Origin: an uncultured Verrucomicrobiae bacterium
GTDB lineage: Bacteria; Verrucomicrobiota; Verrucomicrobiia; Chthoniobacterales; JAFAMB01
Reading direction: 5' to 3'
Assembly: GCA_963762565.1 (NCBI GenBank)
Contig: CAVXLD010000001.1
Coordinates: forward strand, 480,001 to 544,000
DNA length: 64,000 bases
In this document: positions 1-64,000 of the stretch, piece after piece
How positions within the stretch are numbered: position 1 is the stretch's first letter
Layout of the letters: each line of letters begins with the position of its first letter
Made by a program: the position numbers and the translations under genes
Notes under the pieces: generated by a model
Databases searched by the model: none
Seen by the model: the letters and a program-made list of their open reading frames with translations, nothing else
What the model was told of the DNA's origin: nothing

Positions 1-1
1 T

Positions 2-898
2 TCATTTTCTATTCTGAAAGTGGGTTAGAAAGTTCTGGGTCAGATCGCTATAGTCCTGCGCCCCAATACACCCAGGCGCATACAATACCACTGGAAGATG
101 CTCGCTGGTAGACTCCGCTACCCGGACACAATGGCGGATAAATGGCTGCAACAGACCCGCGCCCGACTCGAGAACGTGCCGATCTCTCAGTTGAGTCAGC
201 ATGATTTCCAGCTCGTTAATCGCCAAACGAAAGACGTTCCCAGTCTGGCGATAGTGGCTGACCACTACGGCCCCCACATTGGGGTGCCGCCGTTCACCCG
301 CAGAATCAGTGTATTTGCCCCGTAACTCTTCGATGTACTCAGCTAAAACCTGAAACCCGGCCATGGATAGATAGTCGGGCACATAAGGAACCACACAGCT
401 ATCCGACAGAAAGATGGCGTTCTTAGTCGTAGTATAGAGATTCGGAGGACAGTCGAAAAAGACATAGTCATAGCGGTCGACATATTCTCTCAGCGCCCGA
501 TCCAGGATCCGGTAGACCGCCGGCGGCCGGATCTCGTGGATCCGATCCTCGATCCGCAAAAGCTCTACCGAAGCCGGCAAAAGGTGCAATTGTGGCAGCT
601 CAACAAAGCCTGTCCAAGTGGTCACCCCTTTTACAATGGACTCATCGAAATTGAATCGATCCTTTCCCTGAATGGCATCGTCAAAAATCTCAAATGTGGA
701 GCGTCTGCCCTTCGCCACGTGTTCACGCCAAACCTCGGGCCGCATTAACCAAAGGCTAGAATTGGATTGCGGGTCCAAATCGACGATGAGGACTTTCTTT
801 TCATGCAGCTTCGCGATCGTGGCCGCGATATTGACTGCACAGGCGGTTTTGCCGACTCCACCCTTAAAATTGATAAATGCGAGGACCTTTGCGCTCAT
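2..898 (-). CDS. ParA/Soj family ATPase (orphan)
   Basis: Deviant Walker A NFKGGVGKT, DLDPQ, and FFDCPP motifs. Confidence 0.9.
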   Translation of the reverse strand: MSAKVLAFINFKGGVGKTACAVNIAATIAKLHEKKVLIVDLDPQSNSSLWLMRPEVWREHVAKGRRSTFEIFDDAIQGKDRFNFDESIVKGVTTWTGFVELPQLHLLPASVELLRIEDRIHEIRPPAVYRILDRALREYVDRYDYVFFDCPPNLYTTTKNAIFLSDSCVVPYVPDYLSMAGFQVLAEYIEELRGKYTDSAGERRHPNVGAVVVSHYRQTGNVFRLAINELEIMLTQLRDRHVLESGAGLLQPFIRHCVRVAESTSEHLPVVLYAPGCIGAQDYSDLTQNFLTHFQNRK

Positions 899-1059
899 CG
901 GCGTCGACTAATGAATATAACGCTCTTAAAACGTGCTCTGAATCAAGCCCTTTCTTTAACAAACAAGGCCTTTCACCCTCAGTTTGGCTCGTTTTTTGTC
1001 GCTTAGCACGTCAGAAAGCACTTCGCTCTCGTGCTTCCAATAAAGACGAGCCCAGCATC

Positions 1060-1177
1060 GGGAGGGATCGCGTCCCCGCGATCAGTGGTTCGGGGAGCCC
1101 ACGACAAACCCGATCCAGCGTCAGACTACATCCAAATTATAGACCTGGTTGCGGCGCGCGGGGACGCGCGCCCTCCC
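1060..1177 (+). repeat. 118-bp REPIN-like element, family A
   Basis: Inverted GGGAGGG(AT/CG)CGCGTCCCCGCG arms with a partly conserved spacer; similar copies at 1852-1969, 16140-16315, 33837-33968, 35256-35373; single arms at about 35195-35224, 41858-41885, 60831. Confidence 0.85.
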
Positions 1178-1261
1178 CTTCGGCGCGCCCCGGCCGCCGA
1201 CGCGGGTTCGAGATGCTTACAAATTGCTTACAGAGCCGCTTTCTTCATGCTACTAGCCTGC

Positions 1262-1822
1262 ATGGATGGTTCTTATACGCGTCTCACTGAAGCTGATTAC
1301 GACAATAAACTGCGCGAAATGGGGAACTATCTTTGGGAGCTGGAACAAGACCTACTCACCGCTGACTCCCGTGAAGATGAGGCTAGTGCTCATCAAGCCT
1401 ACCAAAAGATCTCTAACCTAGCCGCAACGGCGGACCGGTACTTCGAGATACCAGGCACGCACCAGCTAGTGGCCGCGTACGTTTCAGGTCTCGGGCTGCG
1501 CATGATCGGCCAGTGGGCAGATGCCAGCGATCGGTTCCTTAACGTATTAAAGCTTTCTCCCACCAACGGTGAGGCTTGGTTGGAGCTTTCCTGGTGTTTG
1601 GCCGAAACCGAGCATTGGGAAGAATGCGAGATGGCCGCTCGCAGAGGAACTGAGTTTTTCCCAGAAACAGGCGCTGTCTGGGGGAATTTGGCTTTGGCTC
1701 TGGAAAAGCTAGGCCGCACCGGCGAAGCCCTCACCGCTGTACAAACCGCACTTCGCCTGGATCCAGAAGACATACGAAGCCGAGAGCTATTGGCTCGACT
1801 CGAGGCACAGGAGAAGATCTAG
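1262..1822 (+). CDS. Tetratricopeptide repeat protein
   Basis: TPR patterns (P..GEAWLELSWCL, P..GAVWGNLALAL, ALRLDPED); start moved to ATG 1262 because the upstream extension is repeat DNA. Confidence 0.8.
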   Translation: MDGSYTRLTEADYDNKLREMGNYLWELEQDLLTADSREDEASAHQAYQKISNLAATADRYFEIPGTHQLVAAYVSGLGLRMIGQWADASDRFLNVLKLSPTNGEAWLELSWCLAETEHWEECEMAARRGTEFFPETGAVWGNLALALEKLGRTGEALTAVQTALRLDPEDIRSRELLARLEAQEKI

Positions 1823-1851
1823 GGGTGTGTCGTGTGACCAGCCCCCGACAA

Positions 1852-1969
1852 GGGAGGGCGCGCGTCCCCGCGCGCCGTTAACAGGTCTGTAATATCGACA
1901 TAACCCAACGCTCGACCGGGTCTGTCCCGGGCTTCGATAACAACGGATCGCGAGGACGCGATCCCTCCC
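1852..1969 (-). repeat. 118-bp REPIN-like element, family A
   Basis: Reverse complement aligns with 1060-1177 and 35256-35373. Confidence 0.85.
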
Positions 1970-3261
1970 TACCCCCCGCACACGGCCTCCACAGCCTTCC
2001 AAACGGCCTCAATCCCAAACCGCACCTCGTCCACAGAAACACAAAGCGGCGGCATGAACACCACCACATCCTGGATCGGCCGAGTGAGCAACCCAAACTC
2101 TTTGGCAGCCAGACAAACCTTTGCCCCCATACGCTCCCGCCAATCGAATGATGTCCCATCGGCAGCCCCGAGCTCAATTCCGGCGATCATACCAACCTGC
2201 CGGACGTCCCGCACCCAGGAGAGCTTTCTTAACTCTTCCAACCCCTCCTTCAAGACCGGAATGACGCTGGCAACGCGCTCCAAAACCCTCTCTTCTCGAA
2301 ACACCTGGAGACTAGCGAGTGCAGCCGCACAACCCAAAGGGTTACCCGTATAACTGTGCCCATAAAAGAAGGCCCGCAGCTCTGAGAAATCGCCCAGAAA
2401 ACCGTTGTAGACAACCTCGGTTGTGAGTGTTGCTGCCAAGGGCAGGTAACCACCGGTCAACCCTTTCGCCAGAACCAGAAAATCCGGGACTACCCCTTCA
2501 TGCTCGCAGGCAAACATCCGGCCCGTTCTACCGAACCCGGTCATTACTTCATCGAAAATCAGAAATACCCCCCGCTCATCGCACCATTGGCGCAGGTGTC
2601 TCAGCATCCCGCTCGGCCAGGTCAGCATTCCAGCCGCCCCTTGAACGAGCGGCTCGATGATGATAGCCGCGAGAGTGCTGGTGTCTGCTCGATCGAGCTC
2701 TTCCAGATCGCTAACCCGGACAACCGGAAACTGATAGGCCGCGAATTTGTCATGAAAATTCGCGATGCCGCCCAGACTAGAAGCTCCCAATGTATCTCCG
2801 TGGTAAGCGTCGGAAAAGGCGGCAAACCTAGCCTTTTCCGGACGACCGGTCTGCCTGAAGTATTGGATTGTCATCTTGATAGCCACCTCGATTCCGGTAG
2901 AGCCATCATCGGAATAAAAGACACGAGTAAGCCCGCTATCCGGGAGCAGGTCTACCAGCTCTTTCGCTAGGCGCACGGCCGGCAAATGCGTGAGTCCGAG
3001 GAACGAGCTATGGGCAATTCGGGACAGTTGCTCGGTAATCGCACCGTTAATCCGCGGGTGATTATGACCGTGAATGTTGGTCCAAATGGAAGAATTGCCG
3101 TCCAGATACCGCTTGCCCGCGGAATCCAAAAGCCAAGGTCCCTCCCCGGAGACGATAAACAGCGGGTCATGGCCGGGAACAGTCCATTCCCGCATTTGGG
3201 TAAAAGGATGCCAGACATGCCGTTTCTCCCACTCCGCGGCTTGCTCGAAATCAGGTGTCAT
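1969..3261 (-). CDS. bioA: Adenosylmethionine-8-amino-7-oxononanoate transaminase
   Basis: VWHPFTQM, YHGDT, FDEVMTGFGRTG, AKGLTGGYLPL and GHSYTGNP motifs. Confidence 0.95.
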   Translation of the reverse strand: MTPDFEQAAEWEKRHVWHPFTQMREWTVPGHDPLFIVSGEGPWLLDSAGKRYLDGNSSIWTNIHGHNHPRINGAITEQLSRIAHSSFLGLTHLPAVRLAKELVDLLPDSGLTRVFYSDDGSTGIEVAIKMTIQYFRQTGRPEKARFAAFSDAYHGDTLGASSLGGIANFHDKFAAYQFPVVRVSDLEELDRADTSTLAAIIIEPLVQGAAGMLTWPSGMLRHLRQWCDERGVFLIFDEVMTGFGRTGRMFACEHEGVVPDFLVLAKGLTGGYLPLAATLTTEVVYNGFLGDFSELRAFFYGHSYTGNPLGCAAALASLQVFREERVLERVASVIPVLKEGLEELRKLSWVRDVRQVGMIAGIELGAADGTSFDWRERMGAKVCLAAKEFGLLTRPIQDVVVFMPPLCVSVDEVRFGIEAVWKAVEAVCGG

Positions 3262-3273
3262 TCATTTAAAGCT

Positions 3274-3396
3274 TAACCGCGAATGGACACGAATGAACGC
3301 GAAGACAACAGATTAAGACCAACCGCAGATTAACCCTCGATCTGTGTTCATCTGCGGTTCGCCTTTCTTCGATTCAGTTCGTGTCCATTCGCGGTT
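3274..3396. repeat. Decamer-based inverted repeat (AACCGC(A/G)(G/A)AT...), family E
   Basis: aaccgcgaatggacacgaatgaa ... ttcgtgtccattcgcggtt; related tracts at 8391-8490, 21595-21822, 53401-53580. Confidence 0.7.
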
Positions 3397-3415
3397 GTTT
3401 TGGAGTTTTTCTCGC

Positions 3416-3676
3416 TCACCCCCGGTTCCGAAGACGTGTCAGCTCACGTTCCGCCCAGAGAACGTCCTCGTGGGAAGCGCGCCGGCGCTGGTATTTTCTC
3501 TGGAGCACGGAATGAAACTGCTCCAGGTCAGGGATAGGGGGTTCTTCGTAATAGGTCCAGTTTACGTCCTCGGAACCCTTGGCTTGGAAACGCCAGGTTC
3601 CACCAGACTTGACCACCCGGACTTCTCGTTTGGTCCCATCTTCGTTCCTCTCTACCCAGGCATGGCGATTATGCAT
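3416..3676 (-). CDS. Small hypothetical protein
   Basis: 86-aa ORF with ATG start filling the intergenic space; globular composition with several Trp. Confidence 0.7.
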   Translation of the reverse strand: MHNRHAWVERNEDGTKREVRVVKSGGTWRFQAKGSEDVNWTYYEEPPIPDLEQFHSVLQRKYQRRRASHEDVLWAERELTRLRNRG

Positions 3677-3718
3677 TCGTTATAACTTTAGTTTGCGTGA
3701 CTTGGCAGTCCACGCTAT

Positions 3719-4630
3719 TTGCTCGTTCCCTTGGCTACCGGAAGGAAGATTTTGGTTTTTCTCTTCGGCACCTTAATCCTTGGTGCCGCCCTGGCCCCGA
3801 TACTTTTCTGGTGCAGCCAGCCGTTGTCCGAGATACCAGGGCTAGGGTTCCTGAAAGACACCGATTTTTCCCGGTTTTTTGCCCGAGCCATCCTGCTAGC
3901 CGCCGTCCTGCTGGCGTTTCCGGTGACCCGATGGATCGGGATAGCTCAATTCCGTGACCTGAAGATAGCCTGGGCGTGGCCCAGGAGCTGGCAATTACCA
4001 TCGGGATTTCTAGTGGCAGGGATCGTTATCGCTCTGTGGGGCTGGTTCGCCATGAAGGTCGGCCTGGCAGAATTCAAGCTCCGGCCGCCCTGGAATCTAA
4101 TCCCCCAACTTTTGTTGACGTCGATTAGCGTGGCGGTGATCGAGGAATTTTTATTCCGGGGCGTTATCTTCGGCCTGCTCCGCCAGGCGAGGCCCACTTG
4201 GCTGGCGGCCGTCTTCGTTTCTGCCATCTTTTCGATCATCCACCCGCTAAGGCCAGGATCGACCGGCACGGCGCTTATAACCTGGCATTCAGGGTTCGAT
4301 CTGCTGTTTCAAGCAATTCAGCATTTGAGCGAGCCGCTCGACCTGATTGGCGGCTTCCTGACCATTTTTGTCCTCGGGCTAGTGCTAGCGCAGGCCACCG
4401 TAAAAACTGGTGCTCTTTGGCTACCCATCGGGCTGCATGCCGGAGTGGTATTCGCCAAGATGAGCTTTAATAAGCTCACTCACCACTTAGCCGATCTCCA
4501 GCCCTGGTTCGGACCGGACCTGGTCACTGGCTTTGGCGCGATTGCGATCCTCCTTTTGCTCTGGTTGGTGGTTTGGCTACTGTTCCCTCGTGCGAGCAGC
4601 TCTCAACACAGTTTATCAAACGGTGGTTAA
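3719..4630 (+). CDS. CPBP (CAAX/Abi) family intramembrane glutamic endopeptidase
   Basis: EEFLFRG, FSIIH, and IGLH motifs; multiple TM segments. Confidence 0.9.
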   Translation: MLVPLATGRKILVFLFGTLILGAALAPILFWCSQPLSEIPGLGFLKDTDFSRFFARAILLAAVLLAFPVTRWIGIAQFRDLKIAWAWPRSWQLPSGFLVAGIVIALWGWFAMKVGLAEFKLRPPWNLIPQLLLTSISVAVIEEFLFRGVIFGLLRQARPTWLAAVFVSAIFSIIHPLRPGSTGTALITWHSGFDLLFQAIQHLSEPLDLIGGFLTIFVLGLVLAQATVKTGALWLPIGLHAGVVFAKMSFNKLTHHLADLQPWFGPDLVTGFGAIAILLLLWLVVWLLFPRASSSQHSLSNGG

Positions 4631-5312
4631 CCTGTGTTATCCACCGTTTTGCATTTCCTGCCGCACAAGTTTGGAGCAGGGCTTGCTTTGCCGGGATTGC
4701 CTGGAATCGGCTGTAAGAATCAAAGCGCCTTTTTGCCAAATTTGTTCCCGGCCTTATACCGGCGAGTTCGGTGCCCCTTTCTCCTGTCCGGATTGCGAGG
4801 ATCATCCACCCGGGTTTGATTGCGTTGCGACTCGATATCAGGCGACTGGGATCGTGCGAGACTTGATTCATCGATTTAAATACTCAGGCGAATTTCACCT
4901 GCGAAACCTCTTGGTTAATTGGTTAGAGGAGGCGTTGAGCGATCCCAGGATCAGCCAGGAGCCTTTTGATGGCTTCGTTCCTGTTCCCCTGCATCCCACC
5001 AGAATCAGGGAACGCGGTTACGACCAGATCGCGGCCCTGGTCGAGTTATTAGGCAAACGGAGCCGGAAACCAGTGTGGCTGTGTCTTCGCCGGGCGCGCT
5101 ATACCGAATCGCAAACGCGGTTCTCCCGGAAACAACGGCTCCAAAACTTGCAGAATGCATTCGATTTGCGCAAAGATACCAGCGTGCTTGGCAAACGCCT
5201 GCTCTTAGTCGACGATGTTTTAACCACGGGATCGACGTTGGACGAATGTGCCCGAGTCCTGAAAGGACACGGCGCTACATCGGTCCGCGCCGTCACCGTT
5301 GCCCGCAGATAG
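4590..5312 (+). CDS. comF: ComF family phosphoribosyltransferase-like protein
   Basis: N-terminal CxxC pairs, PVPLH, RGYDQ, LVDDVLTTGST; probable GTG start at 4590. Confidence 0.9.
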   Translation: MRAALNTVYQTVVNLCYPPFCISCRTSLEQGLLCRDCLESAVRIKAPFCQICSRPYTGEFGAPFSCPDCEDHPPGFDCVATRYQATGIVRDLIHRFKYSGEFHLRNLLVNWLEEALSDPRISQEPFDGFVPVPLHPTRIRERGYDQIAALVELLGKRSRKPVWLCLRRARYTESQTRFSRKQRLQNLQNAFDLRKDTSVLGKRLLLVDDVLTTGSTLDECARVLKGHGATSVRAVTVARR

Positions 5313-5316
5313 ACGT

Positions 5317-6159
5317 ATGCCGATCTTTCAGAAACCGACTCTCAAGCAAGGAACCAATCGAAAGCGCGAAATGCCGGAAGGTCTTTGGCAAAAATGCCCC
5401 GAGTGCGGTGAGGTAATCCACAACCTGGAGTTATCGCAGAATCTTAAGGTCTGCCCTAAATGCGACTATCACTTTACTTTCTCCGCCGGGGAAAGGATCA
5501 AGAACCTGATCGATGAAGGGACGTTCGAGGAATTTGACCAGAACCTCCTTTCTGTGGACGTCCTGAAGTTCACCGGGGTCGCCAGCTACTCCGAGCGGTT
5601 GCAAACCTATCGCGAAAAGACTGGTCTGTCTGACGCAGTCGTTACCGGGTTTGGGCGTCTAGGGGGCCATGATATCGGTTTGGCGGTGATGGATTTCAAT
5701 TTTTTGGCGGCTACCATGGGCTCGGCCGTCGGCGAGAAAATCACTCGTTTGGTGGAAAAATGCACCAAGGCAGGCAGACCGATGATCGTGGTCACCGCTT
5801 CCGGCGGAGCACGCGTCTATGAAGGGATGTTAAGCTTGATGCAGATGGCTAAAACCAGCGCCGCCTTGGCACGTCACGCCCAACTCCGCTTCCCCTATTT
5901 TGTTGTTTTAACTAATCCGACCACCGCTGGAGTAATGGCAAGCTTCGCTTCATTAGGGGACATCATCCTGGCTGAGCCAAAATGCATGATTGGGTTCGCC
6001 GGACCACGGGTAATTCGCGAGACAACCCATCAAGATTTGCCGCCAGGGTTTCAAACGGCGGAATTTCTGCAGCGCCACGGCTTCATTGATCTGATTGTTC
6101 GCCGGCCCGACCTCCTAACAACTCTTACACGACTGGTCAGTCACCTCTCACCTCGCTGA
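5317..6159 (+). CDS. accD: Acetyl-CoA carboxylase carboxyltransferase beta subunit
   Basis: LWQKCPEC zinc finger, SGGAR, SLMQMAKTS, IGFAGPRVI, FQTAEFL. Confidence 0.95.
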   Translation: MPIFQKPTLKQGTNRKREMPEGLWQKCPECGEVIHNLELSQNLKVCPKCDYHFTFSAGERIKNLIDEGTFEEFDQNLLSVDVLKFTGVASYSERLQTYREKTGLSDAVVTGFGRLGGHDIGLAVMDFNFLAATMGSAVGEKITRLVEKCTKAGRPMIVVTASGGARVYEGMLSLMQMAKTSAALARHAQLRFPYFVVLTNPTTAGVMASFASLGDIILAEPKCMIGFAGPRVIRETTHQDLPPGFQTAEFLQRHGFIDLIVRRPDLLTTLTRLVSHLSPR

Positions 6160-6166
6160 GGCTGCC

Positions 6167-7378
6167 GTGCAGGAGTCGTACACAGAGGCCCTTCGTTGGC
6201 TTTACAGTACCCAAGCAGCCGGGATTAAACTCGGCCTTGAGAATGTTCGCCGCCTCTTGGATGCGTTAGGTAACCCGCATCGGCAACTCGCCTGTATTCA
6301 CGTTGCCGGCACCAACGGGAAAGGGTCCGTCTCTGCCATGCTCGATGCCGTAGCACGGGCTGCCGGGCTGCGAACCGGGCTTTTCACGTCCCCGCACTTG
6401 GTGCGATTCAATGAGCGTATCCAGGTTTCGGGCCAACCGATTACCGACGATGAAGTGCTGGCTGGACTCAGTCTGATTCGGGAAGCAATCGCGAAATCCG
6501 GATGCATCCCTACCTTCTTTGAGATCACCACGGCATTGGGGTTTCAGCATCTTTCAACCCGGCGAGTTGATCTCGCGATCATGGAAACCGGTTTAGGCGG
6601 AAGATTGGACGCCACCAATCTGATCACACCGCTCGTGTCGGTTCTCACTTCGATCGACTTGGATCACCAGAAAATTTTAGGCGATTCGAAAGCAAAGATT
6701 GCCCGCGAAAAAGCCGGTATCATTAAACCGGGCGTACCTGTGGTGTCCATCGCTCAGACCGCGGACGTTCGGGAGGTGATCGACGAGGTGGCAGCAGGTC
6801 TAGGCGCACCGGTCATTTACATCACAGAACCGATCACGGATCTTCAAATTGGCTTGGCCGGCTCTCATCAACGACTGAACGCAGCAGTGGTGCGAGAGAC
6901 GTTCGCAGTCGCCAAGCTTGGTATCTCTGCGGAAGCATTAAAGACTGGCCTCAAATCTGTATTCTGGCCCGGCCGTTTTCAGGCCCTCGGCGATCGGCTC
7001 ACGATCGACGGCGCTCATAACCTGGCTGCCAGCGAACGCCTGGTCCAAACCTGGACCGAATGTCATCCTAAGACCTCGCCGACGATCGTGTTTGGTGGTT
7101 TAAACGACAAAGATCTCAACCATATGGTCGCCGCACTGGCGCCGATCGCCGCCCGATTTTTTCTCGTTCCGGTGAAGAACTCGCGCAGTGAGGACCCGGC
7201 AAATATTAAGCTCCCGAGCGGCATTCCCCACACCGTCTTCGCCGGGGTACAGGAAGCAGTGGAAGCCGCTTACAAACTGCCGGAGCCGATCCTGGTAACC
7301 GGATCGCTTTTTCTCGCCGGCGAAGTTTTAGCGTGGCTACAGCCAGGATTCGGCAAGTATGAAACCAGCACCCAGTAG
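6167..7378 (+). CDS. folC: Folylpolyglutamate/dihydrofolate synthase
   Basis: HVAGTNGKGS, TSPHL, ETGLGGRLDATN, WPGR, DGAHN. Confidence 0.95.
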   Translation: MQESYTEALRWLYSTQAAGIKLGLENVRRLLDALGNPHRQLACIHVAGTNGKGSVSAMLDAVARAAGLRTGLFTSPHLVRFNERIQVSGQPITDDEVLAGLSLIREAIAKSGCIPTFFEITTALGFQHLSTRRVDLAIMETGLGGRLDATNLITPLVSVLTSIDLDHQKILGDSKAKIAREKAGIIKPGVPVVSIAQTADVREVIDEVAAGLGAPVIYITEPITDLQIGLAGSHQRLNAAVVRETFAVAKLGISAEALKTGLKSVFWPGRFQALGDRLTIDGAHNLAASERLVQTWTECHPKTSPTIVFGGLNDKDLNHMVAALAPIAARFFLVPVKNSRSEDPANIKLPSGIPHTVFAGVQEAVEAAYKLPEPILVTGSLFLAGEVLAWLQPGFGKYETSTQ

Positions 7379-7417
7379 CCGGTTGATAACATAAGAAATT
7401 ATTGTTATTGTCTTACG

Positions 7418-7759
7418 GTGTCCTTCTCATCCCTGATCTCACGTCCCGAGGACCAGACCTACACGGTCCATCCAGGCAGTGCGGCCGCCACCTCTTGCAC
7501 CTTCGAACTGCTTGCTCCCGTCCGGAGCAAAACCATCCCCTACGCTTACCTCCAGATGATCGATGTCACGGACGACCACACCATCTGCCTGCGTTATGCC
7601 TTCGCAGACGTCGAACTGCTCACAAACCGGACCTTTACCGCCAAACGCCAGTTCCTGGATGACCTAGCCAATTTCCGAGTCTCCACCGTCCGCGAAACCA
7701 ACCAGCTGAAAATCCGGATCCGCCTGGAACCCGAGAGCGAAAAGACGGAACTATTTTAG
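7418..7759 (+). CDS. Hypothetical protein at left edge of the T4SS-containing region
   Basis: 113-aa ORF after an AT-rich gap; plausible beta-rich globular sequence (PYAYL motif). Confidence 0.65.
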   Translation: MSFSSLISRPEDQTYTVHPGSAAATSCTFELLAPVRSKTIPYAYLQMIDVTDDHTICLRYAFADVELLTNRTFTAKRQFLDDLANFRVSTVRETNQLKIRIRLEPESEKTELF

Positions 7760-7828
7760 GAGGAGCCGAGCAGGACCACTAAGTCCACTGCGTCCACTAG
7801 CTCAGCGGCTCTCCACGGACGCCTCACC

Positions 7829-8380
7829 TCACCCGACCGGCGGATATTCCCTCGTTCCCCACCGATTCATTAACGCGTTATTAACTCCCCAACGAACAAT
7901 CGGGTGCCGGGCTGCAATCAGAAAATGAGCCCAAGGAGAGTTCTCACCGAGCCTCGATCCAAAGTTGCGTCGATGCTCGACGATGGCTTCCAATACGGTA
8001 TCGGCGAAGAGCGCCGTCTTTGCGGACAGCGCTGGGAGCGACTCGGCCGTAGACTCCGCGATCAATAGACAATAGCTGATCACCTTGGCCACAGTCCGAG
8101 CACTCAAATAGCCGGGCTCAGATACGCGTTCCGGATCGAGCACTAACGGGAAATTCTCGGCCGTGATCTCCCGATAGCTCCATTTGTCGCACAGGTCAGT
8201 CCGGGACATCGGGAACCGCGCATGGGACACCAAGTCCAAAAGGGTCCAGCTTATTTTCGGGTAAGGCGGCTCCGCAAAATCGTAACTGTAATTCAATGGG
8301 ATCGCCCGAATGGTCGAGGCTTCCTCGGGATACAATCCTAATGAGGATCCCGGGGCAGGCGGCGGCTGGTTGTCCCCCAT
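7829..8380 (-). CDS. Hypothetical protein
   Basis: 183-aa ATG-initiated ORF with no competing long ORF. Confidence 0.6.
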   Translation of the reverse strand: MGDNQPPPAPGSSLGLYPEEASTIRAIPLNYSYDFAEPPYPKISWTLLDLVSHARFPMSRTDLCDKWSYREITAENFPLVLDPERVSEPGYLSARTVAKVISYCLLIAESTAESLPALSAKTALFADTVLEAIVEHRRNFGSRLGENSPWAHFLIAARHPIVRWGVNNALMNRWGTREYPPVG

Positions 8381-8523
8381 CTTAAAACCTTAACCGCAGA
8401 TTAACGCAGATGGACGCAGATAAAACGTGGCGAATCGTCTGACCACCGATGTTCTCCGGAAAAATATCTGCGTTTATCCATCTGCGGTTGAAGGTCTTTA
8501 TTCGTCGGCTTTCGCAGCCCAAC

Positions 8524-9258
8524 CTACTTCGAGACGGCAGCGCCGTTGGTCCGTGCCTTTTTCTTCTTCTCCTTGATCTCAAAAGCCAGCGACAACACGC
8601 GCCGGTACTTCGCCTGACCAACTGCCACCAACCGGATGCTGAGGTCCGTCTTCTCGTTGATTTCCTGCAGGGCTCTATCGATCGCTCGCTGCTTAAGGTT
8701 GGGCCAATGGACCAGGCATTTCTCGCTCACAATGTTTCCTTGCGCATCGCGAACCTCGTCGACTCCCAGCACCTTGCGTAGCTTCGGGATGGAAATGCGC
8801 TTGAGATTGACCTGCCGCCATTTCCACGCCCATTCATAAAGCCGGATCGAATACTGGCTCGCCAGCTTGACCCCCGCTCGTTCGGAGTCCTCCTTTTGAT
8901 GGTTCTTAAGGCGCTCCAGATGCCGGTACAACCCCGGGTCAATGTGTAGAACCATCTTTTTATCCACTACCGTGACCGAGCTGAGCCACCGGGCATAGAG
9001 GACGGAGTTCTGCTTGTCCCCATTGTGTAACACCAACCGGTGGTAGGTCAGGAGTTTCAGCACTGCCGGTTGTAGGTCGAAATCCTCAAAGTCATAGCCG
9101 GTTACGCCCGGCTTAAGACGGTCCACAATCGACATGACGACAGTCCGCTCATCTTTGGTCAGTTTATAGAACGCTTCAATGAGGTCGTCGCCAAAACCAA
9201 GCTGATCCTCTAGATCCGCAAGTGGTAACGTTCCAAAAATTCTGTTATTTTTACGCAC
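8524..9258 (-). CDS. Rep_3/RepB-type replication initiator-like winged-helix protein
   Basis: YKLTKDERTVV (WH1-like), LASQYSIRLYE, ISIPKLRKVLGV, NLKQRAIDRALQEINEKTDL (WH2 signature). Confidence 0.85.
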   Translation of the reverse strand: MRKNNRIFGTLPLADLEDQLGFGDDLIEAFYKLTKDERTVVMSIVDRLKPGVTGYDFEDFDLQPAVLKLLTYHRLVLHNGDKQNSVLYARWLSSVTVVDKKMVLHIDPGLYRHLERLKNHQKEDSERAGVKLASQYSIRLYEWAWKWRQVNLKRISIPKLRKVLGVDEVRDAQGNIVSEKCLVHWPNLKQRAIDRALQEINEKTDLSIRLVAVGQAKYRRVLSLAFEIKEKKKKARTNGAAVSK

Positions 9259-9328
9259 TTTACTTTGTGGGAATTACAGTGTTAAGACTTAATTAATAAC
9301 TTAAATTTTTTAAGAAAGAAGCACTAAA

Positions 9329-9766
9329 ATGGTTTCAACAAAGGAAACCCGGCCCATTGCGCCGGAAACACAGAAGTGGTCCTTTTCGGCGGACGGAAAA
9401 CCATTGGGCTTAGACGAGTTCTTGGAATCGTATAAGAAACAAGGCGTTTTCTACGAAGGAAAGGAGCAGTGGCTCAAAGGGGTGGTCAAAGTCTCTTGGG
9501 AGAACTTTTTCTTGATTTGTACCGAAGAACTGGATGACATTTCACAACGAGCCGCAAAAATGTTGGTTCAGTATTGCCTGGAAATCGTTGAAGATGTGGT
9601 CAGCCGGATCCGGGGCCCAGTCGACGCCACCAAAATCGCCGAGGCGATGAAACGGGAGTTCGACGAACAGTACGATAACCCGATCTATCAGTTCCAATGG
9701 GCTATGCGTCACGACGCAATTCGGGAAGCCGTCACCAACGCAGTCGCTAACCGCTGGGGGAAGTAG
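9329..9766 (+). CDS. Hypothetical protein, divergent from rep
   Basis: 145-aa ATG ORF, helical composition, purine-rich upstream sequence. Confidence 0.7.
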   Translation: MVSTKETRPIAPETQKWSFSADGKPLGLDEFLESYKKQGVFYEGKEQWLKGVVKVSWENFFLICTEELDDISQRAAKMLVQYCLEIVEDVVSRIRGPVDATKIAEAMKREFDEQYDNPIYQFQWAMRHDAIREAVTNAVANRWGK

Positions 9767-9784
9767 CCGCTTCGCGGCGAACCT

Positions 9785-10163
9785 TGGTAGGGCGAGGCCG
9801 GCCGCTTCGCGGCGATGACGAATAGCAGATAGCAAATTTGGTTGTCGCTTGCAGAGCGCTGCCACCGATCTGGTGGGGCGAGGCTCCGGATTAGCCGGGC
9901 AAGACCGCAACGAGAACTGGCGTTTCGTCGGTATATCAGATGCGGTATCCAATAGCTGCCGAGCCGGGGATTGCGCGGACCACGGCTCGGCAGCTCTTAG
10001 TTATTGCACACATCAATTAGTGCATGGCTATCCGCCCTGCCTACCTCTTCACTCGTTCCGCAGCCTCGCCCCACCAAGCTGAGCGCGCGTGGCCTTCTGC
10101 AAGTTCTGGCACGTGCATTTGCTATTTGCTATCACCGCGAAGCGGCCGGCCTCGCCCTACCAA
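9785..10163. repeat. Nested GTAG/GTGG-tagged palindromic element, family B
   Basis: Outer IR ttggtagggcgaggccggccgcttcgcgg / ccgcgaagcggccggcctcgccctaccaa enclosing an inner inverted pair ggtggggcgaggc / gcctcgccccacc. Confidence 0.85.
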
Positions 10164-10229
10164 CGTTTAGGCCACTTTCTTCGATAAGTGGTTGCTCACC
10201 GCCACAAACTGTAATAACAGTATTACTTA

Positions 10230-12092
10230 ATGTTAGAAGTTCTCGCCCATGCCGGTTCCGGACCGCCCGACATCCCCCAGCCGGCGTTGGCACCTTCTTC
10301 ACCACACGATCCCCTCTCTTACCATTCGAACACCGGCACCGTCATTCGCCTCCCCAACTATCAGCCCGGGTTGCCGCCTATCGACCTGCTTGTTCACGGC
10401 GAATATCGTATCCGAGCCCGACCGATCGCACCAAATCGGCCTAGCCCACAAACGCAGGCTGCACCTCGATTCCAGGTCGATGTTTGCACACACCATCACG
10501 TGGTTCGCAGCGAGCGTTACGAAAGCGACGCAACCTCCTTGACCGATGCCGTCGATAAAGCCCGCGCCTGGATTCGGCGACGCCAGTCAATCGATCGTTT
10601 CGCCTTCATGCTTTCCCCCAACCTAATCCTGGTTTGGTGCCTGCTGATGGCCACCATCTGGTTCCTATTTCCACTGGTGTCCTGGGTCAGTTTTGCCCCG
10701 CTCTTCGTCTGTCTAACGGCCACCTTGGGCTGCGCTCCGGCCAGGCGTCACCGCAAAATTACCGCTCGTCTGGCTGGTTTAACCTGGGACCGAAACGACT
10801 TTTGCCGAGGTTGGTTAATCACCGGTGACACTGGCGCGGGCAAGACCTTCGCCATCAATGCTCTTTTACATTCGGTCTTTCAAAACGAGCCGGACTGGGG
10901 CGGACTTTGCTGCGACGAGAAGGGTATCTATCACGAAACCTTGGTCCAAATGACCAAGAAGTATGGCCGGCTCAACGATCTCCGGTTGCTCCAAACCAAG
11001 CCCGATGGCGCCGGAGCCGATTGGGAGCTGCCGGCAACATTCAATCTGCTTTCCGACGATTCGATTCCTGGATCGACCTATGCGACGGTCATCGTTGATA
11101 CGGCCTCCGCCTTAGCCGGAGGTGGCGAAGATAAAGGCTTTTTCAAGACTCAAGCGCACGCTCACATCGGCCGCGGGATTCAACTGTTTCGATTGCTCGG
11201 CTTACGGCCGACCATGCATCACCTATTAGAAACGCTGCAGTACCAACCGATTCTACGGGCGATGTTATCCCGCCTGGATCCGCTAGCCCAGGCCGGAAAC
11301 CGGGAAGCCCGGGAATGCAGCGATCACTTCCTAAACGGTTATCTGCGACAACCTCCTGAGCAATTGGGAGGTGTTATTTCCACTATCTACAATTACCTGA
11401 ACTACTTCACCAATCCTGACCTGGTCCAGGTATTCGGCGCCGAAGAAAACAGTTTCGAATTCTCCGATCTGGATGACGGCGCCATCATTTGCATTGCGAT
11501 GCCGCAGAAGTTTCAGACAGAACGTCGCTACGTCACCACCATCCTGAAGCTGTTGTTCTACACCCACGCCTTGCGCCGGTTCGATCCTCGGCCACCCAAT
11601 AAGCGCCCACTCTCAAGCGATAATCTGTTGATCTGTTGGCAGGATGAAGCCCAGCGATTTGTCAGCGATTCAGACGGAAATGTGGACGTTATCCGTCAAG
11701 CGAACACCACTACGGTACTGGCTGCGCAATCCAAGCTTTCGTTCATACCCCCGCTTGGAAACAAGGATAAAGCAGATGTGACCCTATTGAATCTGCGTAA
11801 TCGGATCATCTTTAAGGCAGCAGACCGCTCTTGCGCCGAAGGTTCTGCTGACTTCATCGGCAAAAAGCTAATCTGGAAAAAATCATACACGCGTGGAATG
11901 GGGAACCGGTCCACCACTCGATCGAGAGAAGAAGAGTACCGGGTAAAGCCATTTGAATTGATGGCCCTTCCGAAGTTCACCGCGGTCGTCAAACATTGCG
12001 AAAAACGTTTTCGAAAATCTCGCATTCATCCGATTGATCCGGATGGAAGAATTCCGCGCTGGTATCCGTGGTGGAGGCGCATTCTAAGATAG
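10230..12092 (+). CDS. Type IV secretion coupling protein, VirD4/TraG-like
   Basis: TM segments, Walker A GDTGAGKT, Walker B WQDEAQRF, LAAQS, and C-terminal EEYRVKPFELMALPKFTAVV typical of T4CPs. Confidence 0.85.
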   Translation: MLEVLAHAGSGPPDIPQPALAPSSPHDPLSYHSNTGTVIRLPNYQPGLPPIDLLVHGEYRIRARPIAPNRPSPQTQAAPRFQVDVCTHHHVVRSERYESDATSLTDAVDKARAWIRRRQSIDRFAFMLSPNLILVWCLLMATIWFLFPLVSWVSFAPLFVCLTATLGCAPARRHRKITARLAGLTWDRNDFCRGWLITGDTGAGKTFAINALLHSVFQNEPDWGGLCCDEKGIYHETLVQMTKKYGRLNDLRLLQTKPDGAGADWELPATFNLLSDDSIPGSTYATVIVDTASALAGGGEDKGFFKTQAHAHIGRGIQLFRLLGLRPTMHHLLETLQYQPILRAMLSRLDPLAQAGNREARECSDHFLNGYLRQPPEQLGGVISTIYNYLNYFTNPDLVQVFGAEENSFEFSDLDDGAIICIAMPQKFQTERRYVTTILKLLFYTHALRRFDPRPPNKRPLSSDNLLICWQDEAQRFVSDSDGNVDVIRQANTTTVLAAQSKLSFIPPLGNKDKADVTLLNLRNRIIFKAADRSCAEGSADFIGKKLIWKKSYTRGMGNRSTTRSREEEYRVKPFELMALPKFTAVVKHCEKRFRKSRIHPIDPDGRIPRWYPWWRRILR

Positions 12093-12123
12093 TGATGAGC
12101 AGACTCGGATGAGCGGAATCATC

Positions 12124-13173
12124 CTACCGGATGCTCGCATAGGTGCGAAACTCCGCCGGATCCAACTGACCTTGCACTTGCTTTAAGGCAGTCTGGAAAT
12201 CGACCATTCCCAATTCTCTTCCCGCCAACATATAGTTTTCTAGTTCTCGTTCGTTTCCCGATATAATCACCGCCTCGGTGTTAAGTGCGTGCACGCAGAT
12301 CTCGCGCACGGCTATTCTTCCTGAGGTTTTCCGTCGTAACAGCCGTTGATTCATCACTAACCGCATCGTTCGTCCGAAAACGTAACGCACCTCAGCCGCC
12401 ATCCGTTCGGGCGCCAGTAGGATCAAACGTCTGACCGTCTCCACCACACTGCTTGCATGCAGCGAACCGATCACCAGATGCCCAGTTTCTGCCGCTTGTA
12501 ATGCGGCTAAAACCGAATCTGCGTCCCGAATCTCACCCACCACAATAACGTCGGGATTCTGCCTCAGGGCTTGACGCAAACCTTCTGCATACGAGGGCAC
12601 ATCCCGTCCGACTTCTCGCTGAATAATTTCCGCTTGGTTTGCTCGGAAAAGGAATTCAACCGGGTCTTCGATAGTCACAACCTTTGCCGGCCGCGAAACA
12701 TTGATGGCTTCGATGATGGCTGCGATGGTGGTGGTTTTTCCTGAGCCGGTTGGTCCGGAGACCAAGACTAATCCATCCGTGAGCGCCACAACGAGGGCGG
12801 CGATGCGTTTAGAAATTCCGATCTCCAGAAGATCAGGCGGCTGTGCCGGCAGTGGACGTAGTGAGGCGAAGAGTTCCCCTTGCGCACGCCCCAGATTGAC
12901 TCGGAACCGAAGGCCGTTGATCTCGGCAGTGTAATCCGCGGCGCCCATCGGCCCGCTAACCTCAGGACCAGCCGCGGGATACAATTTTATCAGCTCGGCA
13001 ATGAGTTCTTGTACTTCACTCCGGGACAAGGCGCCGTCTTCGCTTAGGTGAACGACTCTGCCTTCGAGTCTTGCCGTAACGTTGGCTTGAAAGACAGAGA
13101 TGTCGCTAACCTGATTCGAGCGAACAAACTCCACGACTTGGGCCCATCGCTCTGCAGTTGTCATCGTAAACAC
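12124..13173 (-). CDS. pilT: PilT/PilU family type IV pilus ATPase
   Basis: GPTGSGKTTT, TIEDPVEF, LRQNPDVIVVGEIRD, AAETGHLV. Confidence 0.85.
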   Translation of the reverse strand: MFTMTTAERWAQVVEFVRSNQVSDISVFQANVTARLEGRVVHLSEDGALSRSEVQELIAELIKLYPAAGPEVSGPMGAADYTAEINGLRFRVNLGRAQGELFASLRPLPAQPPDLLEIGISKRIAALVVALTDGLVLVSGPTGSGKTTTIAAIIEAINVSRPAKVVTIEDPVEFLFRANQAEIIQREVGRDVPSYAEGLRQALRQNPDVIVVGEIRDADSVLAALQAAETGHLVIGSLHASSVVETVRRLILLAPERMAAEVRYVFGRTMRLVMNQRLLRRKTSGRIAVREICVHALNTEAVIISGNERELENYMLAGRELGMVDFQTALKQVQGQLDPAEFRTYASIR

Positions 13174-13176
13174 ACC

Positions 13177-13908
13177 TTAGTTATTCGCTGGAGACGGCGC
13201 CGCGCTCAGCTTCTGCTGATTTTCAGGGTGCTTTGGGCAGTAAACCTGCTGGGTTAAGCTAAGCAGGTTTTGGTAATTGGCGCCGGCATTGTCAGGGCAC
13301 TGGGGAATCCCAAATCTAAAGTATGGCTGAAAGTCTGGAATGCTGGGAACACTGGTCGCTCCGGGATGATCCCGGAGATATTCGTCCTTAGCCGCTTCAA
13401 TGGTTAACATATTGTTCAAGCAGACGCGCTGGTTCTGCTGATTGAGTGCGGATAAAACCGAGGTCGTGATCAAGGCCGAGACCAGCGCGATAATGGTGAT
13501 GACAACCAGCAGCTCGATTAAAGAGAGACCAGCGTGCCGCCTCCTTCTCGCTGTGAGGAAATACGTCCACGGCGGCGCATGCCCAGCGCCTGGAGGGGAG
13601 CCGCTTTGTCGCCTGGCAGTTCTATAGGATGGCTGCTGGCGGCTCCCGGGAATAACCCAGCGTGGTGCTTGCACCCAGCCTCCCTGTTTCGGCGCGAATT
13701 GATTCGGACGCCGCACGTAGAACCGCCCTACCCTGGGTCGTTCCCGGGAGCCGCTTGCTGCCAACTTGCAGAGCTGCCGAGTTGCAAAGCGGCTCCCCTC
13801 CAGGCGTTGGGCAGGTGCTGTATCGTATCGCCTTGCAATGCGTGTAACCTTTAGAATCTGAAGGAACCACTTCCTGAAACCTAACCGCGGCTCACCGGTA
13901 GGCCTCAT
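13177..13908 (-). CDS. Type IV prepilin-like protein (start uncertain)
   Basis: Class III signal RRRRHAG/LSLIELLVVITII with E5, C-terminal Cys pair; mature part 13177-13527. Confidence 0.8.
   Translation of the reverse strand: MRPTGEPRLGFRKWFLQILKVTRIARRYDTAPAQRLEGSRFATRQLCKLAASGSRERPRVGRFYVRRPNQFAPKQGGWVQAPRWVIPGSRQQPSYRTARRQSGSPPGAGHAPPWTYFLTARRRRHAGLSLIELLVVITIIALVSALITTSVLSALNQQNQRVCLNNMLTIEAAKDEYLRDHPGATSVPSIPDFQPYFRFGIPQCPDNAGANYQNLLSLTQQVYCPKHPENQQKLSAAPSPANN
13580..13813. repeat. 234-bp imperfect palindromic element, family H
   Basis: 29-bp terminal IR with one mismatch (tgcccagcgcctggaggggagccgctttg) plus extended inner pairing; relative at 58738-59165. Confidence 0.85.
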
Positions 13909-14518
13909 AGTTCTCCAGGTCATCCTTCAACAGAAAATCGCGCAACACTTTCTGGGTCACCAGGTTAAGCGCTCTAAATACGTTCCTGCCAGTCACGCAA
14001 TCACCGGCCAGACGATCAACTTTCCGATCCGGTGCTCGTATTAGCAGATCGATCGCATCGGTCGGTGCTATCTGCTCTTCTGATAGATCGCGCTTATTAT
14101 AGAATAACATCCAGGTTAGTTGCTCAGGCTTGAGGTCAAGTGTTGCCAGATTTTCTTCCAGATTCCTAAGACTCTCGATATTGGCCTCCATTCGATCCCA
14201 TTGTGAGTCCACAATAAAGATTAGACCGTCGGCACCGCGAAGAACCAGTTGCCGCGTTGCGTTGTACATCACCTGGCCTGGAACGGTCCAAAGCTTGAAT
14301 CGCACTTTGAAACCTTTTACTGAGCCACCGGTAATCGGAAGGAAATCAAAGAAAAGCGTCCGGTCATTTTGGGTCGGTAATAAGACTAAGTTACCTCTAT
14401 CCTGCGCATCCACTCGCTCGTGGACATAGCCAATAGAGGATGTCTTACCACCCAGGGCGCAGCCATAGTAAACGATCTTAAATTCGACCTCACCCTTAAC
14501 GAAATTGATGAAAGACAT
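13892..14518 (-). CDS. mglA: MglA-like small GTPase
   Basis: KIVYYGCALGGKTS, DRTLFFDFLP, TVPGQV.YNATR, NKRD. Confidence 0.9.
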   Translation of the reverse strand: MSFINFVKGEVEFKIVYYGCALGGKTSSIGYVHERVDAQDRGNLVLLPTQNDRTLFFDFLPITGGSVKGFKVRFKLWTVPGQVMYNATRQLVLRGADGLIFIVDSQWDRMEANIESLRNLEENLATLDLKPEQLTWMLFYNKRDLSEEQIAPTDAIDLLIRAPDRKVDRLAGDCVTGRNVFRALNLVTQKVLRDFLLKDDLENYEAYR

Positions 14519-14595
14519 CTCCCCCAATGCTAGTATTGACCCAACGTATTCGTCGAATGTTTTTATATATAAAAATTTACAGCACTTAAATCGGA

Positions 14596-16083
14596 TTAAC
14601 GATCGGTTATGTCGCCGGCGGTCCGAAATCCGATTCGCTCATCGAGAGTATACGGCGAAAGCTCAACGACTCGCCGGGCTAGTTGCCCGTCTTCGCTCAT
14701 GAAATTCCCGCCTCGGACGACTGGCGATCCACTGCCATCATCACTGGCCGTCCACTCGGAAACATTGCCGGCGAGATCATGCACTCCATAAGGGCTGCAG
14801 TCGCCCGGGTACTGTCCCACTTCTGACCACCCGCCCGTCCGGCGCGCTCCACTATAAAGGTTGGCCGCGCCGGTCTTAGGTTCATCGCCCCAAGGATATT
14901 GTCGTCCATCACTCCCTCTGCCTGCCTTCTCCCACTCCATCTCAGAAGCGAGCCGCCGGTTCTGCCACTTAGCAAAGGCGTATGCGTCAAACCAATCGAG
15001 ATAGACGGCGGGAAAGTTCGGATTCAGACGCACCCCTTTGAACTCGGCCCCGGCAAAGGCGGCCTTGGCATACGCTTCCCAACTGGGATTCGTGTGGCGC
15101 TTGCCCACCCGTTGGTTGGGGTGATCATACTTGGTATTGTCTCCGGCGGCGTCCAGAAACTCCTGATATTGCCACACCGTGACTTCGGTGGAATCGATAT
15201 TAAACGCGGGCAAATCTACTTGCCGGTTGTCTTGAAATATAAATGGCCCCGCGGGGATTAAGATCCTGGAAGGAGTTAGTTTCTGCCAACCGGTTTGGAA
15301 CCCGAACGCCTTCTTTTTGTCGATCAAGTTCTCCCAAACCGCAGAACGGAAACTGTTATTGAGCAAAAGCCAAAGAAGTCCACAGGACACAGCAACAATT
15401 AAAGCGATGGAAACAGCCCGCTTTAGAGTCTGATGTCTGCGCTCTCGATCCTGCTCCTGCGCAATGCGCTGCAACAATTCCGTTGCCGCATCGTGTTCCA
15501 ATTGAGTTTCCTCTCCATTCTTCTCAGATCGCTTGTTCCCAGGCCACCATTTTGCGATCGGTCGCGATGCGGTGAGAAAAGACCGAGACGACATCCTTCT
15601 ACTTCTTCCCTGTCCCACCCTCTGGTGTTCCCACTCGTCGCGTTGGCGTACCGCGTCCATTAGAACTTGCTCCCAACGACCGAAGATGGTCCGCGGAGTT
15701 ACCTGTTCGGGCGGAATAGGCGCAAATTCGAACATCCCCCGCATCCAGCAAAGCACTTCAAGTAGAGCGGGTTCGCCGATCTTTGATTTGGTGACTGCGT
15801 GGATGATCCGCCCGTGTTGGAGCACAATCTCGCCGGTTTCCCCACGACGGCGCACTCTTAAGCGCCCGTCGCGCCGAGCGACACATGCCATCTGAATAAT
15901 ATCAAGGAGCGGGAAGTTGCGCAGTTTACCGCTAAAACCTGCAGCTCCGGCCTTTATCCTGATTGGTCCCGGCGTCGTATCGGTTGGAGCACTTTCCTGT
16001 CGTCCGCCACCACGCATGAGCTTTCGATGTAGACTTGTCCTTCGTTCGATCTGAACCCTAGGCATCGCCGGAAGCGTAGGCAA
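14596..16083 (-). CDS. DUF4388 domain - TM - formylglycine-generating-enzyme (SUMF1) domain protein
   Basis: GFSGKLRNFPLLDIIQM...GRIIHA (DUF4388); TEVT..QY, RLASEMEWEKAGRG, YPWG, DLAGNVSEW, IGFR (FGE-sulfatase). Confidence 0.85.
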   Translation of the reverse strand: MPTLPAMPRVQIERRTSLHRKLMRGGGRQESAPTDTTPGPIRIKAGAAGFSGKLRNFPLLDIIQMACVARRDGRLRVRRRGETGEIVLQHGRIIHAVTKSKIGEPALLEVLCWMRGMFEFAPIPPEQVTPRTIFGRWEQVLMDAVRQRDEWEHQRVGQGRSRRMSSRSFLTASRPIAKWWPGNKRSEKNGEETQLEHDAATELLQRIAQEQDRERRHQTLKRAVSIALIVAVSCGLLWLLLNNSFRSAVWENLIDKKKAFGFQTGWQKLTPSRILIPAGPFIFQDNRQVDLPAFNIDSTEVTVWQYQEFLDAAGDNTKYDHPNQRVGKRHTNPSWEAYAKAAFAGAEFKGVRLNPNFPAVYLDWFDAYAFAKWQNRRLASEMEWEKAGRGSDGRQYPWGDEPKTGAANLYSGARRTGGWSEVGQYPGDCSPYGVHDLAGNVSEWTASDDGSGSPVVRGGNFMSEDGQLARRVVELSPYTLDERIGFRTAGDITDR

Positions 16084-16139
16084 GTCTTTAGCCGCGACGA
16101 AATCGCAATCGTTCTCTTAATGACACCAGCCCATCGCGG

Positions 16140-16315
16140 GGGAGGGATCGCAGCCTGTCCGACATAGCCTTCCATCGAGGGTCTTTTCTTCTCAGCCCTA
16201 GCGACGTCGGATCCCCGCGATCCGTTATCGAAGCCCAGGGCGTATTGAATCTTCGGACGAAAATACACCCTTAGGTTGCGACGCGTTCGCAGCGCGCGGG
16301 GACGCGCGCCCTCCC
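16140..16315 (+). repeat. Family A element interrupted by a family F mini-element (16154-16211)
   Basis: Removing cctgtccgacatagcc...tagcgacgtcgga restores a unit of about 118 bp. Confidence 0.8.
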
Positions 16316-16360
16316 CGGATTCGAGGACGAGCACGAAGCGCCTGACGAGCCTAAGGCGAG

Positions 16361-17530
16361 TCACCCCGGTAACGCCCCCACATACCGCGCTCGAGGACGG
16401 ATTAGATCGCCCTGGCGATGTTGCTCGATGGCATGGCCGATCCAACCAGCGACGCGGCCAAGAGCAAAGATCGTAACCGGCGAGCCCGCCGGAAGATCGA
16501 AGGCGCGAGCCACCGCCGCTAAAGCCAAATCAATGTTTGCAGGTTTTCGGAGCACTTGAGCGGCCTGGGTAACCCGCTTTGCTTGAGCCTCGCCTGCCCT
16601 GATTTTTCTTAGCATCTGCATGAGTGCTTTAGCACGGATGTCACCTCCCGGGTAGAGCGGATGCCCGAATCCAGGAATAAACCCTTTCTGTCTCTGCCAC
16701 TCTACCAGTGTGGTACGCAACGCCTTGCTGCACTCCAGCTCGGCGAGTAGTTGATAGCAGACCAGACTCATGCCGGCATGACGATGGCCTCTCAACGCAC
16801 AGAGTCCTGCCAATACGACTTCATAGAGACTGCTTCCAGCTGAGGCCACAACACGTGCTGTGAAGGAGGAAGCGTTTAGCTCGTGATCCATGCACAAGAT
16901 CAGCGCAGCGTTCAGCACGCCGGCCAGCTCCGGACTTCCGGGTGCCCACTTTTGCTGCAATTGTTCCGCCGCGGTCTCCAAGCGCACGTTAGAACGCCCG
17001 ATCAAACATCTTAGAAACAGCTCCAGGATTCTCCACCCAGTCGATAGCGCATTAGGCACGGTAAGATCATATCCGCCAACATCATGGTCGCTCAGTTCCA
17101 GCAGGGACCGTTGAAACTCTCTTAGCGGCGATGAACCGGGTTCTGGCTTGAGAGGGGGGCCGTCCGCAAACACCTCAAAAGGCTGATCTCGGTTCCAGAA
17201 CCATCGAACCGCCCTGGAAAACGGCTCCGATCGCGCCAGGTCAACTGCGTTGCGGCCTCGGTAATAAAGCTGTCCCTCATCAATGAGCGTCAACTCCGTT
17301 TCCAACAGCGGTACGCCCCAAGACAAAGCAGTCGTGAGTTTGGTCGCAGGCTCACGGCGGACTTCTTTCCGTTGCCGCAGCCGTTCCAAATCCAGTCGAT
17401 TGTATCGACGCGACCGGGAATTATCTCCGGCTTCGGATCGAACCCAGCCGCGACTCACATAAGCATACAAGGTCTGCCGCGACACACCAAGGTAGCGGGC
17501 GGCTTCGGCGGAGGTAAGGAGAAGGTTCAT
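16361..17530 (-). CDS. HTH-citrate synthase fold fusion protein
   Basis: N-terminal excisionase/MerR-like HTH (AEAARYLGVSRQTLYAYVSRG); DHELNAS, GHRHAG, GFGHPLY, ANID. Confidence 0.9.
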   Translation of the reverse strand: MNLLLTSAEAARYLGVSRQTLYAYVSRGWVRSEAGDNSRSRRYNRLDLERLRQRKEVRREPATKLTTALSWGVPLLETELTLIDEGQLYYRGRNAVDLARSEPFSRAVRWFWNRDQPFEVFADGPPLKPEPGSSPLREFQRSLLELSDHDVGGYDLTVPNALSTGWRILELFLRCLIGRSNVRLETAAEQLQQKWAPGSPELAGVLNAALILCMDHELNASSFTARVVASAGSSLYEVVLAGLCALRGHRHAGMSLVCYQLLAELECSKALRTTLVEWQRQKGFIPGFGHPLYPGGDIRAKALMQMLRKIRAGEAQAKRVTQAAQVLRKPANIDLALAAVARAFDLPAGSPVTIFALGRVAGWIGHAIEQHRQGDLIRPRARYVGALPG

Positions 17531-17542
17531 CGGGGTCTGTCC

Positions 17543-17732
17543 GTGGAGCGCTGCCTCGCTTGCGAGGCCGTGGCGAGCAGGGCTGATGACGAGGCATATC
17601 GGCGGCTCCCCTCGTTCCCTCGCATGTCCCGGACTCGGCCTATGTACGACACAGTGCGCAGCACACAAAGCGACCTATATCATTTCGAATACCCTTGCTC
17701 ACCACGGCCTCGCAAGCGAGGCAACGCTCCAC
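17543..17732. repeat. Inverted REP doublet, family C
   Basis: gtggagcgctgcctcgcttgcgaggccgtgg ... ccacggcctcgcaagcgaggcaacgctccac; same unit as the array at 52729. Confidence 0.85.
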
Positions 17733-17745
17733 AGTCAGCCATCAT

Positions 17746-17794
17746 ATTGATTTATCAATCAACATTGACGACATAACGAATCCGTTCTCATGCT
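17746..17794 (+). promoter_or_regulatory. Palindromic operator plus sigma70-like promoter
   Basis: ATTGAT-TT-ATCAAT (17746-17759), TTGACG (17765-17770), CATGCT (17789-17794), ATG at 17801. Confidence 0.6.
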
Positions 17795-17800
17795 AACCAC

Positions 17801-19126
17801 ATGACCGACTCTATGTCTCTCCCGGTTTTTGATGCCGGGCCCGATTATCTTGAGACCTATTTTCCCCAAGACGCTTTTCCAAAGTACGGCTGGTCGAGTT
17901 TACCATCCAACTTGCCGGCCCAAGCCTGGACCACCGAGACGACCCATCGAGATGGTCAACAAGGCGGGTTACCTTTCACCGCCAAACAGAGCGTCGAAGT
18001 CTACCAAATTCTGTGTGATTTCACCGGAAAATCCGGCGCCATCCGGCAAGCGGAATTCTTTGTTTATCGAGCGCAAGACCTGTCCGCCCTGCGGGCCATT
18101 CAAGAGAAGTATGCCGGCGGAGCTCCGATTGAGCCGACCACCTGGATCCGCGCTTCCACGACTGACGTCGCTCTCATTAAGCAGTTAGGCATCGCCGAGT
18201 CCGGCCTGCTAGCGTCGATATCTGACTATCACGTTTTTCATAAATTCCGACCGGCCGGCCGGCGTTCTGCCGCCTCGAACTATCTCGATGCTGTCAAAAT
18301 GACCTTGGATGCCGGTATCCGTCCTCGGTTACACCTCGAAGACGCTACCCGAGCGGCGCCTGCGTTTTTGGCCGGTTTCGTTGAAGCAGTAATGGAAACT
18401 GCTTCCAACTATCCACCAGCGCTTTGCCCCAAGTTCCGAGTCTGCGATACTCTCGGGCTCGGACTTCCCTACGACGACATACCGCTCCCACGCAGTGTAC
18501 CAAAGCTCATTCGGGAATTTTTCCGGATCGGTGTACAATCGCAAAACCTCGAATTTCACCCCCATAACGATACCGGCTTGGTACTGGCCAATTCCCTTGC
18601 CGCGATTCGCGCGGGATGCAGCGCCATCAACGGCGCCTGTCTGGGGAAAGGGGAACGAACCGGCAACGCGTCTCTGGAACTGATTTTGTTACATTTGATG
18701 GGGATGGGGTATTTCGGCGCCGAACAACCAGAATTTCGAGTACTCAACCGCTTAGTCGACCTATACGCAGACCTGGCACAACCGATCAGTGAAAAATATC
18801 CGTTATACGGCCGAGACGCCCATCGGACTCGAGCGGGAATCCACGCCGACGGCCTCAACAAGTTCTGGCTAATGTACGCTCCGTTCAATGTTCCCGCCCT
18901 CCTTGGCCGGCCCTTAGAGGTATCATTGACCAAAGATTCAGGGCTTGCCGGCCTGATCTTCGTAGTTAATCAACAACTCCATCGGCAGCTGGATAAGAAC
19001 GATCCCACGCTCTTGGAAGCGAACCGTTGGATTATGCGGGAGTTCGATGGCGGCCGCCAGACTGCCATCGAGTGGGAAGAGATATCACATTTTTTCAGCG
19101 GAATCGGAAATCATTGTGCCGCCTAG
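17801..19126 (+). CDS. DRE-TIM metallolyase, Re-citrate synthase-like
   Basis: ETTHRDGQQ, GAIRQAEFFVY, TTWIRA, SISDYH, RPRLHLEDATRA, CDTLGLG, HPHND, GERTGN, TRAGIHADG, as recalled for clostridial Re-citrate synthase. Confidence 0.8.
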   Translation: MTDSMSLPVFDAGPDYLETYFPQDAFPKYGWSSLPSNLPAQAWTTETTHRDGQQGGLPFTAKQSVEVYQILCDFTGKSGAIRQAEFFVYRAQDLSALRAIQEKYAGGAPIEPTTWIRASTTDVALIKQLGIAESGLLASISDYHVFHKFRPAGRRSAASNYLDAVKMTLDAGIRPRLHLEDATRAAPAFLAGFVEAVMETASNYPPALCPKFRVCDTLGLGLPYDDIPLPRSVPKLIREFFRIGVQSQNLEFHPHNDTGLVLANSLAAIRAGCSAINGACLGKGERTGNASLELILLHLMGMGYFGAEQPEFRVLNRLVDLYADLAQPISEKYPLYGRDAHRTRAGIHADGLNKFWLMYAPFNVPALLGRPLEVSLTKDSGLAGLIFVVNQQLHRQLDKNDPTLLEANRWIMREFDGGRQTAIEWEEISHFFSGIGNHCAA

Positions 19127-20236
19127 ATTCGCCGGAGGATCGCCCAAGTGAATTTTGCCGGTCTTGGATAACAGAACGGAGACCCAACGGGTTGCTCTAA
19201 AGTTAGCGAGTATAATTACGAGAATCACGGTAAGTGGGACACAGAGGAACGCGCCTACTATCCCCCAAACTGTGCCCCACAAAATCAAGGCGATAATGAC
19301 CGTCAACGGACTGAGGTTGAGGGTTTCACCCATGATATTTGGCTCCACAATATTTCCCATAAACATGGCGATGGCTGTGATACCGATGCCTACCGCCAAG
19401 CAGGGCCCAATATGATCGAACTGAACCGCAGCCAATAATGTTGGAAAAAGGGTTGCAACGATCACACCGATCGTCGGGATGAAGTGAAGAATAAAGATTA
19501 GCAGCGCCCAAAACTCGGCAAAATCCAGACCCACGATTCGCATCAGAATATACGCCAAAATCGCGCTGGTTAGACTGACCGCCGTCTTAACCCCCAGATA
19601 AGTATGAATATCCCGGTCGATGCGCTGCATCATCTGCAACACATGTTGCCGGCGTGACCGATTCGGAAACAGCGCAGTCAGCTTGGCGGGTAGAAACCTT
19701 AGTTCGATCAAGATAAATAACGAATAGAGGAACACCAAGACGGTGCTCTCGAGCACATCAGCGACGGATCGGGCCAAGTCGGTAAAAAATCCTTTCAGAT
19801 CCAGTGACCGGAACACCCCCAGGAGCTCTGGTGGTTCTTCCAAGCCGAACTGGCTGAAAACCTCGGTCTGCAGTTGTTGCAATCGAGCCTGATATTTAGG
19901 AGCAGCTGCAGCCACATGAAAAGCATTGTTCGCAACGATCGACGTCAAGGCGCAACCCACGCCGAAAATCAAAACGAACGAAACAATCACCGTTAACAGC
20001 TTAGGGATTTTATGCCCGGCAATCTGAACCCGTCCCACCAGCCGGCTGAGAATATCAACGAGGTAGACGACGAGAAACGAGATAACCAGCGGAACGAAGA
20101 AATGCCGGCCCAGGCTTAATATATAATAAAAGGCGATAGCGATGGCCAAGCCGCAGGCCGTCGTAATCAGGCGGCGAAAACCGCTGGATGATCGAATTGG
20201 AGCAGAGGGTTCACTCATTTGAGTCCGGAGAATCAT
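19085..20236 (-). CDS. AI-2E family transporter
   Basis: Multi-TM; FIPTIG, GNIVEPNIMG..LNLSP, WG.VWGIVGAFLCVPLT. Confidence 0.9.
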   Translation of the reverse strand: MILRTQMSEPSAPIRSSSGFRRLITTACGLAIAIAFYYILSLGRHFFVPLVISFLVVYLVDILSRLVGRVQIAGHKIPKLLTVIVSFVLIFGVGCALTSIVANNAFHVAAAAPKYQARLQQLQTEVFSQFGLEEPPELLGVFRSLDLKGFFTDLARSVADVLESTVLVFLYSLFILIELRFLPAKLTALFPNRSRRQHVLQMMQRIDRDIHTYLGVKTAVSLTSAILAYILMRIVGLDFAEFWALLIFILHFIPTIGVIVATLFPTLLAAVQFDHIGPCLAVGIGITAIAMFMGNIVEPNIMGETLNLSPLTVIIALILWGTVWGIVGAFLCVPLTVILVIILANFRATRWVSVLLSKTGKIHLGDPPANLGGTMISDSAEKM

Positions 20237-20349
20237 AGCCGGTATCGACTGGTCGGTTCAACCCCAGGTTGCATGCCGAGAATCCCGAATCCGCGCCGAT
20301 ACCAGAGAGACTCGCGGCTTGCCGCGATTAAGTGCTGTTGGGCCCAAGG

Positions 20350-20630
20350 TTGGTAGGGCGAGGCTCCGTTCGCTGGTGTTCACAAGGATGGGCCCCGCAT
20401 GCTATCAGGGATCTCCATTGGGCCAGAGAGACCGCCGAGTCGCGGTCTATCGTGTCCTTGCTCTGTGATGTCACGGGCCTGGATAAGCAACCAACAAAAT
20501 CTACGCCGTCAATAGGTGGCACACCATAGACCGCGGCTCGGCAGCTTTCTGGCCTGAGCACGTGACTTAGCCATTCACACCGATCGCCTCGCGAGCGTCT
20601 CGAGATCATTCCGGAGCCTCGCCCCACCAA
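20350..20630. repeat. Family B REP doublet with loop inserts
   Basis: ttggtagggcgaggctcc ... ggagcctcgccccaccaa with inner gccgagtcgcggtctat / atagaccgcggctcggc. Confidence 0.8.
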
Positions 20631-20633
20631 AAA

Positions 20634-21542
20634 CTACTCCAACACCAAACATCCTCCGGTGGGATCAAAGCGGAAAACCCCGTGCTCAGGCGTTCGCCCT
20701 GTCAATGCCCAGGGCAAGCTGGCAGAGTTGAACTGTCGATCGACTTCCTGGCGCAACATACGCGCCCCAAACGCTCTGCTGTAACCTACTCGGAGTAGAA
20801 ACGCGGTCGCTGGCCCGCCATCGATCCCGAGCGCCCTCCCGAAGAAAATCGATAGTACCCCCAACTTTTGTCTGATCAGCTTGTACAGGATCGCTTTCTG
20901 TGTCTCCAGATCGAGCGGACGGAAAACAATTCGTTCCGAAATTCTCGCGAACAACTCCGGCCGCAACGATTGAGCAGCCACATCCAGCGCGACTCGCTCC
21001 ATGGTTGAGTAGGGAGCATTCTCCATTTTGGCAAGGTCACCGCTACCAAGATTGCTAGTTAGAACAACGTAGAACCGGTTCACCTTCAGCCTTTCCCCGG
21101 AAGGAGTCGTTAACGCGCCCTCTTCAAGAAGAGAAAGCAGCACATCGATGGTTCGAGGATGCCCTTTTTCTATTTCGTCAAAGAGGAGCGTGGTCCCCTT
21201 CGGATGCCGCCGAATTGCCATCTCACTTCGGTTAAAAAATTCAGTCAGACGCTGGTCAGACGAATATTCGTTCATAAAAATCATCTCGAGCGTCTCTTTG
21301 GACCCGAAGATCGCCTCGGTAAAACATTTGGCCGATTCCGTTTTTCCGACTCCGGTCGGCCCCAGCAAGAGAAAGCTGCCTTTTGGTCTAACGCCAGTAT
21401 CATTCAGACCCAACTCAGCCGCTTGCACCGCTCGACAAATGCGGGCAACCGCCAACCGCTGACCAACGATTCGCTCCTCGAGGATCCTCGGTAAATCCGC
21501 TAAACCAACCGCAGATAAATTGGACGTTAGTTGTCGCTCCAT
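20634..21542 (-). CDS. Single-domain ClpA/ClpB D2-like AAA+ ATPase
   Basis: RIVGQ, LLLGPTGVGKTE, LLFDEIEK, LTSNLG, RPELFARI, FGARMLR; start set at ATG 21542. Confidence 0.9.
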   Translation of the reverse strand: MERQLTSNLSAVGLADLPRILEERIVGQRLAVARICRAVQAAELGLNDTGVRPKGSFLLLGPTGVGKTESAKCFTEAIFGSKETLEMIFMNEYSSDQRLTEFFNRSEMAIRRHPKGTTLLFDEIEKGHPRTIDVLLSLLEEGALTTPSGERLKVNRFYVVLTSNLGSGDLAKMENAPYSTMERVALDVAAQSLRPELFARISERIVFRPLDLETQKAILYKLIRQKLGVLSIFFGRALGIDGGPATAFLLRVGYSRAFGARMLRQEVDRQFNSASLPWALTGRTPEHGVFRFDPTGGCLVLE

Positions 21543-21829
21543 TTCTCGGACTGATACGCTCCTGGACCTAAAAAAGTTTTCCGAGGCATTCAATATCCGC
21601 AGATTTCGCAGATTACTCAGATTTCGGTTTGGGGTCTGATATGCCAGGGAGTTATTGAACTGTGTCTTCGGGAACATCTTCCTTAGCGAGCTTCGCTCTC
21701 CGGTGGAAACCGTCTGCAAGCGCCACGTTTTTGCTACGTCCCTGACAGCGCCCAACCCCAAAACGAAATCTGCGTAATCTGCGAATATTCCTTTTCTTAA
21801 AATCAGCGATCCGCGGTTCAACTCTCCTC

Positions 21830-22486
21830 TCAGTTCCCCGGACGGACTACCACTCCGCCGGCGTCGGTTCGGGCTACGTTGTTATCTGCGGTTGGGCTCG
21901 GGCTAGCCGCGGGTTGAGTTTCCAATTTTTTCATTCGCTCGTTCAAAAGCCCAACTGCCGCAGTCAGTTTGCGCTGCCCATCCAACGTCTGCTCAGCTAA
22001 AGATTGGACATTGCTAGCCACCTTCTGCTGTCCGTCCCGCATCGACTGAAGGTCCTTGTTCGCATCTTGTAATCCCCGTTTGGCTTCTGCCAGATCCCGA
22101 GCTGTTTCACCGGGTTGAGGTTCAGGCGCATATTCCGGTCGATGAAGACCCAGAATCGGACCTAACAAAATTTCGCCGGACTGATTCTTGGATCGTGTAA
22201 CCCAGGCCGGTTTCTGTTCGATCCGGTAGATCGCGTGCCTTTCGTGCATGATCCGCGGATCAGCGGGATCGACATACCGATTCACTCCGTAGACCTTCAC
22301 CTGCTCCGATTGCCGCACATTGGTAACGGCCCCGATTAGTCCTTTTGGGGTGGCAGCTCTGGGAACAGAGTCCGATTGAACCAATCGACGACCTGCCGGT
22401 AACACGACGACCTGGGGTTCAGGTTCTGCACAGCCTGCCAGGAGCGAGGCGGTGAGCAGAAAAGGAAGTATTGACACTTTATACAT
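21830..22486 (-). CDS. T4SS-operon lipoprotein with coiled coil
   Basis: Lipobox LLAGC; tightly linked to the virB10-like gene. Confidence 0.75.
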   Translation of the reverse strand: MYKVSILPFLLTASLLAGCAEPEPQVVVLPAGRRLVQSDSVPRAATPKGLIGAVTNVRQSEQVKVYGVNRYVDPADPRIMHERHAIYRIEQKPAWVTRSKNQSGEILLGPILGLHRPEYAPEPQPGETARDLAEAKRGLQDANKDLQSMRDGQQKVASNVQSLAEQTLDGQRKLTAAVGLLNERMKKLETQPAASPSPTADNNVARTDAGGVVVRPGN

Positions 22487-22492
22487 ACAGTC

Positions 22493-23641
22493 TCATTTTA
22501 TGTTTTGATTTGTCGAACCAAATACGGGCAGCAGCGGGTTCAGCAGACTAGCCGCGTCCGCAGGTGACGCTTTGCGAACTTGTTCCTGAGCTTTCTGAGC
22601 TAGATCGGCCTGTCGGCGCGCCTCTCGTTCGTCGTCTCCTCCCACTCTCGCCCGATCGAGATCAATCGCTTCCATGCAGTAAACATAGAACTGCTTCCCT
22701 GCCGGGACCCGAACGAAGAAGCCGTCTCGTTCAATGGTTTGAGCGATCTGATCGGCGTATCGATCCAGCACACTCTGGGTAGCGCCTACCGCAGGATTGA
22801 CCACTCCGCCCTGAAGCGCGCTGAGACCGAGAGAGCTGCTGTTGGTATAGACGCGATTCCCAAGGACACCTGAACTTCCCGTGGAAAAAGCTCCGGCAAT
22901 CCCGCTAATCAACGACGCTGCGTACAACTTGATCACGTCGTTGTTAGCAGTTCTGATCACATCTCCCCTTAAACCCGCGCTGCCATCCGTGATACCATAG
23001 GTATCAAATTCATCGTCCTTCTCCATATCAAGAGCGATACCGCGCACCACCAGTTCTCGGCCTCTGCCGTCCGGTTCGTTCAAAACAAACGTGAACTCGC
23101 CTTGGCTGGCAATGCGTTCCCTCACGGTATCGACAGTGGCTACGCTATGCACTTCGGAGTTGGATCGGATGATCGTCTTGCCGTTCCAACACAGATCCTC
23201 AGTCACTAACCCAATGATGGGAGTCGTCAGATTACTTGAATCAACAGTGTTAACGAGTTGGCATTTAACCAGGCGAAATGCTGGCGCATAGTCGCCACCC
23301 AGACCGGCACGAGGTTTGTCTGGCTGCTCTTCTGCAGCAAATATGGTCAATGATCGGACCCCTGTAGCCTTGGACGGCTCCTGCTCGATCGAACGCGGGA
23401 GCGAAACTTGAACCGGGGCGGGGACTTCTCTTCGGGTCCGGATTTGGCTTGGTGCTACCGGATTGAAATTTCGCAGCGTGCTGGTCATCGGTTCAGTGAC
23501 CTTCACCAAGTCCTTCGTGACTTGAGCCTGGCGATTGGCAATTCCGGCAGGGCCGTTACCGTGCCACAGGGTATACATAAAGGTCCCCGCAATCGAAGCG
23601 AACGCGACTAACGTCACGGAAATTGTTTTTCTATTCAGCAT
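22493..23641 (-). CDS. TrbI/VirB10-like protein
   Basis: N-terminal TM, Pro-rich linker, CQLVNTVDSS..TPIIGLV, DGSAGLRG, VRVPAGKQFYVY. Confidence 0.8.
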   Translation of the reverse strand: MLNRKTISVTLVAFASIAGTFMYTLWHGNGPAGIANRQAQVTKDLVKVTEPMTSTLRNFNPVAPSQIRTRREVPAPVQVSLPRSIEQEPSKATGVRSLTIFAAEEQPDKPRAGLGGDYAPAFRLVKCQLVNTVDSSNLTTPIIGLVTEDLCWNGKTIIRSNSEVHSVATVDTVRERIASQGEFTFVLNEPDGRGRELVVRGIALDMEKDDEFDTYGITDGSAGLRGDVIRTANNDVIKLYAASLISGIAGAFSTGSSGVLGNRVYTNSSSLGLSALQGGVVNPAVGATQSVLDRYADQIAQTIERDGFFVRVPAGKQFYVYCMEAIDLDRARVGGDDEREARRQADLAQKAQEQVRKASPADAASLLNPLLPVFGSTNQNIK

Positions 23642-24710
23642 GCTGAGCAACCTGGTTGGCCGCCGGTGACGGGGTGGGATCAGGCGAATTTTTCGATTCC
23701 TTACGAACCCGATGGAGAGTTCTCTTACCCGAGGAAGACTTAGGATGGCTAGCTCGATTGCCTTCGTCACCGGCCGAATCCGATGTACCGGACTCTGCCG
23801 TCGGTAAAGTGCTGGGCGGTTCCTGCCATTCGGCCGACCGCTTCTTCGGATCGCCTTCCTGGATTTGCCGGAGAACCACTTCAAACTTATTGGTTACGGC
23901 AAGATCGTTTCTGCCGCCGGTTGCACTTCCCGTTACGATAAAAAAAGCGGTCTGCGCTTTCCCGGCTGGAACCAAGCCACCCGCGTCCGATACGGATTGT
24001 TGATAAACATCATTGCCAACCCGAACTCCGAATCCTTCGGGATCATAAAAGAAATCCTTGTCCGTCTTGTTAGCGAGTTGAATCTCGAAACCCAGCGAGT
24101 CCAAGGCATCATCTCTGATAACTCGCCTTACATTGACGTCGATTCCGTCAGCTCCGGAATTAGTGTTGGGCTCAGCCACGTCCATATTCTGGTAAACTTC
24201 GGGCGCACTAACTTTGAGCGTGGGAAACGCCTTCACTTTGTCCAGGAAACCTAACAAACGGGCCGGAGAGACCTGCTTCACCGTTTGCTGCGGGGTCCGC
24301 CCGCCCGCATCTCCGGAATGCCCGCCTTCGCTTTCCCGAAAAATGACCACGAAACAAGGATCAGCCGCCTCTTTACAATATAGGGCGTAGACTTTCCCTC
24401 CCAGCACAACGGTTAGGTTGCCTTCCACTCCAGTGCGGACCGCTTTCAACGATAAAAAATTAGTCCCTTTGTTAAACGAAATCTGAAACAGATCTGGACC
24501 ATCCGGAGCCGGATTAGTGTTGAATCCAAATCCGTCCAAAGCTTCGATTTTCTCAGGGAATTCGACGGTCGTGATTCCGTGAGTGCCAAGCCTGATCTCA
24601 GCGGGTTGGTCTTGGCTCAGAGATAAACGAACCACTTTTGAGGACAGACTATCGTCTGCAAAAGCCAGCAGCGGTATAACCCCGCCGATTATCGCTAGAA
24701 TCAATCGCAT
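23631..24710 (-). CDS. VirB9/TraK-like periplasmic T4SS protein
   Basis: Signal peptide, ITTVEFPEKI motif, beta-rich, position upstream of virB10. Confidence 0.6.
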   Translation of the reverse strand: MRLILAIIGGVIPLLAFADDSLSSKVVRLSLSQDQPAEIRLGTHGITTVEFPEKIEALDGFGFNTNPAPDGPDLFQISFNKGTNFLSLKAVRTGVEGNLTVVLGGKVYALYCKEAADPCFVVIFRESEGGHSGDAGGRTPQQTVKQVSPARLLGFLDKVKAFPTLKVSAPEVYQNMDVAEPNTNSGADGIDVNVRRVIRDDALDSLGFEIQLANKTDKDFFYDPEGFGVRVGNDVYQQSVSDAGGLVPAGKAQTAFFIVTGSATGGRNDLAVTNKFEVVLRQIQEGDPKKRSAEWQEPPSTLPTAESGTSDSAGDEGNRASHPKSSSGKRTLHRVRKESKNSPDPTPSPAANQVAQHAE

Positions 24711-24711
24711 A

Positions 24712-25509
24712 CTATTTATTTTCTGTGGTTTGCACGCTTAGTGTCTCTGGCTGTCCGAAAGCATAATCGACGACAGCAAAGGGATACCGTTGATTTCTCC
24801 CTAGAAAAGGATTGCGCACGAGCTTCAGGTTGAGAGCAATCGGTTGTGGCTGATCCACCTGTTGGTCACCGATCTGTGCCTGGGTCAGGATTTGCCCAAT
24901 CACTCGACTCATTACAATACCACCCCCGATTCGTTGCAGGTCTATCCTAGCAATCTCCAATTTTTGATGAATACTTTTTTTCTTAAATTCGTCTGCGAGG
25001 CCTTTAAATTCGTTCTTTGCCTTCTCGGCAGCTTCGGGCAGGAAGACTCGGTTAAGGGTGTCGGGTGCATCGAATCCCTGCGGATCGCGATCGAGGAAGG
25101 ATTTAGCGGCCCAGTACGAGACGGTGTTCAAAATCTCGTCGCTCTGTTCCACCGGCACCAAAGGAGCGATGATAAGCGACTCGGTGCCGTCCATGAGAGC
25201 GACTTTTTCCGGTTTAGTCATCGCAGTGACCAGGTAGATCGGCACAATCACATGAGCGATCAGCGACAAGATCAGGGCTATCCAGAGCAAGCGAGTGGTT
25301 CGGTTAGCAGCCGCCAACCGATTCGCCGCATGGTTACGTTGCATTGCAGCGTCAGCTCTGGCATCGCGGCTAACCTCCGTCGCCTCTAACGACTCCTCAT
25401 CCAGGCCCATCGATCGAGTCCGATTCATGTCAGACGCCGGCGTCTCTTCCCGCGCCGGGTCGATTCGGTTCTCGACCGATGTCTGGGCGTTTTCAGGTCT
25501 CGCTTTCAT
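24712..25509 (-). CDS. VirB8/TraE-like bitopic T4SS protein
   Basis: Single TM followed by an NTF2-like pattern (RNP...RYPFAVVDY); operon position. Confidence 0.55.
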   Translation of the reverse strand: MKARPENAQTSVENRIDPAREETPASDMNRTRSMGLDEESLEATEVSRDARADAAMQRNHAANRLAAANRTTRLLWIALILSLIAHVIVPIYLVTAMTKPEKVALMDGTESLIIAPLVPVEQSDEILNTVSYWAAKSFLDRDPQGFDAPDTLNRVFLPEAAEKAKNEFKGLADEFKKKSIHQKLEIARIDLQRIGGGIVMSRVIGQILTQAQIGDQQVDQPQPIALNLKLVRNPFLGRNQRYPFAVVDYAFGQPETLSVQTTENK

Positions 25510-25537
25510 ACGAAACTCGTAGAGATCACATCAGACC

Positions 25538-27004
25538 TCAGGGAGTTGACTGGTTCTGTTTCAAATAGTTTGCAGCCCGCTGAGAGGATCGATTTGGTGG
25601 GTTTCGCTTCACCTGCGGCAAAGACAAATATCTCTCCGGTCCAATTCGGTTACCGCTCGCGTCCGCCACAAGAGCGCCTAGCGTACTTGCCATGTTGCCC
25701 GCCGTCCTCGAGACAAACTCGCCGGCTCCCATGACCTTTGCGATGCCGGTGTCTAAGGTCCGCGCTTTGTCTCCGGTCACTGCGTCCGAACGTCCGCTCT
25801 CTTCGATCCCGCGGTACCCAGGTAAGAAGTAGTCGAGCCATTCGTCACCGCTTGCTCCCTGCTGCCCGCCGGACCCATTTCCCTGGTTACCAGTGTTATT
25901 AATCGATTGAGACCCAGAGTTCCCCTTGCCGCCGGTGCTCTTTATAGCGCCGACGGGTTGGTTTGCTCCCCTGGCGAGACCAAACCCCAGTCCGAAGACT
26001 GAACCACTCACCCCACCGACCGCCGAGATCATGGCGCCGACGAAGCCCTGTATCTCCGCCCCGCCGCGGACCACTATCTTCTGAGTGTAGAACGGTGCTA
26101 GGACATGGCCAATCATGACCCAAAGAAGAACCGGAACGCACCAAAGAATGGCGATGAGCAATTGGCCCAGGTTTTCCTGGTTCGGCGCAATCAAATTCTG
26201 GCAAAGCGCAATAGTAACGACGTTAACAAAAACCCAGCCAATCGGCCAACATTGCACACCAAGATAGGTCTTGAAAAACGCTTCTGCTTGGCCCCGTAGA
26301 CTTGGAATGGAGAATTCAGCAAAACCAATCGGCACATACAGACCGAGAAAAACGAGAATGCAGCTCTGCAGTACTTCCATCAAAACTACGATCAACTCAC
26401 AAAGCAAGAGAGCGAGTAAGAAGATTGTATATAAGACTGCGCACAATGCGTGCGTGACAGTCGATAGAGCATTTTGCCAAACCGCTTGGCCGGATTGCTG
26501 AAGCTGACTCACCGGGTTGAACCAATTTAGTAACTGCTGCAATCCACCGGATGATTGAGCCTGCGAATTCGCCGGCTGTGTGCTCTGACCTTGCACTGGT
26601 GCTGTTATGGAGGCGACAGCCTTTGACTCGAGTAGCTGTGTCAGGGCGCCAATATCCATCCTGGCACTGGTCGTCATCGTTTTATTATTCGTAAGGGCTC
26701 CGAAATTGGCCGTGATCTGCAGGCTGCAAACAGCGTTTACCGCGTTACTGACTATCCCGGTAACCAGTGTCCAATTCCCAATCAATAAGACCAAGATTAC
26801 GACTCGTACCAGGTTTCCGAAAAAATGCCGGAGATCATTTTGCATAAACCCGCGCATTGTTCCGAAAACCAAGAGCACAAACGCCACACAAAGAAAGATG
26901 GGCTCAATCTGGTTGGCTACATTTTGCATCCCGGTCACGATCGCTGTCAGTCCCGTCGCGAAGGAGGCCACGGAAGATAACATTGACGAAAACGGCGTGG
27001 GCAT
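25538..27004 (-). CDS. VirB6/TrbL-like polytopic T4SS protein
   Basis: About 6 TM segments and a Gly/Ser-rich C-terminal tail. Confidence 0.65.
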   Translation of the reverse strand: MPTPFSSMLSSVASFATGLTAIVTGMQNVANQIEPIFLCVAFVLLVFGTMRGFMQNDLRHFFGNLVRVVILVLLIGNWTLVTGIVSNAVNAVCSLQITANFGALTNNKTMTTSARMDIGALTQLLESKAVASITAPVQGQSTQPANSQAQSSGGLQQLLNWFNPVSQLQQSGQAVWQNALSTVTHALCAVLYTIFLLALLLCELIVVLMEVLQSCILVFLGLYVPIGFAEFSIPSLRGQAEAFFKTYLGVQCWPIGWVFVNVVTIALCQNLIAPNQENLGQLLIAILWCVPVLLWVMIGHVLAPFYTQKIVVRGGAEIQGFVGAMISAVGGVSGSVFGLGFGLARGANQPVGAIKSTGGKGNSGSQSINNTGNQGNGSGGQQGASGDEWLDYFLPGYRGIEESGRSDAVTGDKARTLDTGIAKVMGAGEFVSRTAGNMASTLGALVADASGNRIGPERYLSLPQVKRNPPNRSSQRAANYLKQNQSTP

Positions 27005-27017
27005 AGCGCGAAGCCTC

Positions 27018-27866
27018 TTACTGGTTCGCCGGGGCAAACATGTTTTTCGCCGCAGCCTGCATCAACATGTCGTCCTCTAACGCTTGTTGCTGCCACTGCT
27101 CTCTCTGCGCCTCTTGCACGCGGGCGGCGTCGTTCTGGTTAGCCGCGTGTTGCACCACTATCTTCTGAGAGTACATGTTTAGCCGCGCCGTCGCGTTGTT
27201 GATATTCGCTTCGACTGCTTGCAGCTGAGATTTCAGCTTTTCAGTCTCAATCAACGAGCTAGCTGAATTTAATTGCTGTAAAATCTGCTGTTTCTGTTGT
27301 AACAAGCCGGCTAAAGCTTGGTTCGCTTGAGTCATTTCAGTGTTAAACGATTGGTACATGTTCTGGACCATGGCGAACTTCGTGAAGTTGTTGGATTGAA
27401 ACTGAATAGGATTACCAAACTGATCTTTCAGCTGACTGAGGTCCTGGTATAAACCGTTCGCTGTATTTTTTAATGCCATGAACCCGTTAGCCGTTTGTTG
27501 AAACCCTGCAACGGAGGTCCCCACTCCATTCATTGTCCTCTGGATATCCGCCACGATCGTGTTGAGCGACAGCATGTTCACGTAAGTCGCCGGATTTCCT
27601 AACCGCTCGAGTGCTTGCACGTTCTGACTGATCATGGCTGTCAACTGGGCGATCTGTTGCGTCTGGTTCTCAATCATCTGCACGTACTTCGCCATGTCCT
27701 CAGCATGCTGCGCCGCTTGCACCACTCGATCGACTACCTGCTGAACCACGTTTTCAGCCGTATTGATCGCGTCATAGACGCTAATCATGGCGTGAGCTGA
27801 ATAGCTGCCCGATACAACGAAGATGACTACTAGCAAAGACTTCAGAACTGTTTTCATGTTATTCAA
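27018..27866 (-). CDS. VirB5/TrbJ-like protein
   Basis: Signal peptide, SVYDAIN motif, Gln-rich helical bundle (MIENQTQQIAQL). Confidence 0.65.
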   Translation of the reverse strand: MNNMKTVLKSLLVVIFVVSGSYSAHAMISVYDAINTAENVVQQVVDRVVQAAQHAEDMAKYVQMIENQTQQIAQLTAMISQNVQALERLGNPATYVNMLSLNTIVADIQRTMNGVGTSVAGFQQTANGFMALKNTANGLYQDLSQLKDQFGNPIQFQSNNFTKFAMVQNMYQSFNTEMTQANQALAGLLQQKQQILQQLNSASSLIETEKLKSQLQAVEANINNATARLNMYSQKIVVQHAANQNDAARVQEAQREQWQQQALEDDMLMQAAAKNMFAPANQ

Positions 27867-28221
27867 TGATCGGAATCACGACATCTCGCTGCACTCGAAT
27901 TACCCCATCCGGATCTTGATGTTCCGGAATGGTCGCATTGTAATATTTCATTTCTCCCTCGTTTTCCGCTTTACTGGTTTGCTGACTTTTCTGTTGAGCC
28001 CAGTACGTCCGCTTAACTTGATCGGAAATGCCTTTTGCATAGCCCTTAGCAAAATCGATCGGCACCTTCCGCTCATCGTCGCCGGTCCCCATTAATGGGT
28101 CTCCCTGGTTAGTTAACGCTTCTGAGCCTCTCCCCTGCACAGTGAGTTGACCTTTGGGCACGGTCGGACCAACAGTACAACTTGCTAGAATCAGACTGAC
28201 TAACAAACCAAGGCGCTTCAT
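27859..28221 (-). CDS. Small T4SS-operon lipoprotein (VirB7/TraV-like position)
   Basis: Lipobox ILASC; overlaps both neighbours. Confidence 0.65.
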   Translation of the reverse strand: MKRLGLLVSLILASCTVGPTVPKGQLTVQGRGSEALTNQGDPLMGTGDDERKVPIDFAKGYAKGISDQVKRTYWAQQKSQQTSKAENEGEMKYYNATIPEHQDPDGVIRVQRDVVIPIIE

Positions 28222-31067
28222 AAGATTGGTTCGGTTGCAGATTCCTCTTTGGCAGAAGCGATGGCTCCCGATTCTTCGATGATCCCGGTGACAATGTCGC
28301 GGTATTGGGAAAGGGCCGATTTCCGTTGATCGAACGTCTCGTTGTCGCTAGAGGCAGCATACAGCAGTTCCCGAGAAGCAACGTTTTTCACGGTACCGAC
28401 CAACCGGCGCATCCGGTCATTAGCAACATAGGTAAACGCGCTGAACCGCTCCCTTGGATCCATTAGCTCCGGTAAAGGATAGTTATTGATCGTCTCTATC
28501 GTTTTAGGAGAAAGGCTGAGTGCTTCCCCGATCTCTTTAACGTCTTCCCGGCTCTGTTGAGCCGTGATCAGAAACATCTTCGAGTTGCCGATCATGGCCC
28601 CCCTCACAGTTGAATCTTTGATGATGTCGTATTGCTGAACTACCGCCAAGATGTTGCAGCCGAATTTTCGCATCTGCCGGTAATATTCCTGGATCATCTT
28701 GGTGCCTCCCGGAATATCGAGCGTACGCGCGGCTTCTTCGAAAATGGCGATTTTCGGGGCCGACCTGGGCATAGAGATGATCTTCTGGCGGCCATAGTTA
28801 GCGACCAGAAAGTTGGCGGCGGCTTTCAGCTCAACCGCATGTTCCGGGATTTGGCCGAGCTCGAAATGAGCTACCCGGCCATCGATGCGGATATTGCTAA
28901 CTCCATCGAATAAACACCCTTTTTCTCCGTCTCGGCTCCAACCGCGCAGCAATTTCCCAACCCGGTCCGATTCCTCTTTCTCTCGCGAGCCGCCCCTGGG
29001 ATTGTAAAGCAATTGTTCCATCAAGGCGCTGTGGGTAGGAAACTGCGCAGATGAAAAACCGGCGAAGGCTAAATCGCGGACTAACCTTTCCGTCGCTCGG
29101 TTCTTAGCGAATTCCGCTACGGTCTCTTCGCTGAGGTCCTCGATAAACGAGTTGGCTTCATCCGGGTTCCGTTGTTGCCAATCTCGGAAGGCGGCAAAAG
29201 CGTCATCGAAACCGAGATGCGTCCCTTTCATGCGGGTGCGTAGATACTTGTCGATAGCGCAGGCTAACCAACGCAACTCTTCGGCCGTCCCTTCGTTGGC
29301 AACGCTCCAATCCGTGAACACATCGGTATAGAGCTGTTGCAGATTCTCCACGATCATGGCGTGGCGTAAGGCTCGCCTCTCTGCATCAAGGCCTTCGTTT
29401 CCACAAAATAGCAGGCAAAGTCCCGCGCTAAAGGCGAGGTGCATCGGCGATAATGGCGAGCCATGAGTGTCTAGATAGTTAATGGTTAGGCTCCCGTTCT
29501 GACTAATTACCACAGGCTCGCATCCCTGAGTCTGAGTCATGACGCCGTGGGAAAGACCTTCTTCCACAATGAGCCTGAACCCGAAGCGATGTCCTATCTG
29601 AGCAAGCAGATCACTCACAATCACCGACTTGCCTGCGCCGGTCATTCCGAACAGGACGCCGTGTTGAGGCGTATTTCCGATCCGCGTTCTGATCCCGACC
29701 AGATTTCCGCGAGCGCCGTTATAAATGGCTTCGGCATCTTTCAAATGGCCGGTAAAAGTTGCGGACCACGGAATCAGATCTGCTAAATAAGCGTCTTCTG
29801 CCGCCAGGTCGAACGCCCGGTAACGACCGTAGGTCCACCCTGGCCAGGTCTGATAAAAGAGCTGGCGAGCGTTCTCCGGAATAGTGGCATGATGAACGAT
29901 CGCGCCACCCATCGCAGTGAAAGCGTTCCGCAAAGAAGCGCACCTAGCGGATAATACATCCGCTGACCGGTGCCAGAGCCGCACGATATACAAGCAGCCC
30001 AATGGAATGATTTTGCCCTGTTGTAGTTCGGTAACCTTGTCTTGCTTGGCCTCCAGGTCTGTCGCTAACGATTGTTTACGCTCAGAGGCGGCATCGATTT
30101 GCAAACGCTGAATATGACGTTCTTCCTTGTCGATGACTTTATCGACGGCCTTAGGATAAATGTTCATCGTAATCGCGTATTCCTGAAACCCCATGCTAGT
30201 CAGAGCAGAGATAATTCCGGGGAACGTTCGACGAGGCCATTGCCGAACCGCGAAGATGGCGTGGTAAAATCCATCGAAACATAAGGACACACCCGGCAGG
30301 GTCGATACGCCAGCGCCATCGGTGTGGACACAATTCTGTTGAATCGATCCGCTAGGGTCGAACAACTCCATCGGGTCTGTGATCCCCGTTTGCAGGTTGG
30401 GGTTTAACAACCGGTAATAGAAAAGAAAGTGATCCTGATCCTGCATCGGAATGATCCGGCAATCAGAGAATAGTCGACTTAGCGCCCCCAAGGCGAAGTC
30501 TTGGAGGGAAAGCGCTTCCTTTCGGGAGAGCGCATTAAAATAGTCGGCCACGGCCGGCCCACGAGTCATGGGAACCTTGGTGTCGATAATCCTGGTGAAG
30601 AACAGATTGAGCCGTTCCCGCCGAAGACGACCCTCCTGCATTGCCGCCACATAACGTTCGTACCGCTCAGCTCGAACAAAAACCCCGAACCTGCCATGCA
30701 CCGGTTCTCGGCGGCGCAGTTCCAACGTCTCCTGGTGATATTGCTCGAGTTCCCGGCGGTAGTCGCTATCGATACTCCACTGAACTTGGAGATGGTATTC
30801 TTGCCCAAGCATTCCCAGCATGATGCGCAGCTTTTCATGCAGCGCGTTTAACTGGCGCACGCTAAACGCATTGATTTCACCCGGCTCGACACTGAATCCG
30901 CGAGAGATTGCGGTCTTACGGGAAGCACCGTCTCCGAACCAGATCAGGTTGTTGATAAAGAAGCCGTTGGGCATCCCGAGCCGAGACACGCGGCTGCTGC
31001 GTTTCCCTCTTCCACCGGAAGCGAAATCGACGATTCCAGTGCAGGCATTAATCATAGCGTCAATCAT
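28218..31067 (-). CDS. VirB4/TraC-like T4SS ATPase
   Basis: 949 aa; HGVLFGMTGAGKS, INYLD, LFDG, IFEEA, RQMRKFG, VVQQ. Confidence 0.9.
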   Translation of the reverse strand: MIDAMINACTGIVDFASGGRGKRSSRVSRLGMPNGFFINNLIWFGDGASRKTAISRGFSVEPGEINAFSVRQLNALHEKLRIMLGMLGQEYHLQVQWSIDSDYRRELEQYHQETLELRRREPVHGRFGVFVRAERYERYVAAMQEGRLRRERLNLFFTRIIDTKVPMTRGPAVADYFNALSRKEALSLQDFALGALSRLFSDCRIIPMQDQDHFLFYYRLLNPNLQTGITDPMELFDPSGSIQQNCVHTDGAGVSTLPGVSLCFDGFYHAIFAVRQWPRRTFPGIISALTSMGFQEYAITMNIYPKAVDKVIDKEERHIQRLQIDAASERKQSLATDLEAKQDKVTELQQGKIIPLGCLYIVRLWHRSADVLSARCASLRNAFTAMGGAIVHHATIPENARQLFYQTWPGWTYGRYRAFDLAAEDAYLADLIPWSATFTGHLKDAEAIYNGARGNLVGIRTRIGNTPQHGVLFGMTGAGKSVIVSDLLAQIGHRFGFRLIVEEGLSHGVMTQTQGCEPVVISQNGSLTINYLDTHGSPLSPMHLAFSAGLCLLFCGNEGLDAERRALRHAMIVENLQQLYTDVFTDWSVANEGTAEELRWLACAIDKYLRTRMKGTHLGFDDAFAAFRDWQQRNPDEANSFIEDLSEETVAEFAKNRATERLVRDLAFAGFSSAQFPTHSALMEQLLYNPRGGSREKEESDRVGKLLRGWSRDGEKGCLFDGVSNIRIDGRVAHFELGQIPEHAVELKAAANFLVANYGRQKIISMPRSAPKIAIFEEAARTLDIPGGTKMIQEYYRQMRKFGCNILAVVQQYDIIKDSTVRGAMIGNSKMFLITAQQSREDVKEIGEALSLSPKTIETINNYPLPELMDPRERFSAFTYVANDRMRRLVGTVKNVASRELLYAASSDNETFDQRKSALSQYRDIVTGIIEESGAIASAKEESATEPIL

Positions 31068-31401
31068 GGGAGTGCCGAACTGGGTGCAACGGTTGACGTT
31101 TTGCGGCGTGAAACCACCGGCCGTTTGCTAGAGTGGTTAACAAGTCGAGGTCGTAACGGGGCGGCCGCCGGTGACGAAATAAGAGAAGGTAAGCGCCAAC
31201 CAGGAGAGTCGGTAAACCCGCCACCAGGAACTTAGCAGGGATGGGCAAAGGATTATTGGCGTGAAACAGCATGGTCAAGATGAAGACTGAGACCATGGCG
31301 GCAACGATCAGAGCCATTCCCAGATTACCTTCGAACCCGAAAGCATGACCTGTCGATTTGGCTCGGGGCCGGCTATCAGTGTAAATAAGTCCTTCTTCCA
31401 T
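31060..31401 (-). CDS. VirB3-like membrane protein
   Basis: 113 aa, two TM segments, directly upstream of virB4. Confidence 0.65.
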   Translation of the reverse strand: MEEGLIYTDSRPRAKSTGHAFGFEGNLGMALIVAAMVSVFILTMLFHANNPLPIPAKFLVAGLPTLLVGAYLLLFRHRRPPRYDLDLLTTLANGRWFHAAKRQPLHPVRHSHD

Positions 31402-31455
31402 AACCAGAAGTAGAGTGGTTAGGGTTCAGAATTGGGCGATCAGTGCTTTTATCAT

Positions 31456-31815
31456 TCAGAATTGACCGATGTACTGCGCGCTGTTGTTGGTCCCGGCGAA
31501 CAAGCCGAACATCGCTTTCATTAGAGCGACAGCGCCGGCCACGCCGACTCCATAAATCACGGTCATCTTCCAATTTTCGTCTCGCCGGGCGTTGAGAAAG
31601 CCACCGATAACCATGGTGCACCCAGCGATAAAACCAAACGCAGTAATCAGGTTTAATCCTTGAACTAAACTCGTGACGAACCCGCTGATAGAAGCTCCAC
31701 CGGAGGACGTTTGCGCCTGCGCTGGGCTAAGCAACAACGTTAACGACGTGCTCGCCAGCCATAGCCGTACCCACCAGCGGGCCCACGGAACACTCTTGAG
31801 GTAGCAGTATTTCAT
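31456..31815 (-). CDS. VirB2/TrbC-like conjugative pilin
   Basis: Long signal peptide ending AQAQ, then two hydrophobic helices; first gene of the operon. Confidence 0.65.
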   Translation of the reverse strand: MKYCYLKSVPWARWWVRLWLASTSLTLLLSPAQAQTSSGGASISGFVTSLVQGLNLITAFGFIAGCTMVIGGFLNARRDENWKMTVIYGVGVAGAVALMKAMFGLFAGTNNSAQYIGQF

Positions 31816-31917
31816 AACACGAGAATAATATGTTTCTAACGTCGACTACGCAACAAAATATTATGAAGTTTGTATAGTCACACACCGCCCTCTCGCGAAG
31901 GTTGAGTATCTTCCTCG

Positions 31918-32772
31918 GTGGGGTACGCTTACCGGGTGATATTTCCGGTTGACCCTATTCAAAATGCCCTGGCCGAAGACATCGGTTCCGGCGATCTGAC
32001 CTCCGCATCCCTGGTTTCGGCGGACCATCAATCTGCCGCTCGAATATTCGCCAAGGACGACGCGGTCTTAGCTGGTACTGAGGCTGCCCGAGCCGTTTAC
32101 CATCAACTCGATCCCCAGATCGTGATCACCGTCCGCAAGCAGGACGGCGATGCGGTGCGCCCGGGTGAGACGGTTCTCGAAATCGCGGGGCGAACGCGCT
32201 CCATCCTGACCGGGGAACGCGTTGCCCTTAACTTTATCCAACGACTTTCCGGAGTGGCCACAATTGCCAGGAAGTTTGTTGATGCGGTTGCCGGAACCGG
32301 CGCAGAAATTTTGGATACACGGAAGACAACGCCCGGACTGCGGTCTTTGGAGAAAGCGGCGGTTAAGGCCGGCGGTGCTCGGAACCATCGCATGGGATTG
32401 TTTGACGCGGTGATGGTGAAGGATAACCATCTGCTTACACGTCCTGATCTCGCCGCAGCACTTCAAGAGATTCGGCGCAAATATCCAAAGCTACTGATTG
32501 AGGTTGAAGCTGACTCTATCGAACAAGTTCGCAAATTCGTTCGCCTCGGGGCTATCGACGTGATTTTATTGGACAACATGAGTCCCGAAGAAATTCGGAA
32601 GTGTATTGCTTTACGCCGGCCTGGTCTCAAATTTGAGGCCAGTGGTGGGGTTTCCCTGGCGACGGTTCGGGCGATTGCTGAAACCGGAGTGGACTATATC
32701 TCGGCCGGCCAACTGACTCATTCTGCGCCGTCTATCGATTTTTCTCTAGAGTTGTGCGCCATCGCTGAATGA
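31918..32772 (+). CDS. nadC: Nicotinate-nucleotide pyrophosphorylase
   Basis: ERVALNF, DTRKTTPG, NHRMGL, VKDNH, LLDN, EASGG. Confidence 0.95.
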   Translation: MGYAYRVIFPVDPIQNALAEDIGSGDLTSASLVSADHQSAARIFAKDDAVLAGTEAARAVYHQLDPQIVITVRKQDGDAVRPGETVLEIAGRTRSILTGERVALNFIQRLSGVATIARKFVDAVAGTGAEILDTRKTTPGLRSLEKAAVKAGGARNHRMGLFDAVMVKDNHLLTRPDLAAALQEIRRKYPKLLIEVEADSIEQVRKFVRLGAIDVILLDNMSPEEIRKCIALRRPGLKFEASGGVSLATVRAIAETGVDYISAGQLTHSAPSIDFSLELCAIAE

Positions 32773-32779
32773 GTCTCCT

Positions 32780-33463
32780 ATGCCTGATTCCGAACAACAG
32801 CCTAACCACGCGGAAGCCCCATATACTGCACCTTACTACTCGTCATTGCTGGCCGGATTGATTCACAAACTCAATAACGTGGCCACGGTCTTGACCGGAA
32901 ACGCGGGTCTTCTGCTGATGGGCGAAAAATTGCCACGCGACGTACGCGATTCTCTTGAGCAGATGACGCAAGCCATCGAGCAACTCTGCCAGACTTTGAA
33001 TGAAGCGGCGATCGCCTGCAAAGGCAGCAAGGTGAACCTTAGCACGGTCGATCTAGCCGCTCTGATCTCCGCTATAGAATCACCGATCGAGATTGAGTTG
33101 ATTCATCCCGATAAGAAACGGCTGATCGTGAAGTCGGATCCGGACAAGCTACGCGCCATTCTGCACGAATTGTGCCGGAACGCAGCCTCGGCTGGAGCAA
33201 CCAAGATCACCTGTAGATTAGAACTAGCACCAGCCGGAAGCTATCTTATCCGGTTCCGAGACAACGGCTCAGGAATAAAGAAAGAGCTGATGCCCCGGAT
33301 TTTTGATCCTTTTTTTACTATCCGCCGATACCCGGACGGGTTCGGATTAGGGCTATTTCGGGCCGCCGGGGAATTGTCCCGGATTGGAGGCCGCATTTCC
33401 ATCGACAGCGACGGAAAGAGCTTCACCGAAGCACGGATTTTATTGCCAGGCGCGATCGGCTGA
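32780..33463 (+). CDS. Sensorless histidine kinase-like protein
   Basis: H-box AGLIHKLNN, N-box RNA, DNGSGI, IFDPFFT, GFGLGL. Confidence 0.8.
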   Translation: MPDSEQQPNHAEAPYTAPYYSSLLAGLIHKLNNVATVLTGNAGLLLMGEKLPRDVRDSLEQMTQAIEQLCQTLNEAAIACKGSKVNLSTVDLAALISAIESPIEIELIHPDKKRLIVKSDPDKLRAILHELCRNAASAGATKITCRLELAPAGSYLIRFRDNGSGIKKELMPRIFDPFFTIRRYPDGFGLGLFRAAGELSRIGGRISIDSDGKSFTEARILLPGAIG

Positions 33464-33647
33464 AGTAATCAGTAATCAGTGCGTCAGTAATCAGTTTAGG
33501 AGCTAGGAGCTGGCATCTAGGAGCTAGTAAGGCGTCGCCCGATGCTCGCGCCCGGAGACCAGCGGACCGAATTAATTTTTTTGGACCATGCTCGCGATCC
33601 CAATAGTCTCTCCTAAATCCTAAATTCTATCTTCTAGCTCCTGAAAA

Positions 33648-33732
33648 CGGAGGGAGTGGGATTCGAACCCACGGACCCTTTCGGGTCTCCGGTTTTCAAG
33701 ACCGGTGCAATAAACCGCTCTACCATCCCTCC
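33648..33732 (-). tRNA. tRNA-Ser (anticodon TGA), CCA not encoded
   Basis: GGAGGGATGGTAGAGCGG...CCGGTCTTGAAAACCGG...long variable arm...GTTCGAATCCCACTCCCTCCG. Confidence 0.95.
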
Positions 33733-33836
33733 AAAGTAACGTAGGCGACGACAGGCCGCCGATTGGTAAGGCGGAACTATGTCATCGAAGAGACGCGAGT
33801 CAACGGGAAGCGTCCACGTCGCGGGGAGCAATTCTG

Positions 33837-34135
33837 GGGAGGGCGCGCGTCCCCGCGCGCCGCGAAGACGTGCCAGAGCATATGGTGTATTTTTGTCCCC
33901 CCTATTACAAGACGCGCACAACTTCGCTAACAATCCCGCGGCCGCGGGGCGGGGACGCGATCCCTCCCCTGCCATCGGCGGCACTCACCGCACCCGTATT
34001 CGAGGACAGCCTGCCCGACGTAGCCGAGGCTCCATGTTGCCAACCGCTCGAGGTCGGCCTCGCAAGCGAGGCGCGCTCCACAACCAGGACGTTGGCGAAG
34101 GCGGAAGGACGACGACGAGAACGAGAACCGCCCTC
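33837..34135. repeat. Repeat cluster: family A doublet, family F element containing a family C REP, and GACGA(G/C) repeats
   Basis: Direct sequence matches to the other copies. Confidence 0.75.
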
Positions 34136-34172
34136 CGTTTGACATCCCTGATTCGAACTAGCATTCTCGACC

Positions 34173-35117
34173 ATGCCCAGAGTAATCGGACTACTTTTTT
34201 CAGGACAAGGCGCTCAGCAGGTTGGCATGGGCAAAGATTTGAGTCAGAAGTATGCATCGGCCGCAAATCTATTCTCGGAGGCGGATCGCCGGCTGCAACG
34301 ATCCATCGGTCAGGTCGCATTTGAAGGACCGATCGAGGAGCTTACGAAGACGGCCAACTGCCAGGTTGCACTTTATGTCCACGGCATTGCTCTGTTGGAA
34401 GTTCTGAAGGAAGAACTCGGCACATTTCGCTTTCTTGCCGCCGCCGGCCTCTCACTGGGTGAATTTACGGCTCACGCTGCCGCTGGCGCTTTTGATTTTG
34501 GGACCGGCTTAGAACTGGTTGACGCGAGAAGTCGCTTCATGGAAGAAGCTTGCGTTTCAACCAACGGGACGATGGCGGCTTTCGTTGGCGGAGATGAAGC
34601 GGCCGTCCGCGAGATCGCCAAAGAAACCGATGTCGATGTGGCGAACCTGAATTCGCCGGGCCAAATCGTGCTCTCGGGGGCAACCGGCAATATCCAGGCA
34701 GCGATTAACCTGGCCAAAGAAAAAGGCGTACGGCGGGCACTGCCTTTGAATGTGGGCGGCGCCTTCCATTCCAGATTGATGTCTTCAGCGCGCGCCCAGC
34801 TCATACCGATCCTCGACACGGCGACGATACGGGTGCCGGAACAGATGGTGGTCGCTAACGTAACAGCAGGTCCTGTAAAACAGCCGGCAGAAATCCGGCA
34901 AACATTAGCGGATCAAGTGACCGGCTCGGTGCGCTGGGTAGAAACGATCACTTATCTTCTCGACCAGGCCGGCTGCGACCTTTTTATTGAATTAGGGCCC
35001 GGACAGGTGCTCGCAGGATTAGTTACCAGAATCAGGAAAGGGACAGAAGTGATTTCAATTGAGAACCTGGCAACGCTGCGGGACGCCCTACCATTGATCC
35101 GGGCCGCGGTGGCTTAG
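34173..35117 (+). CDS. fabD: Malonyl-CoA:ACP transacylase
   Basis: FSGQGAQ, GLSLGE, ANLNSPGQ, GAFHS, SVRW. Confidence 0.95.
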   Translation: MPRVIGLLFSGQGAQQVGMGKDLSQKYASAANLFSEADRRLQRSIGQVAFEGPIEELTKTANCQVALYVHGIALLEVLKEELGTFRFLAAAGLSLGEFTAHAAAGAFDFGTGLELVDARSRFMEEACVSTNGTMAAFVGGDEAAVREIAKETDVDVANLNSPGQIVLSGATGNIQAAINLAKEKGVRRALPLNVGGAFHSRLMSSARAQLIPILDTATIRVPEQMVVANVTAGPVKQPAEIRQTLADQVTGSVRWVETITYLLDQAGCDLFIELGPGQVLAGLVTRIRKGTEVISIENLATLRDALPLIRAAVA

Positions 35118-35194
35118 GCCCTGCCTCGGACTTGCCGCGAGCAGCGGAAGGCGCTGGACTTGGCACAACTCCGCCGGATCGCAGCGCCCATGTC

Positions 35195-35373
35195 GGGGAG
35201 GGCGCGCGTCCCCGCGCGCCGCGAATCCGGGCGTGTGGAGCGTCGCCGATGGCGGGGGAGGATCGCGTCCCCGTGATCCGTTGTTCTCGAAGCCCACGAC
35301 AGACCCGATCCAGCGTTAGGCTATATCCACAATTATCGACCCGTTCCCGGCGCGCGGGGACGCGCGCCCTCCC
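35195..35373. repeat. Family A single arm plus full 118-bp element (35256-35373)
   Basis: Matches 1060-1177. Confidence 0.85.
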
Positions 35374-35455
35374 CAGAATTGCACCCGCGACTAAGCAATT
35401 TAGCCTCTGCCCTTCGTTACCTTCTGTAAAAAAAATCCCGCGGCCGGCAACACCG

Positions 35456-37327
35456 CTAGCTCATCGGCCCGATTTCTGGCTGCGGTTGGGGTCCGGTTTC
35501 CGCCTCGGCTGAGGTTGGCCCAGTTTGCGTCAGCAACCGAGGCGCGAGTCTATAGTAGAGTGCCGAAAGACCGATCAAAACCCCACCAACGACCGCACAA
35601 GATAAGATTCGATAGGGTGCTGCGACTTCAGCGGTATCAAAGACAAGAACTTTCCCCACTGTGATGAATAAGAGAAGGATCGCAGCAATCCGATAGAATC
35701 GCCGGTTCCATATAAAACCGCCTAATAGTAGAGCTGCGGCGGAAAAGACCCAGAGGACTGAGTAAGCACTCATCTGCGCCCTCTGGAAAAACTGCCAAGT
35801 AAACCGATCGAGCTCGACGTTAAAGAAACCAAAAACGGCAATTAACCCCATAATTTCGAACCAGCGAAAAATGGTTCGTTGCAATGAGTCCTTCGCCGCC
35901 TTGAAAGCGAGCCGAGCGATAGTTAACAAAAAGAGACAGACCGGTATGCCAGTGATCCATCGATTCAGGAGTCCGTCGGTAAAGCGAGCGGTCTGCTGAT
36001 ATTGATCGAATCCGCCTATTACCAGCTCCAGGTCGAATAAGAGAAACCGAAAAGTGATGACCAATCCTAACAAGATAGTTCCTGTGAGCAGGATTCGATC
36101 CCCTGCCTTCTTGGCGATCCAATAGCAGGCGACACACTGGGCAGCCCAGAAGAAGGTGATCCAGTGGGCTGAGAAGATAACCGTCCAAGCAAGTAGGAAA
36201 TAAATCATGCCCTGGACCAGGAGCCACGTTCTAGCTGGGGTAGAACCTCGGCGCCAGACTGTGATAACAACTGCTAATGCCAAGCAGCCATAAGCCAGCG
36301 TTAATAGAGAGATTGGCAATTTTGCCGAGTGCAACAATTCGGCCGATTTCCAGCTGCAAAGCCAGCCATTTAGCACGGCGACCCAAATCAATGGGATACG
36401 CTCTTCGCCGGCTCGCAGCAACGACCGCAGAAAGGGAGCGATAGAATAGAGAAGGAAGAGAAACTGAATAAAACCGAACGCATCGATCGAAGACTGCGAT
36501 TCTAAGCTTCCCCAGAAAAAGAAGAGCAAAACCCAGCTGAAGATTGCCCCCAGAAAGTAGAGCTGAGTCCAACGCTTCAAAAACGCCAACCCCTCGCTGG
36601 CGAGGTTAATAATGGTCAGGCATCCAAAGAAAAGGAGATGGCCGGATCGTCCGGAGGTATCCAGAACCGGGGCCAGATAACCGCCAAGAAAGGCCAGGAC
36701 GGCTAACGAACGCGAATCCCAGATCGCGGCGACAGAGAGTCCAACGGCGCTAACCAACAGGACGACAAACATGGTCAGCGGGTCGGGGATCAAAGAGTAG
36801 ATCTGATTTGCCGCGTAGACAGATAAATAAAGAATACCCAGCCCAACCGCAGCCAGCGCGACGTCGAGACCCCGCAACTTTCGCCGCCGGCAAATCTCAC
36901 CGGCTAGGAAGAGGAAAGCGCCAGCAACAAACCCGAGTGTTACCTGCGTAGCCGGCCCGATCCATTTTTCGTCAAAGGCGTACTTCAGAAAGAAGCCGGC
37001 TGCCAATAAGACCACAAAAACCCCAATTCCAAGAAACCACTTTTGTCCTACCGCGACCTCTGTAGAGATACGGGGTTTCGGCTTGTTTGGTGCTCCGACC
37101 GGAGGAGGCGGCGGCGGGTAGATCGCGGCTGGTTGTGGCGCCGCCGGCAACGGCGGAGGTGTGGCTGCGGATTGCGCGGCCTTAATGCCGGTCAATGATT
37201 CTACTAACGTGCGTAAACTGCCAAGGTCCCGCCGAAAAGCCGCCAGCTCAGAATAGAGGTTCAAATCGAGCGAGCATTTTGGGCAGATATTCGCGTTTGT
37301 CTCTGTCTGGCATCTCGGGCAGAGCAT
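35456..37327 (-). CDS. DUF2339-like membrane protein with N-terminal zinc ribbon
   Basis: CPRC...CPKC, Pro-rich linker, E..VGQKW...FFLKYA, many TMs, KVLVFD...YRI. Confidence 0.85.
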   Translation of the reverse strand: MLCPRCQTETNANICPKCSLDLNLYSELAAFRRDLGSLRTLVESLTGIKAAQSAATPPPLPAAPQPAAIYPPPPPPVGAPNKPKPRISTEVAVGQKWFLGIGVFVVLLAAGFFLKYAFDEKWIGPATQVTLGFVAGAFLFLAGEICRRRKLRGLDVALAAVGLGILYLSVYAANQIYSLIPDPLTMFVVLLVSAVGLSVAAIWDSRSLAVLAFLGGYLAPVLDTSGRSGHLLFFGCLTIINLASEGLAFLKRWTQLYFLGAIFSWVLLFFFWGSLESQSSIDAFGFIQFLFLLYSIAPFLRSLLRAGEERIPLIWVAVLNGWLCSWKSAELLHSAKLPISLLTLAYGCLALAVVITVWRRGSTPARTWLLVQGMIYFLLAWTVIFSAHWITFFWAAQCVACYWIAKKAGDRILLTGTILLGLVITFRFLLFDLELVIGGFDQYQQTARFTDGLLNRWITGIPVCLFLLTIARLAFKAAKDSLQRTIFRWFEIMGLIAVFGFFNVELDRFTWQFFQRAQMSAYSVLWVFSAAALLLGGFIWNRRFYRIAAILLLFITVGKVLVFDTAEVAAPYRILSCAVVGGVLIGLSALYYRLAPRLLTQTGPTSAEAETGPQPQPEIGPMS

Positions 37328-37368
37328 CGGACCAGTAAGACATGGTACCTGAGGAATAACAAGCGATT

Positions 37369-37545
37369 GGGCGAACCGGCGAAAGGGCGAAACGGCGACG
37401 AGCATCTGTGTTCTGGCGCGCCTTCAGCGCTGTCACTTAATTTATAGCATACCTAGGCCTCGCAGACTCGGCCTAGGCTAAATTCTCTCAGCGCTTCGCG
37501 TCTTATTCGCCCCTTCGCCGTTTCGCCCATTCGCCGGTTCGCACG
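37369..37545. repeat. GGCGAA(A/T)N octamer repeats flanking an approximately 80-bp palindromic core
   Basis: Core ccttcagcgct...cctaggcct...aggcta.attctct.agc.cttcgcg recurs at about 44647-44728; octamer tracts also at 43213-43345 and 46034-46145. Confidence 0.75.
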
Positions 37546-37551
37546 TCCCGC

Positions 37552-37743
37552 TCACGCTCGCCCGCGGTCGTTCGCTGCGTTCGCCGCTTCTCGGGCCACA
37601 AAAACAAATCTGGCCACATGGGAAAGCCAGGTCAGACGCTGCTCGGCTGACATGGAAGCGAACTCGGTGTGACCGTCGAAGTCCGCTGGTTCGAGATTCA
37701 TGAACCGGGGAACAACCCTACTAGTCTCGAGTTCTTCCTTCAT
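37552..37743 (-). CDS. Small hypothetical protein
   Basis: 63 aa, overlaps the nucleotidyltransferase stop; MSAEQRLTWL motif. Confidence 0.6.
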   Translation of the reverse strand: MKEELETSRVVPRFMNLEPADFDGHTEFASMSAEQRLTWLSHVARFVFVAREAANAANDRGRA

Positions 37744-38254
37744 CGTTGCGTTCTTTTGCTTCCAATTCAGTCAATGCACGGATGTCGTTAATATCCTTCT
37801 CCCGAACCGGCCGAACGCGGCTTTTCATCTCAATCAACTTGCGACGAGAAGCTACCCGGATCACGTGGGCCCGAATTTCTAGCAGATACGCATCTGCAAT
37901 CAGATCGTCAAAACTATTCTCTCGGGTGAGAAACAAATCTATCTGGCGATAAGGCTCTTGCGGACTCCAGAAGGTGAACACCAAAGCATTCTTCTCTCTT
38001 ATCAAGGCACCGATACTTTCTCGATCGAGAATGATGTCTGCCGGGACTGGGGCTCTGGGGACCAGTTGAAGGCTGGTCATGGCCTCCAGAAACCGGCGCA
38101 AGTTATCAGGTTCTAACGAAACCGCGACATCGAGATCGAGCGTGGTCCGTTCAACTCCGTGAAGCACCATGGCAACGCCGCCCGCCACCACGAAATCGAC
38201 GTGATGGTCGCTCAGCGCGGAAAGAATCTCGACCAGGTGACTTTCTTGAGACAT
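37721..38254 (-). CDS. Nucleotidyltransferase-fold protein
   Basis: VVAGGVAMVLHG..RTTLDLD, IDLF, LIEMK...REKD..DI. Confidence 0.8.
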   Translation of the reverse strand: MSQESHLVEILSALSDHHVDFVVAGGVAMVLHGVERTTLDLDVAVSLEPDNLRRFLEAMTSLQLVPRAPVPADIILDRESIGALIREKNALVFTFWSPQEPYRQIDLFLTRENSFDDLIADAYLLEIRAHVIRVASRRKLIEMKSRVRPVREKDINDIRALTELEAKERNDEGRTRD

Positions 38255-38350
38255 AGCGCGCGGTAGGGACGGGCTCCTGCTCATTCGCAGGTAGGTATCA
38301 AAAGCTCCACGATTGGCGGATGAGCAGGAGCCCGTCCCTACCGCGCGCTA
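38254..38350. repeat. GTAG-type REP doublet filling the intergenic space
   Basis: tagcgcgcggtagggacgggctcctgctca / tgagcaggagcccgtccctaccgcgcgcta perfect IR. Confidence 0.85.
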
Positions 38351-41300
38351 CTCCTCATTCCATTGCCGTTTCAGCGCCTTTTTCGCGGCATCCTTCTCGC
38401 TGTCAAAACGGCTCATTCGGTTCTCTAAAACCTGCTTCTTATATTTCCATTGCTCTTTCACCTCGCCCGAACTGTGATCGATCCAGTAATCGACGTACTT
38501 CCTTTCCTGCTTCATCTCGTTTTTCTTGGCGTCCCATTGAGCATCGAACTTTCTGTAAGCCTCATCCCTAGCGTGTTCCCAATCCTCCTTGGTCCGGTAG
38601 GCAGGACTCGGGGTTGCTCTAGGTCGAGAAGTTGCACTCGGCCTGGGCGCAGCGGCTTCAGTTTCTGTTGGAGCCGGAGTCGTCTCGTTAGTCGTACCCG
38701 GCCTGCCTTCAAAGACGGTGTTGGTCGGTTTGCTCGGAGGTCCACTAGGACTGACTGGCGTTTCCACCGGACTCGCTCGCGGCACTTGTTCTTGCGAATT
38801 GTTAGCCGGAGTGGCCGCGGGTTCGCCGGAAGGCGTGCCTCCAAACGTAAACTCTAACACGACCCGTTTCCCAGCCTGGATATCTGCGGTACGCACCTGA
38901 TCCGGACGCCCCTCGACCTTAACCTCAACAGGCTGCTTACTGGGCGGCAAAATCCCTTCGATCGGCGGTCTTCCCATCTCGATCCCTCCGATCACCACGT
39001 CTGCATCAGGCCGGTCGCACGTCACCGATAACAATCCGTAGGTAAGTTTGAATTCCACTACCGTATTCCCACTCGGGTCGACAGTGAAACGTTGGGTAAC
39101 AGGCGTGAGCGAGCCAATTTTCGACGTCAACTCGATTTGTCCCGAAGGAAGGTTTGCAGTTAATGGAGTCTGACCTAAGGCCGTTCCAGCGAAATAAATG
39201 GTGGCGCCCGTCGGATCACTTTTCAGCGAGACGTTTACTCCCTGGTAACTATGCTGGACATTGACGGAGGCCCCTTGGGTCAAGTCGATGTCCTTGACGA
39301 CGTCCGGCCAACCAGGTCGTTTAAGTGTCACCTGGTATTTTCCGGTTGGCATATTGTCCACTGTTATAGGGGTTATCCCGGAGGTCGTCTTCTGGTTTGC
39401 ACCATTGATTTCAAATGGCACACCGGGCGGATTCGTTTTCACAACAAATTGTCCCGTCTCCCGAGTTAACGAAATCAAACCGAGATTATTGATCGTTCCT
39501 TCCGTGACGGTGACTTCGACCGACCTACTGACGTAACCCGGGAATTGCAATTCAAGCGTTTGCTTCCCCGTGGGTAAACGGTAATTGGCGAGAGGGGTGG
39601 TACCAATTGGCTGTCCTTTCAATTGCACAGAGGCGCCGGACGGTTTGGTTTCAAGCGTCACGAAACCTTCGTGGGTAACCTCCTTAGGAACTGGGGCCTG
39701 ACGATTTAGGAAGAAGCTGATACCGACTACCATCCCCAGCGCAGCCAAGCCAAACAGAACAATAGCGAGTGTAATGGCACGCAATACCCAGGGAGACGTG
39801 ACCGCTCGCGGCCCGTCCTCCTCCAACTCGGACAGCCCTGGTCCCGATGGAACTTGCGTCGGTACCACCGTCCCATACGTGTCGCTTCCTCCTTCTCCAG
39901 GCTGAGCCGGATTCCGGGAGACAAATACGCCAGTCGGCATTTTGGAGTGTGCCTCGCCTGCCCCGTCGCTCCGAGTTGGCGCGACAGGCAAGACGCCGAC
40001 TTCCTGGCTACCGCTGACGTGACCGTGGTACAGACCCGCACCAGCAACCGGAGCCAACGGCGGTACGTCTGCAGATTCGGCGCGATCGAGTTCGGTTAGA
40101 AATTCAACCGCTGATGGAAAGCGCGTCGGCTCGATTACACCCGGCCTTAGAACCGTGTTACCCGCCTCCGAAAGAGCCGGAACTGGCGCAAACCGGGCCG
40201 GGCTCCCAGGTGCAGGTTCTCCGTAATGAGAAACCCCGCCCAAGAGTTCGTAAATTAATTGAGCCAACGGTCCGACCGGGTTTTTGATTAACTCCCAGGC
40301 CATCAATGGGCGAACCATGGTCTCGGCTGGGGCCGGCAGCTTCGCCCCCTGAATGCCAGCGGTCGCCAACGCATCCACCTTAATTATGAACGGAGGCCAG
40401 GTCTCCACCGGCGCTTTCCGAAGCGCGTCGAGATCTTCGTTCGGGTGAGCCGGTTCAATTTTAACATCCCCGACGGCGATCGAGCCGAGCAACAGCTCTC
40501 GATCAGCCAAAAAATCGAGTAACTTGGCTAGCGGCTGCACCAAGCGAAAGGTTTCGGGCCAACGCAATTCGCCCCGAGAACGCAACAACTCTTGGAACGT
40601 GAATCCTCGAGTGCATTCGCTCACCAGCAAAAGGCCGTCATCAGTCGATTCCAGCCCGTAGACCGCGGTCAAATTCGGGTGGTGAACGTTGCGCAATTTA
40701 GCAACCTCGGCCCGAAGGGATTCCATTTGCAGTTGATCGTTCAGACCAGGACCGGCAAACGGCCTAAGCGCTACCACCCGGTTCGTCTGCAGATCTTTAG
40801 CTTTAAAGAGTGAAGGCGGTAATCGCTCCAGAACTTCGTAGCGATTTGAGATGATTTGCCCCGTAGCATAACTGCGCGAGTTGACGCCGGCGGCTGTTGC
40901 AGCCGGATCCGTCCCTGTCAGCATACCAGAAAGTTCGCCGCTTTCAGAGTCAGCCAGAATTTCATCAAGCGCTTGCTTGAGCTGAACCGCCGTCTGAAAG
41001 CGATCTTCGGGCCTCTTGGCTAACATTCTCTGCAGCAATTCTGCCACCTTCGGGTTAAACGAATGCAGCACGTCCTGTGGCAGTTCTGATCCTAAGTGTT
41101 GATGGATCACACTCGCCATCGATCCTTCATAGAGCGGCCGGCCCACCAGCATGAACCAAAGAGTTGCTCCCAGCGAATAAATGTCGGAACGCGCATCGGT
41201 TTCACGTTCTTCCAGCTGTTCGGGGCTGGCGAAATGAGGCGTACCAACGAAACCACCTATAGTCACGGTGACCGATTTGTCGGAAGACGGTCCGACTGAT

Positions 41301-41803
41301 TTAGCCAACCCGAAATCGATCACTTTGACCAACAGATGTTCCTCGTCTGCCTCATTAACCAGCATGAGGTTGGAGGGCTTGATATCCCGATGGACCAATT
41401 TCTGACGCTCCGCAGCGACCAGAGCACGAGCTACCTGGCGGGCGATTCGCAAGGCCAGCTCAGGTCGAAACGGCCCTTCCCGGCGTATCCGGCTCTCGAC
41501 GGTTTCGCCGTCGACATATTCCATGGCGTAGAAGAAACTGTCTCCAGAGTTTCCAAGGTGAAACACGGTGGCAACATTCGGGTGCCGAAGCTGAGCTGCC
41601 GCGCGGGCTTCACGCACGAACCGTTGGCGGGCAGTATCTGAAGAGAGAAATTGCGGATTGATTACCTTAAGGGCGACATCGCACCTGAGGTTGGTATCGA
41701 ACGCCTTGTAAGTAACACCCATTGCGCCCCGGCCCAGTTCCCAAGGGCTACCATCCGGATGACTTAGCACCTGGAAGTGCTCGAACTTCTCAGCTTCAGG
41801 CAT
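38348..41803 (-). CDS. Hanks-type Ser/Thr kinase with degenerate second kinase domain, TM and PEGA repeats
   Basis: LGRGAMG, VALK, HRDIKPSN, DFG, GTPHFASPE; repeated PSGA...GTTPL PEGA motifs. Confidence 0.9.
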   Translation of the reverse strand: MPEAEKFEHFQVLSHPDGSPWELGRGAMGVTYKAFDTNLRCDVALKVINPQFLSSDTARQRFVREARAAAQLRHPNVATVFHLGNSGDSFFYAMEYVDGETVESRIRREGPFRPELALRIARQVARALVAAERQKLVHRDIKPSNLMLVNEADEEHLLVKVIDFGLAKSVGPSSDKSVTVTIGGFVGTPHFASPEQLEERETDARSDIYSLGATLWFMLVGRPLYEGSMASVIHQHLGSELPQDVLHSFNPKVAELLQRMLAKRPEDRFQTAVQLKQALDEILADSESGELSGMLTGTDPAATAAGVNSRSYATGQIISNRYEVLERLPPSLFKAKDLQTNRVVALRPFAGPGLNDQLQMESLRAEVAKLRNVHHPNLTAVYGLESTDDGLLLVSECTRGFTFQELLRSRGELRWPETFRLVQPLAKLLDFLADRELLLGSIAVGDVKIEPAHPNEDLDALRKAPVETWPPFIIKVDALATAGIQGAKLPAPAETMVRPLMAWELIKNPVGPLAQLIYELLGGVSHYGEPAPGSPARFAPVPALSEAGNTVLRPGVIEPTRFPSAVEFLTELDRAESADVPPLAPVAGAGLYHGHVSGSQEVGVLPVAPTRSDGAGEAHSKMPTGVFVSRNPAQPGEGGSDTYGTVVPTQVPSGPGLSELEEDGPRAVTSPWVLRAITLAIVLFGLAALGMVVGISFFLNRQAPVPKEVTHEGFVTLETKPSGASVQLKGQPIGTTPLANYRLPTGKQTLELQFPGYVSRSVEVTVTEGTINNLGLISLTRETGQFVVKTNPPGVPFEINGANQKTTSGITPITVDNMPTGKYQVTLKRPGWPDVVKDIDLTQGASVNVQHSYQGVNVSLKSDPTGATIYFAGTALGQTPLTANLPSGQIELTSKIGSLTPVTQRFTVDPSGNTVVEFKLTYGLLSVTCDRPDADVVIGGIEMGRPPIEGILPPSKQPVEVKVEGRPDQVRTADIQAGKRVVLEFTFGGTPSGEPAATPANNSQEQVPRASPVETPVSPSGPPSKPTNTVFEGRPGTTNETTPAPTETEAAAPRPSATSRPRATPSPAYRTKEDWEHARDEAYRKFDAQWDAKKNEMKQERKYVDYWIDHSSGEVKEQWKYKKQVLENRMSRFDSEKDAAKKALKRQWNEE

Positions 41804-41941
41804 TGCCAGCCAACACTATACCCGGCAAGCCTCTTGGCAAATGGAGGGAAGGGCCTCGCGGCGCGCGGGGACGCGCGCCCTCCCCGATTTGCACCCGCGT
41901 TGCTTCTAGGACAAATGCTTCGCGCGCTTACGGAATACAGA

Positions 41942-42406
41942 TTACTGCGGTTTATCGATATATAACCGATTCGGATCAGTAGCATTCGGATCTCGAAAGA
42001 TTCGAGGCGGGTTGCCGGAAATCACCTTGTAGCCGGTCAAAACAAATTCCGGATAAAATTGATTTGAAGCCGGTTCATACACGGTTTGACCGGAGAAATA
42101 ACCTTCCAAGCGGTACTCAGTATTATTATCCGAACCCATCGCGTCCGCGGCCCGGTCAGGCGCGAGGGTTTTTTGTTCGTTCAACATGACCAATTGCGCC
42201 TGACTCCAAGGCTGCTGCGGCTTCCTGATGTAACCCCAGAAGAAATAGTTCCGCCGATACAAACGCCGCCCGATGAAGTAATCGCCGGGCTGCTCGGCGG
42301 CGATACTTTGCGTTAGCACCGCCTGTTGGGCGGCCCATTGATCTTCAACACATGCGGCTAGGAAAACCGTAGCTAGAAAGGCAATCCCCAGAGAAAAACG
42401 ACTCAT
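41942..42406 (-). CDS. Hypothetical lipoprotein
   Basis: Lipobox FLAAC; aromatic-rich globular domain. Confidence 0.75.
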   Translation of the reverse strand: MSRFSLGIAFLATVFLAACVEDQWAAQQAVLTQSIAAEQPGDYFIGRRLYRRNYFFWGYIRKPQQPWSQAQLVMLNEQKTLAPDRAADAMGSDNNTEYRLEGYFSGQTVYEPASNQFYPEFVLTGYKVISGNPPRIFRDPNATDPNRLYIDKPQ

Positions 42407-42455
42407 GTTGGTCCTAGTGCATCGAATCATAAGTAGGAGGCGTACCGCCGTCGGT

Positions 42456-42660
42456 CAGTTGGCTGATTTTCAAGGCGCGAACGACGAGCATATCTAAAAC
42501 CGATACGTAAGGAGTGAGCAACGCAGAAAATCAGCCAACTGGCCACGGCCCGAAGGGTTGGCTTGAAAAGGGTCCGTCTGCTTCGTTGTTCGTTCGTTAC
42601 GTATCGGCATCGGATATGCTCCTCACTCACGCCTCGCATCCAGACCCTTTTGAAGCCAAC
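42456..42660. mobile_element. Two MITE-like elements in opposite orientation (42456-42541, 42557-42660)
   Basis: TIRs cagttggctgatttt/aaaatcagccaactg and gttggcttgaaaagggtc/gacccttttgaagccaac; shared internal ttacgtatcgg....gatatgctc. Confidence 0.65.
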
Positions 42661-42722
42661 GGTATGCGTCCTACTGATGACTCGATGCACTGCACTTATT
42701 CACCAAATCATCAACCGGCAAA

Positions 42723-43160
42723 TCAATTGCCGTGGGCTTGGTGTTTTATCCGAGCCAAAAGCTCCGGTTTTTCTTGTAGAGTCGAGACCAAGGCCTCGAT
42801 CGCGTGTAACGTCTGTGGACTGATATGGTGTTCCATTCCTTCCACATCGTGGTAGATGACGTCCTCCTCGATCCCGAGCATCCTTAGAAAATCAGCCAGC
42901 AGTTGATGCCGCCGCATGATGTTCCGAGCTAGCGTCTCCCCAGCGGTCGTCAAAACGAGCCCACGATATTTCTCGTATTTGAGCAGACCCTCAGAATCGA
43001 GGCGCTGCACCATGTTCGTCACGCTGGCTTGTGAAATCTTGAGCCCAAGGGCAATATCGGCGACGCGGGCGTATCCCTTCGTATTAATTAAATCTAGGAT
43101 TTGCTCGAGGTAGTCCTCGACAGTCGAAGATCTCGCCACCGGAGCCGAGTTTTCGGGCAT
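42723..43160 (-). CDS. mntR: DtxR/MntR family metal-dependent regulator
   Basis: EDYLE, ARVADIA, ASVTNM, YEKYRG, RRH, DVEGMEHHIS. Confidence 0.9.
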   Translation of the reverse strand: MPENSAPVARSSTVEDYLEQILDLINTKGYARVADIALGLKISQASVTNMVQRLDSEGLLKYEKYRGLVLTTAGETLARNIMRRHQLLADFLRMLGIEEDVIYHDVEGMEHHISPQTLHAIEALVSTLQEKPELLARIKHQAHGN

Positions 43161-43343
43161 ACTGTAAACGATTATGCTCTGGAGCAACACGGGTTGCAAG
43201 CCAGGCGAAGGGGGCGCGAGACGGCGAATGGGCGAGACGGCGAATAGGCGAGTTCGAGGCGCGACAGAACCGGAGCTATCGATTCGCGCCTTTATTCGCC
43301 CCATCGCCGTTTCGCCGGTGCGCCGGTTCGCCGTGTCGCCCCC

Positions 43344-44474
43344 CTACCCGACCGACACCAACGCAGCGTTCACTTGGTGGTTAAAGCCGACGCTGGTCAC
43401 CAACAACTCACTCCCGTGGATCTCCGTCACATCACGGGTAACGGTCGGAAGCCTGTTACCTGCATGCAACGTCGGCGGAAGTTTCTGCTCTTCGAGCGCG
43501 AACTTCGCTAAAACCAATTGCAACAACGCACTGGCCCCAAGGGACTCTCCAATAGCAGGTTTATGGGCATAAACTGGAACCGAATCAAATCGCGCCCTGA
43601 AAACGCCTTCTTCAACTCCATCTGCAAAGGTCCCGTTTGCGCTGGAAAGAATTCCGGCCGGTGTACGCCCAACGCACACCTGAGCAACCAATTCTGAGAG
43701 AGAAGCCGGGGCCTCTTTCTGCGAAAAGAAAGGCAAGCCGGCGGAGGTCATTAACCGCAAAGAACCGGTTCGGCTTAAAACCGCGGCGGCTGCACTCTCG
43801 GCTAGAATGGTACCTGGCCTGGACCCGAATACCGGGAACCAAGAACGATTGCTAGCCATCCGCCATGTGGCGAATCCATCTGCTAATACCCAGTCGGCTT
43901 CTTCTACCCCGACCACGACGCAGAACGGGAGAGCCGGATCAATCGCTAAAAGCTGGGCAGCGAAATGGAGCGCCGATAAACCGACCGAAGAATCGCCCAC
44001 TAAGGTATAGTCGCGGCCATCGATCTTTAGTATCGCGGCGAGATGGCTAGCGGGAGCATTGTAGACCGTTTCGGGGAAAAGGAGCGGACTGGCGACATTA
44101 GCCCCTTCGGTAAGCACCTCATGATAGAAGCGGCGGGTATAAACAACTCCGCCACAAGCAATGGCGAACACGATCGCCCCGCGGTTTGCCGCTTCCAATG
44201 GGATGCCAGCATCTGCCAGCGCTGCCAGCCCGGCCGTAACCCCAAGGAGCGAGATTTCGCCGGAACGCCGCAATCGAGGCTGGCGTCCAGCGGCAGCAGT
44301 GAATTTAGCCGGTACTGCGCTATAATAATAGGAGCGCCCGCCGAATCCCTTCGGCAGCGGCTGGCGAGGTGCTTCTGTGCCTCGGATCAGTTCGTCCCAA
44401 GTCTGCCCCGCATCAGGGGCAACCGGAGTAACGGCGCCAACTCCTTGAATGTAGAAACCAGATTTAAAATCCAC
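43344..44474 (-). CDS. Ketosynthase-fold protein lacking catalytic residues (chain-length-factor-like)
   Basis: SPLLFPETVYNAPAS; VGDSSVG, SSANGT, and KPAIGE replace the Cys/His/His sites. Confidence 0.8.
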   Translation of the reverse strand: MDFKSGFYIQGVGAVTPVAPDAGQTWDELIRGTEAPRQPLPKGFGGRSYYYSAVPAKFTAAAGRQPRLRRSGEISLLGVTAGLAALADAGIPLEAANRGAIVFAIACGGVVYTRRFYHEVLTEGANVASPLLFPETVYNAPASHLAAILKIDGRDYTLVGDSSVGLSALHFAAQLLAIDPALPFCVVVGVEEADWVLADGFATWRMASNRSWFPVFGSRPGTILAESAAAAVLSRTGSLRLMTSAGLPFFSQKEAPASLSELVAQVCVGRTPAGILSSANGTFADGVEEGVFRARFDSVPVYAHKPAIGESLGASALLQLVLAKFALEEQKLPPTLHAGNRLPTVTRDVTEIHGSELLVTSVGFNHQVNAALVSVG

Positions 44475-44790
44475 AGTTTTTCATCGCCCAGCGTGCAATC
44501 GCATCAAAATAAGGCCTCGCGCAGAGGTAAAGCATCAAAATAAGGGCCTCGCGCAGAGGGCGCAACGGACGCAGAGGGAAACGGCGAAGGGGCGAAACGG
44601 CGAAGGGGCGCCATCGTGCGCACAGGGTAGCACCCTTTCTGGCACACCTTCAGCGCTTGTTACCATTTTCTACGAATACCTAGGCCTGGCACACCTCAGC
44701 CCAGGCTAATTTCTCTAAGCACTTCGCGAGTTCGTTCGCCGTGTCACCCATTCGCCCAGCTCAGCCCACTCGCCCACTCGCCGTTTCGCC

Positions 44791-45987
44791 TCATGCGGCT
44801 TGCAGAACCAGGGTCGCGTTGGCGCCGCCGAACCCGAAAGAATTTGAGACCACCCGCCGGATCTTGGCCGGCTCTTCCTGATTGCCAACGACGCGAAAGG
44901 TCCAATCCGCCTCGGGTTCCCTGAAGTTAATATTCGGCGGAATAAACTGATGGAGAATCGCTAGCAAACTGAAAACCGCTTCAATCGCTCCGGCGCCCCC
45001 TAAAGCATGGCCCATCATCGATTTGGTCGAACTCATAGCGACACCCGGCATCAGTTCGGAGATCGCTTTGCCTTCAGTGGCATCATTAAATACCGTCGCG
45101 GTTCCATGCGCGTTCACGTAGTCGACGGACGCAGGATCCAGCTGGGCGTCGATTAACGCTCTTTCCATCGCCAGTTTCGGGCCAATCCCGGATGGGTCCG
45201 GTTGCGTCAGGTGATAGTTATCAGTGGAGACACCGTAACCAACGATCTGGCCTAACACGGTTGCACGTCGGGCGGCGGCTGCTTTTTCGGATTCAAGTAC
45301 GAGAATGGCCGCTCCTTCTCCCAGTACTAATCCATTCCGATCGCGGTCAAATGGCCTGATCTTGTCCGGAGTGGCCGCCTGCAGCGAATCGAACCCGGTA
45401 AACACCAGTTCGGATATCGGATCGTATCCGCCGCAGATGACGGAATCGTAAAATCCGGCCCGGACTAGTTGAAATGCGTGCCCGATAGCGTTCGTGCCGG
45501 ATGCACAGGCATTAGAGATGATCTGCGCCGGAATCCGCCAACCGAACTTTTCCTGAACATCCAACACCGGCTTTTGGGCCATATAGTTCGCTACCGCTTG
45601 AGCCGCGCCGGTCCGCCTTTTTGGTTCGAGTAAAGAACGATAGAAACGTTCACCGTTGGACATCCCACCACTCGAGGTAGAGATCACCATCATTTCCGGA
45701 AAGAATTGACCAGCAGTTCGGACCGCTTCCCGTGTTGCCTGCAGCATCATCAAAGAGCTACGATCCAGCCTCCGGTTCTTCCGCGTGGCCGGTTCTTTTA
45801 ACCAATCATCCGGCACCTGGCCGGCAGTCCGGCAGCGCGTCTTAGAAACATCGAAGGCAGTAACCGGAGAAACACAATCCGTTCCGTTTCGTAAATTTTT
45901 AAGATTGTCAGCATTGCCGCCGCCCAAAGGAGACACGATCCCATACCCGGTGATGAAAACCCGCTGCATTTTGGCGTTATCAGACAT
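44791..45987 (-). CDS. fabF: Beta-ketoacyl-ACP synthase (FabF-like)
   Basis: SNACASG, VNAHGTAT, KSMMGH, SNSFGFGG. Confidence 0.85.
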   Translation of the reverse strand: MSDNAKMQRVFITGYGIVSPLGGGNADNLKNLRNGTDCVSPVTAFDVSKTRCRTAGQVPDDWLKEPATRKNRRLDRSSLMMLQATREAVRTAGQFFPEMMVISTSSGGMSNGERFYRSLLEPKRRTGAAQAVANYMAQKPVLDVQEKFGWRIPAQIISNACASGTNAIGHAFQLVRAGFYDSVICGGYDPISELVFTGFDSLQAATPDKIRPFDRDRNGLVLGEGAAILVLESEKAAAARRATVLGQIVGYGVSTDNYHLTQPDPSGIGPKLAMERALIDAQLDPASVDYVNAHGTATVFNDATEGKAISELMPGVAMSSTKSMMGHALGGAGAIEAVFSLLAILHQFIPPNINFREPEADWTFRVVGNQEEPAKIRRVVSNSFGFGGANATLVLQAA

Positions 45988-46179
45988 TCGATCCTGCTGA
46001 ACAAGTCGTACACCCGTTGGACAATGCCGACAAAGGCGAATCGGCGAAAGGGCGAATGGGCGTGGGCCACGGCTCAGCACATTGCCTTGAATCGCCGTTT
46101 CGCCCACTCGCCCTTTCGCCCATTCACCTTGACGCCCATTCGCCTTTGACGGCGTTCCCGGCGTTGATTACGCTGCCCC

Positions 46180-46671
46180 ATGGCTCCCAGCGCGAGCGAA
46201 TCGCCCCGGTACCCCCTTCGGCGTTTTTGCTGGATGATGGCGAATGCTGCTCGTTGGAAATGCCCGACCTGCGGCCGGAGACCGATTTTTATTCCCTGGC
46301 ACCAGGTCAGAAGTCTCCAAGACTGGTTTATGCCCTTAGACGGTTGCCCGGAGTGCGGTTACCCGTACGAACGCGAGCCCGGTTATTTCCTGCTCTCTAT
46401 TTTTGCGATCAATTACGGGGGCGGCGCGTTGATCGGATTAGTCCTTTATTTGATTTTCGATTTCTGGATCAAACTTCCGATCTGGTTAACGTTAGTCCTG
46501 GCGATCACTCCGATCCCAATTTTCAATCTCTGGTTCGCCCGCCACTCCAAAGCGCTATTTATCGCGTTCGATCTTTTTTTGGATCCCCATCACCGAGATG
46601 ACGGGGACGGTGACGAACCCGCAGAGATGCCAAGTCCGAAACGGCCCCGGTTGGACCCAGTCAAACGCTGA
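46180..46671 (+). CDS. DUF983-like membrane protein
   Basis: CPTCG, CPECG..YEREPGYF, two TMs. Confidence 0.8.
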   Translation: MAPSASESPRYPLRRFCWMMANAARWKCPTCGRRPIFIPWHQVRSLQDWFMPLDGCPECGYPYEREPGYFLLSIFAINYGGGALIGLVLYLIFDFWIKLPIWLTLVLAITPIPIFNLWFARHSKALFIAFDLFLDPHHRDDGDGDEPAEMPSPKRPRLDPVKR

Positions 46672-46909
46672 TTGCCGTTTCCGAAGGACGGAACCATTTT
46701 AATGCGGCTCCCCTCCGCAAGGGGTGGTGCGTTCCCGAAATCACACTTCTCCGTAGGCTATAGCGCAATCCACAACTACAGGTCATCATTTGCCTGAAGG
46801 TCTTGTTTGATGGCAAATGGGACTATGTCCCTACCGTCAACACCGTTGAAATTTTAGAAATTCTTAAAAATTTATAGTTGACGCTCCCAACCGTATTTCA
46901 TATATCGCA

Positions 46910-47115
46910 GGACCAATCGCGTGGATTAAGGATCCCTATGGATGGGGTCTGCTCTGCTGCGGGGTAGACGTGAATTGAAGGCAATAAAAACCAGTTCAGT
47001 AACCCCAAGTCTATCACTTCGGTCCAGAGATCGCAGGAGGCAGCTCTGGCTTGAAGGAGGATGGCACATGGAATGTAAATATGCATCGACTCGAGCCACT
47101 CAACGCCGTTGGTCC
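46910..47115 (+). ncRNA. Candidate structured non-coding RNA (6S-sized)
   Basis: End-to-end pairing GGACCAA/TTGGTCC, inner stems, upstream TTGACG at 46878; strand uncertain. Confidence 0.35.
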
Positions 47116-47706
47116 AAAGGCTAGCCCTTCTTTAGTCCTCCCAGATCCTATTCCTACTTTCGGCTAGATCATTAGCGATCCGGATTAGATCCGGTTAGCA
47201 ACCTTCAGCTCGCGCGCGCTTCAACTTCGGCTCCAAGGCGGCTGTCGCCCTGAACCGATTCGCGCAGAGCGAGCCACGATCTTGTCTCTAAATCGCACAT
47301 TCGTGCGCGGCCCAGAGGCAGTGAGGAGGTGTCTCTCCTAACACAAGAACTCTCTCAAAACGGCGATAACTTACAACATCTAACTCTTTCTGTTATAGCC
47401 GCCGTGAAGCACCTGACTTTGGGCGGGGATCAACCGAATCACCAAATCGGTCATATAACAGCCTACATCCTCTGCCAGAGCCCAACGAGGCCACCAAGAT
47501 AGTTCTATCTCTGAGTGAAATTACCTAGAATTTTCAGGGCTTGAACTAACCAAAGATTTATACCGCAAAATTTTTTATAATAGTTCTTGTGTCCCAGCGC
47601 GCGCCCATGTTAGGTACGAACGCTTCCGGTGATACTGACGATCCTGAAATGTCTGTTCCGAGTTTCTCCCCTCCGCGTCTGAGGCACCGGATTCTTTACT
47701 AACCAT

Positions 47707-49854
47707 ATGCAAGGTCTACTCAAAACCTTGGGTCGAAGTTATTCGGCCCATCTAGTCGGGGGCGTCGTCAATCGGCGCCGTTTGGGAAGTCTGGCCCTTG
47801 GTGGACTCGCCTCTGCGTCACTCCTGTTAAGCTCGGGAGCTGCGTTTGCGGCGCTGTCAACCTTCAGCCTGAACCCATTAGTTTCTAAATCAACCTTGGT
47901 CTCACCAACGGATGACAGCAAAATAATCGGTGTGGGTCTCTCCATACCGTCTTCCGACCCAGCGGGTTTGAAGGCGTTTGTCGACCACGTCTCCACTCCA
48001 GGTGATGCGATGTTCCACAAATTTATCACTTCTGATGAATTTGCGGCCAGGTTCGGCGGTAATGCGGCAGACTATCAATCCCTGAAAGATTGGGCGGCCA
48101 AAAACGGGCTGACCATCTCCCAGGAATCGAAGGCCCGCAACCTGCTAACCGTACGCGGTACTGTGGCCACCTTTAATCGGCTCTTCCAGACGCAGATTAA
48201 TAACTACAAGACGAGCGACGGCGTGACCTTCTATTCGGCTGGCATCAAGCCGATAGTTCCTACCGAGCTCGCTTCAAAAGTACAGGCCGTGATCGGTCTA
48301 ACCTCCGGCAAACCGATCGCCGCACAGGCGAAAGTTGGCAAGGCGCTGGGTGAAAATCCGGCGGCGAATTCCGCTCTTAAACCAGCGGATAGAGCCGAAG
48401 CTTTAGGAACGGGCCCGGGTGGAACCTATGGTCCTGAGGACCTGCGAACCGCCTACTCGATCCCGACCTGGGGCAAACTCGAACCCGGTCAGGTGATGGG
48501 CATATTCGAGCAAGGGTATTACAATCCTAAAGACGTCGATTTTTACAATACGCACTTCAAAGCTGGGTCGCATATCAAACAGACGGCCGTGTCTGTTGAC
48601 GGCTCTCCAATTACGCTGGAAGGCGCGATTGAGCTCGAAGCTTGCCTCGACGTCGACATGATCATCGCCGCGAACCCATCGGTGGCCGAAGTTATCGTCT
48701 ATATTGACGATTACACCTATGATCCGTTCGACGTAGCGATCACGGACGCTTACACCGCGATTGCTGACGCTAACGTAGTCTCAGTCGTTAGCGCCTCCTA
48801 CGGCGAAGATGAACAAGCGTTCATTGACGACGGAACGGAATCGGCCTTAGACACTGCCTTGCAGGAGGTAGCAGCTGTAGGTATCTCCTCGTTCGCCAGC
48901 TCTGGTGACGATGGTGCTTACGGCGACGGGTACAACTTTCCGTACAACGTCGAAAACCCAGGTACCGATCCCTACAACACCTCTGTCGGCGGTACCGAGT
49001 TGTTGACCACCAAGGGCGAGAATTATGAGTTCGAGTACGTCTACAACGAGTTCCCGTACTATGGCGGATCCGGTGGCGGTATCAGTGTTAACTGGACCCA
49101 ACCGGCCTATCAAAACTATCCGTACACGGGCTACACCGCCGGAAACGGTGGCTCTACTACCATGCGGAACGTTCCGGATGTGGCCGCGGAGGCCGGTGTA
49201 TTGACTGGCGTTGCGGTCTATGTCAGCGACCAAGGTGGTTGGTTCCAAGTTGGTGGTACCAGTGTCGCCAGCCCGCTCTGGGCCGGTTACCTGACCAACA
49301 TCAACGCCGCCTTCCATTATGTGGGTCTGCCAAACGTTGGGCAATTTAACCCGGTGTTGTATACCGTCGGGCTCAACCAAGGTGGTACGCCAGCTGACTA
49401 TATGTATGACATCGTGAACGGTAACAACGGTTACATTCCGTTCTACGGTTCTGCCTACCCTGGCTACTACGCGGGGTTCGGTTATAGCAACTGCACCGGT
49501 AACGGTTCAATCTGGGGTGGCGGGTTCGGCGTCCAGATGTTGCTCTCCGGTAAACAGGCGGGTACCCCTCCTGGGTCGTTCACAGTTACGCCCAAGGCAA
49601 CCAAGACACCGTTCTATAGCTATACGATTAAGTGGACCCCATCCAGCGGTGCGTCGGGCTACGGGATCGCCTTGTATCATTCCGGCGCGTTGTACAACAA
49701 CGCAATCGGCTATGTCGCAAACGGGTCGACTGTGAAGTATACGTTCTATGGCTTGACCGCGAGCACCTTCTACTACGTCTACATGTGGGGCTTCAATGCC
49801 AGCGGTGGATCGCCTTACGCCACCACCAGCTTCACGACCGCAAAACTTCCGTAA
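47707..49854 (+). CDS. S53 (sedolisin/kumamolisin) peptidase with prodomain and C-terminal Fn3-like domain
   Basis: EACLD, SSGDDG, VGGT, RNVPDV, GGTSVASP, DIVNGNN. Confidence 0.92.
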   Translation: MQGLLKTLGRSYSAHLVGGVVNRRRLGSLALGGLASASLLLSSGAAFAALSTFSLNPLVSKSTLVSPTDDSKIIGVGLSIPSSDPAGLKAFVDHVSTPGDAMFHKFITSDEFAARFGGNAADYQSLKDWAAKNGLTISQESKARNLLTVRGTVATFNRLFQTQINNYKTSDGVTFYSAGIKPIVPTELASKVQAVIGLTSGKPIAAQAKVGKALGENPAANSALKPADRAEALGTGPGGTYGPEDLRTAYSIPTWGKLEPGQVMGIFEQGYYNPKDVDFYNTHFKAGSHIKQTAVSVDGSPITLEGAIELEACLDVDMIIAANPSVAEVIVYIDDYTYDPFDVAITDAYTAIADANVVSVVSASYGEDEQAFIDDGTESALDTALQEVAAVGISSFASSGDDGAYGDGYNFPYNVENPGTDPYNTSVGGTELLTTKGENYEFEYVYNEFPYYGGSGGGISVNWTQPAYQNYPYTGYTAGNGGSTTMRNVPDVAAEAGVLTGVAVYVSDQGGWFQVGGTSVASPLWAGYLTNINAAFHYVGLPNVGQFNPVLYTVGLNQGGTPADYMYDIVNGNNGYIPFYGSAYPGYYAGFGYSNCTGNGSIWGGGFGVQMLLSGKQAGTPPGSFTVTPKATKTPFYSYTIKWTPSSGASGYGIALYHSGALYNNAIGYVANGSTVKYTFYGLTASTFYYVYMWGFNASGGSPYATTSFTTAKLP

Positions 49855-49903
49855 CCGGTCCTGAGCTGAGCGTCGTAACTCCGTAGATTAAGGAAACCTA
49901 ACC

Positions 49904-49945
49904 TCCGGCAACCCTGAAGCTTTCGGGGTTGCCGGACTTTTTTTT
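49904..49945 (+). terminator. Intrinsic terminator
   Basis: tccggcaaccctgaa/ttcggggttgccgga stem followed by a T-run. Confidence 0.85.
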
Positions 49946-50137
49946 GGGGGGCCTGGTTGGCCACGATAGGCTCTTTCGTTCTCGTCCTCCACTCCGGCGA
50001 TTTGGTCGCGGCTACGGCGCCAATTGGGCAGAAGCCCGTTCAGCAAGCCACAAAATGCGAACGGCAGGTCATCATCCAGACAACCTGCCGTGACTATTTA
50101 TTTGCGGATCTTTGGCAAACGTCCGCGACGTTCAGGC

Positions 50138-51427
50138 TTAATCTGCAGGAAGGCTCTTAGGAATCACCCCGGGCTTGAACATGTCGGATAGATCCGTGGT
50201 ACCATCGAGAGTAGGATTCGCCGCATCATTCAAGAAACCACTGGGTGTATTCGCTCTCAGCCCGAATACTTTCTGCCAAGTGGCCAGATCCGAGGAGTGC
50301 GTGTAATCCTTCGAACTCGCGTAAGCATGCCCCTTAGCCAGATGCGAAATCACAATCAGGTTAATTGTGTGGGCGAAATCGTTCTTAAAGCCTTCGCTTT
50401 CATCCATCCAAATGACAATGACGCCGTTATTCCGATACGCCTCCGAGGCCATAATTTCAGGAATGACGATGGAGAGAAAGTGATCGCCTTCCGCAATCGA
50501 CGCCAAGTCGCTCCTGTAATGAACCCCCTGATAGACAAAGCCGCCCGCCAGGTAGGAATGCATGTCGTTGTACTCGTCCGGCGTAATCAAGTTGTACCGG
50601 GCGACGGTATTGTTCTGTAGGTCCGTAAATAGCTGCTGTAGCGGGGCGTAATGTTTCACCTTCTTGTTAGTGGTCCCGGTGTTATCGCCACCATTGGTAT
50701 CCGGGAAAAACAAGGTACCATCATGTTTGCAGGCAAAACTGTATTCATCGCTACCGTTAAACTCGTTCGTGTAATTGGGCGACGTCCCGCTGAAGGTTGC
50801 CAGGGGAACTGTCCAGAGGGACTTCGGAGCCACATTGCTGGTAGGAGCCCCTCCCAAATTAGCATTGCCGCCGTCCGTGTTCAGCAAATCGATATCCTCC
50901 TGGTAAGCCTTCCAGGTAAGTCCCACGGATTCCATCAATCCGGTCAAATGTTCCCCCGTTACGGTCGGGTTTGCCGCCAAATAGACCTGTATGGCCGGAA
51001 CTGAAGGATCGACGGCCGCGTACGGATCGTTGTCATTGAAAATGCCCAAGTTGGATCCCGCCTCTTGCCAGATATAGTTTGGCTCGGAAGGATGGATGCT
51101 GGGGTTTTTGCCGCTCGGGGTAGCAAGCGCGTTGTGATAAGCAGTCGCGTACGACGCTTCGTCCGAGTTGCTGTTTCCGGGTGTGACGAAGCTATTGAGA
51201 TAGGGAGCCGCCGGGCATTGGTAGAGCTGGTGTGGAGTTTTCTCACTGGCCGGCTGGGTCCAGTTATGATTTTCCAACTCGATATAAAACACGGCGCCGA
51301 TTTGTTTTTCAGGATTTACATCCTGCCCAAAGACTGTCGAAAAAAAGCACGTTGCCGAACAAGCGCTCGCAATTACACCAAGAATATTGCGGGCTGTCCC
51401 GATCGTGCGGAAGTTGATCGGAAGCAT
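50138..51427 (-). CDS. Secreted phosphoesterase (phospholipase C/acid phosphatase family)
   Basis: YIELENH, HPSEPNY, KH, ITPDEYNDMH, WMDE, YTHSS. Confidence 0.85.
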   Translation of the reverse strand: MLPINFRTIGTARNILGVIASACSATCFFSTVFGQDVNPEKQIGAVFYIELENHNWTQPASEKTPHQLYQCPAAPYLNSFVTPGNSNSDEASYATAYHNALATPSGKNPSIHPSEPNYIWQEAGSNLGIFNDNDPYAAVDPSVPAIQVYLAANPTVTGEHLTGLMESVGLTWKAYQEDIDLLNTDGGNANLGGAPTSNVAPKSLWTVPLATFSGTSPNYTNEFNGSDEYSFACKHDGTLFFPDTNGGDNTGTTNKKVKHYAPLQQLFTDLQNNTVARYNLITPDEYNDMHSYLAGGFVYQGVHYRSDLASIAEGDHFLSIVIPEIMASEAYRNNGVIVIWMDESEGFKNDFAHTINLIVISHLAKGHAYASSKDYTHSSDLATWQKVFGLRANTPSGFLNDAANPTLDGTTDLSDMFKPGVIPKSLPAD

Positions 51428-51592
51428 AGGGTTATCTTTTGTGTGTGGAGGGTTATTCAGGGTATCGCTGAGAGAAGTGTCGTCATGTTACGTTTTAGTC
51501 ACACAACCACAGTGGGCATTTGCTCGAGTCGGATTCCCTGGGCAGTTCGACTCTCAAAGACTCTCAAGGCGATTCTAGAAGGTGATTTTTGA

Positions 51593-52715
51593 AGGGTCAC
51601 GTCTTAACAAACAACTATTCTGGTCTTGACATCGTCACTTTCTGAACCCTAAGAGATCGGTGCTATGGCCCGGCCGACGAGATTGGATATTGCGGGGGGA
51701 TGGTACCACGTGGCGAATCGAGGTATCGAACGAAAGACCATCTTCCGAGGCCGCTCGGGGTACGAACACTTTATTGAGCTGATCAGTACGCTACCCCGGC
51801 GGTTCGGTTTGCGAGTGCACGCCTACGTGCTCATGCCCGATCACTATCATCTACAGATCGAAACGCCCAAGGCCAATCTGAGCCGGGCCATCCAGTGGCT
51901 GAACGTCAGCTATAGCATCTGGTTCAATAAGAAGCATCAGCGGGTCGGGCCGCTGTTTCAGGGTAGATTCAAGGCCATCCTGCACAATTGCTCCAGCCAC
52001 GCCCCAACCATTAACAAGTATATTCATCTTAATCCGGTTCGGGTGTGGCGCTCGGGTGGTCACGAGCGCCGGGCGGGTGCTTCGGACCAAGCAACTGCGG
52101 CCAAGCGCGGTGCTGCCCGAGTGGAAGCTCTGCGCGCGTACTCCTGGAGTTCATACCACTATTACAACGGCGAAGAGCGAGCTCCGCTCTGGCTGACCAC
52201 TCAGACCGTACTGGAGCTACTAGAGCCAGGCAGAAGAGCCACCACCCAGACGGCGGCCTATCGCCGAGAATTGGAACGGGCTGCAGCCGCGGATCAATTG
52301 GAAACGGATTGGAAGACTGAGCTCAAAGCCAGCCTGCTGCTTGGGTCAAGCGACTTTGTGGGGCGAATGAAAAAACGGCTGAGCGGTGATCGCCGTGAAC
52401 AGACGGCGTTAAGGAAGGCAAGCCAAGGGGCCTTAAGCTGGAATCGGATTACAGCGGCGGTAAGTCAGCTTTGGGACCAGGATTGGGAATTGTTGCGCAC
52501 GAGTTACGGTACCGGCGCCCTGGCGGCGGCGCTCTACTTGGCGCGTAATCACTCCGACCAGACCCTACGCGAACTAGGCGCCCTAGCCGGCGGGATGCAA
52601 TACCCTGCTGTAACCATGGCCATTCGTCGTTTTACCAACCGATTAAAAACCGATAAGACCTTGGCCGTAAAGGTAAAACAGTTGGAGAGAATGTTGCAAA
52701 TTAAGACGTGACCCT
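51593..52715 (+). mobile_element. Y1 transposase element bounded by terminal inverted repeats (TIRYT-like)
   Basis: Perfect 15-bp IR AGGGTCACGTCTTAA at 51593-51607 and 52701-52715. Confidence 0.75.
51665..52711 (+). CDS. HUH/Y1 transposase (IS200/RAYT family) with C-terminal HTH-like extension
   Basis: YHVANRG, AYVLMPDHYHL (HUH), GPLFQGRF, YIHLNPVR, YSWSSY. Confidence 0.92.
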   Translation: MARPTRLDIAGGWYHVANRGIERKTIFRGRSGYEHFIELISTLPRRFGLRVHAYVLMPDHYHLQIETPKANLSRAIQWLNVSYSIWFNKKHQRVGPLFQGRFKAILHNCSSHAPTINKYIHLNPVRVWRSGGHERRAGASDQATAAKRGAARVEALRAYSWSSYHYYNGEERAPLWLTTQTVLELLEPGRRATTQTAAYRRELERAAAADQLETDWKTELKASLLLGSSDFVGRMKKRLSGDRREQTALRKASQGALSWNRITAAVSQLWDQDWELLRTSYGTGALAAALYLARNHSDQTLRELGALAGGMQYPAVTMAIRRFTNRLKTDKTLAVKVKQLERMLQIKT

Positions 52716-52728
52716 GGTGGTACGGTCT

Positions 52729-53002
52729 CTCGCAAGCGAGGCAGTGCTCCACGGGCGGCAAGCCCTCTCGGCCTCGCGAGCGAGGCAGCGCTCCACGAGT
52801 GGCGACCCCTTTCGGCCTCGCAAGCGAGGCAACGCTCCACGGGTGCCGACCGCCTCGGCCTCGCAAGCGAGGCAACGCTCCACGGGTGCCGACCGCCTCG
52901 GCCTCGCGAGCGAGGCAGCGCTCCACGGGTGCCGACCGCCTCGGCCTCGCTAACTGTCGCGCCGCAGGCCTTGCGAAGGCGGAAGCGAGGCAGCGCCCCA
53001 CG
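52729..53002. repeat. Tandem array of about six 43-44-bp units containing the family C REP
   Basis: ctcgc(a/g)agcgaggca(a/g)cgctccacg repeated head to tail; other copies at 17543, 17702, 34056, 54771. Confidence 0.9.
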
Positions 53003-53049
53003 GTGTGGGCCCAGTTGCGGTCAAAAAGATTCGATGCGATAGGCTGCGC

Positions 53050-53400
53050 ATGCAGTCGCTTTTGGCTATTTTACAGCTTGCCGCGGTCGAAGTGAACGCT
53101 TGGAAGATTATCGGCTGGACCGGTAATTTGATCTTTGGGCTCCGGTTTGTTTGGCAATGGATCGCTTCAGAGAGAGCCAAGAAAAGCATTATTCCCCCGG
53201 GTTTTTGGGAGATTAGCTTGTTGGGTAGTATGATCTACACGAGCTATTTTATCTTTTATCGTCATGACTCAGTAGGCATCATTTCCAACCTCTTGCCTCT
53301 CCCGCTGTATGCGCGGAATGTATTCTTGCATTGGCGCCACGCACGGATCCATAAGAAAGAAGCGGAATCGGCCAAGGAAGCCGATTCAGTGGTGGATTAA
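53050..53400 (+). CDS. Lipid A biosynthesis N-terminal (LAB_N) domain protein
   Basis: IGWTGNLIFGLRFVWQWIASERAKKSIIP..FW..SL. Confidence 0.85.
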   Translation: MQSLLAILQLAAVEVNAWKIIGWTGNLIFGLRFVWQWIASERAKKSIIPPGFWEISLLGSMIYTSYFIFYRHDSVGIISNLLPLPLYARNVFLHWRHARIHKKEAESAKEADSVVD

Positions 53401-53606
53401 GAACCGCGAATGAACACGAAGGGACCTGAAGGGAAACCAAACCACAGATGGAAAAGCATAAGTCGACGTTAACCTGCGTACATCTGCGCCCGCCCGCCAT
53501 AGCTTTAGCGACGGCTGGTTAATCTGCGGTTGGACTTAATTTCTCTTTGTTTTCGCGTTTATTCGCGCCCATTCGCGGGCTAAATTTTAGTTAGGGCTGA
53601 TCCTTT

Positions 53607-54758
53607 ATGATTTACCTCGATAACAACGCAACCACGGCCGTCGACCCGCAAGTGTTGGACGCGATGCTGCCGTACTTGAAGGAACAATACGGCAACCCGT
53701 CCAGCGCGTACACTTTTGGGAAAAAGGTGGCTCGGGCAATCGACCATGCTCGGGAGCAGGTGGCGGCTCTGCTGCACTGTGACCCAGCCGAGATCGTTTT
53801 CACCAGCTGTGGCACTGAATCGGACAATAGCGCGATCCAATCGGCCCTGCTGATCGATCGGGACCGCAAACATATCGTAACCAGCAAAGTGGAACATAGC
53901 GCGGTTCTGAAGCACGCTGAGGCGCTCGCCCGTCGTGGCTACGAAATTACTTTGCTCGATGTGGATGAGAACGGCCTCCTTGATCTTTCCGCGCTGGAAG
54001 AGGCGATTCGACCAGATACGGCCGTTGTTTCGTTGATGTGGGCTAACAATGAAACCGGGGTGCTTTTCCCGATTGAGGAAGTCGCGGCCATTTGCCAACG
54101 CCAACAGACGATCTTTCATACCGACGCCGTGCAAGCGGTTGGGAAGATACCCATCGATCTTCAGTCCGGCGCAATTCAATTTCTGTCGCTATCAGGACAC
54201 AAACTGCATGCTCCCAAAGGAGTTGGTGTGCTTTATGTGAACCGGCGCACGCGGTTTAATCCTTTTCTGATCGGAGGCAGCCAAGAGCAAAAACGTCGGG
54301 GAGGCACACACAACACCGCCTCGATCGTGGCACTCGGGAAAGCGGCGGAATTGGCGGCGGAATATCTGCCCGAAGAAAGCAATCGGGTTAAACATTTGCG
54401 GGATCAGTTTGAGCAAGAAGTTTTTACCCGAATCTCCGGCGTTCAGCTTAATGGAGACCGTGAGCACCGCCTTCCGAATACGGCGAACATCGCCATTGAC
54501 GGGGCCGATTCAGAAGGACTGTTAATGTTGCTCGACCAGAAGGGGGTCTGTTGTTCGGCAGGTTCAGCTTGTACCGCCGGTTCACTGGAGCCGTCTCACG
54601 TGCTGAAGGCCATGGGTTTCTCGACGGAGCGCGCGCGAGCTAGCCTACGATTCTCCTTTGGGCGGTTTAATACTGAGGAAGATGTCTCCTCCGCGGCCGG
54701 GATTTTAGCGACCGCGGTGGAAAGGGTCCGCTCAGCGAACCGGGTTGCGGTCGGATAA
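53607..54758 (+). CDS. Cysteine desulfurase (IscS/NifS group)
   Basis: YLDNNATT, NNETG, HTDAVQ, SGHK, SAGSAC. Confidence 0.95.
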   Translation: MIYLDNNATTAVDPQVLDAMLPYLKEQYGNPSSAYTFGKKVARAIDHAREQVAALLHCDPAEIVFTSCGTESDNSAIQSALLIDRDRKHIVTSKVEHSAVLKHAEALARRGYEITLLDVDENGLLDLSALEEAIRPDTAVVSLMWANNETGVLFPIEEVAAICQRQQTIFHTDAVQAVGKIPIDLQSGAIQFLSLSGHKLHAPKGVGVLYVNRRTRFNPFLIGGSQEQKRRGGTHNTASIVALGKAAELAAEYLPEESNRVKHLRDQFEQEVFTRISGVQLNGDREHRLPNTANIAIDGADSEGLLMLLDQKGVCCSAGSACTAGSLEPSHVLKAMGFSTERARASLRFSFGRFNTEEDVSSAAGILATAVERVRSANRVAVG

Positions 54759-54827
54759 GGGGCCGCCGCCCGTGGAGCGCTGCCTTGCGAAGGCGGAAGC
54801 GAGGCAACGCTCCACGGGTGGCGACCC

Positions 54828-56261
54828 CTACACCACAAAAAGATCCATGAAATCGTCGACGGGTGTATCCAGGAGCCGCGCTGAATCCGCGAAAAGCGAC
54901 AGGATACGGTCGGAGTTTTTTTCTGAGATTCTGTTTCGCAAACTTTTCTCGAACTTCTCGAACAACAGTGGCTCACCCTCTTTTCTCCGGCGAGGATGGC
55001 CGATCGGATATTCTACTACGACCTTTTCGCTGGCGGAACCGTCTTGGAAAAAAACCTGAACTGAGTTCCCGATCGAACGTTTGTCGGGGTCTAGATAGTC
55101 CCGGCTGAACTCAAGGTTTTCAACGACGTCCATTTTTTGGCGGAGAACATCGATCCGCGGATCGGCTGCAGCAGCATTTTCGTAGTCTTCGGCGGTCAGT
55201 TGTCCATGAATCAGGGGAACTGCGACCATGTATTGAATACAATGATCGCGATCCGCCGGGTTGTTCAAAGGGCCGGCCTTATCAATGATGCGTTTGCCAG
55301 ATTCTTGCGTTTCAATCACGACTTTAGAAATCTGATCCAGACGTCCCTTAGTCCGATCGTAGAGTTGCAAGGCCGCTTCTACGGCCGTTTGCGCATGGAA
55401 TTCCGCCGGGAAAGAGATCTTAAATAGGACGTGTCGGATCACATAGGACCCAAGGGGCTGTGCCAGCTGAATCGGTTTGCCGTCGAACAGAACATCTTGA
55501 AATCCCCAACGCGGCGCGGTCAAAGCGCTTGAGTAACCCATCTCGCCGCGAAGCGCCTGTAGACCATGGAAAACGGCGCGAGAGGTAGCGTCACCTGCAG
55601 CCCAGCTTTTCCTTGAACCCGTGTTAGGGGCATGTCGATAGGTCCGGAGCGCACCGCCATCGATAAAAGCGTTTGAAATGGCGTTGATAACCTCGGCCCG
55701 AGAACCGCCTAACAGTCTGGTAATGACGGCAGTAGAGGCGACCCGCACCAGGAGCACGTGATCCAGCCCCGCCCGGTTGAAACTGTGGGAAAGCGCTAAC
55801 ACTCCCTGAATCTCATAGGCTTGGACCGCCGCTCTTAATAGGTCGCGGATTGTCAAGGGATGAGACTTGGTGTCACCCGACCGGTTTAGATAATCGGCAA
55901 CAGCCAGGATTCCGCCGAAGTTGTCGGATGGGTGGCCCCACTCCGCAGCGAGCCAGGTGTCATTAAAGTCTAGCCAGCGGATCATCGCGCCGATATTGAA
56001 CGCCGCCCGAACCGGCTCGAGCTGGTAGGACGTGCCAGGCACCCGGGCGCCACCGGATAACACCGCTCCCGGAACGATCGGTCCTAAGAGTTTGGTGCAA
56101 GCGGGATAAGAGAGCGCCTGCAAGGCACAGCCGAGGCTATCCATCAGACAAAGCTGGGCCACCGATTCAGCTTCAGGGTCGACCGGCGACACGCTCAAAA
56201 CATAATCCGCGATTTGCTGGAGCAGAATATCCTCAGGGGGACGGTTCGAAGACGGATTCAT
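54828..56261 (-). CDS. prpD: 2-methylcitrate dehydratase
   Basis: RWLDFNDTWLAAEWGHPSDN, FKISFPAEFHAQTA, ADRDHCIQYM. Confidence 0.95.
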   Translation of the reverse strand: MNPSSNRPPEDILLQQIADYVLSVSPVDPEAESVAQLCLMDSLGCALQALSYPACTKLLGPIVPGAVLSGGARVPGTSYQLEPVRAAFNIGAMIRWLDFNDTWLAAEWGHPSDNFGGILAVADYLNRSGDTKSHPLTIRDLLRAAVQAYEIQGVLALSHSFNRAGLDHVLLVRVASTAVITRLLGGSRAEVINAISNAFIDGGALRTYRHAPNTGSRKSWAAGDATSRAVFHGLQALRGEMGYSSALTAPRWGFQDVLFDGKPIQLAQPLGSYVIRHVLFKISFPAEFHAQTAVEAALQLYDRTKGRLDQISKVVIETQESGKRIIDKAGPLNNPADRDHCIQYMVAVPLIHGQLTAEDYENAAAADPRIDVLRQKMDVVENLEFSRDYLDPDKRSIGNSVQVFFQDGSASEKVVVEYPIGHPRRRKEGEPLLFEKFEKSLRNRISEKNSDRILSLFADSARLLDTPVDDFMDLFVV

Positions 56262-56465
56262 CGTTAGAAATATCCGCAGATTGCTCGGGCCCCACAAGAC
56301 GCTTCGTTACAAAAGCCTCGCGCAGAGGTGGCAGAGGACGCAAAGGCGAAGACAAAAATTTCGGGGTGGTCCAGCGTTCGCCACCACCGATCGCGATCAA
56401 GACGTCGCCCAAATAAAAGCCGTGCTCGGATCAGTCACGTTGGATTTCAGCCACACCGTGGGCCC

Positions 56466-56560
56466 GGCTCGGCGGGTGTGTCGGACCGGCAAACGAAATC
56501 TTCTTTCAAAATCGCAGCCCCTGGAAGGCCGCCTAGACCGTGCGGGAGCCTCGCCCCACC
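56466..56560 (-). repeat. Family B REP with a 70-bp loop insert
   Basis: ggctcggcg ... ggagcctcgccccacc. Confidence 0.65.
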
Positions 56561-56644
56561 AGCTATGAGTTCTGTATAATCTGCGTCCGTTACCTCCGCG
56601 TCCGCTGCGCCCTCTGCGCGAGGCTTATCTTACCGTGTTTGGGG

Positions 56645-57775
56645 CTAGCGCTTTTCGATCGGGACGAAGGGCCGGAGCTCGGGGCCGACGTAATCAGCAT
56701 TCGGGCGAATCAGTTTGTTATTCGCTCGTTGCTCCTGGATGTGGGCTGACCACCCCGAGATTCGTGCCATTACGAAGAGCGGAGTGAAATGGGCCGTTGG
56801 AATATCGAGAAAATGATAGGCGATGGCGCTAGAAAAATCGACGTTTGCAAACAGCTTCTTCTCTTCCTTCATCACGACCTCGATCTCGTCCGCAACCTCA
56901 AAAAGATAACCATCTGGCGCCGATTTAGCTAAGCGCTCTGACCAGCCTTTAGCGATCGGGTGGCGAGGATCACTGTGCTTGTAGACGGCGTGCCCAAAGC
57001 CCATGATTTTCTGTTTAGCCGCTAGCATCGCGAGCACGGCAGCTCGGGCCTCTTTTCGGATCTTAAATCTTTGGATCAACTCCATCGCGGCCTCATTGGC
57101 ACCGCCGTGCAACGGTCCTCGCAAGGTGCCAATGCCGGCCGTAACACAGGAATAGAAATCTGACAGGGTGGCTGCACAGACGCGGCAAGCAAAGGTTGAC
57201 GCGTTAAACTCATGTTCAGCGTAGAGGATCAGCGAGGTATCCAAGGCCCGCCGCGACGCCTCGCTCGGCGAATCCCCATGTAAAAGGGTCAGATAATGTC
57301 CCGCCAACGAATTAGCATCGTCGTCCGTAGCAATACGTTCACCTTTGTGAGAGAAATGATACCAATAAGCAAGGGCGGAAGGAAAGACGCTCATCAATCG
57401 CTCCGAAACTTCTTTTTGGATGGCAAAACTCGTCTCGGGTTCAAGCGATCCCAGGAAGGAACAGGCGGTGCGCAGCACATCCATTGGGTGCGCGTCTGCC
57501 GGGATCAATTCGAGAAGCTTTCTTAACGCATCCGGAAGCTGTCGTTTCTGCTTTAGCCTAAGGCGAAACGCATCCAGCTCGGGCTGGGCCGGGAGCGCGC
57601 CGTGGATCAGCAAATACGCAACCTCTTCGAAGGAGGAGTGGGCGGCTAGTTCCTCAATGGCATACCCACGGTACGTTAAACCGACTCCTTCTTTCCCGAC
57701 TGTCGCGATGTCGGTTGTGCCAACGGCTTGCCCGCGTAAACCGGTGGTTGCTGGGGGGACTTTGGCAGTGCTCAT
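56645..57775 (-). CDS. prpC: 2-methylcitrate synthase
   Basis: LYAEHEFNAST, GPLHGGANE, GFGH, NVDF; located between prpB and prpD. Confidence 0.92.
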   Translation of the reverse strand: MSTAKVPPATTGLRGQAVGTTDIATVGKEGVGLTYRGYAIEELAAHSSFEEVAYLLIHGALPAQPELDAFRLRLKQKRQLPDALRKLLELIPADAHPMDVLRTACSFLGSLEPETSFAIQKEVSERLMSVFPSALAYWYHFSHKGERIATDDDANSLAGHYLTLLHGDSPSEASRRALDTSLILYAEHEFNASTFACRVCAATLSDFYSCVTAGIGTLRGPLHGGANEAAMELIQRFKIRKEARAAVLAMLAAKQKIMGFGHAVYKHSDPRHPIAKGWSERLAKSAPDGYLFEVADEIEVVMKEEKKLFANVDFSSAIAYHFLDIPTAHFTPLFVMARISGWSAHIQEQRANNKLIRPNADYVGPELRPFVPIEKR

Positions 57776-57781
57776 GCTCTT

Positions 57782-58696
57782 TCAATATTTCGAGAACGAA
57801 TCCAACCTGGATTCATACTCGTGGTAATTCAGAACCTCGTACAGATGGTCTCGAGTTTGCATCGCGCCAACCGCAGCTTTCTGGGTGCCGGTCTGGCGAA
57901 TGGTTTCATAGACGCTCTCGGCTGCAGCCGACATCGCCCGAAAAGCGCTTAATGGATAAAGAACGACCCGAATCCCGGATGCGCGCAGCTCTTCCACCGA
58001 AAAAAGCGGGGTTTTGCCAAATTCGGTCAGGTTCGCCAACACCGGAACCCGGAGACGTTCAGTAAACCGGCGATAATCTTCGAGACTGGTGACTGCTTCC
58101 GCAAAGATAAGGTCGGCTCCAGCTACAACATACTGCTCACATCGCTCGAGAGCCGAATCGACCCCTTCGCCGGCCACGGCATCCGTACGTGCCATCAAAA
58201 CGAACGATGGATCAATCTTAGCGTCGCTGGCAGCCCTAATCCGATCGACCATCTCCCGTGGTTCTACGACTTCCTTGTTGGGACGATGGCCACATCGTTT
58301 GGCCTGAACCTGGTCCTCAATGTGGCAACCCGCGGCGCCGGCTCGACCCAGATCCCGAATCGCACGCGCGATATTGAACGCGTTTCCCCAGCCCGTATCG
58401 GCATCGACCATGATTGGCAAATTAGTGGCCCCGGTGATCCTGCGAACGTCTTCGCACACATCGTTCAAATTGGTCATCCCGAGGTCGGGCAACCCAAAAG
58501 AAGCATTCGCGACCCCCGCGCCGGAAAGATATACGGCTCGAAAGCCTGCCCGCTGAGCAAGCAGCGCGCAGAAGGCATTGATCACGCCCACCATCTGCAA
58601 CGGTCTCTCCTCCTCGATCGCAGTTCGCAAGCGGACACCAGGCGAGGTCGGTGATGGGTGATTGGTGATTGGTGATTGGTTGGAGGGGCTACTCAC
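57782..58696 (-). CDS. prpB: Methylisocitrate lyase
   Basis: YLSGAG, DADTG, EDQ..AKRCGH, ARTDA, ANLTEFG. Confidence 0.95.
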
Positions 58697-58737
58697 CTTC
58701 TGTCCTTTTAACCCGCGGAAAACAGTAGTTCAAGGCC

Positions 58738-59165
58738 GGAGGGGAGCCAGACTTCGCCCCTTCGTCTAGACTCGGGAGGCTACGTCGGGCAGGCCGCTTT
58801 GGCGCGTGACCGTCTATCTACTAACATTCCCCGCACAACTCGATCCGGTCGAAGATCTTGTTAAACAAGCGGCTCCCGCGAATAACCCAGCGGCTCGCAG
58901 CTCCATCGATTGATGCTTCTAAAAAGGAGACGAGAAGAAAATCTACGCAATTGCCAAGTATTCTATCGACTTTTTAGCGTCTCCATCTCTGTAACTGTGT
59001 GAGAACGATCGGAATTTATAGGCCTATGGCTTCGAGGCAAACGACAGAGCTGCAAAACGCTGGGCACCTCCCGGGAGCCGCCTGCTGCCTCGTTATCTTG
59101 GACCCATCGCGCACTGCGACGAATTTCGCGGGGTCCTGCGGCATGTGCCAAAGCGGCTCCCCTCC
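58738..59165. repeat. Family H palindromic element whose left arm is interrupted by family F (58747-58793)
   Basis: ggaggggag[F]ccgctttgg versus ccaaagcggctcccctcc; inner arms match 13640 and 13741. Confidence 0.8.
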
Positions 59166-59223
59166 ACTCTCCAAAACCTTGAACTCCCCCACCCCTTTAG
59201 TTTAGAACTGAGGCTACCAGCCT

Positions 59224-60300
59224 ATGGCCCAAATCGGCAAATGCTCCAATCGCGTGGGTTGCACCCTCGCTTATACCGGTCAAGAGATCCGTTTCGAAGG
59301 TTCGCCTATCTGCCCGGAATGCGGGCAACCCTTGACCGAACTCACAAAGCCCAAAAAAAGCAGCAAACTCTGGATATTGATCCTGATCCCGATTGTGCTT
59401 TTGGCGCTCGCAGCGGTGGGATTTTATGCGGTGGAACGGTATGTGGCTGCTGTCGATGCCGCGAAAATCACCCCGACGGCGACTCCGACTGCCACGGCCG
59501 TGGCCCAGAGTTCGGCAAAGACGGACCAGAGCGGAGGAAAGATGGTCGACGGGAAAAGCACGGTACCGGCGGACGTGCTCGACAAAGCCAACAATCAATC
59601 CAGCCAATCGCCGACCGCGCAGCCTGCCTCGTCCGCTGCTACTCCAACGGTGACTCCTGCGCCCGAAACGCAACAATCGCCGCCCGCCACGAAAGAAAAC
59701 CCGCCGGCCGAAGGCCAGTCCCCTCCTGCTGGGGGATCAAGTCCCGATAACCTTAAACACGACAACGCGAGCGCGCAGAAATCGGCCAACACCGGAGGCG
59801 ACAATTCCGCACAAACGGTGGACACGAAACCGAAGGCGTTATCCTCGGCTGACGTAGAGGCCACCAAACAAGATGTATTGAAGCGGATCGCCGCGCTGCC
59901 AAAGATGAGCGAGTCGGAGAAAACAAAGCTGGCCGACAAAGTCGAGACCGCCCGTTCTATGCTACGGGTTGGGGTCGTGTACTTCCCGCCGGGCGGCAGT
60001 ATCCTTCCGAAGCCGTCGGTGGACAAGCTCGTCGACATGTTTAAAGGGCAGGAGCTGGTAGAGAAGATGAGCGATCCGACGTTAGTGTTTATCGTTGCAG
60101 GCTACGCCGATATGAGCGGAGATCCTCGGGGAAACATCAGACTATCCGAAGACCGCGCCCAAGCCGTAGCCAATGCGCTGGCAGAAAGTGCCGGGGTAAT
60201 CAATCTCGTGCGTACCGTCGGCATGGGGGGAACCGAACTCCTAGGTAGCCGGCGACCGGACCAAAATCGGGCGGTGGAAATTTGGGCCGTAATCCCCTAG
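59224..60300 (+). CDS. OmpA-like peptidoglycan-binding protein with N-terminal Cys cluster and TM
   Basis: CSNRVGC...CPEC, TM, low-complexity linker, GYAD..G...NIRLSEDRA, NRAVEI. Confidence 0.8.
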   Translation: MAQIGKCSNRVGCTLAYTGQEIRFEGSPICPECGQPLTELTKPKKSSKLWILILIPIVLLALAAVGFYAVERYVAAVDAAKITPTATPTATAVAQSSAKTDQSGGKMVDGKSTVPADVLDKANNQSSQSPTAQPASSAATPTVTPAPETQQSPPATKENPPAEGQSPPAGGSSPDNLKHDNASAQKSANTGGDNSAQTVDTKPKALSSADVEATKQDVLKRIAALPKMSESEKTKLADKVETARSMLRVGVVYFPPGGSILPKPSVDKLVDMFKGQELVEKMSDPTLVFIVAGYADMSGDPRGNIRLSEDRAQAVANALAESAGVINLVRTVGMGGTELLGSRRPDQNRAVEIWAVIP

Positions 60301-60304
60301 CTAG

Positions 60305-60349
60305 CCTGCCACGCTAGAAAAAGGCTAAGCCTTTTTCTAGCGTGGCAGG
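60305..60349. terminator. Perfect 21-bp-arm hairpin between convergent genes
   Basis: cctgccacgctagaaaaaggc-taa-gcctttttctagcgtggcagg. Confidence 0.55.
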
Positions 60350-60720
60350 AGACGGAGCCCGATACGAAGGGCGTCGAATTCTACGTGATGACGGACCTTG
60401 TCCAGAGGACGGCGTTCACCACGGGGTAGTGTGACTCCATCCAAGCGAAGAGGCCTAGTGACGTTCCGTGGTGTCAAAATAAACCATTCCCCTTGGTCCC
60501 TGCCGATGAGCGCATGGCGGGGCTCTAACCCGGGAATATGTTTGAACACCTCAGGAGCCAGATTGGATTCTGCTCCAATGATCGTGCCGTCCCGGCAAGC
60601 AAAAGTCTTGCCTTCAACTACGAGCTCGAGCCGGGCATTCTTAGGCGCAGGCGGACGAAAACCACCTTGTGAACCGAAATCGACCGAGCTCGTTTGCCGG
60701 CCTTCGTCCGAAGAAGACAT
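60337..60720 (-). CDS. FHA-like domain protein
   Basis: IIG....RHALI....W.I...N...RLDG pattern, degenerate. Confidence 0.55.
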   Translation of the reverse strand: MSSSDEGRQTSSVDFGSQGGFRPPAPKNARLELVVEGKTFACRDGTIIGAESNLAPEVFKHIPGLEPRHALIGRDQGEWFILTPRNVTRPLRLDGVTLPRGERRPLDKVRHHVEFDALRIGLRLLPR

Positions 60721-60780
60721 CAGGCCATGGTAGACAGATTCTTGGCGGGTGCCAATACAAGAAGAGGCGGCCGGGCCTTA

Positions 60781-60995
60781 GTAGGGCGAGGCTCCGGATC
60801 TTCCCGGAACCGTTCGCAAGGGGCAAAATCGGGGAGGGCGCGCTGCCTGTCCGACATAGCCTGATGCATCCGATTGATTTTCTCCCACCGGGGCGACGTC
60901 GGATCCCCGCGCGCCGCGAGGATCCGACGTCGCCAGGGCTGAGAAGAAAAGACCCAGGATGGAAGGCTATGTCGGACAGGCTGCGATCCCTCCCC
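60781..60995. repeat. Family B arm plus two family A arms each interrupted by family F
   Basis: F copies at 60846-60903 (+) and 60923-60980 (-); the latter is nearly identical to 16154-16211. Confidence 0.8.
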
Positions 60996-61125
60996 GGCGA
61001 TGGGCGTGCATTGAATCCAGAACGAATCCCGCTGGCTACCGGCCCAGCTACAGGTTTAACCGAAGGGTCAACCGAGGGCGAAAATGCCTGCGAACTCCAA
61101 ACAAAAACTGGATTTCCGCCTAACT

Positions 61126-61137
61126 GTGAACGTTCAC
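61126..61137. promoter_or_regulatory. LacI-family-like operator
   Basis: Perfect palindrome GTGAACGTTCAC with central CG, upstream of a sugar ABC operon. Confidence 0.55.
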
Positions 61138-61265
61138 GTGAAATTCATTTGGAGACCGAACAAAATATTGATCTTTTCCTAGAAAGGCGCTATTCCGGGT
61201 ACGGCGAACCTTCTCCAAAACTCTATCCACAGACCGTTTAGAGAAGGCTAACCCCCCAGTTAACT

Positions 61266-62240
61266 ATGAAATCATTATACTCAATTGCTCGACGAAACCC
61301 AGTAACAGCGCTAACCAGCTTAGCGGTACTCGGGCTCATCAGTACTTCTGGTTTTGCGGCAGACAAGAAGTTGGTCGTCGGCTTCTCCCAAGTCGGCGCC
61401 GAAAGCGGCTGGCGTACCGCAAATACTGAATCCATCAAATCTGAAGCCGCCAAACGCGGCATCGACCTGCGTTTCTCCGACGCTCAACAAAAGGAGGAAA
61501 ACCAGATCAAGGCCATTCGGTCCTTCATCGCTCAGGGTGTCGATGTGATCGCTTTCTCTCCGGTAGTCGAGACGGGGTTTGAACCGGTGTTGCAAGAGGC
61601 GAAAAAGGCGGGGATCCCGGTTGTACTATCGGACCGCGCCGTGAAGGTTTCGGATCCAACCTTATACAAATGTTTCCTCGGTTCGGACTTCATTGAAGAA
61701 GGCAAAAGAGCGGGCAATGAAGCCATCAAGCTGACCGATGGTAAAGCGGGAATCGCGGAATTGGTAGGAACCGTGGGCGCAGCTCCAGCCATCGACCGGG
61801 CAAAGGGTTTTCGTGAAGCGATCGCCAGCCACCCGGACATGAAGATCCTCTTGTCGCAAAGCGGTGATTTCACCCGTGCAAAAGGGAAAGAAGTAATGGA
61901 AGCGTTCTTGAAATCTCCGCAGGCCAAAGAGATCACTCTGCTCTTCGCGCATAACGACGATATGGCTTTAGGCGCGATTCAGGCGATGGAAGAAGCCGGA
62001 ATTAAGCCAGGCCAAGATATCAAGATCGTGTCGATTGACGGCGTCAAGGGGGCCTTCGAGGCGATGAAGGATGGCAAGCTCAATGTTACCGTTGAGTGTA
62101 ATCCGTTGCTCGGTCCGCAGCTATTTGACATCATCGAGAAGGTCGCTAAGGGCGAATCTGTGCCGGCACGAGTTGTCTCTCAAGAGGGAGTGTACGAACA
62201 GGCTCAAGCGGCCGAAGAGCTTCCAAAACGACAGTACTAA
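61266..62240 (+). CDS. ytfQ: Sugar ABC transporter substrate-binding protein (galactofuranose-binding YtfQ-like)
   Basis: VGFSQVGAESGWR, DAQQKEENQIKAIRSFIAQGVD, AHNDDMA, VECNP. Confidence 0.85.
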   Translation: MKSLYSIARRNPVTALTSLAVLGLISTSGFAADKKLVVGFSQVGAESGWRTANTESIKSEAAKRGIDLRFSDAQQKEENQIKAIRSFIAQGVDVIAFSPVVETGFEPVLQEAKKAGIPVVLSDRAVKVSDPTLYKCFLGSDFIEEGKRAGNEAIKLTDGKAGIAELVGTVGAAPAIDRAKGFREAIASHPDMKILLSQSGDFTRAKGKEVMEAFLKSPQAKEITLLFAHNDDMALGAIQAMEEAGIKPGQDIKIVSIDGVKGAFEAMKDGKLNVTVECNPLLGPQLFDIIEKVAKGESVPARVVSQEGVYEQAQAAEELPKRQY

Positions 62241-62511
62241 GAGTTTAACCTCTTAGTCTCTGAGCCGGGCGCTCGCATTGAAGGGCTGAGCGCCCGGGTC
62301 TGCTTCGCGTGAGAAGTGAGAAGTGAATAGTGAGAGGTGAGAGGCAACCCGAGTCGAGGGAACGCCGTCAACGCTGCCGGCCCGGACAAAGCCCTGAAGT
62401 GCAACCCAAGAGCGGATCAGGGCTTTTCCTCCATCCGCCAACTGGCGCCACGATTAGACGCAGCAATCACCAATCACAAATCACTAATCACCTCTCACTT
62501 CTCACAGCAGA

Positions 62512-64000
62512 ATGCCTACGCCTCTTTTAGAGATCGCTGGCCTGAGCAAGAGCTTCCCGGGCGTCAAGGCGCTCGACTCTGTGGACCTAGCGGTTCACGC
62601 CGGGGAGATTCATGCGCTGATGGGAGAAAACGGCGCCGGCAAGAGCACTTTGATTAAAGTGCTGACCGGCGTGTTTCCCCGAGATGCTGGTGAGACCCGA
62701 TTGTCGGGCCAGGAAATAGCACCAAAGTCTCCTGGCGAAGCAGAGGCGCTGGGTATCAGCACCGTGTATCAGGAGGTGAATCTAGTTCCTCATTTGTCAG
62801 TAGCGGAGAACATCTGTATCGGACGTCAGCCGACGTTGTTGGGAATGATCCGCTGGGGTGCAATCGCGAAACGGGCTCGCGCCGCATTGGCCAGGCTGGA
62901 CCTTTCCTTGGACGTGAATCGCCAACTTTCGTCTTATTCGATCGCGATTCAGCAGATGGTAGCCATAGCCAGGGCGCTTGATATCTCGGCCAAGCTCCTG
63001 ATCTTGGACGAACCGACATCGAGCCTCGATAAGACCGAGGTCGAGGAGTTGTTCAAGAAGCTTCGCATTCTCCGCGAGGACGGTCTCGGGATCATCTTCA
63101 TCACTCATTTTCTGGAGCAGGTTTACGAGATTACAGATACCATCACCGTGTTAAGGAACGGATGCAGGGTGGGTTGTTTTGCCACCAAGGACCTGCCGCG
63201 GATTAACTTGGTCTCTCACATGATCGGAAAGAACCTGGGACAAGTTGAAGCCCTCGAACACACCCGGGCGAGCACCGCGACGATCCGCTCGGAGGCGCCA
63301 ATCCTGCGAGCGAACGCATTGGGGAAAAAGGGCTCAATACAACCGCTTGACCTGGAGATCCGGCCGGGAGAAGTCGTCGGACTAGCCGGCTTACTTGGTT
63401 CGGGACGCACCGAAACCGCCCGACTGCTGTTCGGAGTTGATCGTCCGGACCAGGGGACCATCCAGATCAATGATCAGCCGGTAAGATTCAGTTCGCCCCG
63501 CACGGCGATCCGATACCGTATCGCCTTAACCCCAGAGGACCGGAAAGTCGCGGGCGTTGTCCCCAGCTTAACCGTGCGGGAGAATATTATGTTGGCCCTG
63601 CAGGCAAGCCGAGGCAGCTGGCGTCGCTTGTCGCAGTCAGAGCAAGAGAAGCTCGCGGATCGGTTTATTCGCTCGCTGGATATCAAAACGCCCAGCCGCG
63701 AACAAGTCGTCCGAAACTTGAGCGGTGGAAACCAGCAAAAAGTGTTGCTTGCTCGCTGGCTTGCCACAGAGCCGAAATTATTCATTTTGGACGAACCGAC
63801 CCGCGGGATTGATGTCGGGGCGAAGGCGGAGATCGAGAAGTTGATTCAATCCCTAAGGCAAGACGGTTTGGCGGTGCTTTTTATTAGCTCCGAACTAGAA
63901 GAAGTCGTCCGGCAAAGCCAGCGAGTCGTGATTTTGCGGGACCGCCGCAAAGTTGGTGAATTGACAGAGGCAGCGATTTCCGAGCAAGCTATTATGGAGT
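62512..64000 (+). CDS. Sugar ABC transporter ATP-binding protein (YtfR-like), truncated by the window end
   Basis: MPTPLLEIAGLSKSFPGVKAL, GENGAGKST, LDEPT, LSGGNQQK; absent from the ORF track because no stop lies inside the window. Confidence 0.9.
   Translation, partial: MPTPLLEIAGLSKSFPGVKALDSVDLAVHAGEIHALMGENGAGKSTLIKVLTGVFPRDAGETRLSGQEIAPKSPGEAEALGISTVYQEVNLVPHLSVAENICIGRQPTLLGMIRWGAIAKRARAALARLDLSLDVNRQLSSYSIAIQQMVAIARALDISAKLLILDEPTSSLDKTEVEELFKKLRILREDGLGIIFITHFLEQVYEITDTITVLRNGCRVGCFATKDLPRINLVSHMIGKNLGQVEALEHTRASTATIRSEAPILRANALGKKGSIQPLDLEIRPGEVVGLAGLLGSGRTETARLLFGVDRPDQGTIQINDQPVRFSSPRTAIRYRIALTPEDRKVAGVVPSLTVRENIMLALQASRGSWRRLSQSEQEKLADRFIRSLDIKTPSREQVVRNLSGGNQQKVLLARWLATEPKLFILDEPTRGIDVGAKAEIEKLIQSLRQDGLAVLFISSELEEVVRQSQRVVILRDRRKVGELTEAAISEQAIME

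What the first reader, a model, noticed from the sequence alone, without database searches (positions are those of the whole stretch)
7418..31815. Chromosomal T4SS without relaxase, integrase or VirB11, linked to an MglA/pilin/PilT module and a Clp-like ATPase
Seen: a tightly coupled virB2-3-4-lipoprotein-5-6-8-9-10-lipoprotein-AAA operon, a separate intact-looking VirD4, and a Rep_3 gene between folC and nadC. No HUH relaxase, recombinase, VirB11 or att repeat is visible, ORFs are unbroken, and host repeat families are scattered through it. Known: self-transmissible ICEs need a relaxase and usually an integrase, and T4SSs lacking them often serve protein secretion, killing or DNA uptake. Inference: a domesticated conjugation machine, possibly polarly positioned by MglA and energised by non-canonical ATPases.
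Basis: partly seen in the sequence, partly recalled or inferred. Interest (0 to 1): 0.8.

Follow-up and report, generated by a model that had tools for sequence, protein, structure and literature searches.

The report
Host-owned type IV secretion system, Verrucomicrobia
An uncultured family of soil Verrucomicrobia has kept a complete, very divergent conjugation-type secretion machine in its chromosome for its own use, with a plasmid-type DNA-binding protein and a pilus-motor control module, and without a DNA-nicking enzyme.

Summary
Window 20.6-31.8 kb carries a tightly packed virB2-3-4-lipoprotein-B5-B6-B8-B9-B10-lipoprotein operon plus a ClpB-D2-like AAA+ gene. An intact VirD4 and a Rep_3-type gene lie between folC and nadC. 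The window has no relaxase, recombinase or VirB11.

The locus is inherited vertically. VirB4 orthologues occur in 39 of 42 other genomes of the family, in 0 of 16 genomes of sister families, and in 36 of 400 other Verrucomicrobiota. The operon always sits beside nadC, and every genus with several members is monophyletic in the VirB4 tree. dN/dS is 0.03-0.16, like the housekeeping flanks. MOBF relaxases are patchy (20 of 42) and broken in this genome.

New here: Rep_3 is the most conserved gene of the locus. It always sits between or beside two paralogous orphan helical proteins, and in this genus group beside VirD4 and the PATAN-MglA-pilin-PilT genes. In one genus a paralogous copy of this module forms an operon with a second VirB9. 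The ClpB-like ATPase marks a whole Verrucomicrobiota T4SS class (24 of 24 loci).

The scan found the same locus type before on other DNA (e1-2394352, e1-3052314).

Verdict: a domesticated T4SS, a new variant of a known kind. Its cargo is unknown.

The parts
7418..7759 (+). conserved 113-aa protein of unknown function next to folC
   Evidence: 53-59% identical next to folC in G020 and G012, 51% in G016. No Pfam or NCBIfam hit. Not related to o9329.
7829..8380 (-). o7829, paralogue of o9329 (orphan helical family), downstream of Rep_3
   Evidence: BLASTP against o9329: 29% identity over 105 aa, E 2e-10. 55% identical in G020 and G012. A paralogue follows Rep_3' in G016 locus L057.
8524..9258 (-). 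Rep_3-type two-winged-helix protein, most conserved gene of the locus
   Evidence: Pfam Rep3_N 28.2 bits against 22.4 and Rep3_C 30.7 against 21.1. The profile hits the R6K pi protein 2nra at E 3.4e-4. Orthologues at 77-97% identity in 36 of 42 family genomes. dN/dS 0.025. No iterons nearby.
9329..9766 (+). o9329, orphan all-helical protein transcribed divergently from Rep_3
   Evidence: 75-82% identical across genera. dN/dS 0.033. Found in 40 of 42 family genomes, every copy beside a Rep_3 copy, and in 0 of 400 other Verrucomicrobiota. 76 clusters in 1.84 billion representatives. AF2 pLDDT 84 with no fold match.
9767..10229 (.). variable spacer filled with host nested palindromic repeats
   Evidence: 51-nt inverted arms at 9780-9830 and 10117-10167. 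No block is conserved across six genomes.
10230..12092 (+). VirD4-type coupling protein (T4CP)
   Evidence: Pfam TrwB_AAD_bind 34.2 bits against 20.5 and TraG-D_C. Walker A GDTGAGKT. Present in 38 of 42 family genomes, always beside o9329 and Rep_3. dN/dS 0.08.
12124..13173 (-). PilT-like hexameric ATPase; only PilT/VirB11/DotB-like ATPase of the genome
   Evidence: NCBIfam pilT_fam 262.9 bits (cut-off 319), TraJ E 2e-46, DotB E 7.5e-41. It is one of three T2SSE genes in the genome and the best hit to the VirB11 model, at 60 bits against a 250 cut-off. dN/dS 0.036.
13177..13674 (-). type IV pilin-like gene (start uncertain)
   Evidence: N_methyl motif at residues 127-152 of the long ORF. There is no ATG, GTG or TTG between residue 84 and the leader. 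The upstream part is a host repeat. It evolves fast: 63% identical within the genus, dN/dS 0.195.
13892..14527 (-). MglA-like small GTPase, family-specific paralogue
   Evidence: Weak Pfam Arf and Ras hits. Orthologues at 74-78% identity occur only in f1 genera g8 and g7 of the order sample. Elsewhere only the roughly 50% general MglA is found. dN/dS 0.038.
14596..16083 (-). PATAN (DUF4388) + FGE-sulfatase-fold protein
   Evidence: Pfam DUF4388 E 4e-20 and FGE-sulfatase E 1e-33. Syntenic with MglA, pilin and PilT in G012, G020, G009, G017 and G004.
16361..19126 (.). HTH-citrate-synthase-like and HMGL-like genes, seen only in this genus's island
   Evidence: Present in G000 and G004. Absent from the island in G012, G020, G016 and G009.
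19085..20236 (-). AI-2E family transporter travelling with the MglA module
   Evidence: Pfam E 6e-42. Adjacent to the PATAN gene or to the operon end in G012, G020, G009 and G004.
20634..21542 (-). stand-alone ClpB-NBD2-like AAA+ ATPase, signature of this T4SS class
   Evidence: Pfam AAA_2 E 3e-24. NCBIfam ClpB E 2e-42 and ClpV1 E 1e-29, both matching only the second ATPase module. Start at M94. Present in 24 of 24 distant loci over 20 kb. dN/dS 0.053.
21830..22486 (-). second lipoprotein of the operon
   Evidence: Lipobox LLAGC at residue 16. Present in 24 of 24 distant loci.
22493..23641 (-). VirB10/TrbI (start at M82 likely; ORF open to 23884)
   Evidence: Pfam TrbI 40.6 bits against 35. 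ATG at 23641 overlaps the VirB9 stop by 11 nt.
23631..24710 (-). VirB9
   Evidence: AF2 model: ordered parts have pLDDT 76-88. Matches are VirB9 of the X-T4SS (Z 12.8), the F-plasmid OMCC (Z 10.4), DotH, TrwF and CagX. A 33% paralogue lies in G016 locus L057.
24712..25509 (-). VirB8-like bitopic protein (inferred)
   Evidence: One TM helix at residues 77-95. Assigned by its position between the B6-like gene and VirB9. Present in 24 of 24 distant loci. The profile found no VirB8 in the PDB.
25538..27037 (-). VirB6-like polytopic protein, fast evolving
   Evidence: 6-7 hydrophobic helices and a Gly/Ser/Asn/Gln-rich tail. Only 52% identical within the genus, where neighbouring genes are 82-94%.
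27018..27866 (-). VirB5/TrbJ-like secreted coiled-coil protein (weak)
   Evidence: Signal peptide. NCBIfam TrbJ E 4e-4 at 19.5 bits. Present in 23 of 24 distant loci.
27859..28221 (-). VirB7-like small lipoprotein
   Evidence: Lipobox ILASC. 71-73% identical in G012, G020 and G016, 62-66% in G009 and G017.
28218..31067 (-). VirB4 ATPase
   Evidence: Single copy in the genome. dN/dS 0.034.
31060..31401 (-). VirB3-like two-TM protein
   Evidence: Topology and position. Overlaps virB4 by 8 nt.
31456..31815 (-). VirB2/TrbC-type pilin
   Evidence: Pfam TrbC 27.0 bits against 27.9. Signal peptide and two TM helices.

Best explanation
This is a host-owned (domesticated) type IV secretion system. It is not an integrative conjugative element.

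Shown:
- An ancestor of this uncultured Chthoniobacterales family fixed, between folC and nadC, a T4SS of a Verrucomicrobiota-specific class.
- The core of that class is VirB2, B3, B4, B7-like, B5-like, B6-like, B8-like, B9, B10, a second lipoprotein and a stand-alone ClpB-D2-like AAA+ ATPase. It has no VirB11.
- The family has inherited the system vertically under strong purifying selection.
- It travels with a VirD4 coupling protein and a lineage-specific module: a Rep_3-type winged-helix protein flanked by two paralogous orphan helical proteins. In most genera examined the module also includes a PATAN/FGE protein, an MglA-like GTPase, a pilin and a PilT-like ATPase.

Inferred mechanism:
- VirB4 and the AAA+ ATPase build and power the envelope channel and VirB2 pilus.
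- VirD4 selects a cargo that is not the element's own nicked DNA. Most likely the cargo is protein, or a protein-DNA complex, delivered by contact to neighbouring cells.
- The Rep_3 trio acts as a DNA-binding control or docking unit for VirD4.
- The MglA/PATAN/PilT set places or switches the machine, with PilT possibly filling the VirB11/DotB role.
For: Distribution:
- VirB4 orthologues (70-94% identity) occur in 22 of 24 and 39 of 42 other family genomes, and in 10 of 10 high-quality genomes. The three misses are 61-87% complete.
- VirB4 was found in 0 of 16 genomes of 15 sister families and in 36 of 400 other Verrucomicrobiota.

Synteny: the virB2 end abuts nadC in G012, G020, G009, G017, G004 and G001. 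The Rep_3-o9329-VirD4 block abuts folC in G020, G016 and G012. After a rearrangement in G012 the two blocks lie 3.7 Mb apart, and both are kept.

Tree: in the VirB4 tree of 30 orthologues, genera g1 (6), g4 (15), g8 (3) and g5 (2) are each one clade with SH-aLRT 100. The tree needs 7 label changes, the minimum possible. The shuffled mean is 14.3, and 0 of 200 shuffles were as low.

Selection, G000 against G004, with dS 0.6-2.0:
- VirB4 0.034, Rep_3 0.025, o9329 0.033, VirD4 0.080, AAA 0.053, VirB9 0.058, VirB10 0.135.
- Flanks: nadC 0.070, fabD 0.073.

No conjugative DNA processing:
- In this genome there are 0 hits for PF03432, PF03389, PF01076, PF07514 and PF02486.
- The only relaxases are two TrwC loci on other contigs. 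Each is split over two frames, and each has its own T4CP-like gene.
- TrwC occurs in 20 of 42 family genomes, at 0-17 matches per genome, and in 0 of 5 genomes of the same genus.
- G012 (2 contigs, 95% complete) and G011 (96% complete) have no TrwC, PF03432 or PF03389 hit, yet keep the system.
- No tyrosine recombinase lies in the window.

Module coherence:
- Every o9329 copy lies beside a Rep_3 copy.
- o7829 is a paralogue of o9329.
- G016 holds a paralogous operon: o9329' | Rep_3'-o7829'-VirB9'-PATAN'-MglA'-pilin'-PilT'.
Against: No cargo, effector, immunity gene or transfer origin was identified, and no expression data could be obtained.

The VirB5, VirB6 and VirB8 assignments are weak.

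The MglA module is missing from the island in genus g4 (G016), so it cannot be an obligate part.

A relaxase of an unknown family cannot be excluded. Only six Pfam relaxase families were searched, and MOBC and others were not.

The two IME-like MOBF+T4CP loci could use this channel, so a role in DNA transfer in trans is not ruled out.

dS near 1 makes the NG86 ratios approximate.

All genomes are MAGs. The genus and family labels come from the tool and are not independent of genome similarity.
Confidence: 0.72

Rival explanations
1. The chromosomal T4SS is a shared mating channel. It moves DNA, but in trans, for small mobilisable islands that bring only a MOBF relaxase and their own coupling protein, or for chromosomal DNA.
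For: The genome's two TrwC loci each sit with a T4CP-like gene and have no MPF genes. This T4SS is the only VirB4 system in the genome. The Opitutaceae TAV5 plasmid combines a distant member of the same T4SS class (VirB4 27% identity over 95%, VirD4 29%) with a MOBF relaxase.
Against: Both TrwC genes here are split over two frames. TrwC is absent from 22 of 42 family genomes, including all 5 of the same genus and the near-complete G012. Meanwhile the T4SS and its own VirD4 stay under strong purifying selection. Serving parasites does not explain host-level conservation.
Confidence: 0.12
2. It is a DNA-uptake or DNA-release (competence-like) machine, comparable to Helicobacter ComB or the gonococcal genetic island. 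Pilin and PilT would pull DNA in, and Rep_3 would bind it.
For: There is a DNA-binding Rep_3 protein, a pilin and a PilT retraction-type ATPase in the same block. A ComF-like gene lies at 4533-5312 in the conserved flank. 23 of 24 distant loci of the class lack a VirD4 within 10 kb, as ComB does.
Against: This family keeps VirD4 (38 of 42). From memory, ComB lacks VirD4, and DNA release by the gonococcal island needs a relaxase (title and abstract of PMC6736028 seen in listing). No relaxase is conserved here. comF is a common housekeeping neighbour.
Confidence: 0.12
3. It is a decaying ICE or plasmid remnant without present function.
For: Host repeats have invaded its spacers. The pilin gene has no canonical start near its leader.
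Against: All ORFs are open. dN/dS is 0.03-0.16 across 20 genes of the T4SS and its linked module. Orthologues at 70-94% identity span 11 genera.
Confidence: 0.02

Closest known systems
Chromosomal, mostly relaxase-less T4SS of Patescibacteria (Quinonero-Coronel et al. 2025, PMC12102498; abstract and impact statement read)
   Same: A conjugation-derived T4SS that is chromosomal, widespread within a lineage, lacks a relaxase, and is proposed to be co-opted for another role.
   Different: That system derives from the monoderm MPF_FATA class. This one is a diderm VirB2-B10 system with VirB9/VirB10, a VirD4, a ClpB-like AAA+ ATPase and a Rep_3/MglA module.
Rickettsiales vir homologue (rvh) T4SS (PMC2653234; title and abstract start seen in listing only)
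   Same: A vertically conserved chromosomal T4SS with VirD4 that is not part of a mobile element.
   Different: rvh is an MPF_T-type system with duplicated components, in obligate intracellular bacteria (recalled). Here the system is free-living, lacks VirB11 and belongs to a different class.
Bacteria-killing X-T4SS of Xanthomonadales (structure 6gyb; review PMC6536674 seen in listing only)
   Same: A complete VirB set plus VirD4 without a relaxase, in soil or plant bacteria. Its VirB9 is the best structural match to the VirB9 here (Z 12.8).
   Different: X-T4SS has VirB11 and XVIPCD effectors with immunity proteins (recalled). Neither was found or tested here. Sequence similarity is marginal.
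T4SS of the Opitutaceae bacterium TAV5 plasmid CP007054.1
   Same: Same class: VirB4 27% identity over 95% of its length, VirD4 29%, a VirB7-like lipoprotein, a VirB6-like protein and PilT-like genes.
   Different: It is plasmid-borne with a MOBF relaxase and is typed only 'mobilizable' by MOB-suite. The ClpB-like, VirB9 and VirB10 homologues were not detected there by tblastn at E 0.01.
Rep_3 iteron-plasmid initiators (pi of R6K, RepE, RepM)
   Same: Both winged-helix domains are present. The profile matches pi protein 2nra, and tblastn gives 26-29% identity to plasmid Rep proteins.
   Different: It is chromosomal and single copy, has no iterons, is fixed in a family at dN/dS 0.025, and is always paired with an orphan helical protein.
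MglA / PATAN regulators of type IV pilus motors (PMC11580455 and bioRxiv 10.1101/2021.06.11.447907; titles and abstract starts seen in listing)
   Same: The same protein types: a small Ras-like GTPase, a PATAN domain and a PilT-family ATPase with a pilin.
   Different: Here they form a family-specific paralogous set linked to VirD4 and Rep_3, and in one genus to a VirB9 paralogue. No MglB was looked for.

Membership tests
Type IV secretion system (VirB/VirD4 architecture) | VirB4-family ATPase | tested here: met
   NCBIfam VirB4_CagE E 1.2e-18 and TraC-F E 2e-20, both under their curated cut-offs. Pfam P-loop_TraG 35.4 bits against 25.8. Walker A present.
Type IV secretion system (VirB/VirD4 architecture) | Outer-membrane core: VirB9 and VirB10 | tested here: met
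   VirB9 by fold (Z 12.8 and 10.4). VirB10 by Pfam TrbI, 40.6 bits against 35.
Type IV secretion system (VirB/VirD4 architecture) | VirB2 pilin, VirB3, VirB6, VirB8 | tested here: inconclusive
   TrbC scores 27.0 bits against 27.9. The others rest on TM topology and gene order only. The VirB8-like profile found no VirB8 in the PDB.
Type IV secretion system (VirB/VirD4 architecture) | Coupling protein VirD4 | tested here: met
   Pfam TrwB_AAD_bind 34.2 bits against 20.5 and TraG-D_C 23.3 against 22.
Type IV secretion system (VirB/VirD4 architecture) | VirB11 ATPase (typical of MPF_T only) | tested here: not met
   No genome hit reaches the TIGR02788 cut-off. The best is the island PilT-like gene, at 60.3 bits against 249.95.
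Integrative conjugative element / conjugative plasmid | Relaxase encoded with the MPF genes | tested here: not met
   None in the window. Five relaxase Pfam families have 0 genome hits. TrwC occurs only on other contigs and is broken.
Integrative conjugative element / conjugative plasmid | Integrase or recombinase and attachment repeats at the borders | tested here: not met
   No PF00589 hit in the window; the nearest on C1 lies 143 kb beyond it. Border repeats were searched only in 7300-10300, and none was seen there.
Integrative conjugative element / conjugative plasmid | Patchy distribution, incongruent with host phylogeny | tested here: not met
   39 of 42 family genomes carry it, and all genera with several members are monophyletic.
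One of the eight described MPF classes (T, F, I, G, B, C, FA, FATA) | Placement of VirB4 in the class phylogeny, or hits to class-specific CONJscan profiles | not testable with these tools
   No CONJscan profiles or reference VirB4 set were available. The hits to TraC-F and to the Bacteroides TraG P-loop are equally weak.
Rep_3 plasmid replication initiators | WH1 + WH2 domains | tested here: met
   Both Pfam domains are over their cut-offs. pi protein match at E 3.4e-4.
Rep_3 plasmid replication initiators | Adjacent iterons / an origin | tested here: not met
   There are no direct-repeat arrays in 7300-10300 beyond chance pairs and host palindromes. The 70-bp Rep_3|o9329 spacer holds no repeats.
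ComB-type DNA-uptake T4SS | No coupling protein | tested here: not met
   VirD4 is present and conserved in 38 of 42 family genomes. The ComB composition is recalled.
MglA polarity module of type IV pili | MglA-type GTPase with a PilT-family ATPase | tested here: inconclusive
   Arf scores 23.0 bits against 22.3. pilT_fam scores 262.9 against 319.1. MglB was not searched.

The most novel reading that the evidence does not exclude
A theta-type Rep_3 initiator with its two orphan helical partners has replaced the relaxosome. It would open or mark DNA and hand it, or itself, to VirD4. That would give a relaxase-independent route for T4SS-mediated DNA or nucleoprotein transfer, switched by an MglA/PATAN/PilT module. 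The same trio would drive a second, VirB9-containing pilus-like machine in genus g4.
Probability: 0.1. Interest if true: 0.9.

Novelty: new variant of a known kind. Interest (0 to 1): 0.62.

Why it matters
Co-opted, relaxase-less T4SSs are known from a few lineages, namely Rickettsiales, Xanthomonadales, Helicobacter and Patescibacteria. This case adds three things.

- **An unlisted T4SS class.** Verrucomicrobiota carry a T4SS class that my literature searches did not find described. Its hallmark is a stand-alone ClpB-D2-like AAA+ ATPase. MOB-suite typed a distant plasmid relative of the class only 'mobilizable' (no ClpB-like gene was detected on that plasmid at E 0.01), so conjugative elements of this phylum are probably under-counted.
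- **A clean natural experiment.** The class is patchy across the phylum (36 of 400 genomes) but fixed and vertical in one family (39 of 42).
- **A recruited plasmid initiator.** A Rep_3 protein is more constrained than the secretion genes themselves and is tied to VirD4 and to an MglA/PilT set. This gives a testable handle on how a domesticated T4SS chooses or controls its cargo.

These bacteria are abundant and uncultured in soil, so the machine may shape their interactions with neighbours.

Tried and rejected
- **Expression:** no RNA holder was listed for window 22000-31900.
- **Iterons or oriT:** no direct-repeat array lies near Rep_3. No block is conserved in the o9329-VirD4 spacer across six genomes. 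The Rep_3|o9329 spacer is about 70 bp, with a few conserved short stretches only.
- **Fold of o9329:** Foldseek best E 1.7; VIA wide best Z 4.7. The Atlas gave nothing usable for o9329 or o7829.
- **VirB8-like profile against the PDB:** only NqrC at E 0.062.
- **Replication origin in the window:** the local GC-skew turn near 50 kb is not a minimum on the 1.5-Mb contig. Idea dropped.
- **tRNA-Ser (33647-33733) as an old attachment site:** nadC and a histidine-kinase-like ATPase gene lie between it and the island. In G012, G020, G004 and G001 that pair lies next to virB2 as well. Not pursued.
- **Literature:** searches for Verrucomicrobia or Chthoniobacterales with T4SS terms, for exapted or relaxase-less chromosomal T4SS, for ClpB-like/AAA+ with VirB4 and for MglA/PATAN/PilT with T4SS found no description of this system. 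The 2025 T4SS review PMC12857230 holds none of 'AAA+', 'ClpB', 'Verrucomicrob' or 'Planctomycet'. Subscription journals and supplements were not seen.
- **Flanks of three distant loci of the class:** they hold MksE, YhcG nuclease, RHS and IS200 genes, with no relaxase or integrase within 10 kb. Whether those copies are mobile stays open.


Full report
**Observation.** The window is G000:C1:480001-544000 of a 6.1-Mb, 15-contig genome. Earlier scan notes on this genome call it a soil Chthoniobacterales MAG. The record titles of its relatives agree.

They are, on the minus strand unless stated:
- VirB2/TrbC (31456-31815): Pfam 27.0 bits against a 27.9 cut-off.
- A two-TM VirB3-like protein.
- A 949-aa VirB4: NCBIfam VirB4_CagE E 1.2e-18, TraC-F E 2e-20.
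- A small lipoprotein.
- A secreted coiled-coil protein with a weak TrbJ hit.
- A polytopic VirB6-like protein.
- A bitopic VirB8-like protein.
- A signal-peptide protein, shown below to be VirB9.
- VirB10/TrbI: 40.6 bits against 35.
- A second lipoprotein.
- A ClpB-NBD2-like AAA_2 ATPase.

The operon is tightly packed. Nine of its ten junctions range from -20 to +54 bases. A 284-base gap precedes the AAA gene once its true start, M94, is used.

I predicted the structure of the 359-aa signal-peptide protein from an eight-row alignment. The ordered parts have pLDDT 76-88. Its best matches are VirB9 of the Xanthomonas killing T4SS (6gyb: Z 12.8, rmsd 2.4, 100 aligned) and the F-plasmid outer-membrane core (Z 10.4). 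These stand well above the next row at 7.2. Foldseek also lists DotH, TrwF and CagX at E down to 2e-11. So VirB9 is confirmed. VirB5, VirB6 and VirB8 remain assignments by weak hits, topology and order.

VirD4 (10230-12092, plus strand) passes the Pfam cut-off and has Walker A and B motifs. Rep_3 (8524-9258) has both winged-helix domains over their cut-offs, and its profile hits the R6K pi protein. Host palindromic repeats lie in the spacers.

**Distribution and inheritance.** VirB4 is single copy in this genome. Orthologues at 70-94% identity occur in 22 of 24 and, in the full family sample, 39 of 42 other genomes of the same family. They are present in all 10 high-quality genomes, G000 included. 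The three misses are 61-87% complete. None of 16 genomes from 15 sister families of the order has one.

With a profile of diverse VirB4s, only 36 of 400 other Verrucomicrobiota genomes have a member of this class. The occurrence is patchy by family: for example 15 of 35, 5 of 65 and 0 of 31.

Synteny is conserved:
- virB2 abuts nadC in G012, G020, G009, G017, G004 and G001.
- Rep_3-o9329-VirD4 abuts folC in G020, G016 and G012.
- In the near-complete G012 a rearrangement has put the two halves 3.7 Mb apart, and both are retained.

I built a VirB4 tree from the 30 orthologues for which one search returned loci, plus one paralogue as outgroup. Partial matches from about ten further genomes were left out. 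Genera g1 (6 rows), g4 (15), g8 (3) and g5 (2) each form one clade with SH-aLRT 100. The eight genus labels need 7 changes, the minimum possible, against a shuffled mean of 14.3; 0 of 200 shuffles were as low. Near-copies help such a test, so I read it only as 'no sign of transfer between genera'.

**Selection.** Nei-Gojobori dN/dS between G000 and its congener G004:

| Gene | dN/dS |
|---|---|
| Rep_3 | 0.025 |
| B5-like | 0.031 |
| o9329 | 0.033 |
| VirB4 | 0.034 |
| AAA | 0.053 |
| VirB9 | 0.058 |
| B7-like | 0.062 |
| nadC (flank) | 0.070 |
| fabD (flank) | 0.073 |
| VirD4 | 0.080 |
| VirB2 | 0.093 |
| VirB3 | 0.101 |
| B8-like | 0.133 |
| VirB10 | 0.135 |
| B6-like | 0.164 |

dS is 0.6-2.0, so the ratios are approximate. 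Across genera, Rep_3 (82-84% identical) and o9329 (75-82%) are more conserved than accD (76-77%), nadC (63-68%) and folC (54-58%). Relaxed selection is excluded.

**DNA-processing genes.** In the own genome PF03432, PF03389, PF01076, PF07514 and PF02486 give no hit. TrwC (MOBF) gives two loci on other contigs (C5 near 545 kb, C7 near 11 kb). In both, the relaxase domain is split over two frames at about profile position 110. Both have pieces of the AAA_30 helicase and a T4CP-like gene of their own. C5 adds ParA and DUF932, and C7 adds RES and HNH. These look like decayed mobilisable islands.

TrwC is found in 20 of 42 other family genomes, with 0 to 17 matches per genome, many of them fragments. 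It is in none of the 5 congeners. G012 and G011 have no TrwC, PF03432 or PF03389 hit.

No tyrosine recombinase lies in the window. No gene reaches the VirB11 cut-off. The genome has three T2SSE ATPases, and the only short PilT/VirB11/DotB-like one is the island gene at 12124-13173. Guglielmini et al. report VirB11 in only 19% of systems outside MPF_T (PMC4027160, passage read), so its absence is not unusual.

**The Rep_3 module.**
- Rep_3 orthologues (77-97%) occur in 36 of 42 family genomes, and paralogues (35-42%) occur in many genomes of genus g4.
- The 145-aa protein o9329, transcribed divergently from Rep_3, occurs in 40 of 42 family genomes. It has one copy in most genera and two to four in many g4 genomes. 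Every copy lies beside a Rep_3 copy.
- o9329 is absent from 400 other Verrucomicrobiota genomes sampled. It has only 76 related clusters among 1.84 billion representatives.
- Its AF2 model (pLDDT 84) is all-helical and matches no solved fold.
- The 183-aa protein downstream of Rep_3 (7829-8380) is its paralogue (E 2e-10). An earlier scan note on another genome had said this (e1-3052314).

In G016 (genus g4) the island holds only VirD4-o9329-Rep_3. A second locus among sucCD, citrate synthase and leuA reads o9329' | Rep_3' - o7829' - VirB9' - PATAN/FGE' - MglA' - pilin' - PilT'. Its genes are 33-43% identical to the window's genes, with operon-like spacing. So these genes are a unit, and the unit can include a VirB9.

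The island-type MglA (74-78%) and PilT (59-63%) orthologues were found only in f1 genera g8 and g7 of the order sample. Genus g4 has only the general MglA (about 50%) plus the 38% copy. Other families have only the general one. In G011, G017, G020, G004 and G001 the PilT end of the module lies next to VirD4.

**The wider class.** A scan of species-representative genomes found 523 loci with VirB4 relatives. The roughly 41% identity group comes from Limisphaerales, Luteolibacter and other Verrucomicrobiia MAGs. In the 24 such loci longer than 20 kb, tblastn finds:
- the ClpB-like ATPase, the second lipoprotein, VirB10, VirB9 and the B8-like protein in 24 of 24;
- the B5-like protein in 23;
- VirB3 in 21;
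- VirD4 in only 1, which is the second copy in G009.

That G009 copy (VirB4 44%) also has an SLT_3 lysozyme-like gene, a zeta-toxin/KfrB gene and an IS. The Opitutaceae TAV5 plasmid carries a still more distant member with a MOBF relaxase, and MOB-suite types it only 'mobilizable'.

So the ClpB-like ATPase is a class signature. It is not a feature of domestication, and present typing tools do not recognise the class.

**Mechanism.**
- *Shown:* a complete, intact, selected envelope-spanning T4SS with three or four ATPases, a coupling protein and no conserved nicking enzyme.
- *Inferred from the established roles of the families:* VirB4 energises assembly and the VirB2 pilus. VirD4 recruits the cargo. 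The ClpB-D2-like hexamer unfolds or releases substrates or recycles the machine, by analogy with ClpB and ClpV. The PilT-like ATPase may fill the VirB11/DotB place. MglA and PATAN proteins regulate type IV pilus motors in Myxococcus and Synechocystis (abstract starts seen in listing) and may place or switch it.
- *Rep_3:* with no iterons, it most likely acts as a DNA-binding regulator or as a docking partner of VirD4.

I favour contact-dependent delivery of protein or nucleoprotein cargo. DNA transfer in trans and DNA uptake or release remain open. The fast-evolving B6-like protein and pilin (52% and 63% identity within the genus, against 82-96% for their neighbours) would fit surfaces that meet other cells.

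**Novelty and limits.** Domesticated T4SSs are known (see Closest known systems). My searches found no description of this one or of its class. The scan itself met the same locus type in two other genomes (e1-2394352 and e1-3052314), and my results agree with them.

Limits:
- No expression data could be listed.
- The complex predictor was unavailable.
- CONJscan profiles were not on hand.
- All genomes are MAGs.
- The cargo is unknown.

Noticed in passing
L057 (G016:C2:620000-639999), 9011-16567: A paralogous operon in genus g4: o9329' | Rep_3'-o7829'-VirB9'-PATAN/FGE'-MglA'-pilin'-PilT'-166 aa. It sits among sucCD, citrate synthase and leuA, and has no VirB4 or VirD4. It may be a separate small envelope machine built around a VirB9 paralogue.
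   Followed up: partly
window 25538-27037: The VirB6-like protein is only 52% identical between G000 and its congener G004. The other genes of the operon are 82-94%. Its tail is rich in Gly, Ser, Asn and Gln.
   Followed up: partly
window 13177-13923: The pilin gene has no ATG, GTG or TTG between residue 84 of the long ORF and the prepilin leader. G004 and G012 have ordinary starts. A host repeat sits just upstream, and its translation matches dozens of places in the genome.
   Followed up: partly
window 16361-19126: Two genes lie inside the island only in this genus (G000, G004): a fusion of a MerR/excisionase-type HTH with a citrate-synthase-like C-terminal domain, and a homocitrate-synthase-like HMGL gene.
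   Followed up: no
G000:C5:536000-553999 (L025) and G000:C7:4000-21999 (L026): Two decayed MOBF islands. In both, the TrwC domain changes frame at about profile position 110. Each has its own T4CP-like gene. C7 also has a 467-aa protein with a Rep_3 C-terminal-like part at 556-1959. That both break at the same position is unexplained.
   Followed up: partly
table (Verrucomicrobiota genomes G069-G490): 17 of the 50 listed VirB4 matches of the class carry one in-frame stop, or two in one case, mostly TGA. The matches are otherwise full-length. Pseudogenes, split genes or recoding were not told apart.
   Followed up: no
L027 (plasmid CP007054.1, 44217-86931): MOB-suite types the Opitutaceae TAV5 plasmid as mobilizable (MOBF), but it carries a VirB4/VirD4 set of this class annotated entirely as hypothetical proteins. 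It is probably self-transmissible.
   Followed up: partly
window 51665-52711: A 348-aa protein with an IS200-like Y1 transposase domain. It is a likely RAYT for the host's palindromic repeats described in earlier notes on this genome.
   Followed up: no
window 38348-41803: A 1151-aa Ser/Thr kinase with three PEGA domains. A PEGA protein also flanks the second T4SS copy in G009 (L021 92-946).
   Followed up: no
Family f1 genomes have only one PilT-like match at E 1e-30 (two in one genome, G011). Other families of the order have up to nine, and two families have none. The family seems to have lost the usual PilT/PilU set.
   Followed up: no

Follow-up and report, generated by a model that had tools for sequence, protein, structure and literature searches.

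A probable bipartite variant of the REPIN-RAYT system in a verrucomicrobial genus, with arms split by filler of about 70 nt

These results suggest that the five repeat copies found in one stretch of a verrucomicrobial genome are arms of a bipartite variant of the REPIN-RAYT system, and that the ~70-nt inserts they carry are filler and not captured DNA; we give this reading a probability of about 0.82. In the proposed mechanism, two arms inverted around a centre of 15-110 nt would make up one doublet of 205-300 bp. When the doublet is single-stranded, outer block would pair with outer block (~20 bp) and inner with inner (~13 bp), and the fillers would be left as a large internal loop. A Y1/HUH RAYT would recognise the conserved blocks and copy the gene-less doublets around the genome, as we infer from E. 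coli TnpA-REP and the Pseudomonas REPINs. The filler would have come with the ancestral element of the genus, the sister genus keeping its blocks 9 nt apart, and its core would since have drifted almost neutrally, with the length and a few positions near the blocks constrained.

The stretch analysed (the window) comprises 64,000 nucleotides, G000:C1:480001-544000, of a genome (G000) of 6.12 Mb and 54% G+C. The first-pass annotation of the window had described five separate hairpins with inserts, and the window sequence confirmed both the positions of the five copies and those of the inserts of 65-70 nt. The outer block, GGTRGGGCGAGGCTCC, is at 9872-9887 (+), 10060-10075 (-), 20352-20367 (+), 20613-20628 (-) and 56545-56560 (-), and the inner block, GCCGAG(C/T)C, at 9958-9965, 9984-9991, 20433-20440, 20535-20542 and 56466-56473; in all five copies 65-70 nt lie between the two. 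The copies are, however, not separate hairpins: four of them are the paired arms of two inverted doublets, A (9872-10075, 204 bp) and B (20352-20628, 277 bp), and the fifth is a solo arm. The 13-mer GGTRGGGCGAGGC occurs eight times in the window at up to one mismatch, seven times exactly, against a mean of 0.21 in shuffles, and 0 of 100 shuffles reached eight copies. With an arm profile of 448 genomic arms (nhmmer), the window was found to hold five full arms and a sixth, truncated one at 60780-60845. The features are listed below; the outer shell and the two centres were read from the sequence.

9786..10161, no strand: outer shell, a second palindromic element with the tip GGTAGGGCGAGGC, followed by a different inverted repeat of ~50 nt that has a 7-nt microsatellite
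9872..9966, + strand: REPIN A left arm (outer block 9872-9887, filler 9888-9957, inner block 9958-9965; nhmmer arm profile E 1.3e-12)
9967..9982, no strand: REPIN A short centre, the loop separating the inner blocks
9983..10075, - strand: REPIN A right arm (inner block 9984-9991, filler 9993-10059, outer block 10060-10075 with one mismatch; nhmmer E 1.2e-9)
20290..20351, + strand: decayed remnant of an older left arm, immediately upstream of REPIN B, homologous to the left filler of the same-site element in the sister species G005
20352..20442, + strand: REPIN B left arm (outer block 20352-20367, filler 20368-20432, inner block GCCGAGTC 20433-20440; nhmmer E 2.2e-4)
20443..20533, no strand: REPIN B long centre, ~94 nt separating the inner blocks
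20534..20628, - strand: REPIN B right arm (inner block 20535-20542, filler 20544-20612, outer block 20613-20628; nhmmer E 7.9e-14), with a right boundary common to the G005 element
56465..56560, - strand: solo arm C (inner block 56466-56473, filler 56475-56544, outer block 56545-56560; nhmmer E 4.7e-13)
60780..60845, + strand: truncated arm (outer block with one mismatch, ~45 nt of filler, then a different repeat; nhmmer E 2.8e-6, model positions 2-45)

REPIN A sits at the exact centre of the outer shell, which has the same 13-nt tip and a different interior; no other pair of this outer-shell type was found in the G000 genome. Solo arm C had neither a partner arm nor a second nhmmer match nearby.

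Genome-wide, the 13-mer has 472 exact copies in G000. The 16-mer outer block gave 553 matches at up to two mismatches, among which there are 215 +/- pairs whose lengths peak at 205-214 bp and extend to about 300 bp, and the arm profile gave 498 matches, 457 of them full length. The inner block was present downstream in 477 of the 553 outer-block matches, and the insert measured 67-74 nt in 442 of these 477 (mode 70-71 nt). The constant insert length noted from five copies thus extends to the whole genome, and the broad distribution that was looked for was not seen. An arm reads TT-GGTRGGGCGAGGCTCC-SGAA (the outer block with its GTAG/GTGG tag), ~70 nt of filler, and then the inner block YGCCGAGCCG. 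The tag itself is G-GT(A/G)G-GG, with A and G at about 48% and 52%. Self-complementarity within an arm amounts to only 5 bp (GGCTC/GAGCC) around a loop of ~78 nt; between the arms of a doublet, ~20 bp of the outer and ~13 bp of the inner parts are complementary. Doublets differ in length in their centre, which measures 10-29 nt in 88 of 180 and 40-110 nt in about half, that is, in most of the others. Whole elements are polar; of 192, 69 were singletons and the others formed oriented subfamilies of 35, 28, 12, 12 and so on. Conservation in the subfamily with most members exceeded 90% at the centre and at both ends, and the two fillers were variable.

The elements are bordered by TT...AA, with T at position -1 in 90%. 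As judged from crude gene calls, 167 of 193 doublets lie less than 10% inside ORFs. With the same crude calls, doublets showed a mild excess in convergent gaps (28%, compared with 21% of all gaps) and were depleted in divergent gaps (15%, compared with 22%), a location that agrees with the downstream bias of REPs in the accessible text of PMC3733652. Elements of the family occupy several percent of the intergenic DNA.

A candidate partner gene was located through unusually long +/- pairs. At C10:17254-18009 of G000, a unit of 756 bp consists of an arm, a 152-aa ORF (C10:17378-17833) and another arm. The ORF matched NCBIfam NF047646, 'REP-associated tyrosine transposase', with 84.5 bits against a cut-off of 80 (E 6e-24), and it matched E. 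coli TnpA-REP (4ER8) with an E of 6e-7, the HUH and Y-x3-NPV motifs being aligned. Pfam Y1_Tnp gave no match to the flanked ORF at E 0.01, so that the RAYT assignment rests on the NCBIfam model, at 4.5 bits over its cut-off, and on 4ER8. A PF01797 scan of the G000 genome, which missed this ORF, gave 12 Y1 loci, one of them inside the window (51665-52711), and none of the 12 had the motif within 2.5 kb. The Y1/HUH partner that had been suggested for these repeats is borne out by the NF047646 and 4ER8 matches, and their REP-like nature by the inverted doublets, the GTAG/GTGG tag and the arms that flank the RAYT.

The RAYT is single-copy in G000 and has orthologues 80-87% identical in G002, G003 and G004. 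Those of the sister species G002 (83%) and G004 (87%) lie beside the same ABC-ATPase gene as in G000 and are flanked by full split arms with ~70-nt filler. In the sister genus (G014) the orthologue shares 56% identity and lies between two inverted copies of a compact repeat, GGTAGGGCGAG - 9 nt - GAGCC. Further RAYT paralogues come with GGTAGGG-tagged repeats of their own, one of which is also split, by about 40 nt. The RAYT and its flanking arms are vertically inherited together. By analogy with the known enzymes, the RAYT would mobilise the doublets, and the blocks would be its putative binding/cleavage sites. Integron attC sites and IS200/IS605 PATE-type derivatives were set aside: the elements do not form arrays and have symmetrical arms, and the gene between the arms belongs to the RAYT type.

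With terminal inverted repeats of 20 bp and a length of 205-300 bp, present in hundreds of copies between genes and polymorphic for presence or absence, the elements would equally fit an ordinary MITE, i.e., a deletion derivative of a DDE-transposase insertion sequence that is moved in trans through its terminal inverted repeats. However, an analysis of 192 elements, with offsets of 0-5 and lengths of 2-9, revealed no excess of direct repeats, and hence no target-site duplication, at any offset or length. Furthermore, among 19 longer +/- units examined the sole real coding unit is the Y1/HUH gene, with no DDE transposase, and the ends carry the GTAG/GTGG tag that is typical of RAYT repeats (PMC3733652). 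We consider a MITE origin very improbable.

The split arm was found in all five same-genus genomes (5/5), with 37-284 matches each, and three matches were obtained in G014; there were none in the other 24 relatives searched. A scan of the genomes of 185,579 species gave, among the matches listed, split doublets in several Verrucomicrobiota and Chthoniobacterales MAGs, and compact GGGAGGGCGAGGCTCC-Y-GCCGAGCC repeats in MAGs of Planctomycetota, Armatimonadota and Thermodesulfobacteriota. The latter were retrieved by the same scan because tandem copies satisfy the gapped pattern. It had been proposed that the two blocks adjoin once the insert is removed, and this arrangement is indeed seen in relatives, with 9 nt between the blocks in G014 and 1 nt in other phyla. 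The uninterrupted hairpin is thus a real form in relatives, and the window has none; the G000 genome has exactly one, at C5:277229. When the exact-motif arms of G000 were sorted by gap, this single compact arm stood beside one with 16-55 nt and 399 with 56-85 nt. Compact blocks in relatives, together with one compact against 399 filled arms in G000, indicate that the filled form was inherited: it is a fixed inherited state of the genus, and not the product of ongoing filling.

The first-pass annotation had taken the inserts to be largely unrelated to each other. In a MAFFT alignment of 448 arms, both blocks were about 99% conserved and the mean interior identity was 38%. Pairwise interior identity was 38%, compared with 25% for shuffles, which were not realigned, so that the control is generous. 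Alignment-free offsets revealed SGAA, G at +6, CC at +8/+9 and a C-R-R-G motif at +22 to +26, and upstream of the inner block C at -10 and A at -14 and -6. Conserved positions lie in the first ~26 and in the last ~14 nt of the insert, and the central ~30 nt carry at most 0.1 bit each. Position weight matrices were trained on half of the 448 inserts, and the other half was compared with shuffles. The cross-validated AUC was 0.98 for the first 26 nt, 0.96 for positions 5-26, 0.96 for the last 14 nt and about 0.78-0.80 for the core. The inserts therefore behave as diverged copies of one template with a free core of ~30 nt, and neither their unrelatedness nor a site-specific capture of unique DNA was borne out.

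The nearest-neighbour identity of the fillers was at least 80% in 56 of the 448 arms, 70-80% in 77 and below 70% in 315, i.e., 133 arms had a nearest neighbour at 70% interior identity or more. When the 448 fillers were compared with their own genome, only family matches were obtained, except in one arm with a nested foreign repeat. Two whole elements, doublets A and B, gave no match in phage and plasmid collections. A filler-based search for decayed copies, which is sensitive to recent relatives only, yielded about a dozen. These comparisons bear on a capture system, in which a Y1/HUH enzyme would put unrelated DNA of ~70 bp into a compact REP loop and so build up a repeat-spacer record. Such a system would accord with blocks that adjoin in relatives, with a filler core at 0.1 bit or less per position over ~30 nt, with most fillers lacking a close genomic relative and with a tightly fixed length. 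It is contradicted by position-specific features that extend even into the core and by the subfamilies, by the absence of intermediate or empty forms, by the RAYT's own arms, which bear filler that can be aligned between species in three species, and by the lack of any filler match in the host genome outside the family, or of the two elements in phages and plasmids. The dispersed repeat-spacer system that had been envisaged is not borne out, and capture, to which we assign hardly any probability, is close to refuted. The filler appears instead to be a fast-drifting part of fixed length that is inherited with the element, and not cargo.

Folding of the filler was no stronger than that of dinucleotide shuffles (mean MFE z of -0.08 for RNA and -0.05 for DNA, n=200). 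The left and right fillers of one element, with the right arm reverse-complemented, were 44% alike, and hence would not pair with each other. In the MAFFT alignment, mutual information linked the base after the outer block (C/G) with the base before the inner block (C/T), and the strongest pairs are subfamily markers; no Watson-Crick covariation was observed among the top 40 pairs of this alignment, whose core is weakly aligned. At Rfam gathering thresholds, the window gave a tRNA only and nothing at the repeats. A common structure of the inserts, for which these analyses had been proposed, was thus not found. Isolated conserved positions amid variable sequence, a fixed length and a mild excess downstream of genes might have pointed to a family of structured non-coding RNAs or of regulatory RNA elements, with the variable part serving as a specificity loop. 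Given folding energies that are not below those of shuffles, the absence of covariation and of an Rfam family other than the tRNA, the occurrence of elements in both orientations relative to genes, and the turnover of sites between species, an RNA function of this kind seems to us most unlikely.

The RAYT locus allows the rate of filler change to be compared with that of four-fold sites, in three arm pairs only, all of them at this locus:

G000 vs G002, upstream RAYT-flanking arm: filler identity 53%, block mismatches 0/(16+8), four-fold sites 32% (n=56)
G000 vs G002, downstream RAYT-flanking arm: filler identity 57%, block mismatches 0/(16+8), four-fold sites 32% (n=56)
G000 vs G004, downstream RAYT-flanking arm: filler identity 65%, block mismatches 1/(16+8), four-fold sites 53% (n=43)

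Between these orthologous fillers the length was held at 68-70 nt through compensating gaps. Since filler identities of 53-65% stand against 32-53% at four-fold sites, ordinary drift appears to be enough for the variation of the filler, and a special diversifying process unneeded. The blocks and their spacing thus seem to be under strong constraint, with the filler drifting about neutrally.

Copies of the outer 16-mer at 0, 1, 2 and 3 mismatches numbered 438, 78, 37 and 101, and the reversed control gave 0, 0, 9 and 101; compared with this control, a tail of decayed ends is absent. Although a close sibling is lacking for most copies (below 70% in 315/448), almost none has decayed ends. This combination sits ill with a purely selfish cycle of copying and decay, and suggests that resident copies are selected, that conversion takes place or that the filler changes faster.

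Turnover of sites was followed between species and strains. In 36 sister-species loci (20 regions of about 370 kb in all, and 16 smaller loci), 13 doublets were found, 11 of which had both flanks mapped in G000; L150 and L003, with intervals of 2627 nt or negative, were dropped, leaving nine usable sites. At these nine orthologous intergenic sites with a doublet in the sister species, G000 has a family doublet at two, a decayed piece at one, other palindromic repeats at five and nothing at one. At locus A the sister species have a different compact repeat or none, which makes the locus unfit for rate estimates. At locus B, G005 has a doublet with a common right boundary and unrelated fillers, and the sequence points to a nested insertion that may have been followed by a deletion between repeated blocks. 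In strain X6, a related soil metagenome contig that may be chimeric in repeats, 27 other letters replace 9839-10115 and there is no REPIN A. Strain X5, likewise a metagenome contig that may be chimeric, lacks 10025-10148, which corresponds to a deletion between two terminal 13-mer copies; in the same strain, again with possible chimerism, other sequence stands in for about 230 nt at the left of doublet B, and the right part aligns. The left filler of REPIN A in X5 differs at 11/69 positions, compared with 0/16 in the outer block and about 1-3% in the neighbouring genes. This filler divergence is higher than drift alone would lead one to expect. As to the empty and filled alleles that were to be looked for, related strains do show gain or loss of an element and swaps of half an element.

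Two further readings share these data with the preferred one. In the first, which is compatible with a RAYT origin, the elements are host-domesticated architectural sites: a host protein (a nucleoid protein, gyrase or a terminator factor) binds the blocks at their fixed spacing of ~70 bp, and each resident copy is under selection. The lack of a decayed tail among ends whose fillers diverged very long ago, the length conserved through compensating indels and the preference for convergent gene pairs would follow from it. Sites of this kind would hardly be expected to turn over as they do, with a family doublet in both species at only 2/9 orthologous gaps and element-less alleles in related strains, and we know of no protein that binds the blocks. 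We regard domestication as unlikely. In the second, the blocks are points of recombination or re-synthesis, perhaps through the RAYT, so that fillers and arms would be exchanged, replaced or mutated faster than the surrounding DNA; the family would then represent ~500 hypervariable cassettes of fixed length, and the 70-nt spacing a defined RAYT-DNA complex. This reading, which we hold to be doubtful, is left open because half of REPIN B is replaced in X5 next to genes about 2-3% different, because the filler and block of REPIN A in X5 differ so unequally (11/69 vs 0/16), because the G005 site combines unrelated fillers with a common right boundary, and because decayed ends are absent despite the old filler divergence.

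Under the preferred reading of a bipartite REPIN-RAYT system, the recognition sequence of a verrucomicrobial RAYT would be split into two blocks ~70 nt apart, the length between them being conserved and the sequence not. This suggests that a RAYT may act on, or tolerate, two separated sites. The family is a natural setting in which neutral drift can be measured against constraint within a repeat that is selfish or commensal. It also calls for caution in annotation, as repeats of this type give rise to spurious ORFs and to broken assemblies in soil MAGs. It does not represent a novel adaptive or capture system.

REPIN-RAYT systems are known mostly from Proteobacteria, with compact repeats of 20-40 nt. 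Like those of P. fluorescens SBW25 and of E. coli TnpA-REP (4ER8), the elements analysed here are high-copy extragenic inverted doublets with a GTAG/GTGG tag at the outer end and no target duplication, and a single-copy Y1/HUH gene lies between two inverted units and is vertically inherited with them. In contrast, the unit is ~95 nt here and not ~20-40 nt; it is bipartite, with two blocks and ~70 nt of filler that is constrained in length and free in sequence; and self-pairing within a unit comprises only 5 bp, with doublets of 205-300 bp. The compact GGGAGGGCGAGGCTCC-Y-GCCGAGCC repeats (L010, L012, L015, L020, L030, L034, L039, L059 and L078) share both blocks, arranged and oriented alike, and frequently occur as inverted pairs or arrays. 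Their blocks are 1 nt apart, and their tip is GGGAGGG and not GGTRGGG; the likeness may reflect homology or convergence. MITEs and Correia-type elements are likewise small, gene-less, intergenic and strain-polymorphic, with terminal inverted repeats, and differ in that the present elements have no target-site duplication and a Y1/HUH partner in place of a DDE one.

A literature search with the block sequence returned unrelated primer matches only, and for REPIN/RAYT in Verrucomicrobia and Planctomycetes the relevant paper was PMC3733652, to the extent that its text was accessible. There, GTAG repeats are described for members of the PVC super-phylum, among them Opitutus terrae, a verrucomicrobium whose tag is mostly GTGG; head-to-head dimers predominate, and the REPs have stems of 5-13 bp and loops of 2-20 nt, according to the sections available. 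The loop equivalent in the present family is ~78 nt, and with an intra-arm pairing of 5 bp around it, against the published 2-20 nt, a single arm does not qualify as a classical REP hairpin. At ~95 nt per unit, ~70 nt of it free filler, the family appears to lie outside the ranges given in those sections of PMC3733652, and an equivalent family elsewhere in that paper is possible. The same paper (Di Nocera et al. 2013, PMC3733652) describes, in its accessible part, 'TIRtrons': long inverted repeats, in families of moderate abundance, border some of the RAYT-like genes. The TIRs of those elements are, in that account, unrelated to GTAG repeats, whereas the long inverted repeat analysed here bears a GTAG-type tag.

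Several doublets of the REPIN family, i.e., inverted pairs in which each arm comprises an outer block, a filler of ~70 nt and an inner block, harbour other repeats in the host genome (contigs C1, C10, C11 and C12):

C1:66212-66488, C1:301370-301646, C11:82509-82785 and C12:257528-257803: element of 277 bp, its terminal inverted repeats being GTGGTCAAGACATAGGTA...
C1:760750-761385 and C10:334236-334910: doublets whose centre is filled by a long palindromic repeat, GGAGGGGAGCCGCTT...AAGCGGCTCCCCTCC

The insertion point of the 277-bp element in the outer block was identical in four separate doublets, and therefore this element is a secondary repeat that targets the REP of the family. The palindromic repeat was also observed in gaps orthologous to family doublets of sister species.

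The window doublet REPIN A (9872-10075) lies within a further element, and its intergenic gap carries a different repeat in sister species:

9786-9871 and 10076-10161: two flanking halves of the shell element that encloses REPIN A
L120 (species G002) and L119 (species G005), the orthologues of window ~9780-10165: a third repeat of the GTAG type, compact in form, GGTAGGGATGAGCTCC-N-GCTCATC

The tip of the shell, GGTAGGGCGAGGC, is common to REPIN A, and behind it lies an inverted repeat of ~50 nt with a (GCAAATA)-like microsatellite inside. No other pair of this kind exists in the host genome, and its structure varies among related strains (soil metagenome runs X5 and X6). G002, G004 and G005 lack the shell in their orthologous gap; in G002 and G005 this gap is filled by the compact repeat, which has only two copies in the host genome and, in a third sister species (G003:C163), flanks another RAYT (REP-associated tyrosine transposase) paralogue.

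Elsewhere in the window, the following features were recorded:

33648-33732, minus strand: tRNA gene, the sole Rfam match in the window
51665-52711, plus strand: 348-aa gene with a Y1_Tnp domain (PF01797, E 4.5e-14)
52549-53001: array of another repeat, with CCGTGGAGCGCTGCCTCGCTTGCGAGGCC, directly downstream of the 348-aa gene

The Y1_Tnp domain is N-terminal in the 348-aa product, the tail being weakly DnaA C-terminal-like, and four frames of this type (~350 aa) are present in the host genome. CCGTGGAGCGCTGCCTCGCTTGCGAGGCC is elsewhere also joined to the GGTAGGGCGAGGC tip. Bins 13587-14003, 16089-16505 and 17340-17756 contain other high-copy repeat families; here contig depth rose about 10- to 100-fold in four soil metagenomes, and many joints begin or finish. 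Within 21576-21812, short stretches (about 21589-21640 and 21756-21798) have dozens of matches per sister genome, and at the orthologous position G004 carries a family doublet in place of this other repeat of the host.

A paralogous RAYT has a split repeat of its own:

C7:542253-542699: RAYT paralogue, 48% identical, with this repeat on its flanks

The repeat consists of GGTAGGGCGAAAATCTCGGCGCGCC, then about 40 nt, then GCGCCGGATTTGAGCC. Its outer block is present in 46 exact copies in the host genome, and within one arm both blocks are able to pair together.

Follow-up and report, generated by a model that had tools for sequence, protein, structure and literature searches.

Why should parts of a type IV pilus lie among the genes of a type IV secretion system (T4SS)? 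The question is raised by a stretch of DNA of 64,000 nucleotides (the window) from a soil Verrucomicrobium whose genome is 93.7% complete. Four tightly packed, co-oriented ORFs on the minus strand (12124-16083) are placed here between a T4SS core and the gene for a VirD4-like coupling protein. They encode a PATAN(DUF4388)-TM-FGE-like membrane protein, an MglA-family GTPase, a prepilin and a PilT-family ATPase. The stop of the GTPase gene overlaps the start of the prepilin gene, a gap of three bases lies between the prepilin stop and the ATPase start, and the convergent VirD4-like gene (ending at 12092) stops 31 bases from the ATPase stop. All four ORFs are intact and under purifying selection, with dN/dS values from two within-genus pairs of 0.13-0.16 (PATAN-FGE), 0.035-0.044 (GTPase), 0.12-0.20 (prepilin) and 0.03-0.09 (ATPase), that is, 0.03-0.20 overall. 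The four genes are one operon-like cassette made of type IV pilus parts.

Table. Features of the locus, numbered from the first letter of the window.
Feature	Coordinates	Strand	Basis or remark
orf183	7829-8380	-	Trio member, paralog of orf145
Rep3-like winged-helix protein	8524-9258	-	Rep3_N and Rep3_C (Pfam)
orf145	9329-9766	+	Trio member, paralog of orf183 (cross-hits)
VirD4-like coupling protein	10230..12092	+	TrwB_AAD_bind 34.2 bits, TraG-D_C 23.3 bits (Pfam)
Divergent PilT-family hexameric ATPase, 349 aa	12124..13173	-	T2SSE, NCBIfam pilT_fam
Prepilin gene, 248-aa ORF	13177..13923	-	N_methyl PF07963, NCBIfam GspG/IV_pilin N-terminus
REP-like composite palindromic repeat, ~235 bp	~13578..13812	.	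Genome matches, alignment of 6 copies
Orphan MglA-family GTPase, 208 aa from MSFINF (probable start)	13892..14518	-	Solved MglA chains, alignment A1
PATAN(DUF4388)-TM-FGE-like membrane protein	14596..16083	-	Pfam DUF4388 and FGE-sulfatase
AI-2E family transporter gene	19085..20236	-	PF01594, 144 bits
T4SS core	20634..31815	-	Pfam, NCBIfam; 8-19 kb from the cassette
ClpB-like AAA+	20634-21821	-	T4SS core, first listed; followed by orf218
TrbI/VirB10	22493-23884	-	T4SS core
VirB9-like	23631-24710	-	T4SS core; followed by orf265, orf499, TrbJ-like orf282, orf120
VirB4	28218-31067	-	T4SS core; followed by orf113
TrbC/VirB2	31456-31815	-	T4SS core, last listed

The PATAN-FGE ORF has 495 codons, and its orthologs start later, at about aa 23-45. 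Pfam identifies a DUF4388/PATAN domain (72.4 bits, aa 51-152) and an FGE-sulfatase domain (117.6 bits, aa 286-489). The AF2 model contains a PATAN fold (53-160), a long helix (193-259) and an FGE fold (273-491), for which Foldseek returns FGE, EgtB and CalU17 (E 3e-12 to 1e-10). No invariant Cys was found in the FGE part of the corresponding alignment (A2). The predicted layout is a cytoplasmic PATAN domain, a single membrane helix and a periplasmic FGE fold that would be devoid of the catalytic Cys pair.

The GTPase ORF as called covers 13892-14527 and carries a small GTPase domain (Pfam); its true start is probably MSFINF, at 14518. The closest solved relatives are MglA of Thermus thermophilus (E 7e-50) and of Myxococcus xanthus (9e-49). 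The P-loop is a variant, GCALGGKT, and both R53 (of DRTL) and Q82 (of TVPGQ) are invariant across the 11 sequences of alignment A1. The protein is 73-94% identical between genera. The genome also encodes a second, canonical MglA (49% identity to the cassette GTPase), and a search of the entire genome for the roadblock/MglB domain (PF03259) gave no match.

In the prepilin, the N_methyl motif PF07963 (28.5 bits) lies at aa 127-152; NCBIfam GspG/IV_pilin N-terminal models also match. Comparison of ortholog starts and in-frame start codons places the ancestral start at MTWRTMRPT, overlapping the end of the GTPase gene. Cleavage is predicted between G132 and L133, with E at +5, to leave a mature pilin of 116 aa (13527-13180) with conserved Cys residues. 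The leader is about 130 aa long, against 20-34 aa in orthologs, because the REP-like repeat is inserted in frame within its coding part. This repeat has matches at more than 40 other places in the genome, on both strands, and is absent from the prepilin ortholog of genome G004. The leader inflated in this way could impair the pilin.

The ATPase matches NCBIfam pilT_fam over its full length with 262.9 bits (below the cut-off of 319.1), followed by TraJ (158.7), DotB (140.5) and VirB11 (60.3). Among solved structures PilT ranks above DotB and DotB above PilU, with VirB11 far lower. Alignment with Aquifex PilT recovers the Walker A, Asp, Walker B and His boxes, but NTEAVIIS occupies the position of AIRNLIRE, the motif that marks working PilT retraction proteins. 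This motif is lost in all 17 cassette ATPases compared. In the tree these 17 make up a single clade (SH-aLRT 100), which is not part of the 46-row clade (95) holding canonical PilT/PilU-like sequences; plasmid TraJ and DotB-like references branch basally, apart from the cassette clade. The clade is narrow and strongly supported, and distinct from canonical PilT/PilU, from DotB/TraJ and from VirB11. A set of 1.84 billion representative proteins contained only three close cluster representatives (56-63% identity). Its sister group (98) consists of three PilT-like proteins of the same Chthoniobacterales family, encoded in pilus/secretin clusters. Together with the prepilin in the cassette, this points to a mechanism of the type IV pilus kind.

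An earlier sequence-only reading had described four co-oriented genes converging on VirD4, a GTPase with the DRTL Arg and TVPGQ Gln and no MglB/roadblock neighbour, and an ATPase with all its boxes in which NTEAVIIS replaces AIRNLIRE. All of this is borne out, and the tree, which had been proposed as a check, separates the ATPase from canonical PilT. The same reading noted the absence of PilB, PilC and secretin. This holds for the window, where none was found among the 61 ORFs scanned, but not for the genome, which has PilB/PilC, a secretin cluster and a prepilin peptidase elsewhere. The cassette itself includes neither a platform protein nor an extension ATPase.

The Rep3-like protein is 27-29% identical to plasmid replication initiators, and the AF2 model of orf359 in the T4SS core matches DotH, TraK, VirB9, TrwF and CagX chains (E 6e-11 to 1e-4). 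The AI-2E transporter gene is separated from the PATAN-FGE gene by a genus-specific insert (16361-19126) here; synteny among the genera outside the genus-level group g4 indicates that its inherited place is directly upstream.

The cassette ATPase is present in 28 of 43 genomes of one Chthoniobacterales family, all 28 of which have VirB4. It was found in none of 400 further genomes from the phylum; the cassette was found once in a MAG outside the order. The cassette is restricted to this family, with one apparent horizontal transfer. Absences of genes or of the whole cassette are soft, since most of the genomes are fragmented MAGs. In each of the three divergent lineages, whose ATPases are about 44-47% identical to one another, the cassette is in cis with a VirB9-like outer-membrane-core gene and the Rep3-like/orf145/orf183 trio. 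Outside g4, the block of AI-2E gene and cassette always adjoins VirD4-orf145-Rep3, in at least three arrangements, one of them an inversion. In g4 and the third lineage, a divergent cassette directly follows a VirB9-like paralog and paralogs of Rep3, orf145 and orf183; in nine cassette loci the VirB9-like paralog is the immediate upstream neighbour of the PATAN-FGE gene. The genetic tie between the cassette and T4SS-type genes, which the sequence-only reading had proposed to follow through gene neighbourhoods, is real and old. Nine loci carry the cassette without a T4SS core, and G453 has the cassette with no VirB4 hit. Some g4 cassettes are decaying: G057 and G050 each have a broken VirB9-like paralog, and G050 also has frameshifts in its ATPase and GTPase genes.

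The converse situation, a T4SS without the cassette, is seen in g4: of its 19 genomes, 18 have VirB4 and only 8 have the cassette ATPase. The cassette is missing from nine complete loci with the order core-VirD4-orf145-Rep3 and from about 10 genomes of this genus, and the VirB4 proteins of these loci are 75-77% identical. For example, G055 (96% complete, with a full T4SS locus) gave no hit to a cassette-type ATPase in a search limited to E <= 1e-60, and no ATPase of PilT type turned up in G022 at E <= 1e-10. Neither PilT nor VirB11 was hit within 10 kb of a paralogous T4SS in G009 or of four more distant full-flank T4SS loci of the same class. This family's T4SS does not depend on the cassette for its persistence. 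This bears directly on the other half of the sequence-only reading, in which the PilT-like ATPase would power a VirB11-less T4SS, as DotB does for Dot/Icm, while the GTPase sets the pole. A census of T2SSE proteins in the genome did find no ATPase of the VirB11/TrbB type, the cassette adjoins VirD4 and the T4SS core, and the T4SS-associated DotB and TraJ are the next-best NCBIfam matches behind pilT_fam. Complete, well conserved T4SS loci nevertheless persist without the cassette ATPase, and the idea of a VirB11 stand-in is therefore not supported. Moreover, this T4SS class has a conserved third ATPase of its own (the ClpB-like AAA+), the DotB-like and TraJ references fall apart from the cassette ATPases in the tree, and the cassette includes a prepilin, for which no role in a T4SS is known. 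We consider a VirB11 substitute or polar targeting unit improbable.

The persistence of the T4SS without the cassette would also fit a housekeeping function, in which the cassette is the family's pilus-retraction unit, comprising its sole PilT, a dedicated minor pilin, a switch of MglA type and a PATAN adaptor, and serves the PilB/PilC/secretin machine encoded elsewhere. Its location would then be a historical accident with no functional coupling to the T4SS (the two may, for instance, have come in on one plasmid-derived island, or paralogous Rep3/orf145 segments may have recombined). The same census shows the cassette ATPase to be the only PilT-type ATPase of the genome, while sister families have two to six PilT/PilU-like genes that are mostly missing from this family. 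The pilus/secretin context of the sister clade, the pilus genes elsewhere in the genome and the description of PATAN and MglA proteins as pilus regulators, in the published passages cited below, all agree with this reading. Against it, linkage to VirB9-like, Rep3-like, orf145, orf183 and VirD4 genes is kept in three such divergent lineages and survives inversion, the cassette was never observed adjoining pilB, pilC or secretin, and AIRNLIRE is gone from all 17 members. It is nearly as probable as the explanation favoured below, though less likely than not. The cassette might also be the decaying remnant of a plasmid-borne conjugative pilus, with no current function in this genome. The repeat within the prepilin leader, the patchy presence in g4 and the frameshifts or breaks in G017, G050, G057 and G453 speak for a remnant. 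With four intact ORFs here, the low dN/dS values in both within-genus pairs and the strong conservation of the GTPase between genera, this seems very improbable.

The explanation we favour, tentatively (with a probability of about 40%), is that the cassette is an accessory of the T4SS locus, with a GTPase switch, PATAN docking and a pilin fibre retracted by the ATPase, and not a replacement for VirB11. The GTPase would act as an on/off switch. The PATAN domain may hold either the PilT-type hexamer or the GTPase to the membrane, a proposal modelled on PATAN domains that bind PilB1 and PilC. The FGE-fold domain would touch a partner in the periplasm, perhaps the VirB9-like ring. The ATPase would retract a short fibre of pilin from the cassette itself, with the host prepilin peptidase processing it and the host PilB/PilC assembling it. 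By analogy, such a fibre could serve the T4SS locus as pili that aid cell contact do. An accessory role is plausible but unproven; a cassette always linked to T4SS-type genes hints that two bacterial surface machines have combined into an undescribed hybrid.

Known systems offer several comparisons. The GTPase belongs to the same family as MglA of M. xanthus and T. thermophilus and the orphan paralog SofG, and likewise keeps the intrinsic Arg finger and catalytic Gln. Passages of PMC4316618 describe MglA-family proteins that sort PilB and PilT, orphan members without MglB, and MglA genes that at times adjoin PATAN genes. Unlike the MglA/MglB pair, the cassette GTPase has no roadblock partner gene in its genome; it has a variant P-loop, accompanies a canonical MglA as a second copy, and its gene is translationally coupled to those for a prepilin and a PilT-type ATPase and linked to T4SS-type genes. 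The DUF4388 (PF14332) domain is shared with the PatA-type proteins PixE and PixG of Synechocystis, where, according to a passage of bioRxiv 10.1101/2021.06.11.447907, the PATAN output domain binds the N-termini of PilB1 and PilC. The cassette protein differs in having no receiver domain and in the fusion of PATAN, via a membrane helix, to a periplasmic FGE fold; sister families have a form of about 800 aa (REC-PATAN-kinase-FGE) in a different gene context. PorK/GldK, the ring lipoprotein of type IX secretion, also has a periplasmic FGE-sulfatase fold without FGE chemistry (the match to NCBIfam GldK, 2.2e-9, is weak and partial, aa 373-447), but the cassette protein has a membrane helix as its anchor and a PATAN domain on the cytoplasmic side. 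DotB (Dot/Icm, type IVB) and TraJ (IncI plasmids) are likewise hexameric ATPases of the PilT superfamily encoded with T4SS genes; the cassette ATPase scores far below the cut-offs of both families (368 and 463), and here the T4SS is kept without it.

Type IV pili encoded beside a T4SS are known from conjugative elements, such as the thin pilus of IncI1 R64 and PAPI-1. The Opitutaceae TAV5 plasmid similarly has pilus-type genes beside a plasmid-type T4SS. Its T4SS is distantly related (VirB4 27%, VirD4 29% identity) and adjoins a complete pilus cluster that includes PilT-like, secretin, PilB-like and prepilin genes, the PilT-like protein being only 33% identical to the cassette ATPase. These three systems encode a complete pilus machine, whereas the cassette supplies only a pilin and a retraction-type ATPase, and adds a GTPase and a PATAN adaptor that are missing from them.

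The sequence-only reading described four co-oriented genes converging on virD4, and these are borne out as four minus-strand ORFs occupying positions 12124-16083 of the window. The ORF calls are mechanical. Spacing within the set is tight, with the start of the prepilin gene overlapping the stop of the GTPase gene and only 3 bases between the prepilin stop and the ATPase start. For each of the four genes dN/dS is 0.03-0.20 (two within-genus pairs). From 7.8 to 31.8 kb the locus reads orf183, a Rep3-like gene, orf145, VirD4, the four-gene cassette, an HTH-citrate-synthase-like gene, an HMGL-like gene, an AI-2E transporter and the type IV secretion system (T4SS) core; the housekeeping genes folC and nadC border it. 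The genome measures 6.1 Mb in 15 contigs and is 93.7% complete; the window corresponds to C1:480001-544000.

Coordinates and assignments of the cassette and associated features in the window
Feature	Position	Strand	Remarks
orf183 and orf145	7829-9766		Small paralogs of no known family with C-terminal NxxxNRWG; also in locus L013 (6111-8081)
VirD4-like gene	10230-12092	+	Convergent with the ATPase gene, gap of 31 bases
T2SSE ATPase	12124-13173	-	pilT_fam (TIGR01420) over full length (aa 12-333), 262.9 bits, under the cut-off of 319.1
Prepilin	13177-13923	-	N-methylation motif
REP-like palindromic repeat	~13578-13812		~235 bp, in frame within the prepilin leader
Small GTPase	13892-14527	-	Closest solved chains are MglA of T. 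thermophilus (E 7e-50) and M. xanthus (9e-49)
DUF4388/PATAN + FGE-sulfatase protein	14596-16083	-	PATAN aa 51-152, FGE-sulfatase aa 286-489
Genus-specific insert	16361-19126		Between the PATAN-FGE and AI-2E genes; HTH(MerR/excisionase-like)-citrate-synthase-like fusion and divergent HMGL/LeuA-like gene
ClpB/ClpV-like AAA+ ATPase	20634-21821		395 aa, AAA_2; conserved member of the T4SS core
T4SS core	20634-31815		Gene order: ClpB-like AAA+, orf218, TrbI/VirB10, orf359, orf265, orf499, TrbJ-like orf282, orf120, VirB4, orf113, TrbC/VirB2
348-aa ORF	51665-52711		IS200-like Y1 transposase domain

A promoter and terminator scan of positions 11900-16600 gave site numbers not above those of shuffled sequence. 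PADLOC defence models returned nothing meaningful for the four proteins (the top match, mad8 at 8e-8, concerned the P-loop only). Among the sequencing runs listed as containing a match were 20 DNA datasets (soil metagenomes) and no RNA dataset.

The GTPase belongs to the MglA family by its likeness to solved MglA, its intrinsic arginine finger (R53) and its TVPGQ glutamine (Q82). Both residues had been reported as kept, and they are unchanged in all 11 aligned sequences. Its most likely start, judged by agreement with 8 orthologs, is MSFINF (14518). One published account describes MglA-family GTPases as sorting PilB and PilT, and as sometimes encoded near PATAN genes (PMC4316618). The lack of an MglB neighbour extends to the whole genome: roadblock/LC7 MglB (PF03259) has no match either among the window ORFs or in the 93.7% complete assembly. 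A canonical MglA paralog, 49% identical to the cassette GTPase, lies at C1:217 kb on the same contig (locus L010, C1:215860-219456), with the gene for a 462-aa low-complexity protein upstream and ExbB/ExbD-type genes nearby. The C-terminus of the 462-aa protein looks roadblock-like by eye, but a hidden MglB was rejected: Pfam gave no support and a PDB sequence search with the last 139 aa gave a best E of 0.097, to an unrelated protein. Complex prediction with the GTPase, the PATAN domain (residues 45-170 of the alignment) and GTP gave a score of 0.00 and returned no verdict.

In the adjoining protein the PATAN domain (PF14332) scores 72.4 bits against a cut-off of 25 and, unlike in PatA-type regulators, no REC domain (Response_reg) was matched. 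The FGE-sulfatase fold is recognized both by PF03781 (117.6 bits) and by Foldseek (FGE chains, E about 4e-11). The structural model consists of a PATAN fold, a disordered linker, a single long helix holding a hydrophobic stretch, and the FGE fold. The copper-binding cysteine pair of FGE sits near the C-terminus. No such pair was found here: the alignment of the PATAN-FGE proteins contains no invariant cysteine over aa 270-495 (the stretch reads RGGNFMSEDGQLARR), which makes FGE-type copper chemistry unlikely. The motif DHPxQxxxKxH is conserved without exception. In sister families the homologs are REC-PATAN-Ser/Thr-kinase-FGE proteins of ~800 aa (L017:9668-12085 and L018:8617-11025), whose neighbours are TPR, LysM and amidase genes, a context unrelated to the cassette. 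This long form may be the ancestor of the short protein. PATAN domains bind PilB1 and PilC, according to a preprint (bioRxiv 10.1101/2021.06.11.447907).

The prepilin carries a class III signal (PF07963, 28.5 bits), with cleavage between HAG and LSLIE, glycine at -1, a hydrophobic N-terminus and glutamate at +5. Its 248-aa ORF retains the ancestral start M..TMRPT common to the orthologs, and the REP-like repeat within the leader leaves the reading frame open. This repeat is composite, with terminal arms CCTGGAGGGGAGCCGCTTTG and CAAAGCGGCTCCCCTCCAGG, and has matches at more than 40 other places in the genome. Since there is no in-frame ATG, GTG or TTG from codon 84 to the cleavage site (between G132 and L133), the leader is about 130 aa long, compared with 20-34 aa in orthologs. 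For the same reason, and because orthologs have the upstream start, a shorter gene starting 3' of the repeat was rejected. The Y1 transposase-like ORF listed in the table could be the REP-associated transposase of this repeat family.

PilB, PilC and secretin had been described as absent. This is true of the window, where no T2SSF, PilB-type or secretin ORF was found among the 61 scanned. It is not true of the genome: contig C13 carries PilB and PilC, C1:400-420 kb holds a secretin cluster that includes a 713-aa ATPase, and a prepilin peptidase gene is present on contig C11. As the cassette includes neither a platform protein nor an extension ATPase, its pilin would have to be handled by this host machinery.

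PilT retracts pilin fibres, and AIRNLIRE is its hallmark motif. In the cassette ATPase the Walker A, Asp, Walker B and His boxes all align with Aquifex PilT (2ewv) and NTEAVIIS occupies the AIRNLIRE position, as the sequence-only reading had noticed. The substitution is a property of the group: a [KN][VL]E[AS]VI-type sequence is found at this position in 17/17 ATPases of the cassette clade, while sister families' PilT homologs retain AIxNLIRE. Besides the sub-threshold pilT_fam match, the protein scores 158.7 bits with TraJ, 140.5 with DotB, 68.8 with TrbB and 60.3 with VirB11, in each case under the cut-off (368.3, 463.3, 304.55 and 249.95, respectively). Among solved structures it matches PilT at 188 bits and VirB11 chains at 34-43. 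A genome-wide census shows that it is the sole PilT-type ATPase of the genome and that VirB11 is absent.

We placed the ATPase in a tree of 81 rows (IQ-TREE quick search, LG+G4) comprising 17 cassette ATPases, 3 second PilT-like proteins of the window's family, 53 PilT/PilU-like proteins of other families (those fetched from a larger set of matches), plasmid TraJ and DotB-like references, and 6 PilB-like outgroups. All 17 cassette ATPases form a single clade (SH-aLRT 100) and, as the sequence-only reading had left to be decided, do not group with canonical PilT or PilU. Their sister (SH-aLRT 98) is the set of three second PilT-like proteins, which keep NLIRE; of two inspected, one has a secretin gene next downstream and the other a prepilin gene close by. 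The resulting 20-row clade falls outside a 46-row clade (95) of AIxNLIRE PilT, PilU-like proteins and further subfamilies, and the TraJ and DotB-like references are basal, on long branches, apart from the cassette ATPases. This placement points to a lineage-specific offshoot of pilus-type PilTs that is neither a canonical PilT nor a DotB/TraJ or VirB11 protein. A search of 1.84 billion representative proteins brought up just three clusters with 56-63% identity to it; the next full-length match is at 40%.

In an order-level survey of 41 genomes, mostly fragmented MAGs (where absence means not found with the query used), VirB4 orthologs were present in 22/24 other genomes of the window's family and in 0/16 of other families. 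The cassette-type GTPase (70-94% identical; 36-38% in genus g4) and the cassette-type ATPase (at least 44% identical) are confined to the same family. Canonical MglA (48-53% identical) occurs in every genome of the family with a match and in 7/16 of the others. Other families have 2-6 PilT/PilU-like genes, frequently arranged in tandem; most genomes of the window's family are without them. Over all 43 genomes of the family, 28 carry the ATPase (E <= 1e-60) and 40 carry VirB4, the latter including 28/28 of the ATPase carriers; the figures for g4 are 8/19 and 18/19. In 400 further genomes of the phylum, from 185 genera, the ATPase had no match at E <= 1e-62.

To follow synteny, the window proteins were mapped by tblastn on fetched loci, in sets of 20, 8, 4 and 53. 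In genera other than g4, the AI-2E gene and the cassette always adjoin VirD4-orf145-Rep3(-orf183-folC). The cassette is convergent with VirD4 in genera g1, g7 and g9 and co-directional behind it in g5; in g8 and g11 it directly follows the T4SS core. The T4SS locus of g4 consists of the core, AAA+, VirD4, orf145, Rep3 and folC, and has no cassette in 9 loci with full flanks; one of these genomes with a full T4SS, G055, is 96% complete. The g4 cassettes are divergent (ATPase 44% and GTPase 36-38% identical to those of the window) and lie between the true gltA and leuA genes. Citrate-synthase-like and LeuA-like genes are also found in the window's own insert. The order of the g4 cassette is orf145-like, Rep3-like, orf183-like, VirB9-like, PATAN-FGE, GTPase, pilin, ATPase and orf166, and is identical in four genomes (G016, G057, G051 and G050). 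Some are decaying: G057 and G050 have a broken VirB9-like gene, and in G050 both ATPase and GTPase are frameshifted.

A third lineage (G053 and loci L118, L119 and L131) has the gene order of the g4 cassette. L131 belongs to G453, a 5-Mb MAG whose housekeeping aminotransferase is 42% identical to that of the window (as against 64% in a same-family genome and 56% in a same-order genome) and in which no VirB4 was found at E <= 1e-10. The VirB9-like gene and the PATAN-FGE gene of this MAG are each spread over more than one reading frame. From the aminotransferase divergence and the missing VirB4 we infer that horizontal transfer of the cassette has taken place and that it can be present where this T4SS is not. 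Anchoring on the VirB9-like gene gave 53 loci: 6 in which the T4SS core is followed by the cassette side, 9 (plus 1 partial) T4SS loci without cassette, 9 with a cassette and VirB9-like paralog but no T4SS core, 11 distant T4SS relatives without cassette and 17 too short to tell.

The neighbouring locus is recognizable as a T4SS from its VirB4, VirD4, VirB10, VirB9 and VirB2 homologs. The VirB9-like protein, orf359, gave nothing in a PDB sequence search; its likeness emerged by fold search. Its AF2 model (pLDDT 67; two beta-sandwich domains at ~85) resembles the DotH, TraK, VirB9, TrwF and CagX chains in solved structures of T4SS outer-membrane core complexes, at E values from 6e-11 to 1e-4, by which orf359 is predicted to be VirB9-like. 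The ClpB-like AAA+ is kept in loci L076, L079, L081, L083 and L136, including the paralogous T4SS of genome G009; we know of no AAA+ of this kind in textbook T4SS sets. The Rep3-like winged-helix gene is always bordered by orf145/orf183 and is 77-96% identical across genera. PHROGs gave nothing for the unnamed proteins of the locus except Rep-like matches for the Rep3-like protein, and the ESM Atlas held no usable match for orf145.

The locus contains no relaxase or integrase, no window ORF is a relaxase, and PF03432 is absent genome-wide. TrwC-type matches (PF08751) are restricted to C7:11249-12095 and C5:544719-545667 on two other contigs, each across two frames, and may be remnants of other mobile elements. 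A recent ICE or plasmid insertion was rejected, since the locus keeps its chromosomal place by folC and nadC across genera and diverges like host genes. VirB4 is 74-78% identical across genera, on a par with core genes. This is a barely annotated verrucomicrobial class of T4SS, notable for its chromosomally fixed, relaxase-less locus, its ClpB-like ATPase and its core-gene-like conservation. A plasmid collection searched with VirB4 yielded only two verrucomicrobial plasmids, at 27% identity. One of them, the Opitutaceae TAV5 plasmid, has nearly all its proteins annotated as hypothetical. At 19980-39387 (L141) it carries a distant T4SS (VirB4 27%, VirD4 29% identical) and, after it, pilus genes for PilT-like, secretin, PilB-like and prepilin proteins in one cluster. 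It is a precedent for T4SS-pilus pairing in Verrucomicrobiota. Judged by title, none of the publications listed on T4SS, PilT or MglA in Verrucomicrobia or Chthoniobacterales describes the locus.

What, then, might the cassette do? Its sole constant companions are the VirB9-like gene and the trio of Rep3-like gene, orf145 and orf183. As these companions are T4SS-type and the cassette's own parts are tied to type IV pilus motors, we favour, at a probability of roughly 0.4, a putative accessory pilus-type switch-and-motor unit working with T4SS-type envelope parts. Our second choice, which we regard as a serious possibility, is that the cassette has a housekeeping pilus role only and that its linkage to the T4SS is historical. 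The sequence-only reading had instead proposed a substitute for VirB11. This we consider very improbable because the T4SS class generally lacks VirB11, comes with a ClpB-like ATPase of its own and stays intact where there is no cassette.

A bolder reading, which we think rather unlikely, is that the cassette and VirB9-like gene form a stand-alone hybrid nanomachine. It would comprise a T4SS-type outer-membrane ring, a PATAN-TM-FGE scaffold reaching through inner membrane and periplasm, a PilT-type motor pulling a mini-pilin 'piston', and an MglA-type GTPase gate, and would work alone (as in the g4 cassettes and G453) or docked to a full T4SS (as in the genome studied here).

If the link proves functional, it would join a type IV secretion machine to parts of the type IV pilus in a new way, and would provide a small system in which to look for the replacement of MglB. 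If not, the family has swapped the canonical PilT/PilU set for one divergent, GTPase-coupled ATPase. Should the hybrid machine exist, its switch would be without known precedent as a Ras-like GTPase controlling a T4SS-type apparatus. To our knowledge, only Myxococcus and cyanobacteria have shown how Ras-like GTPases and PATAN domains act on pilus-type motors, and there the genes for the partners are dispersed through the genome; here switch, adaptor, motor and fibre subunit are united in one four-gene operon, beside T4SS genes in three divergent lineages.
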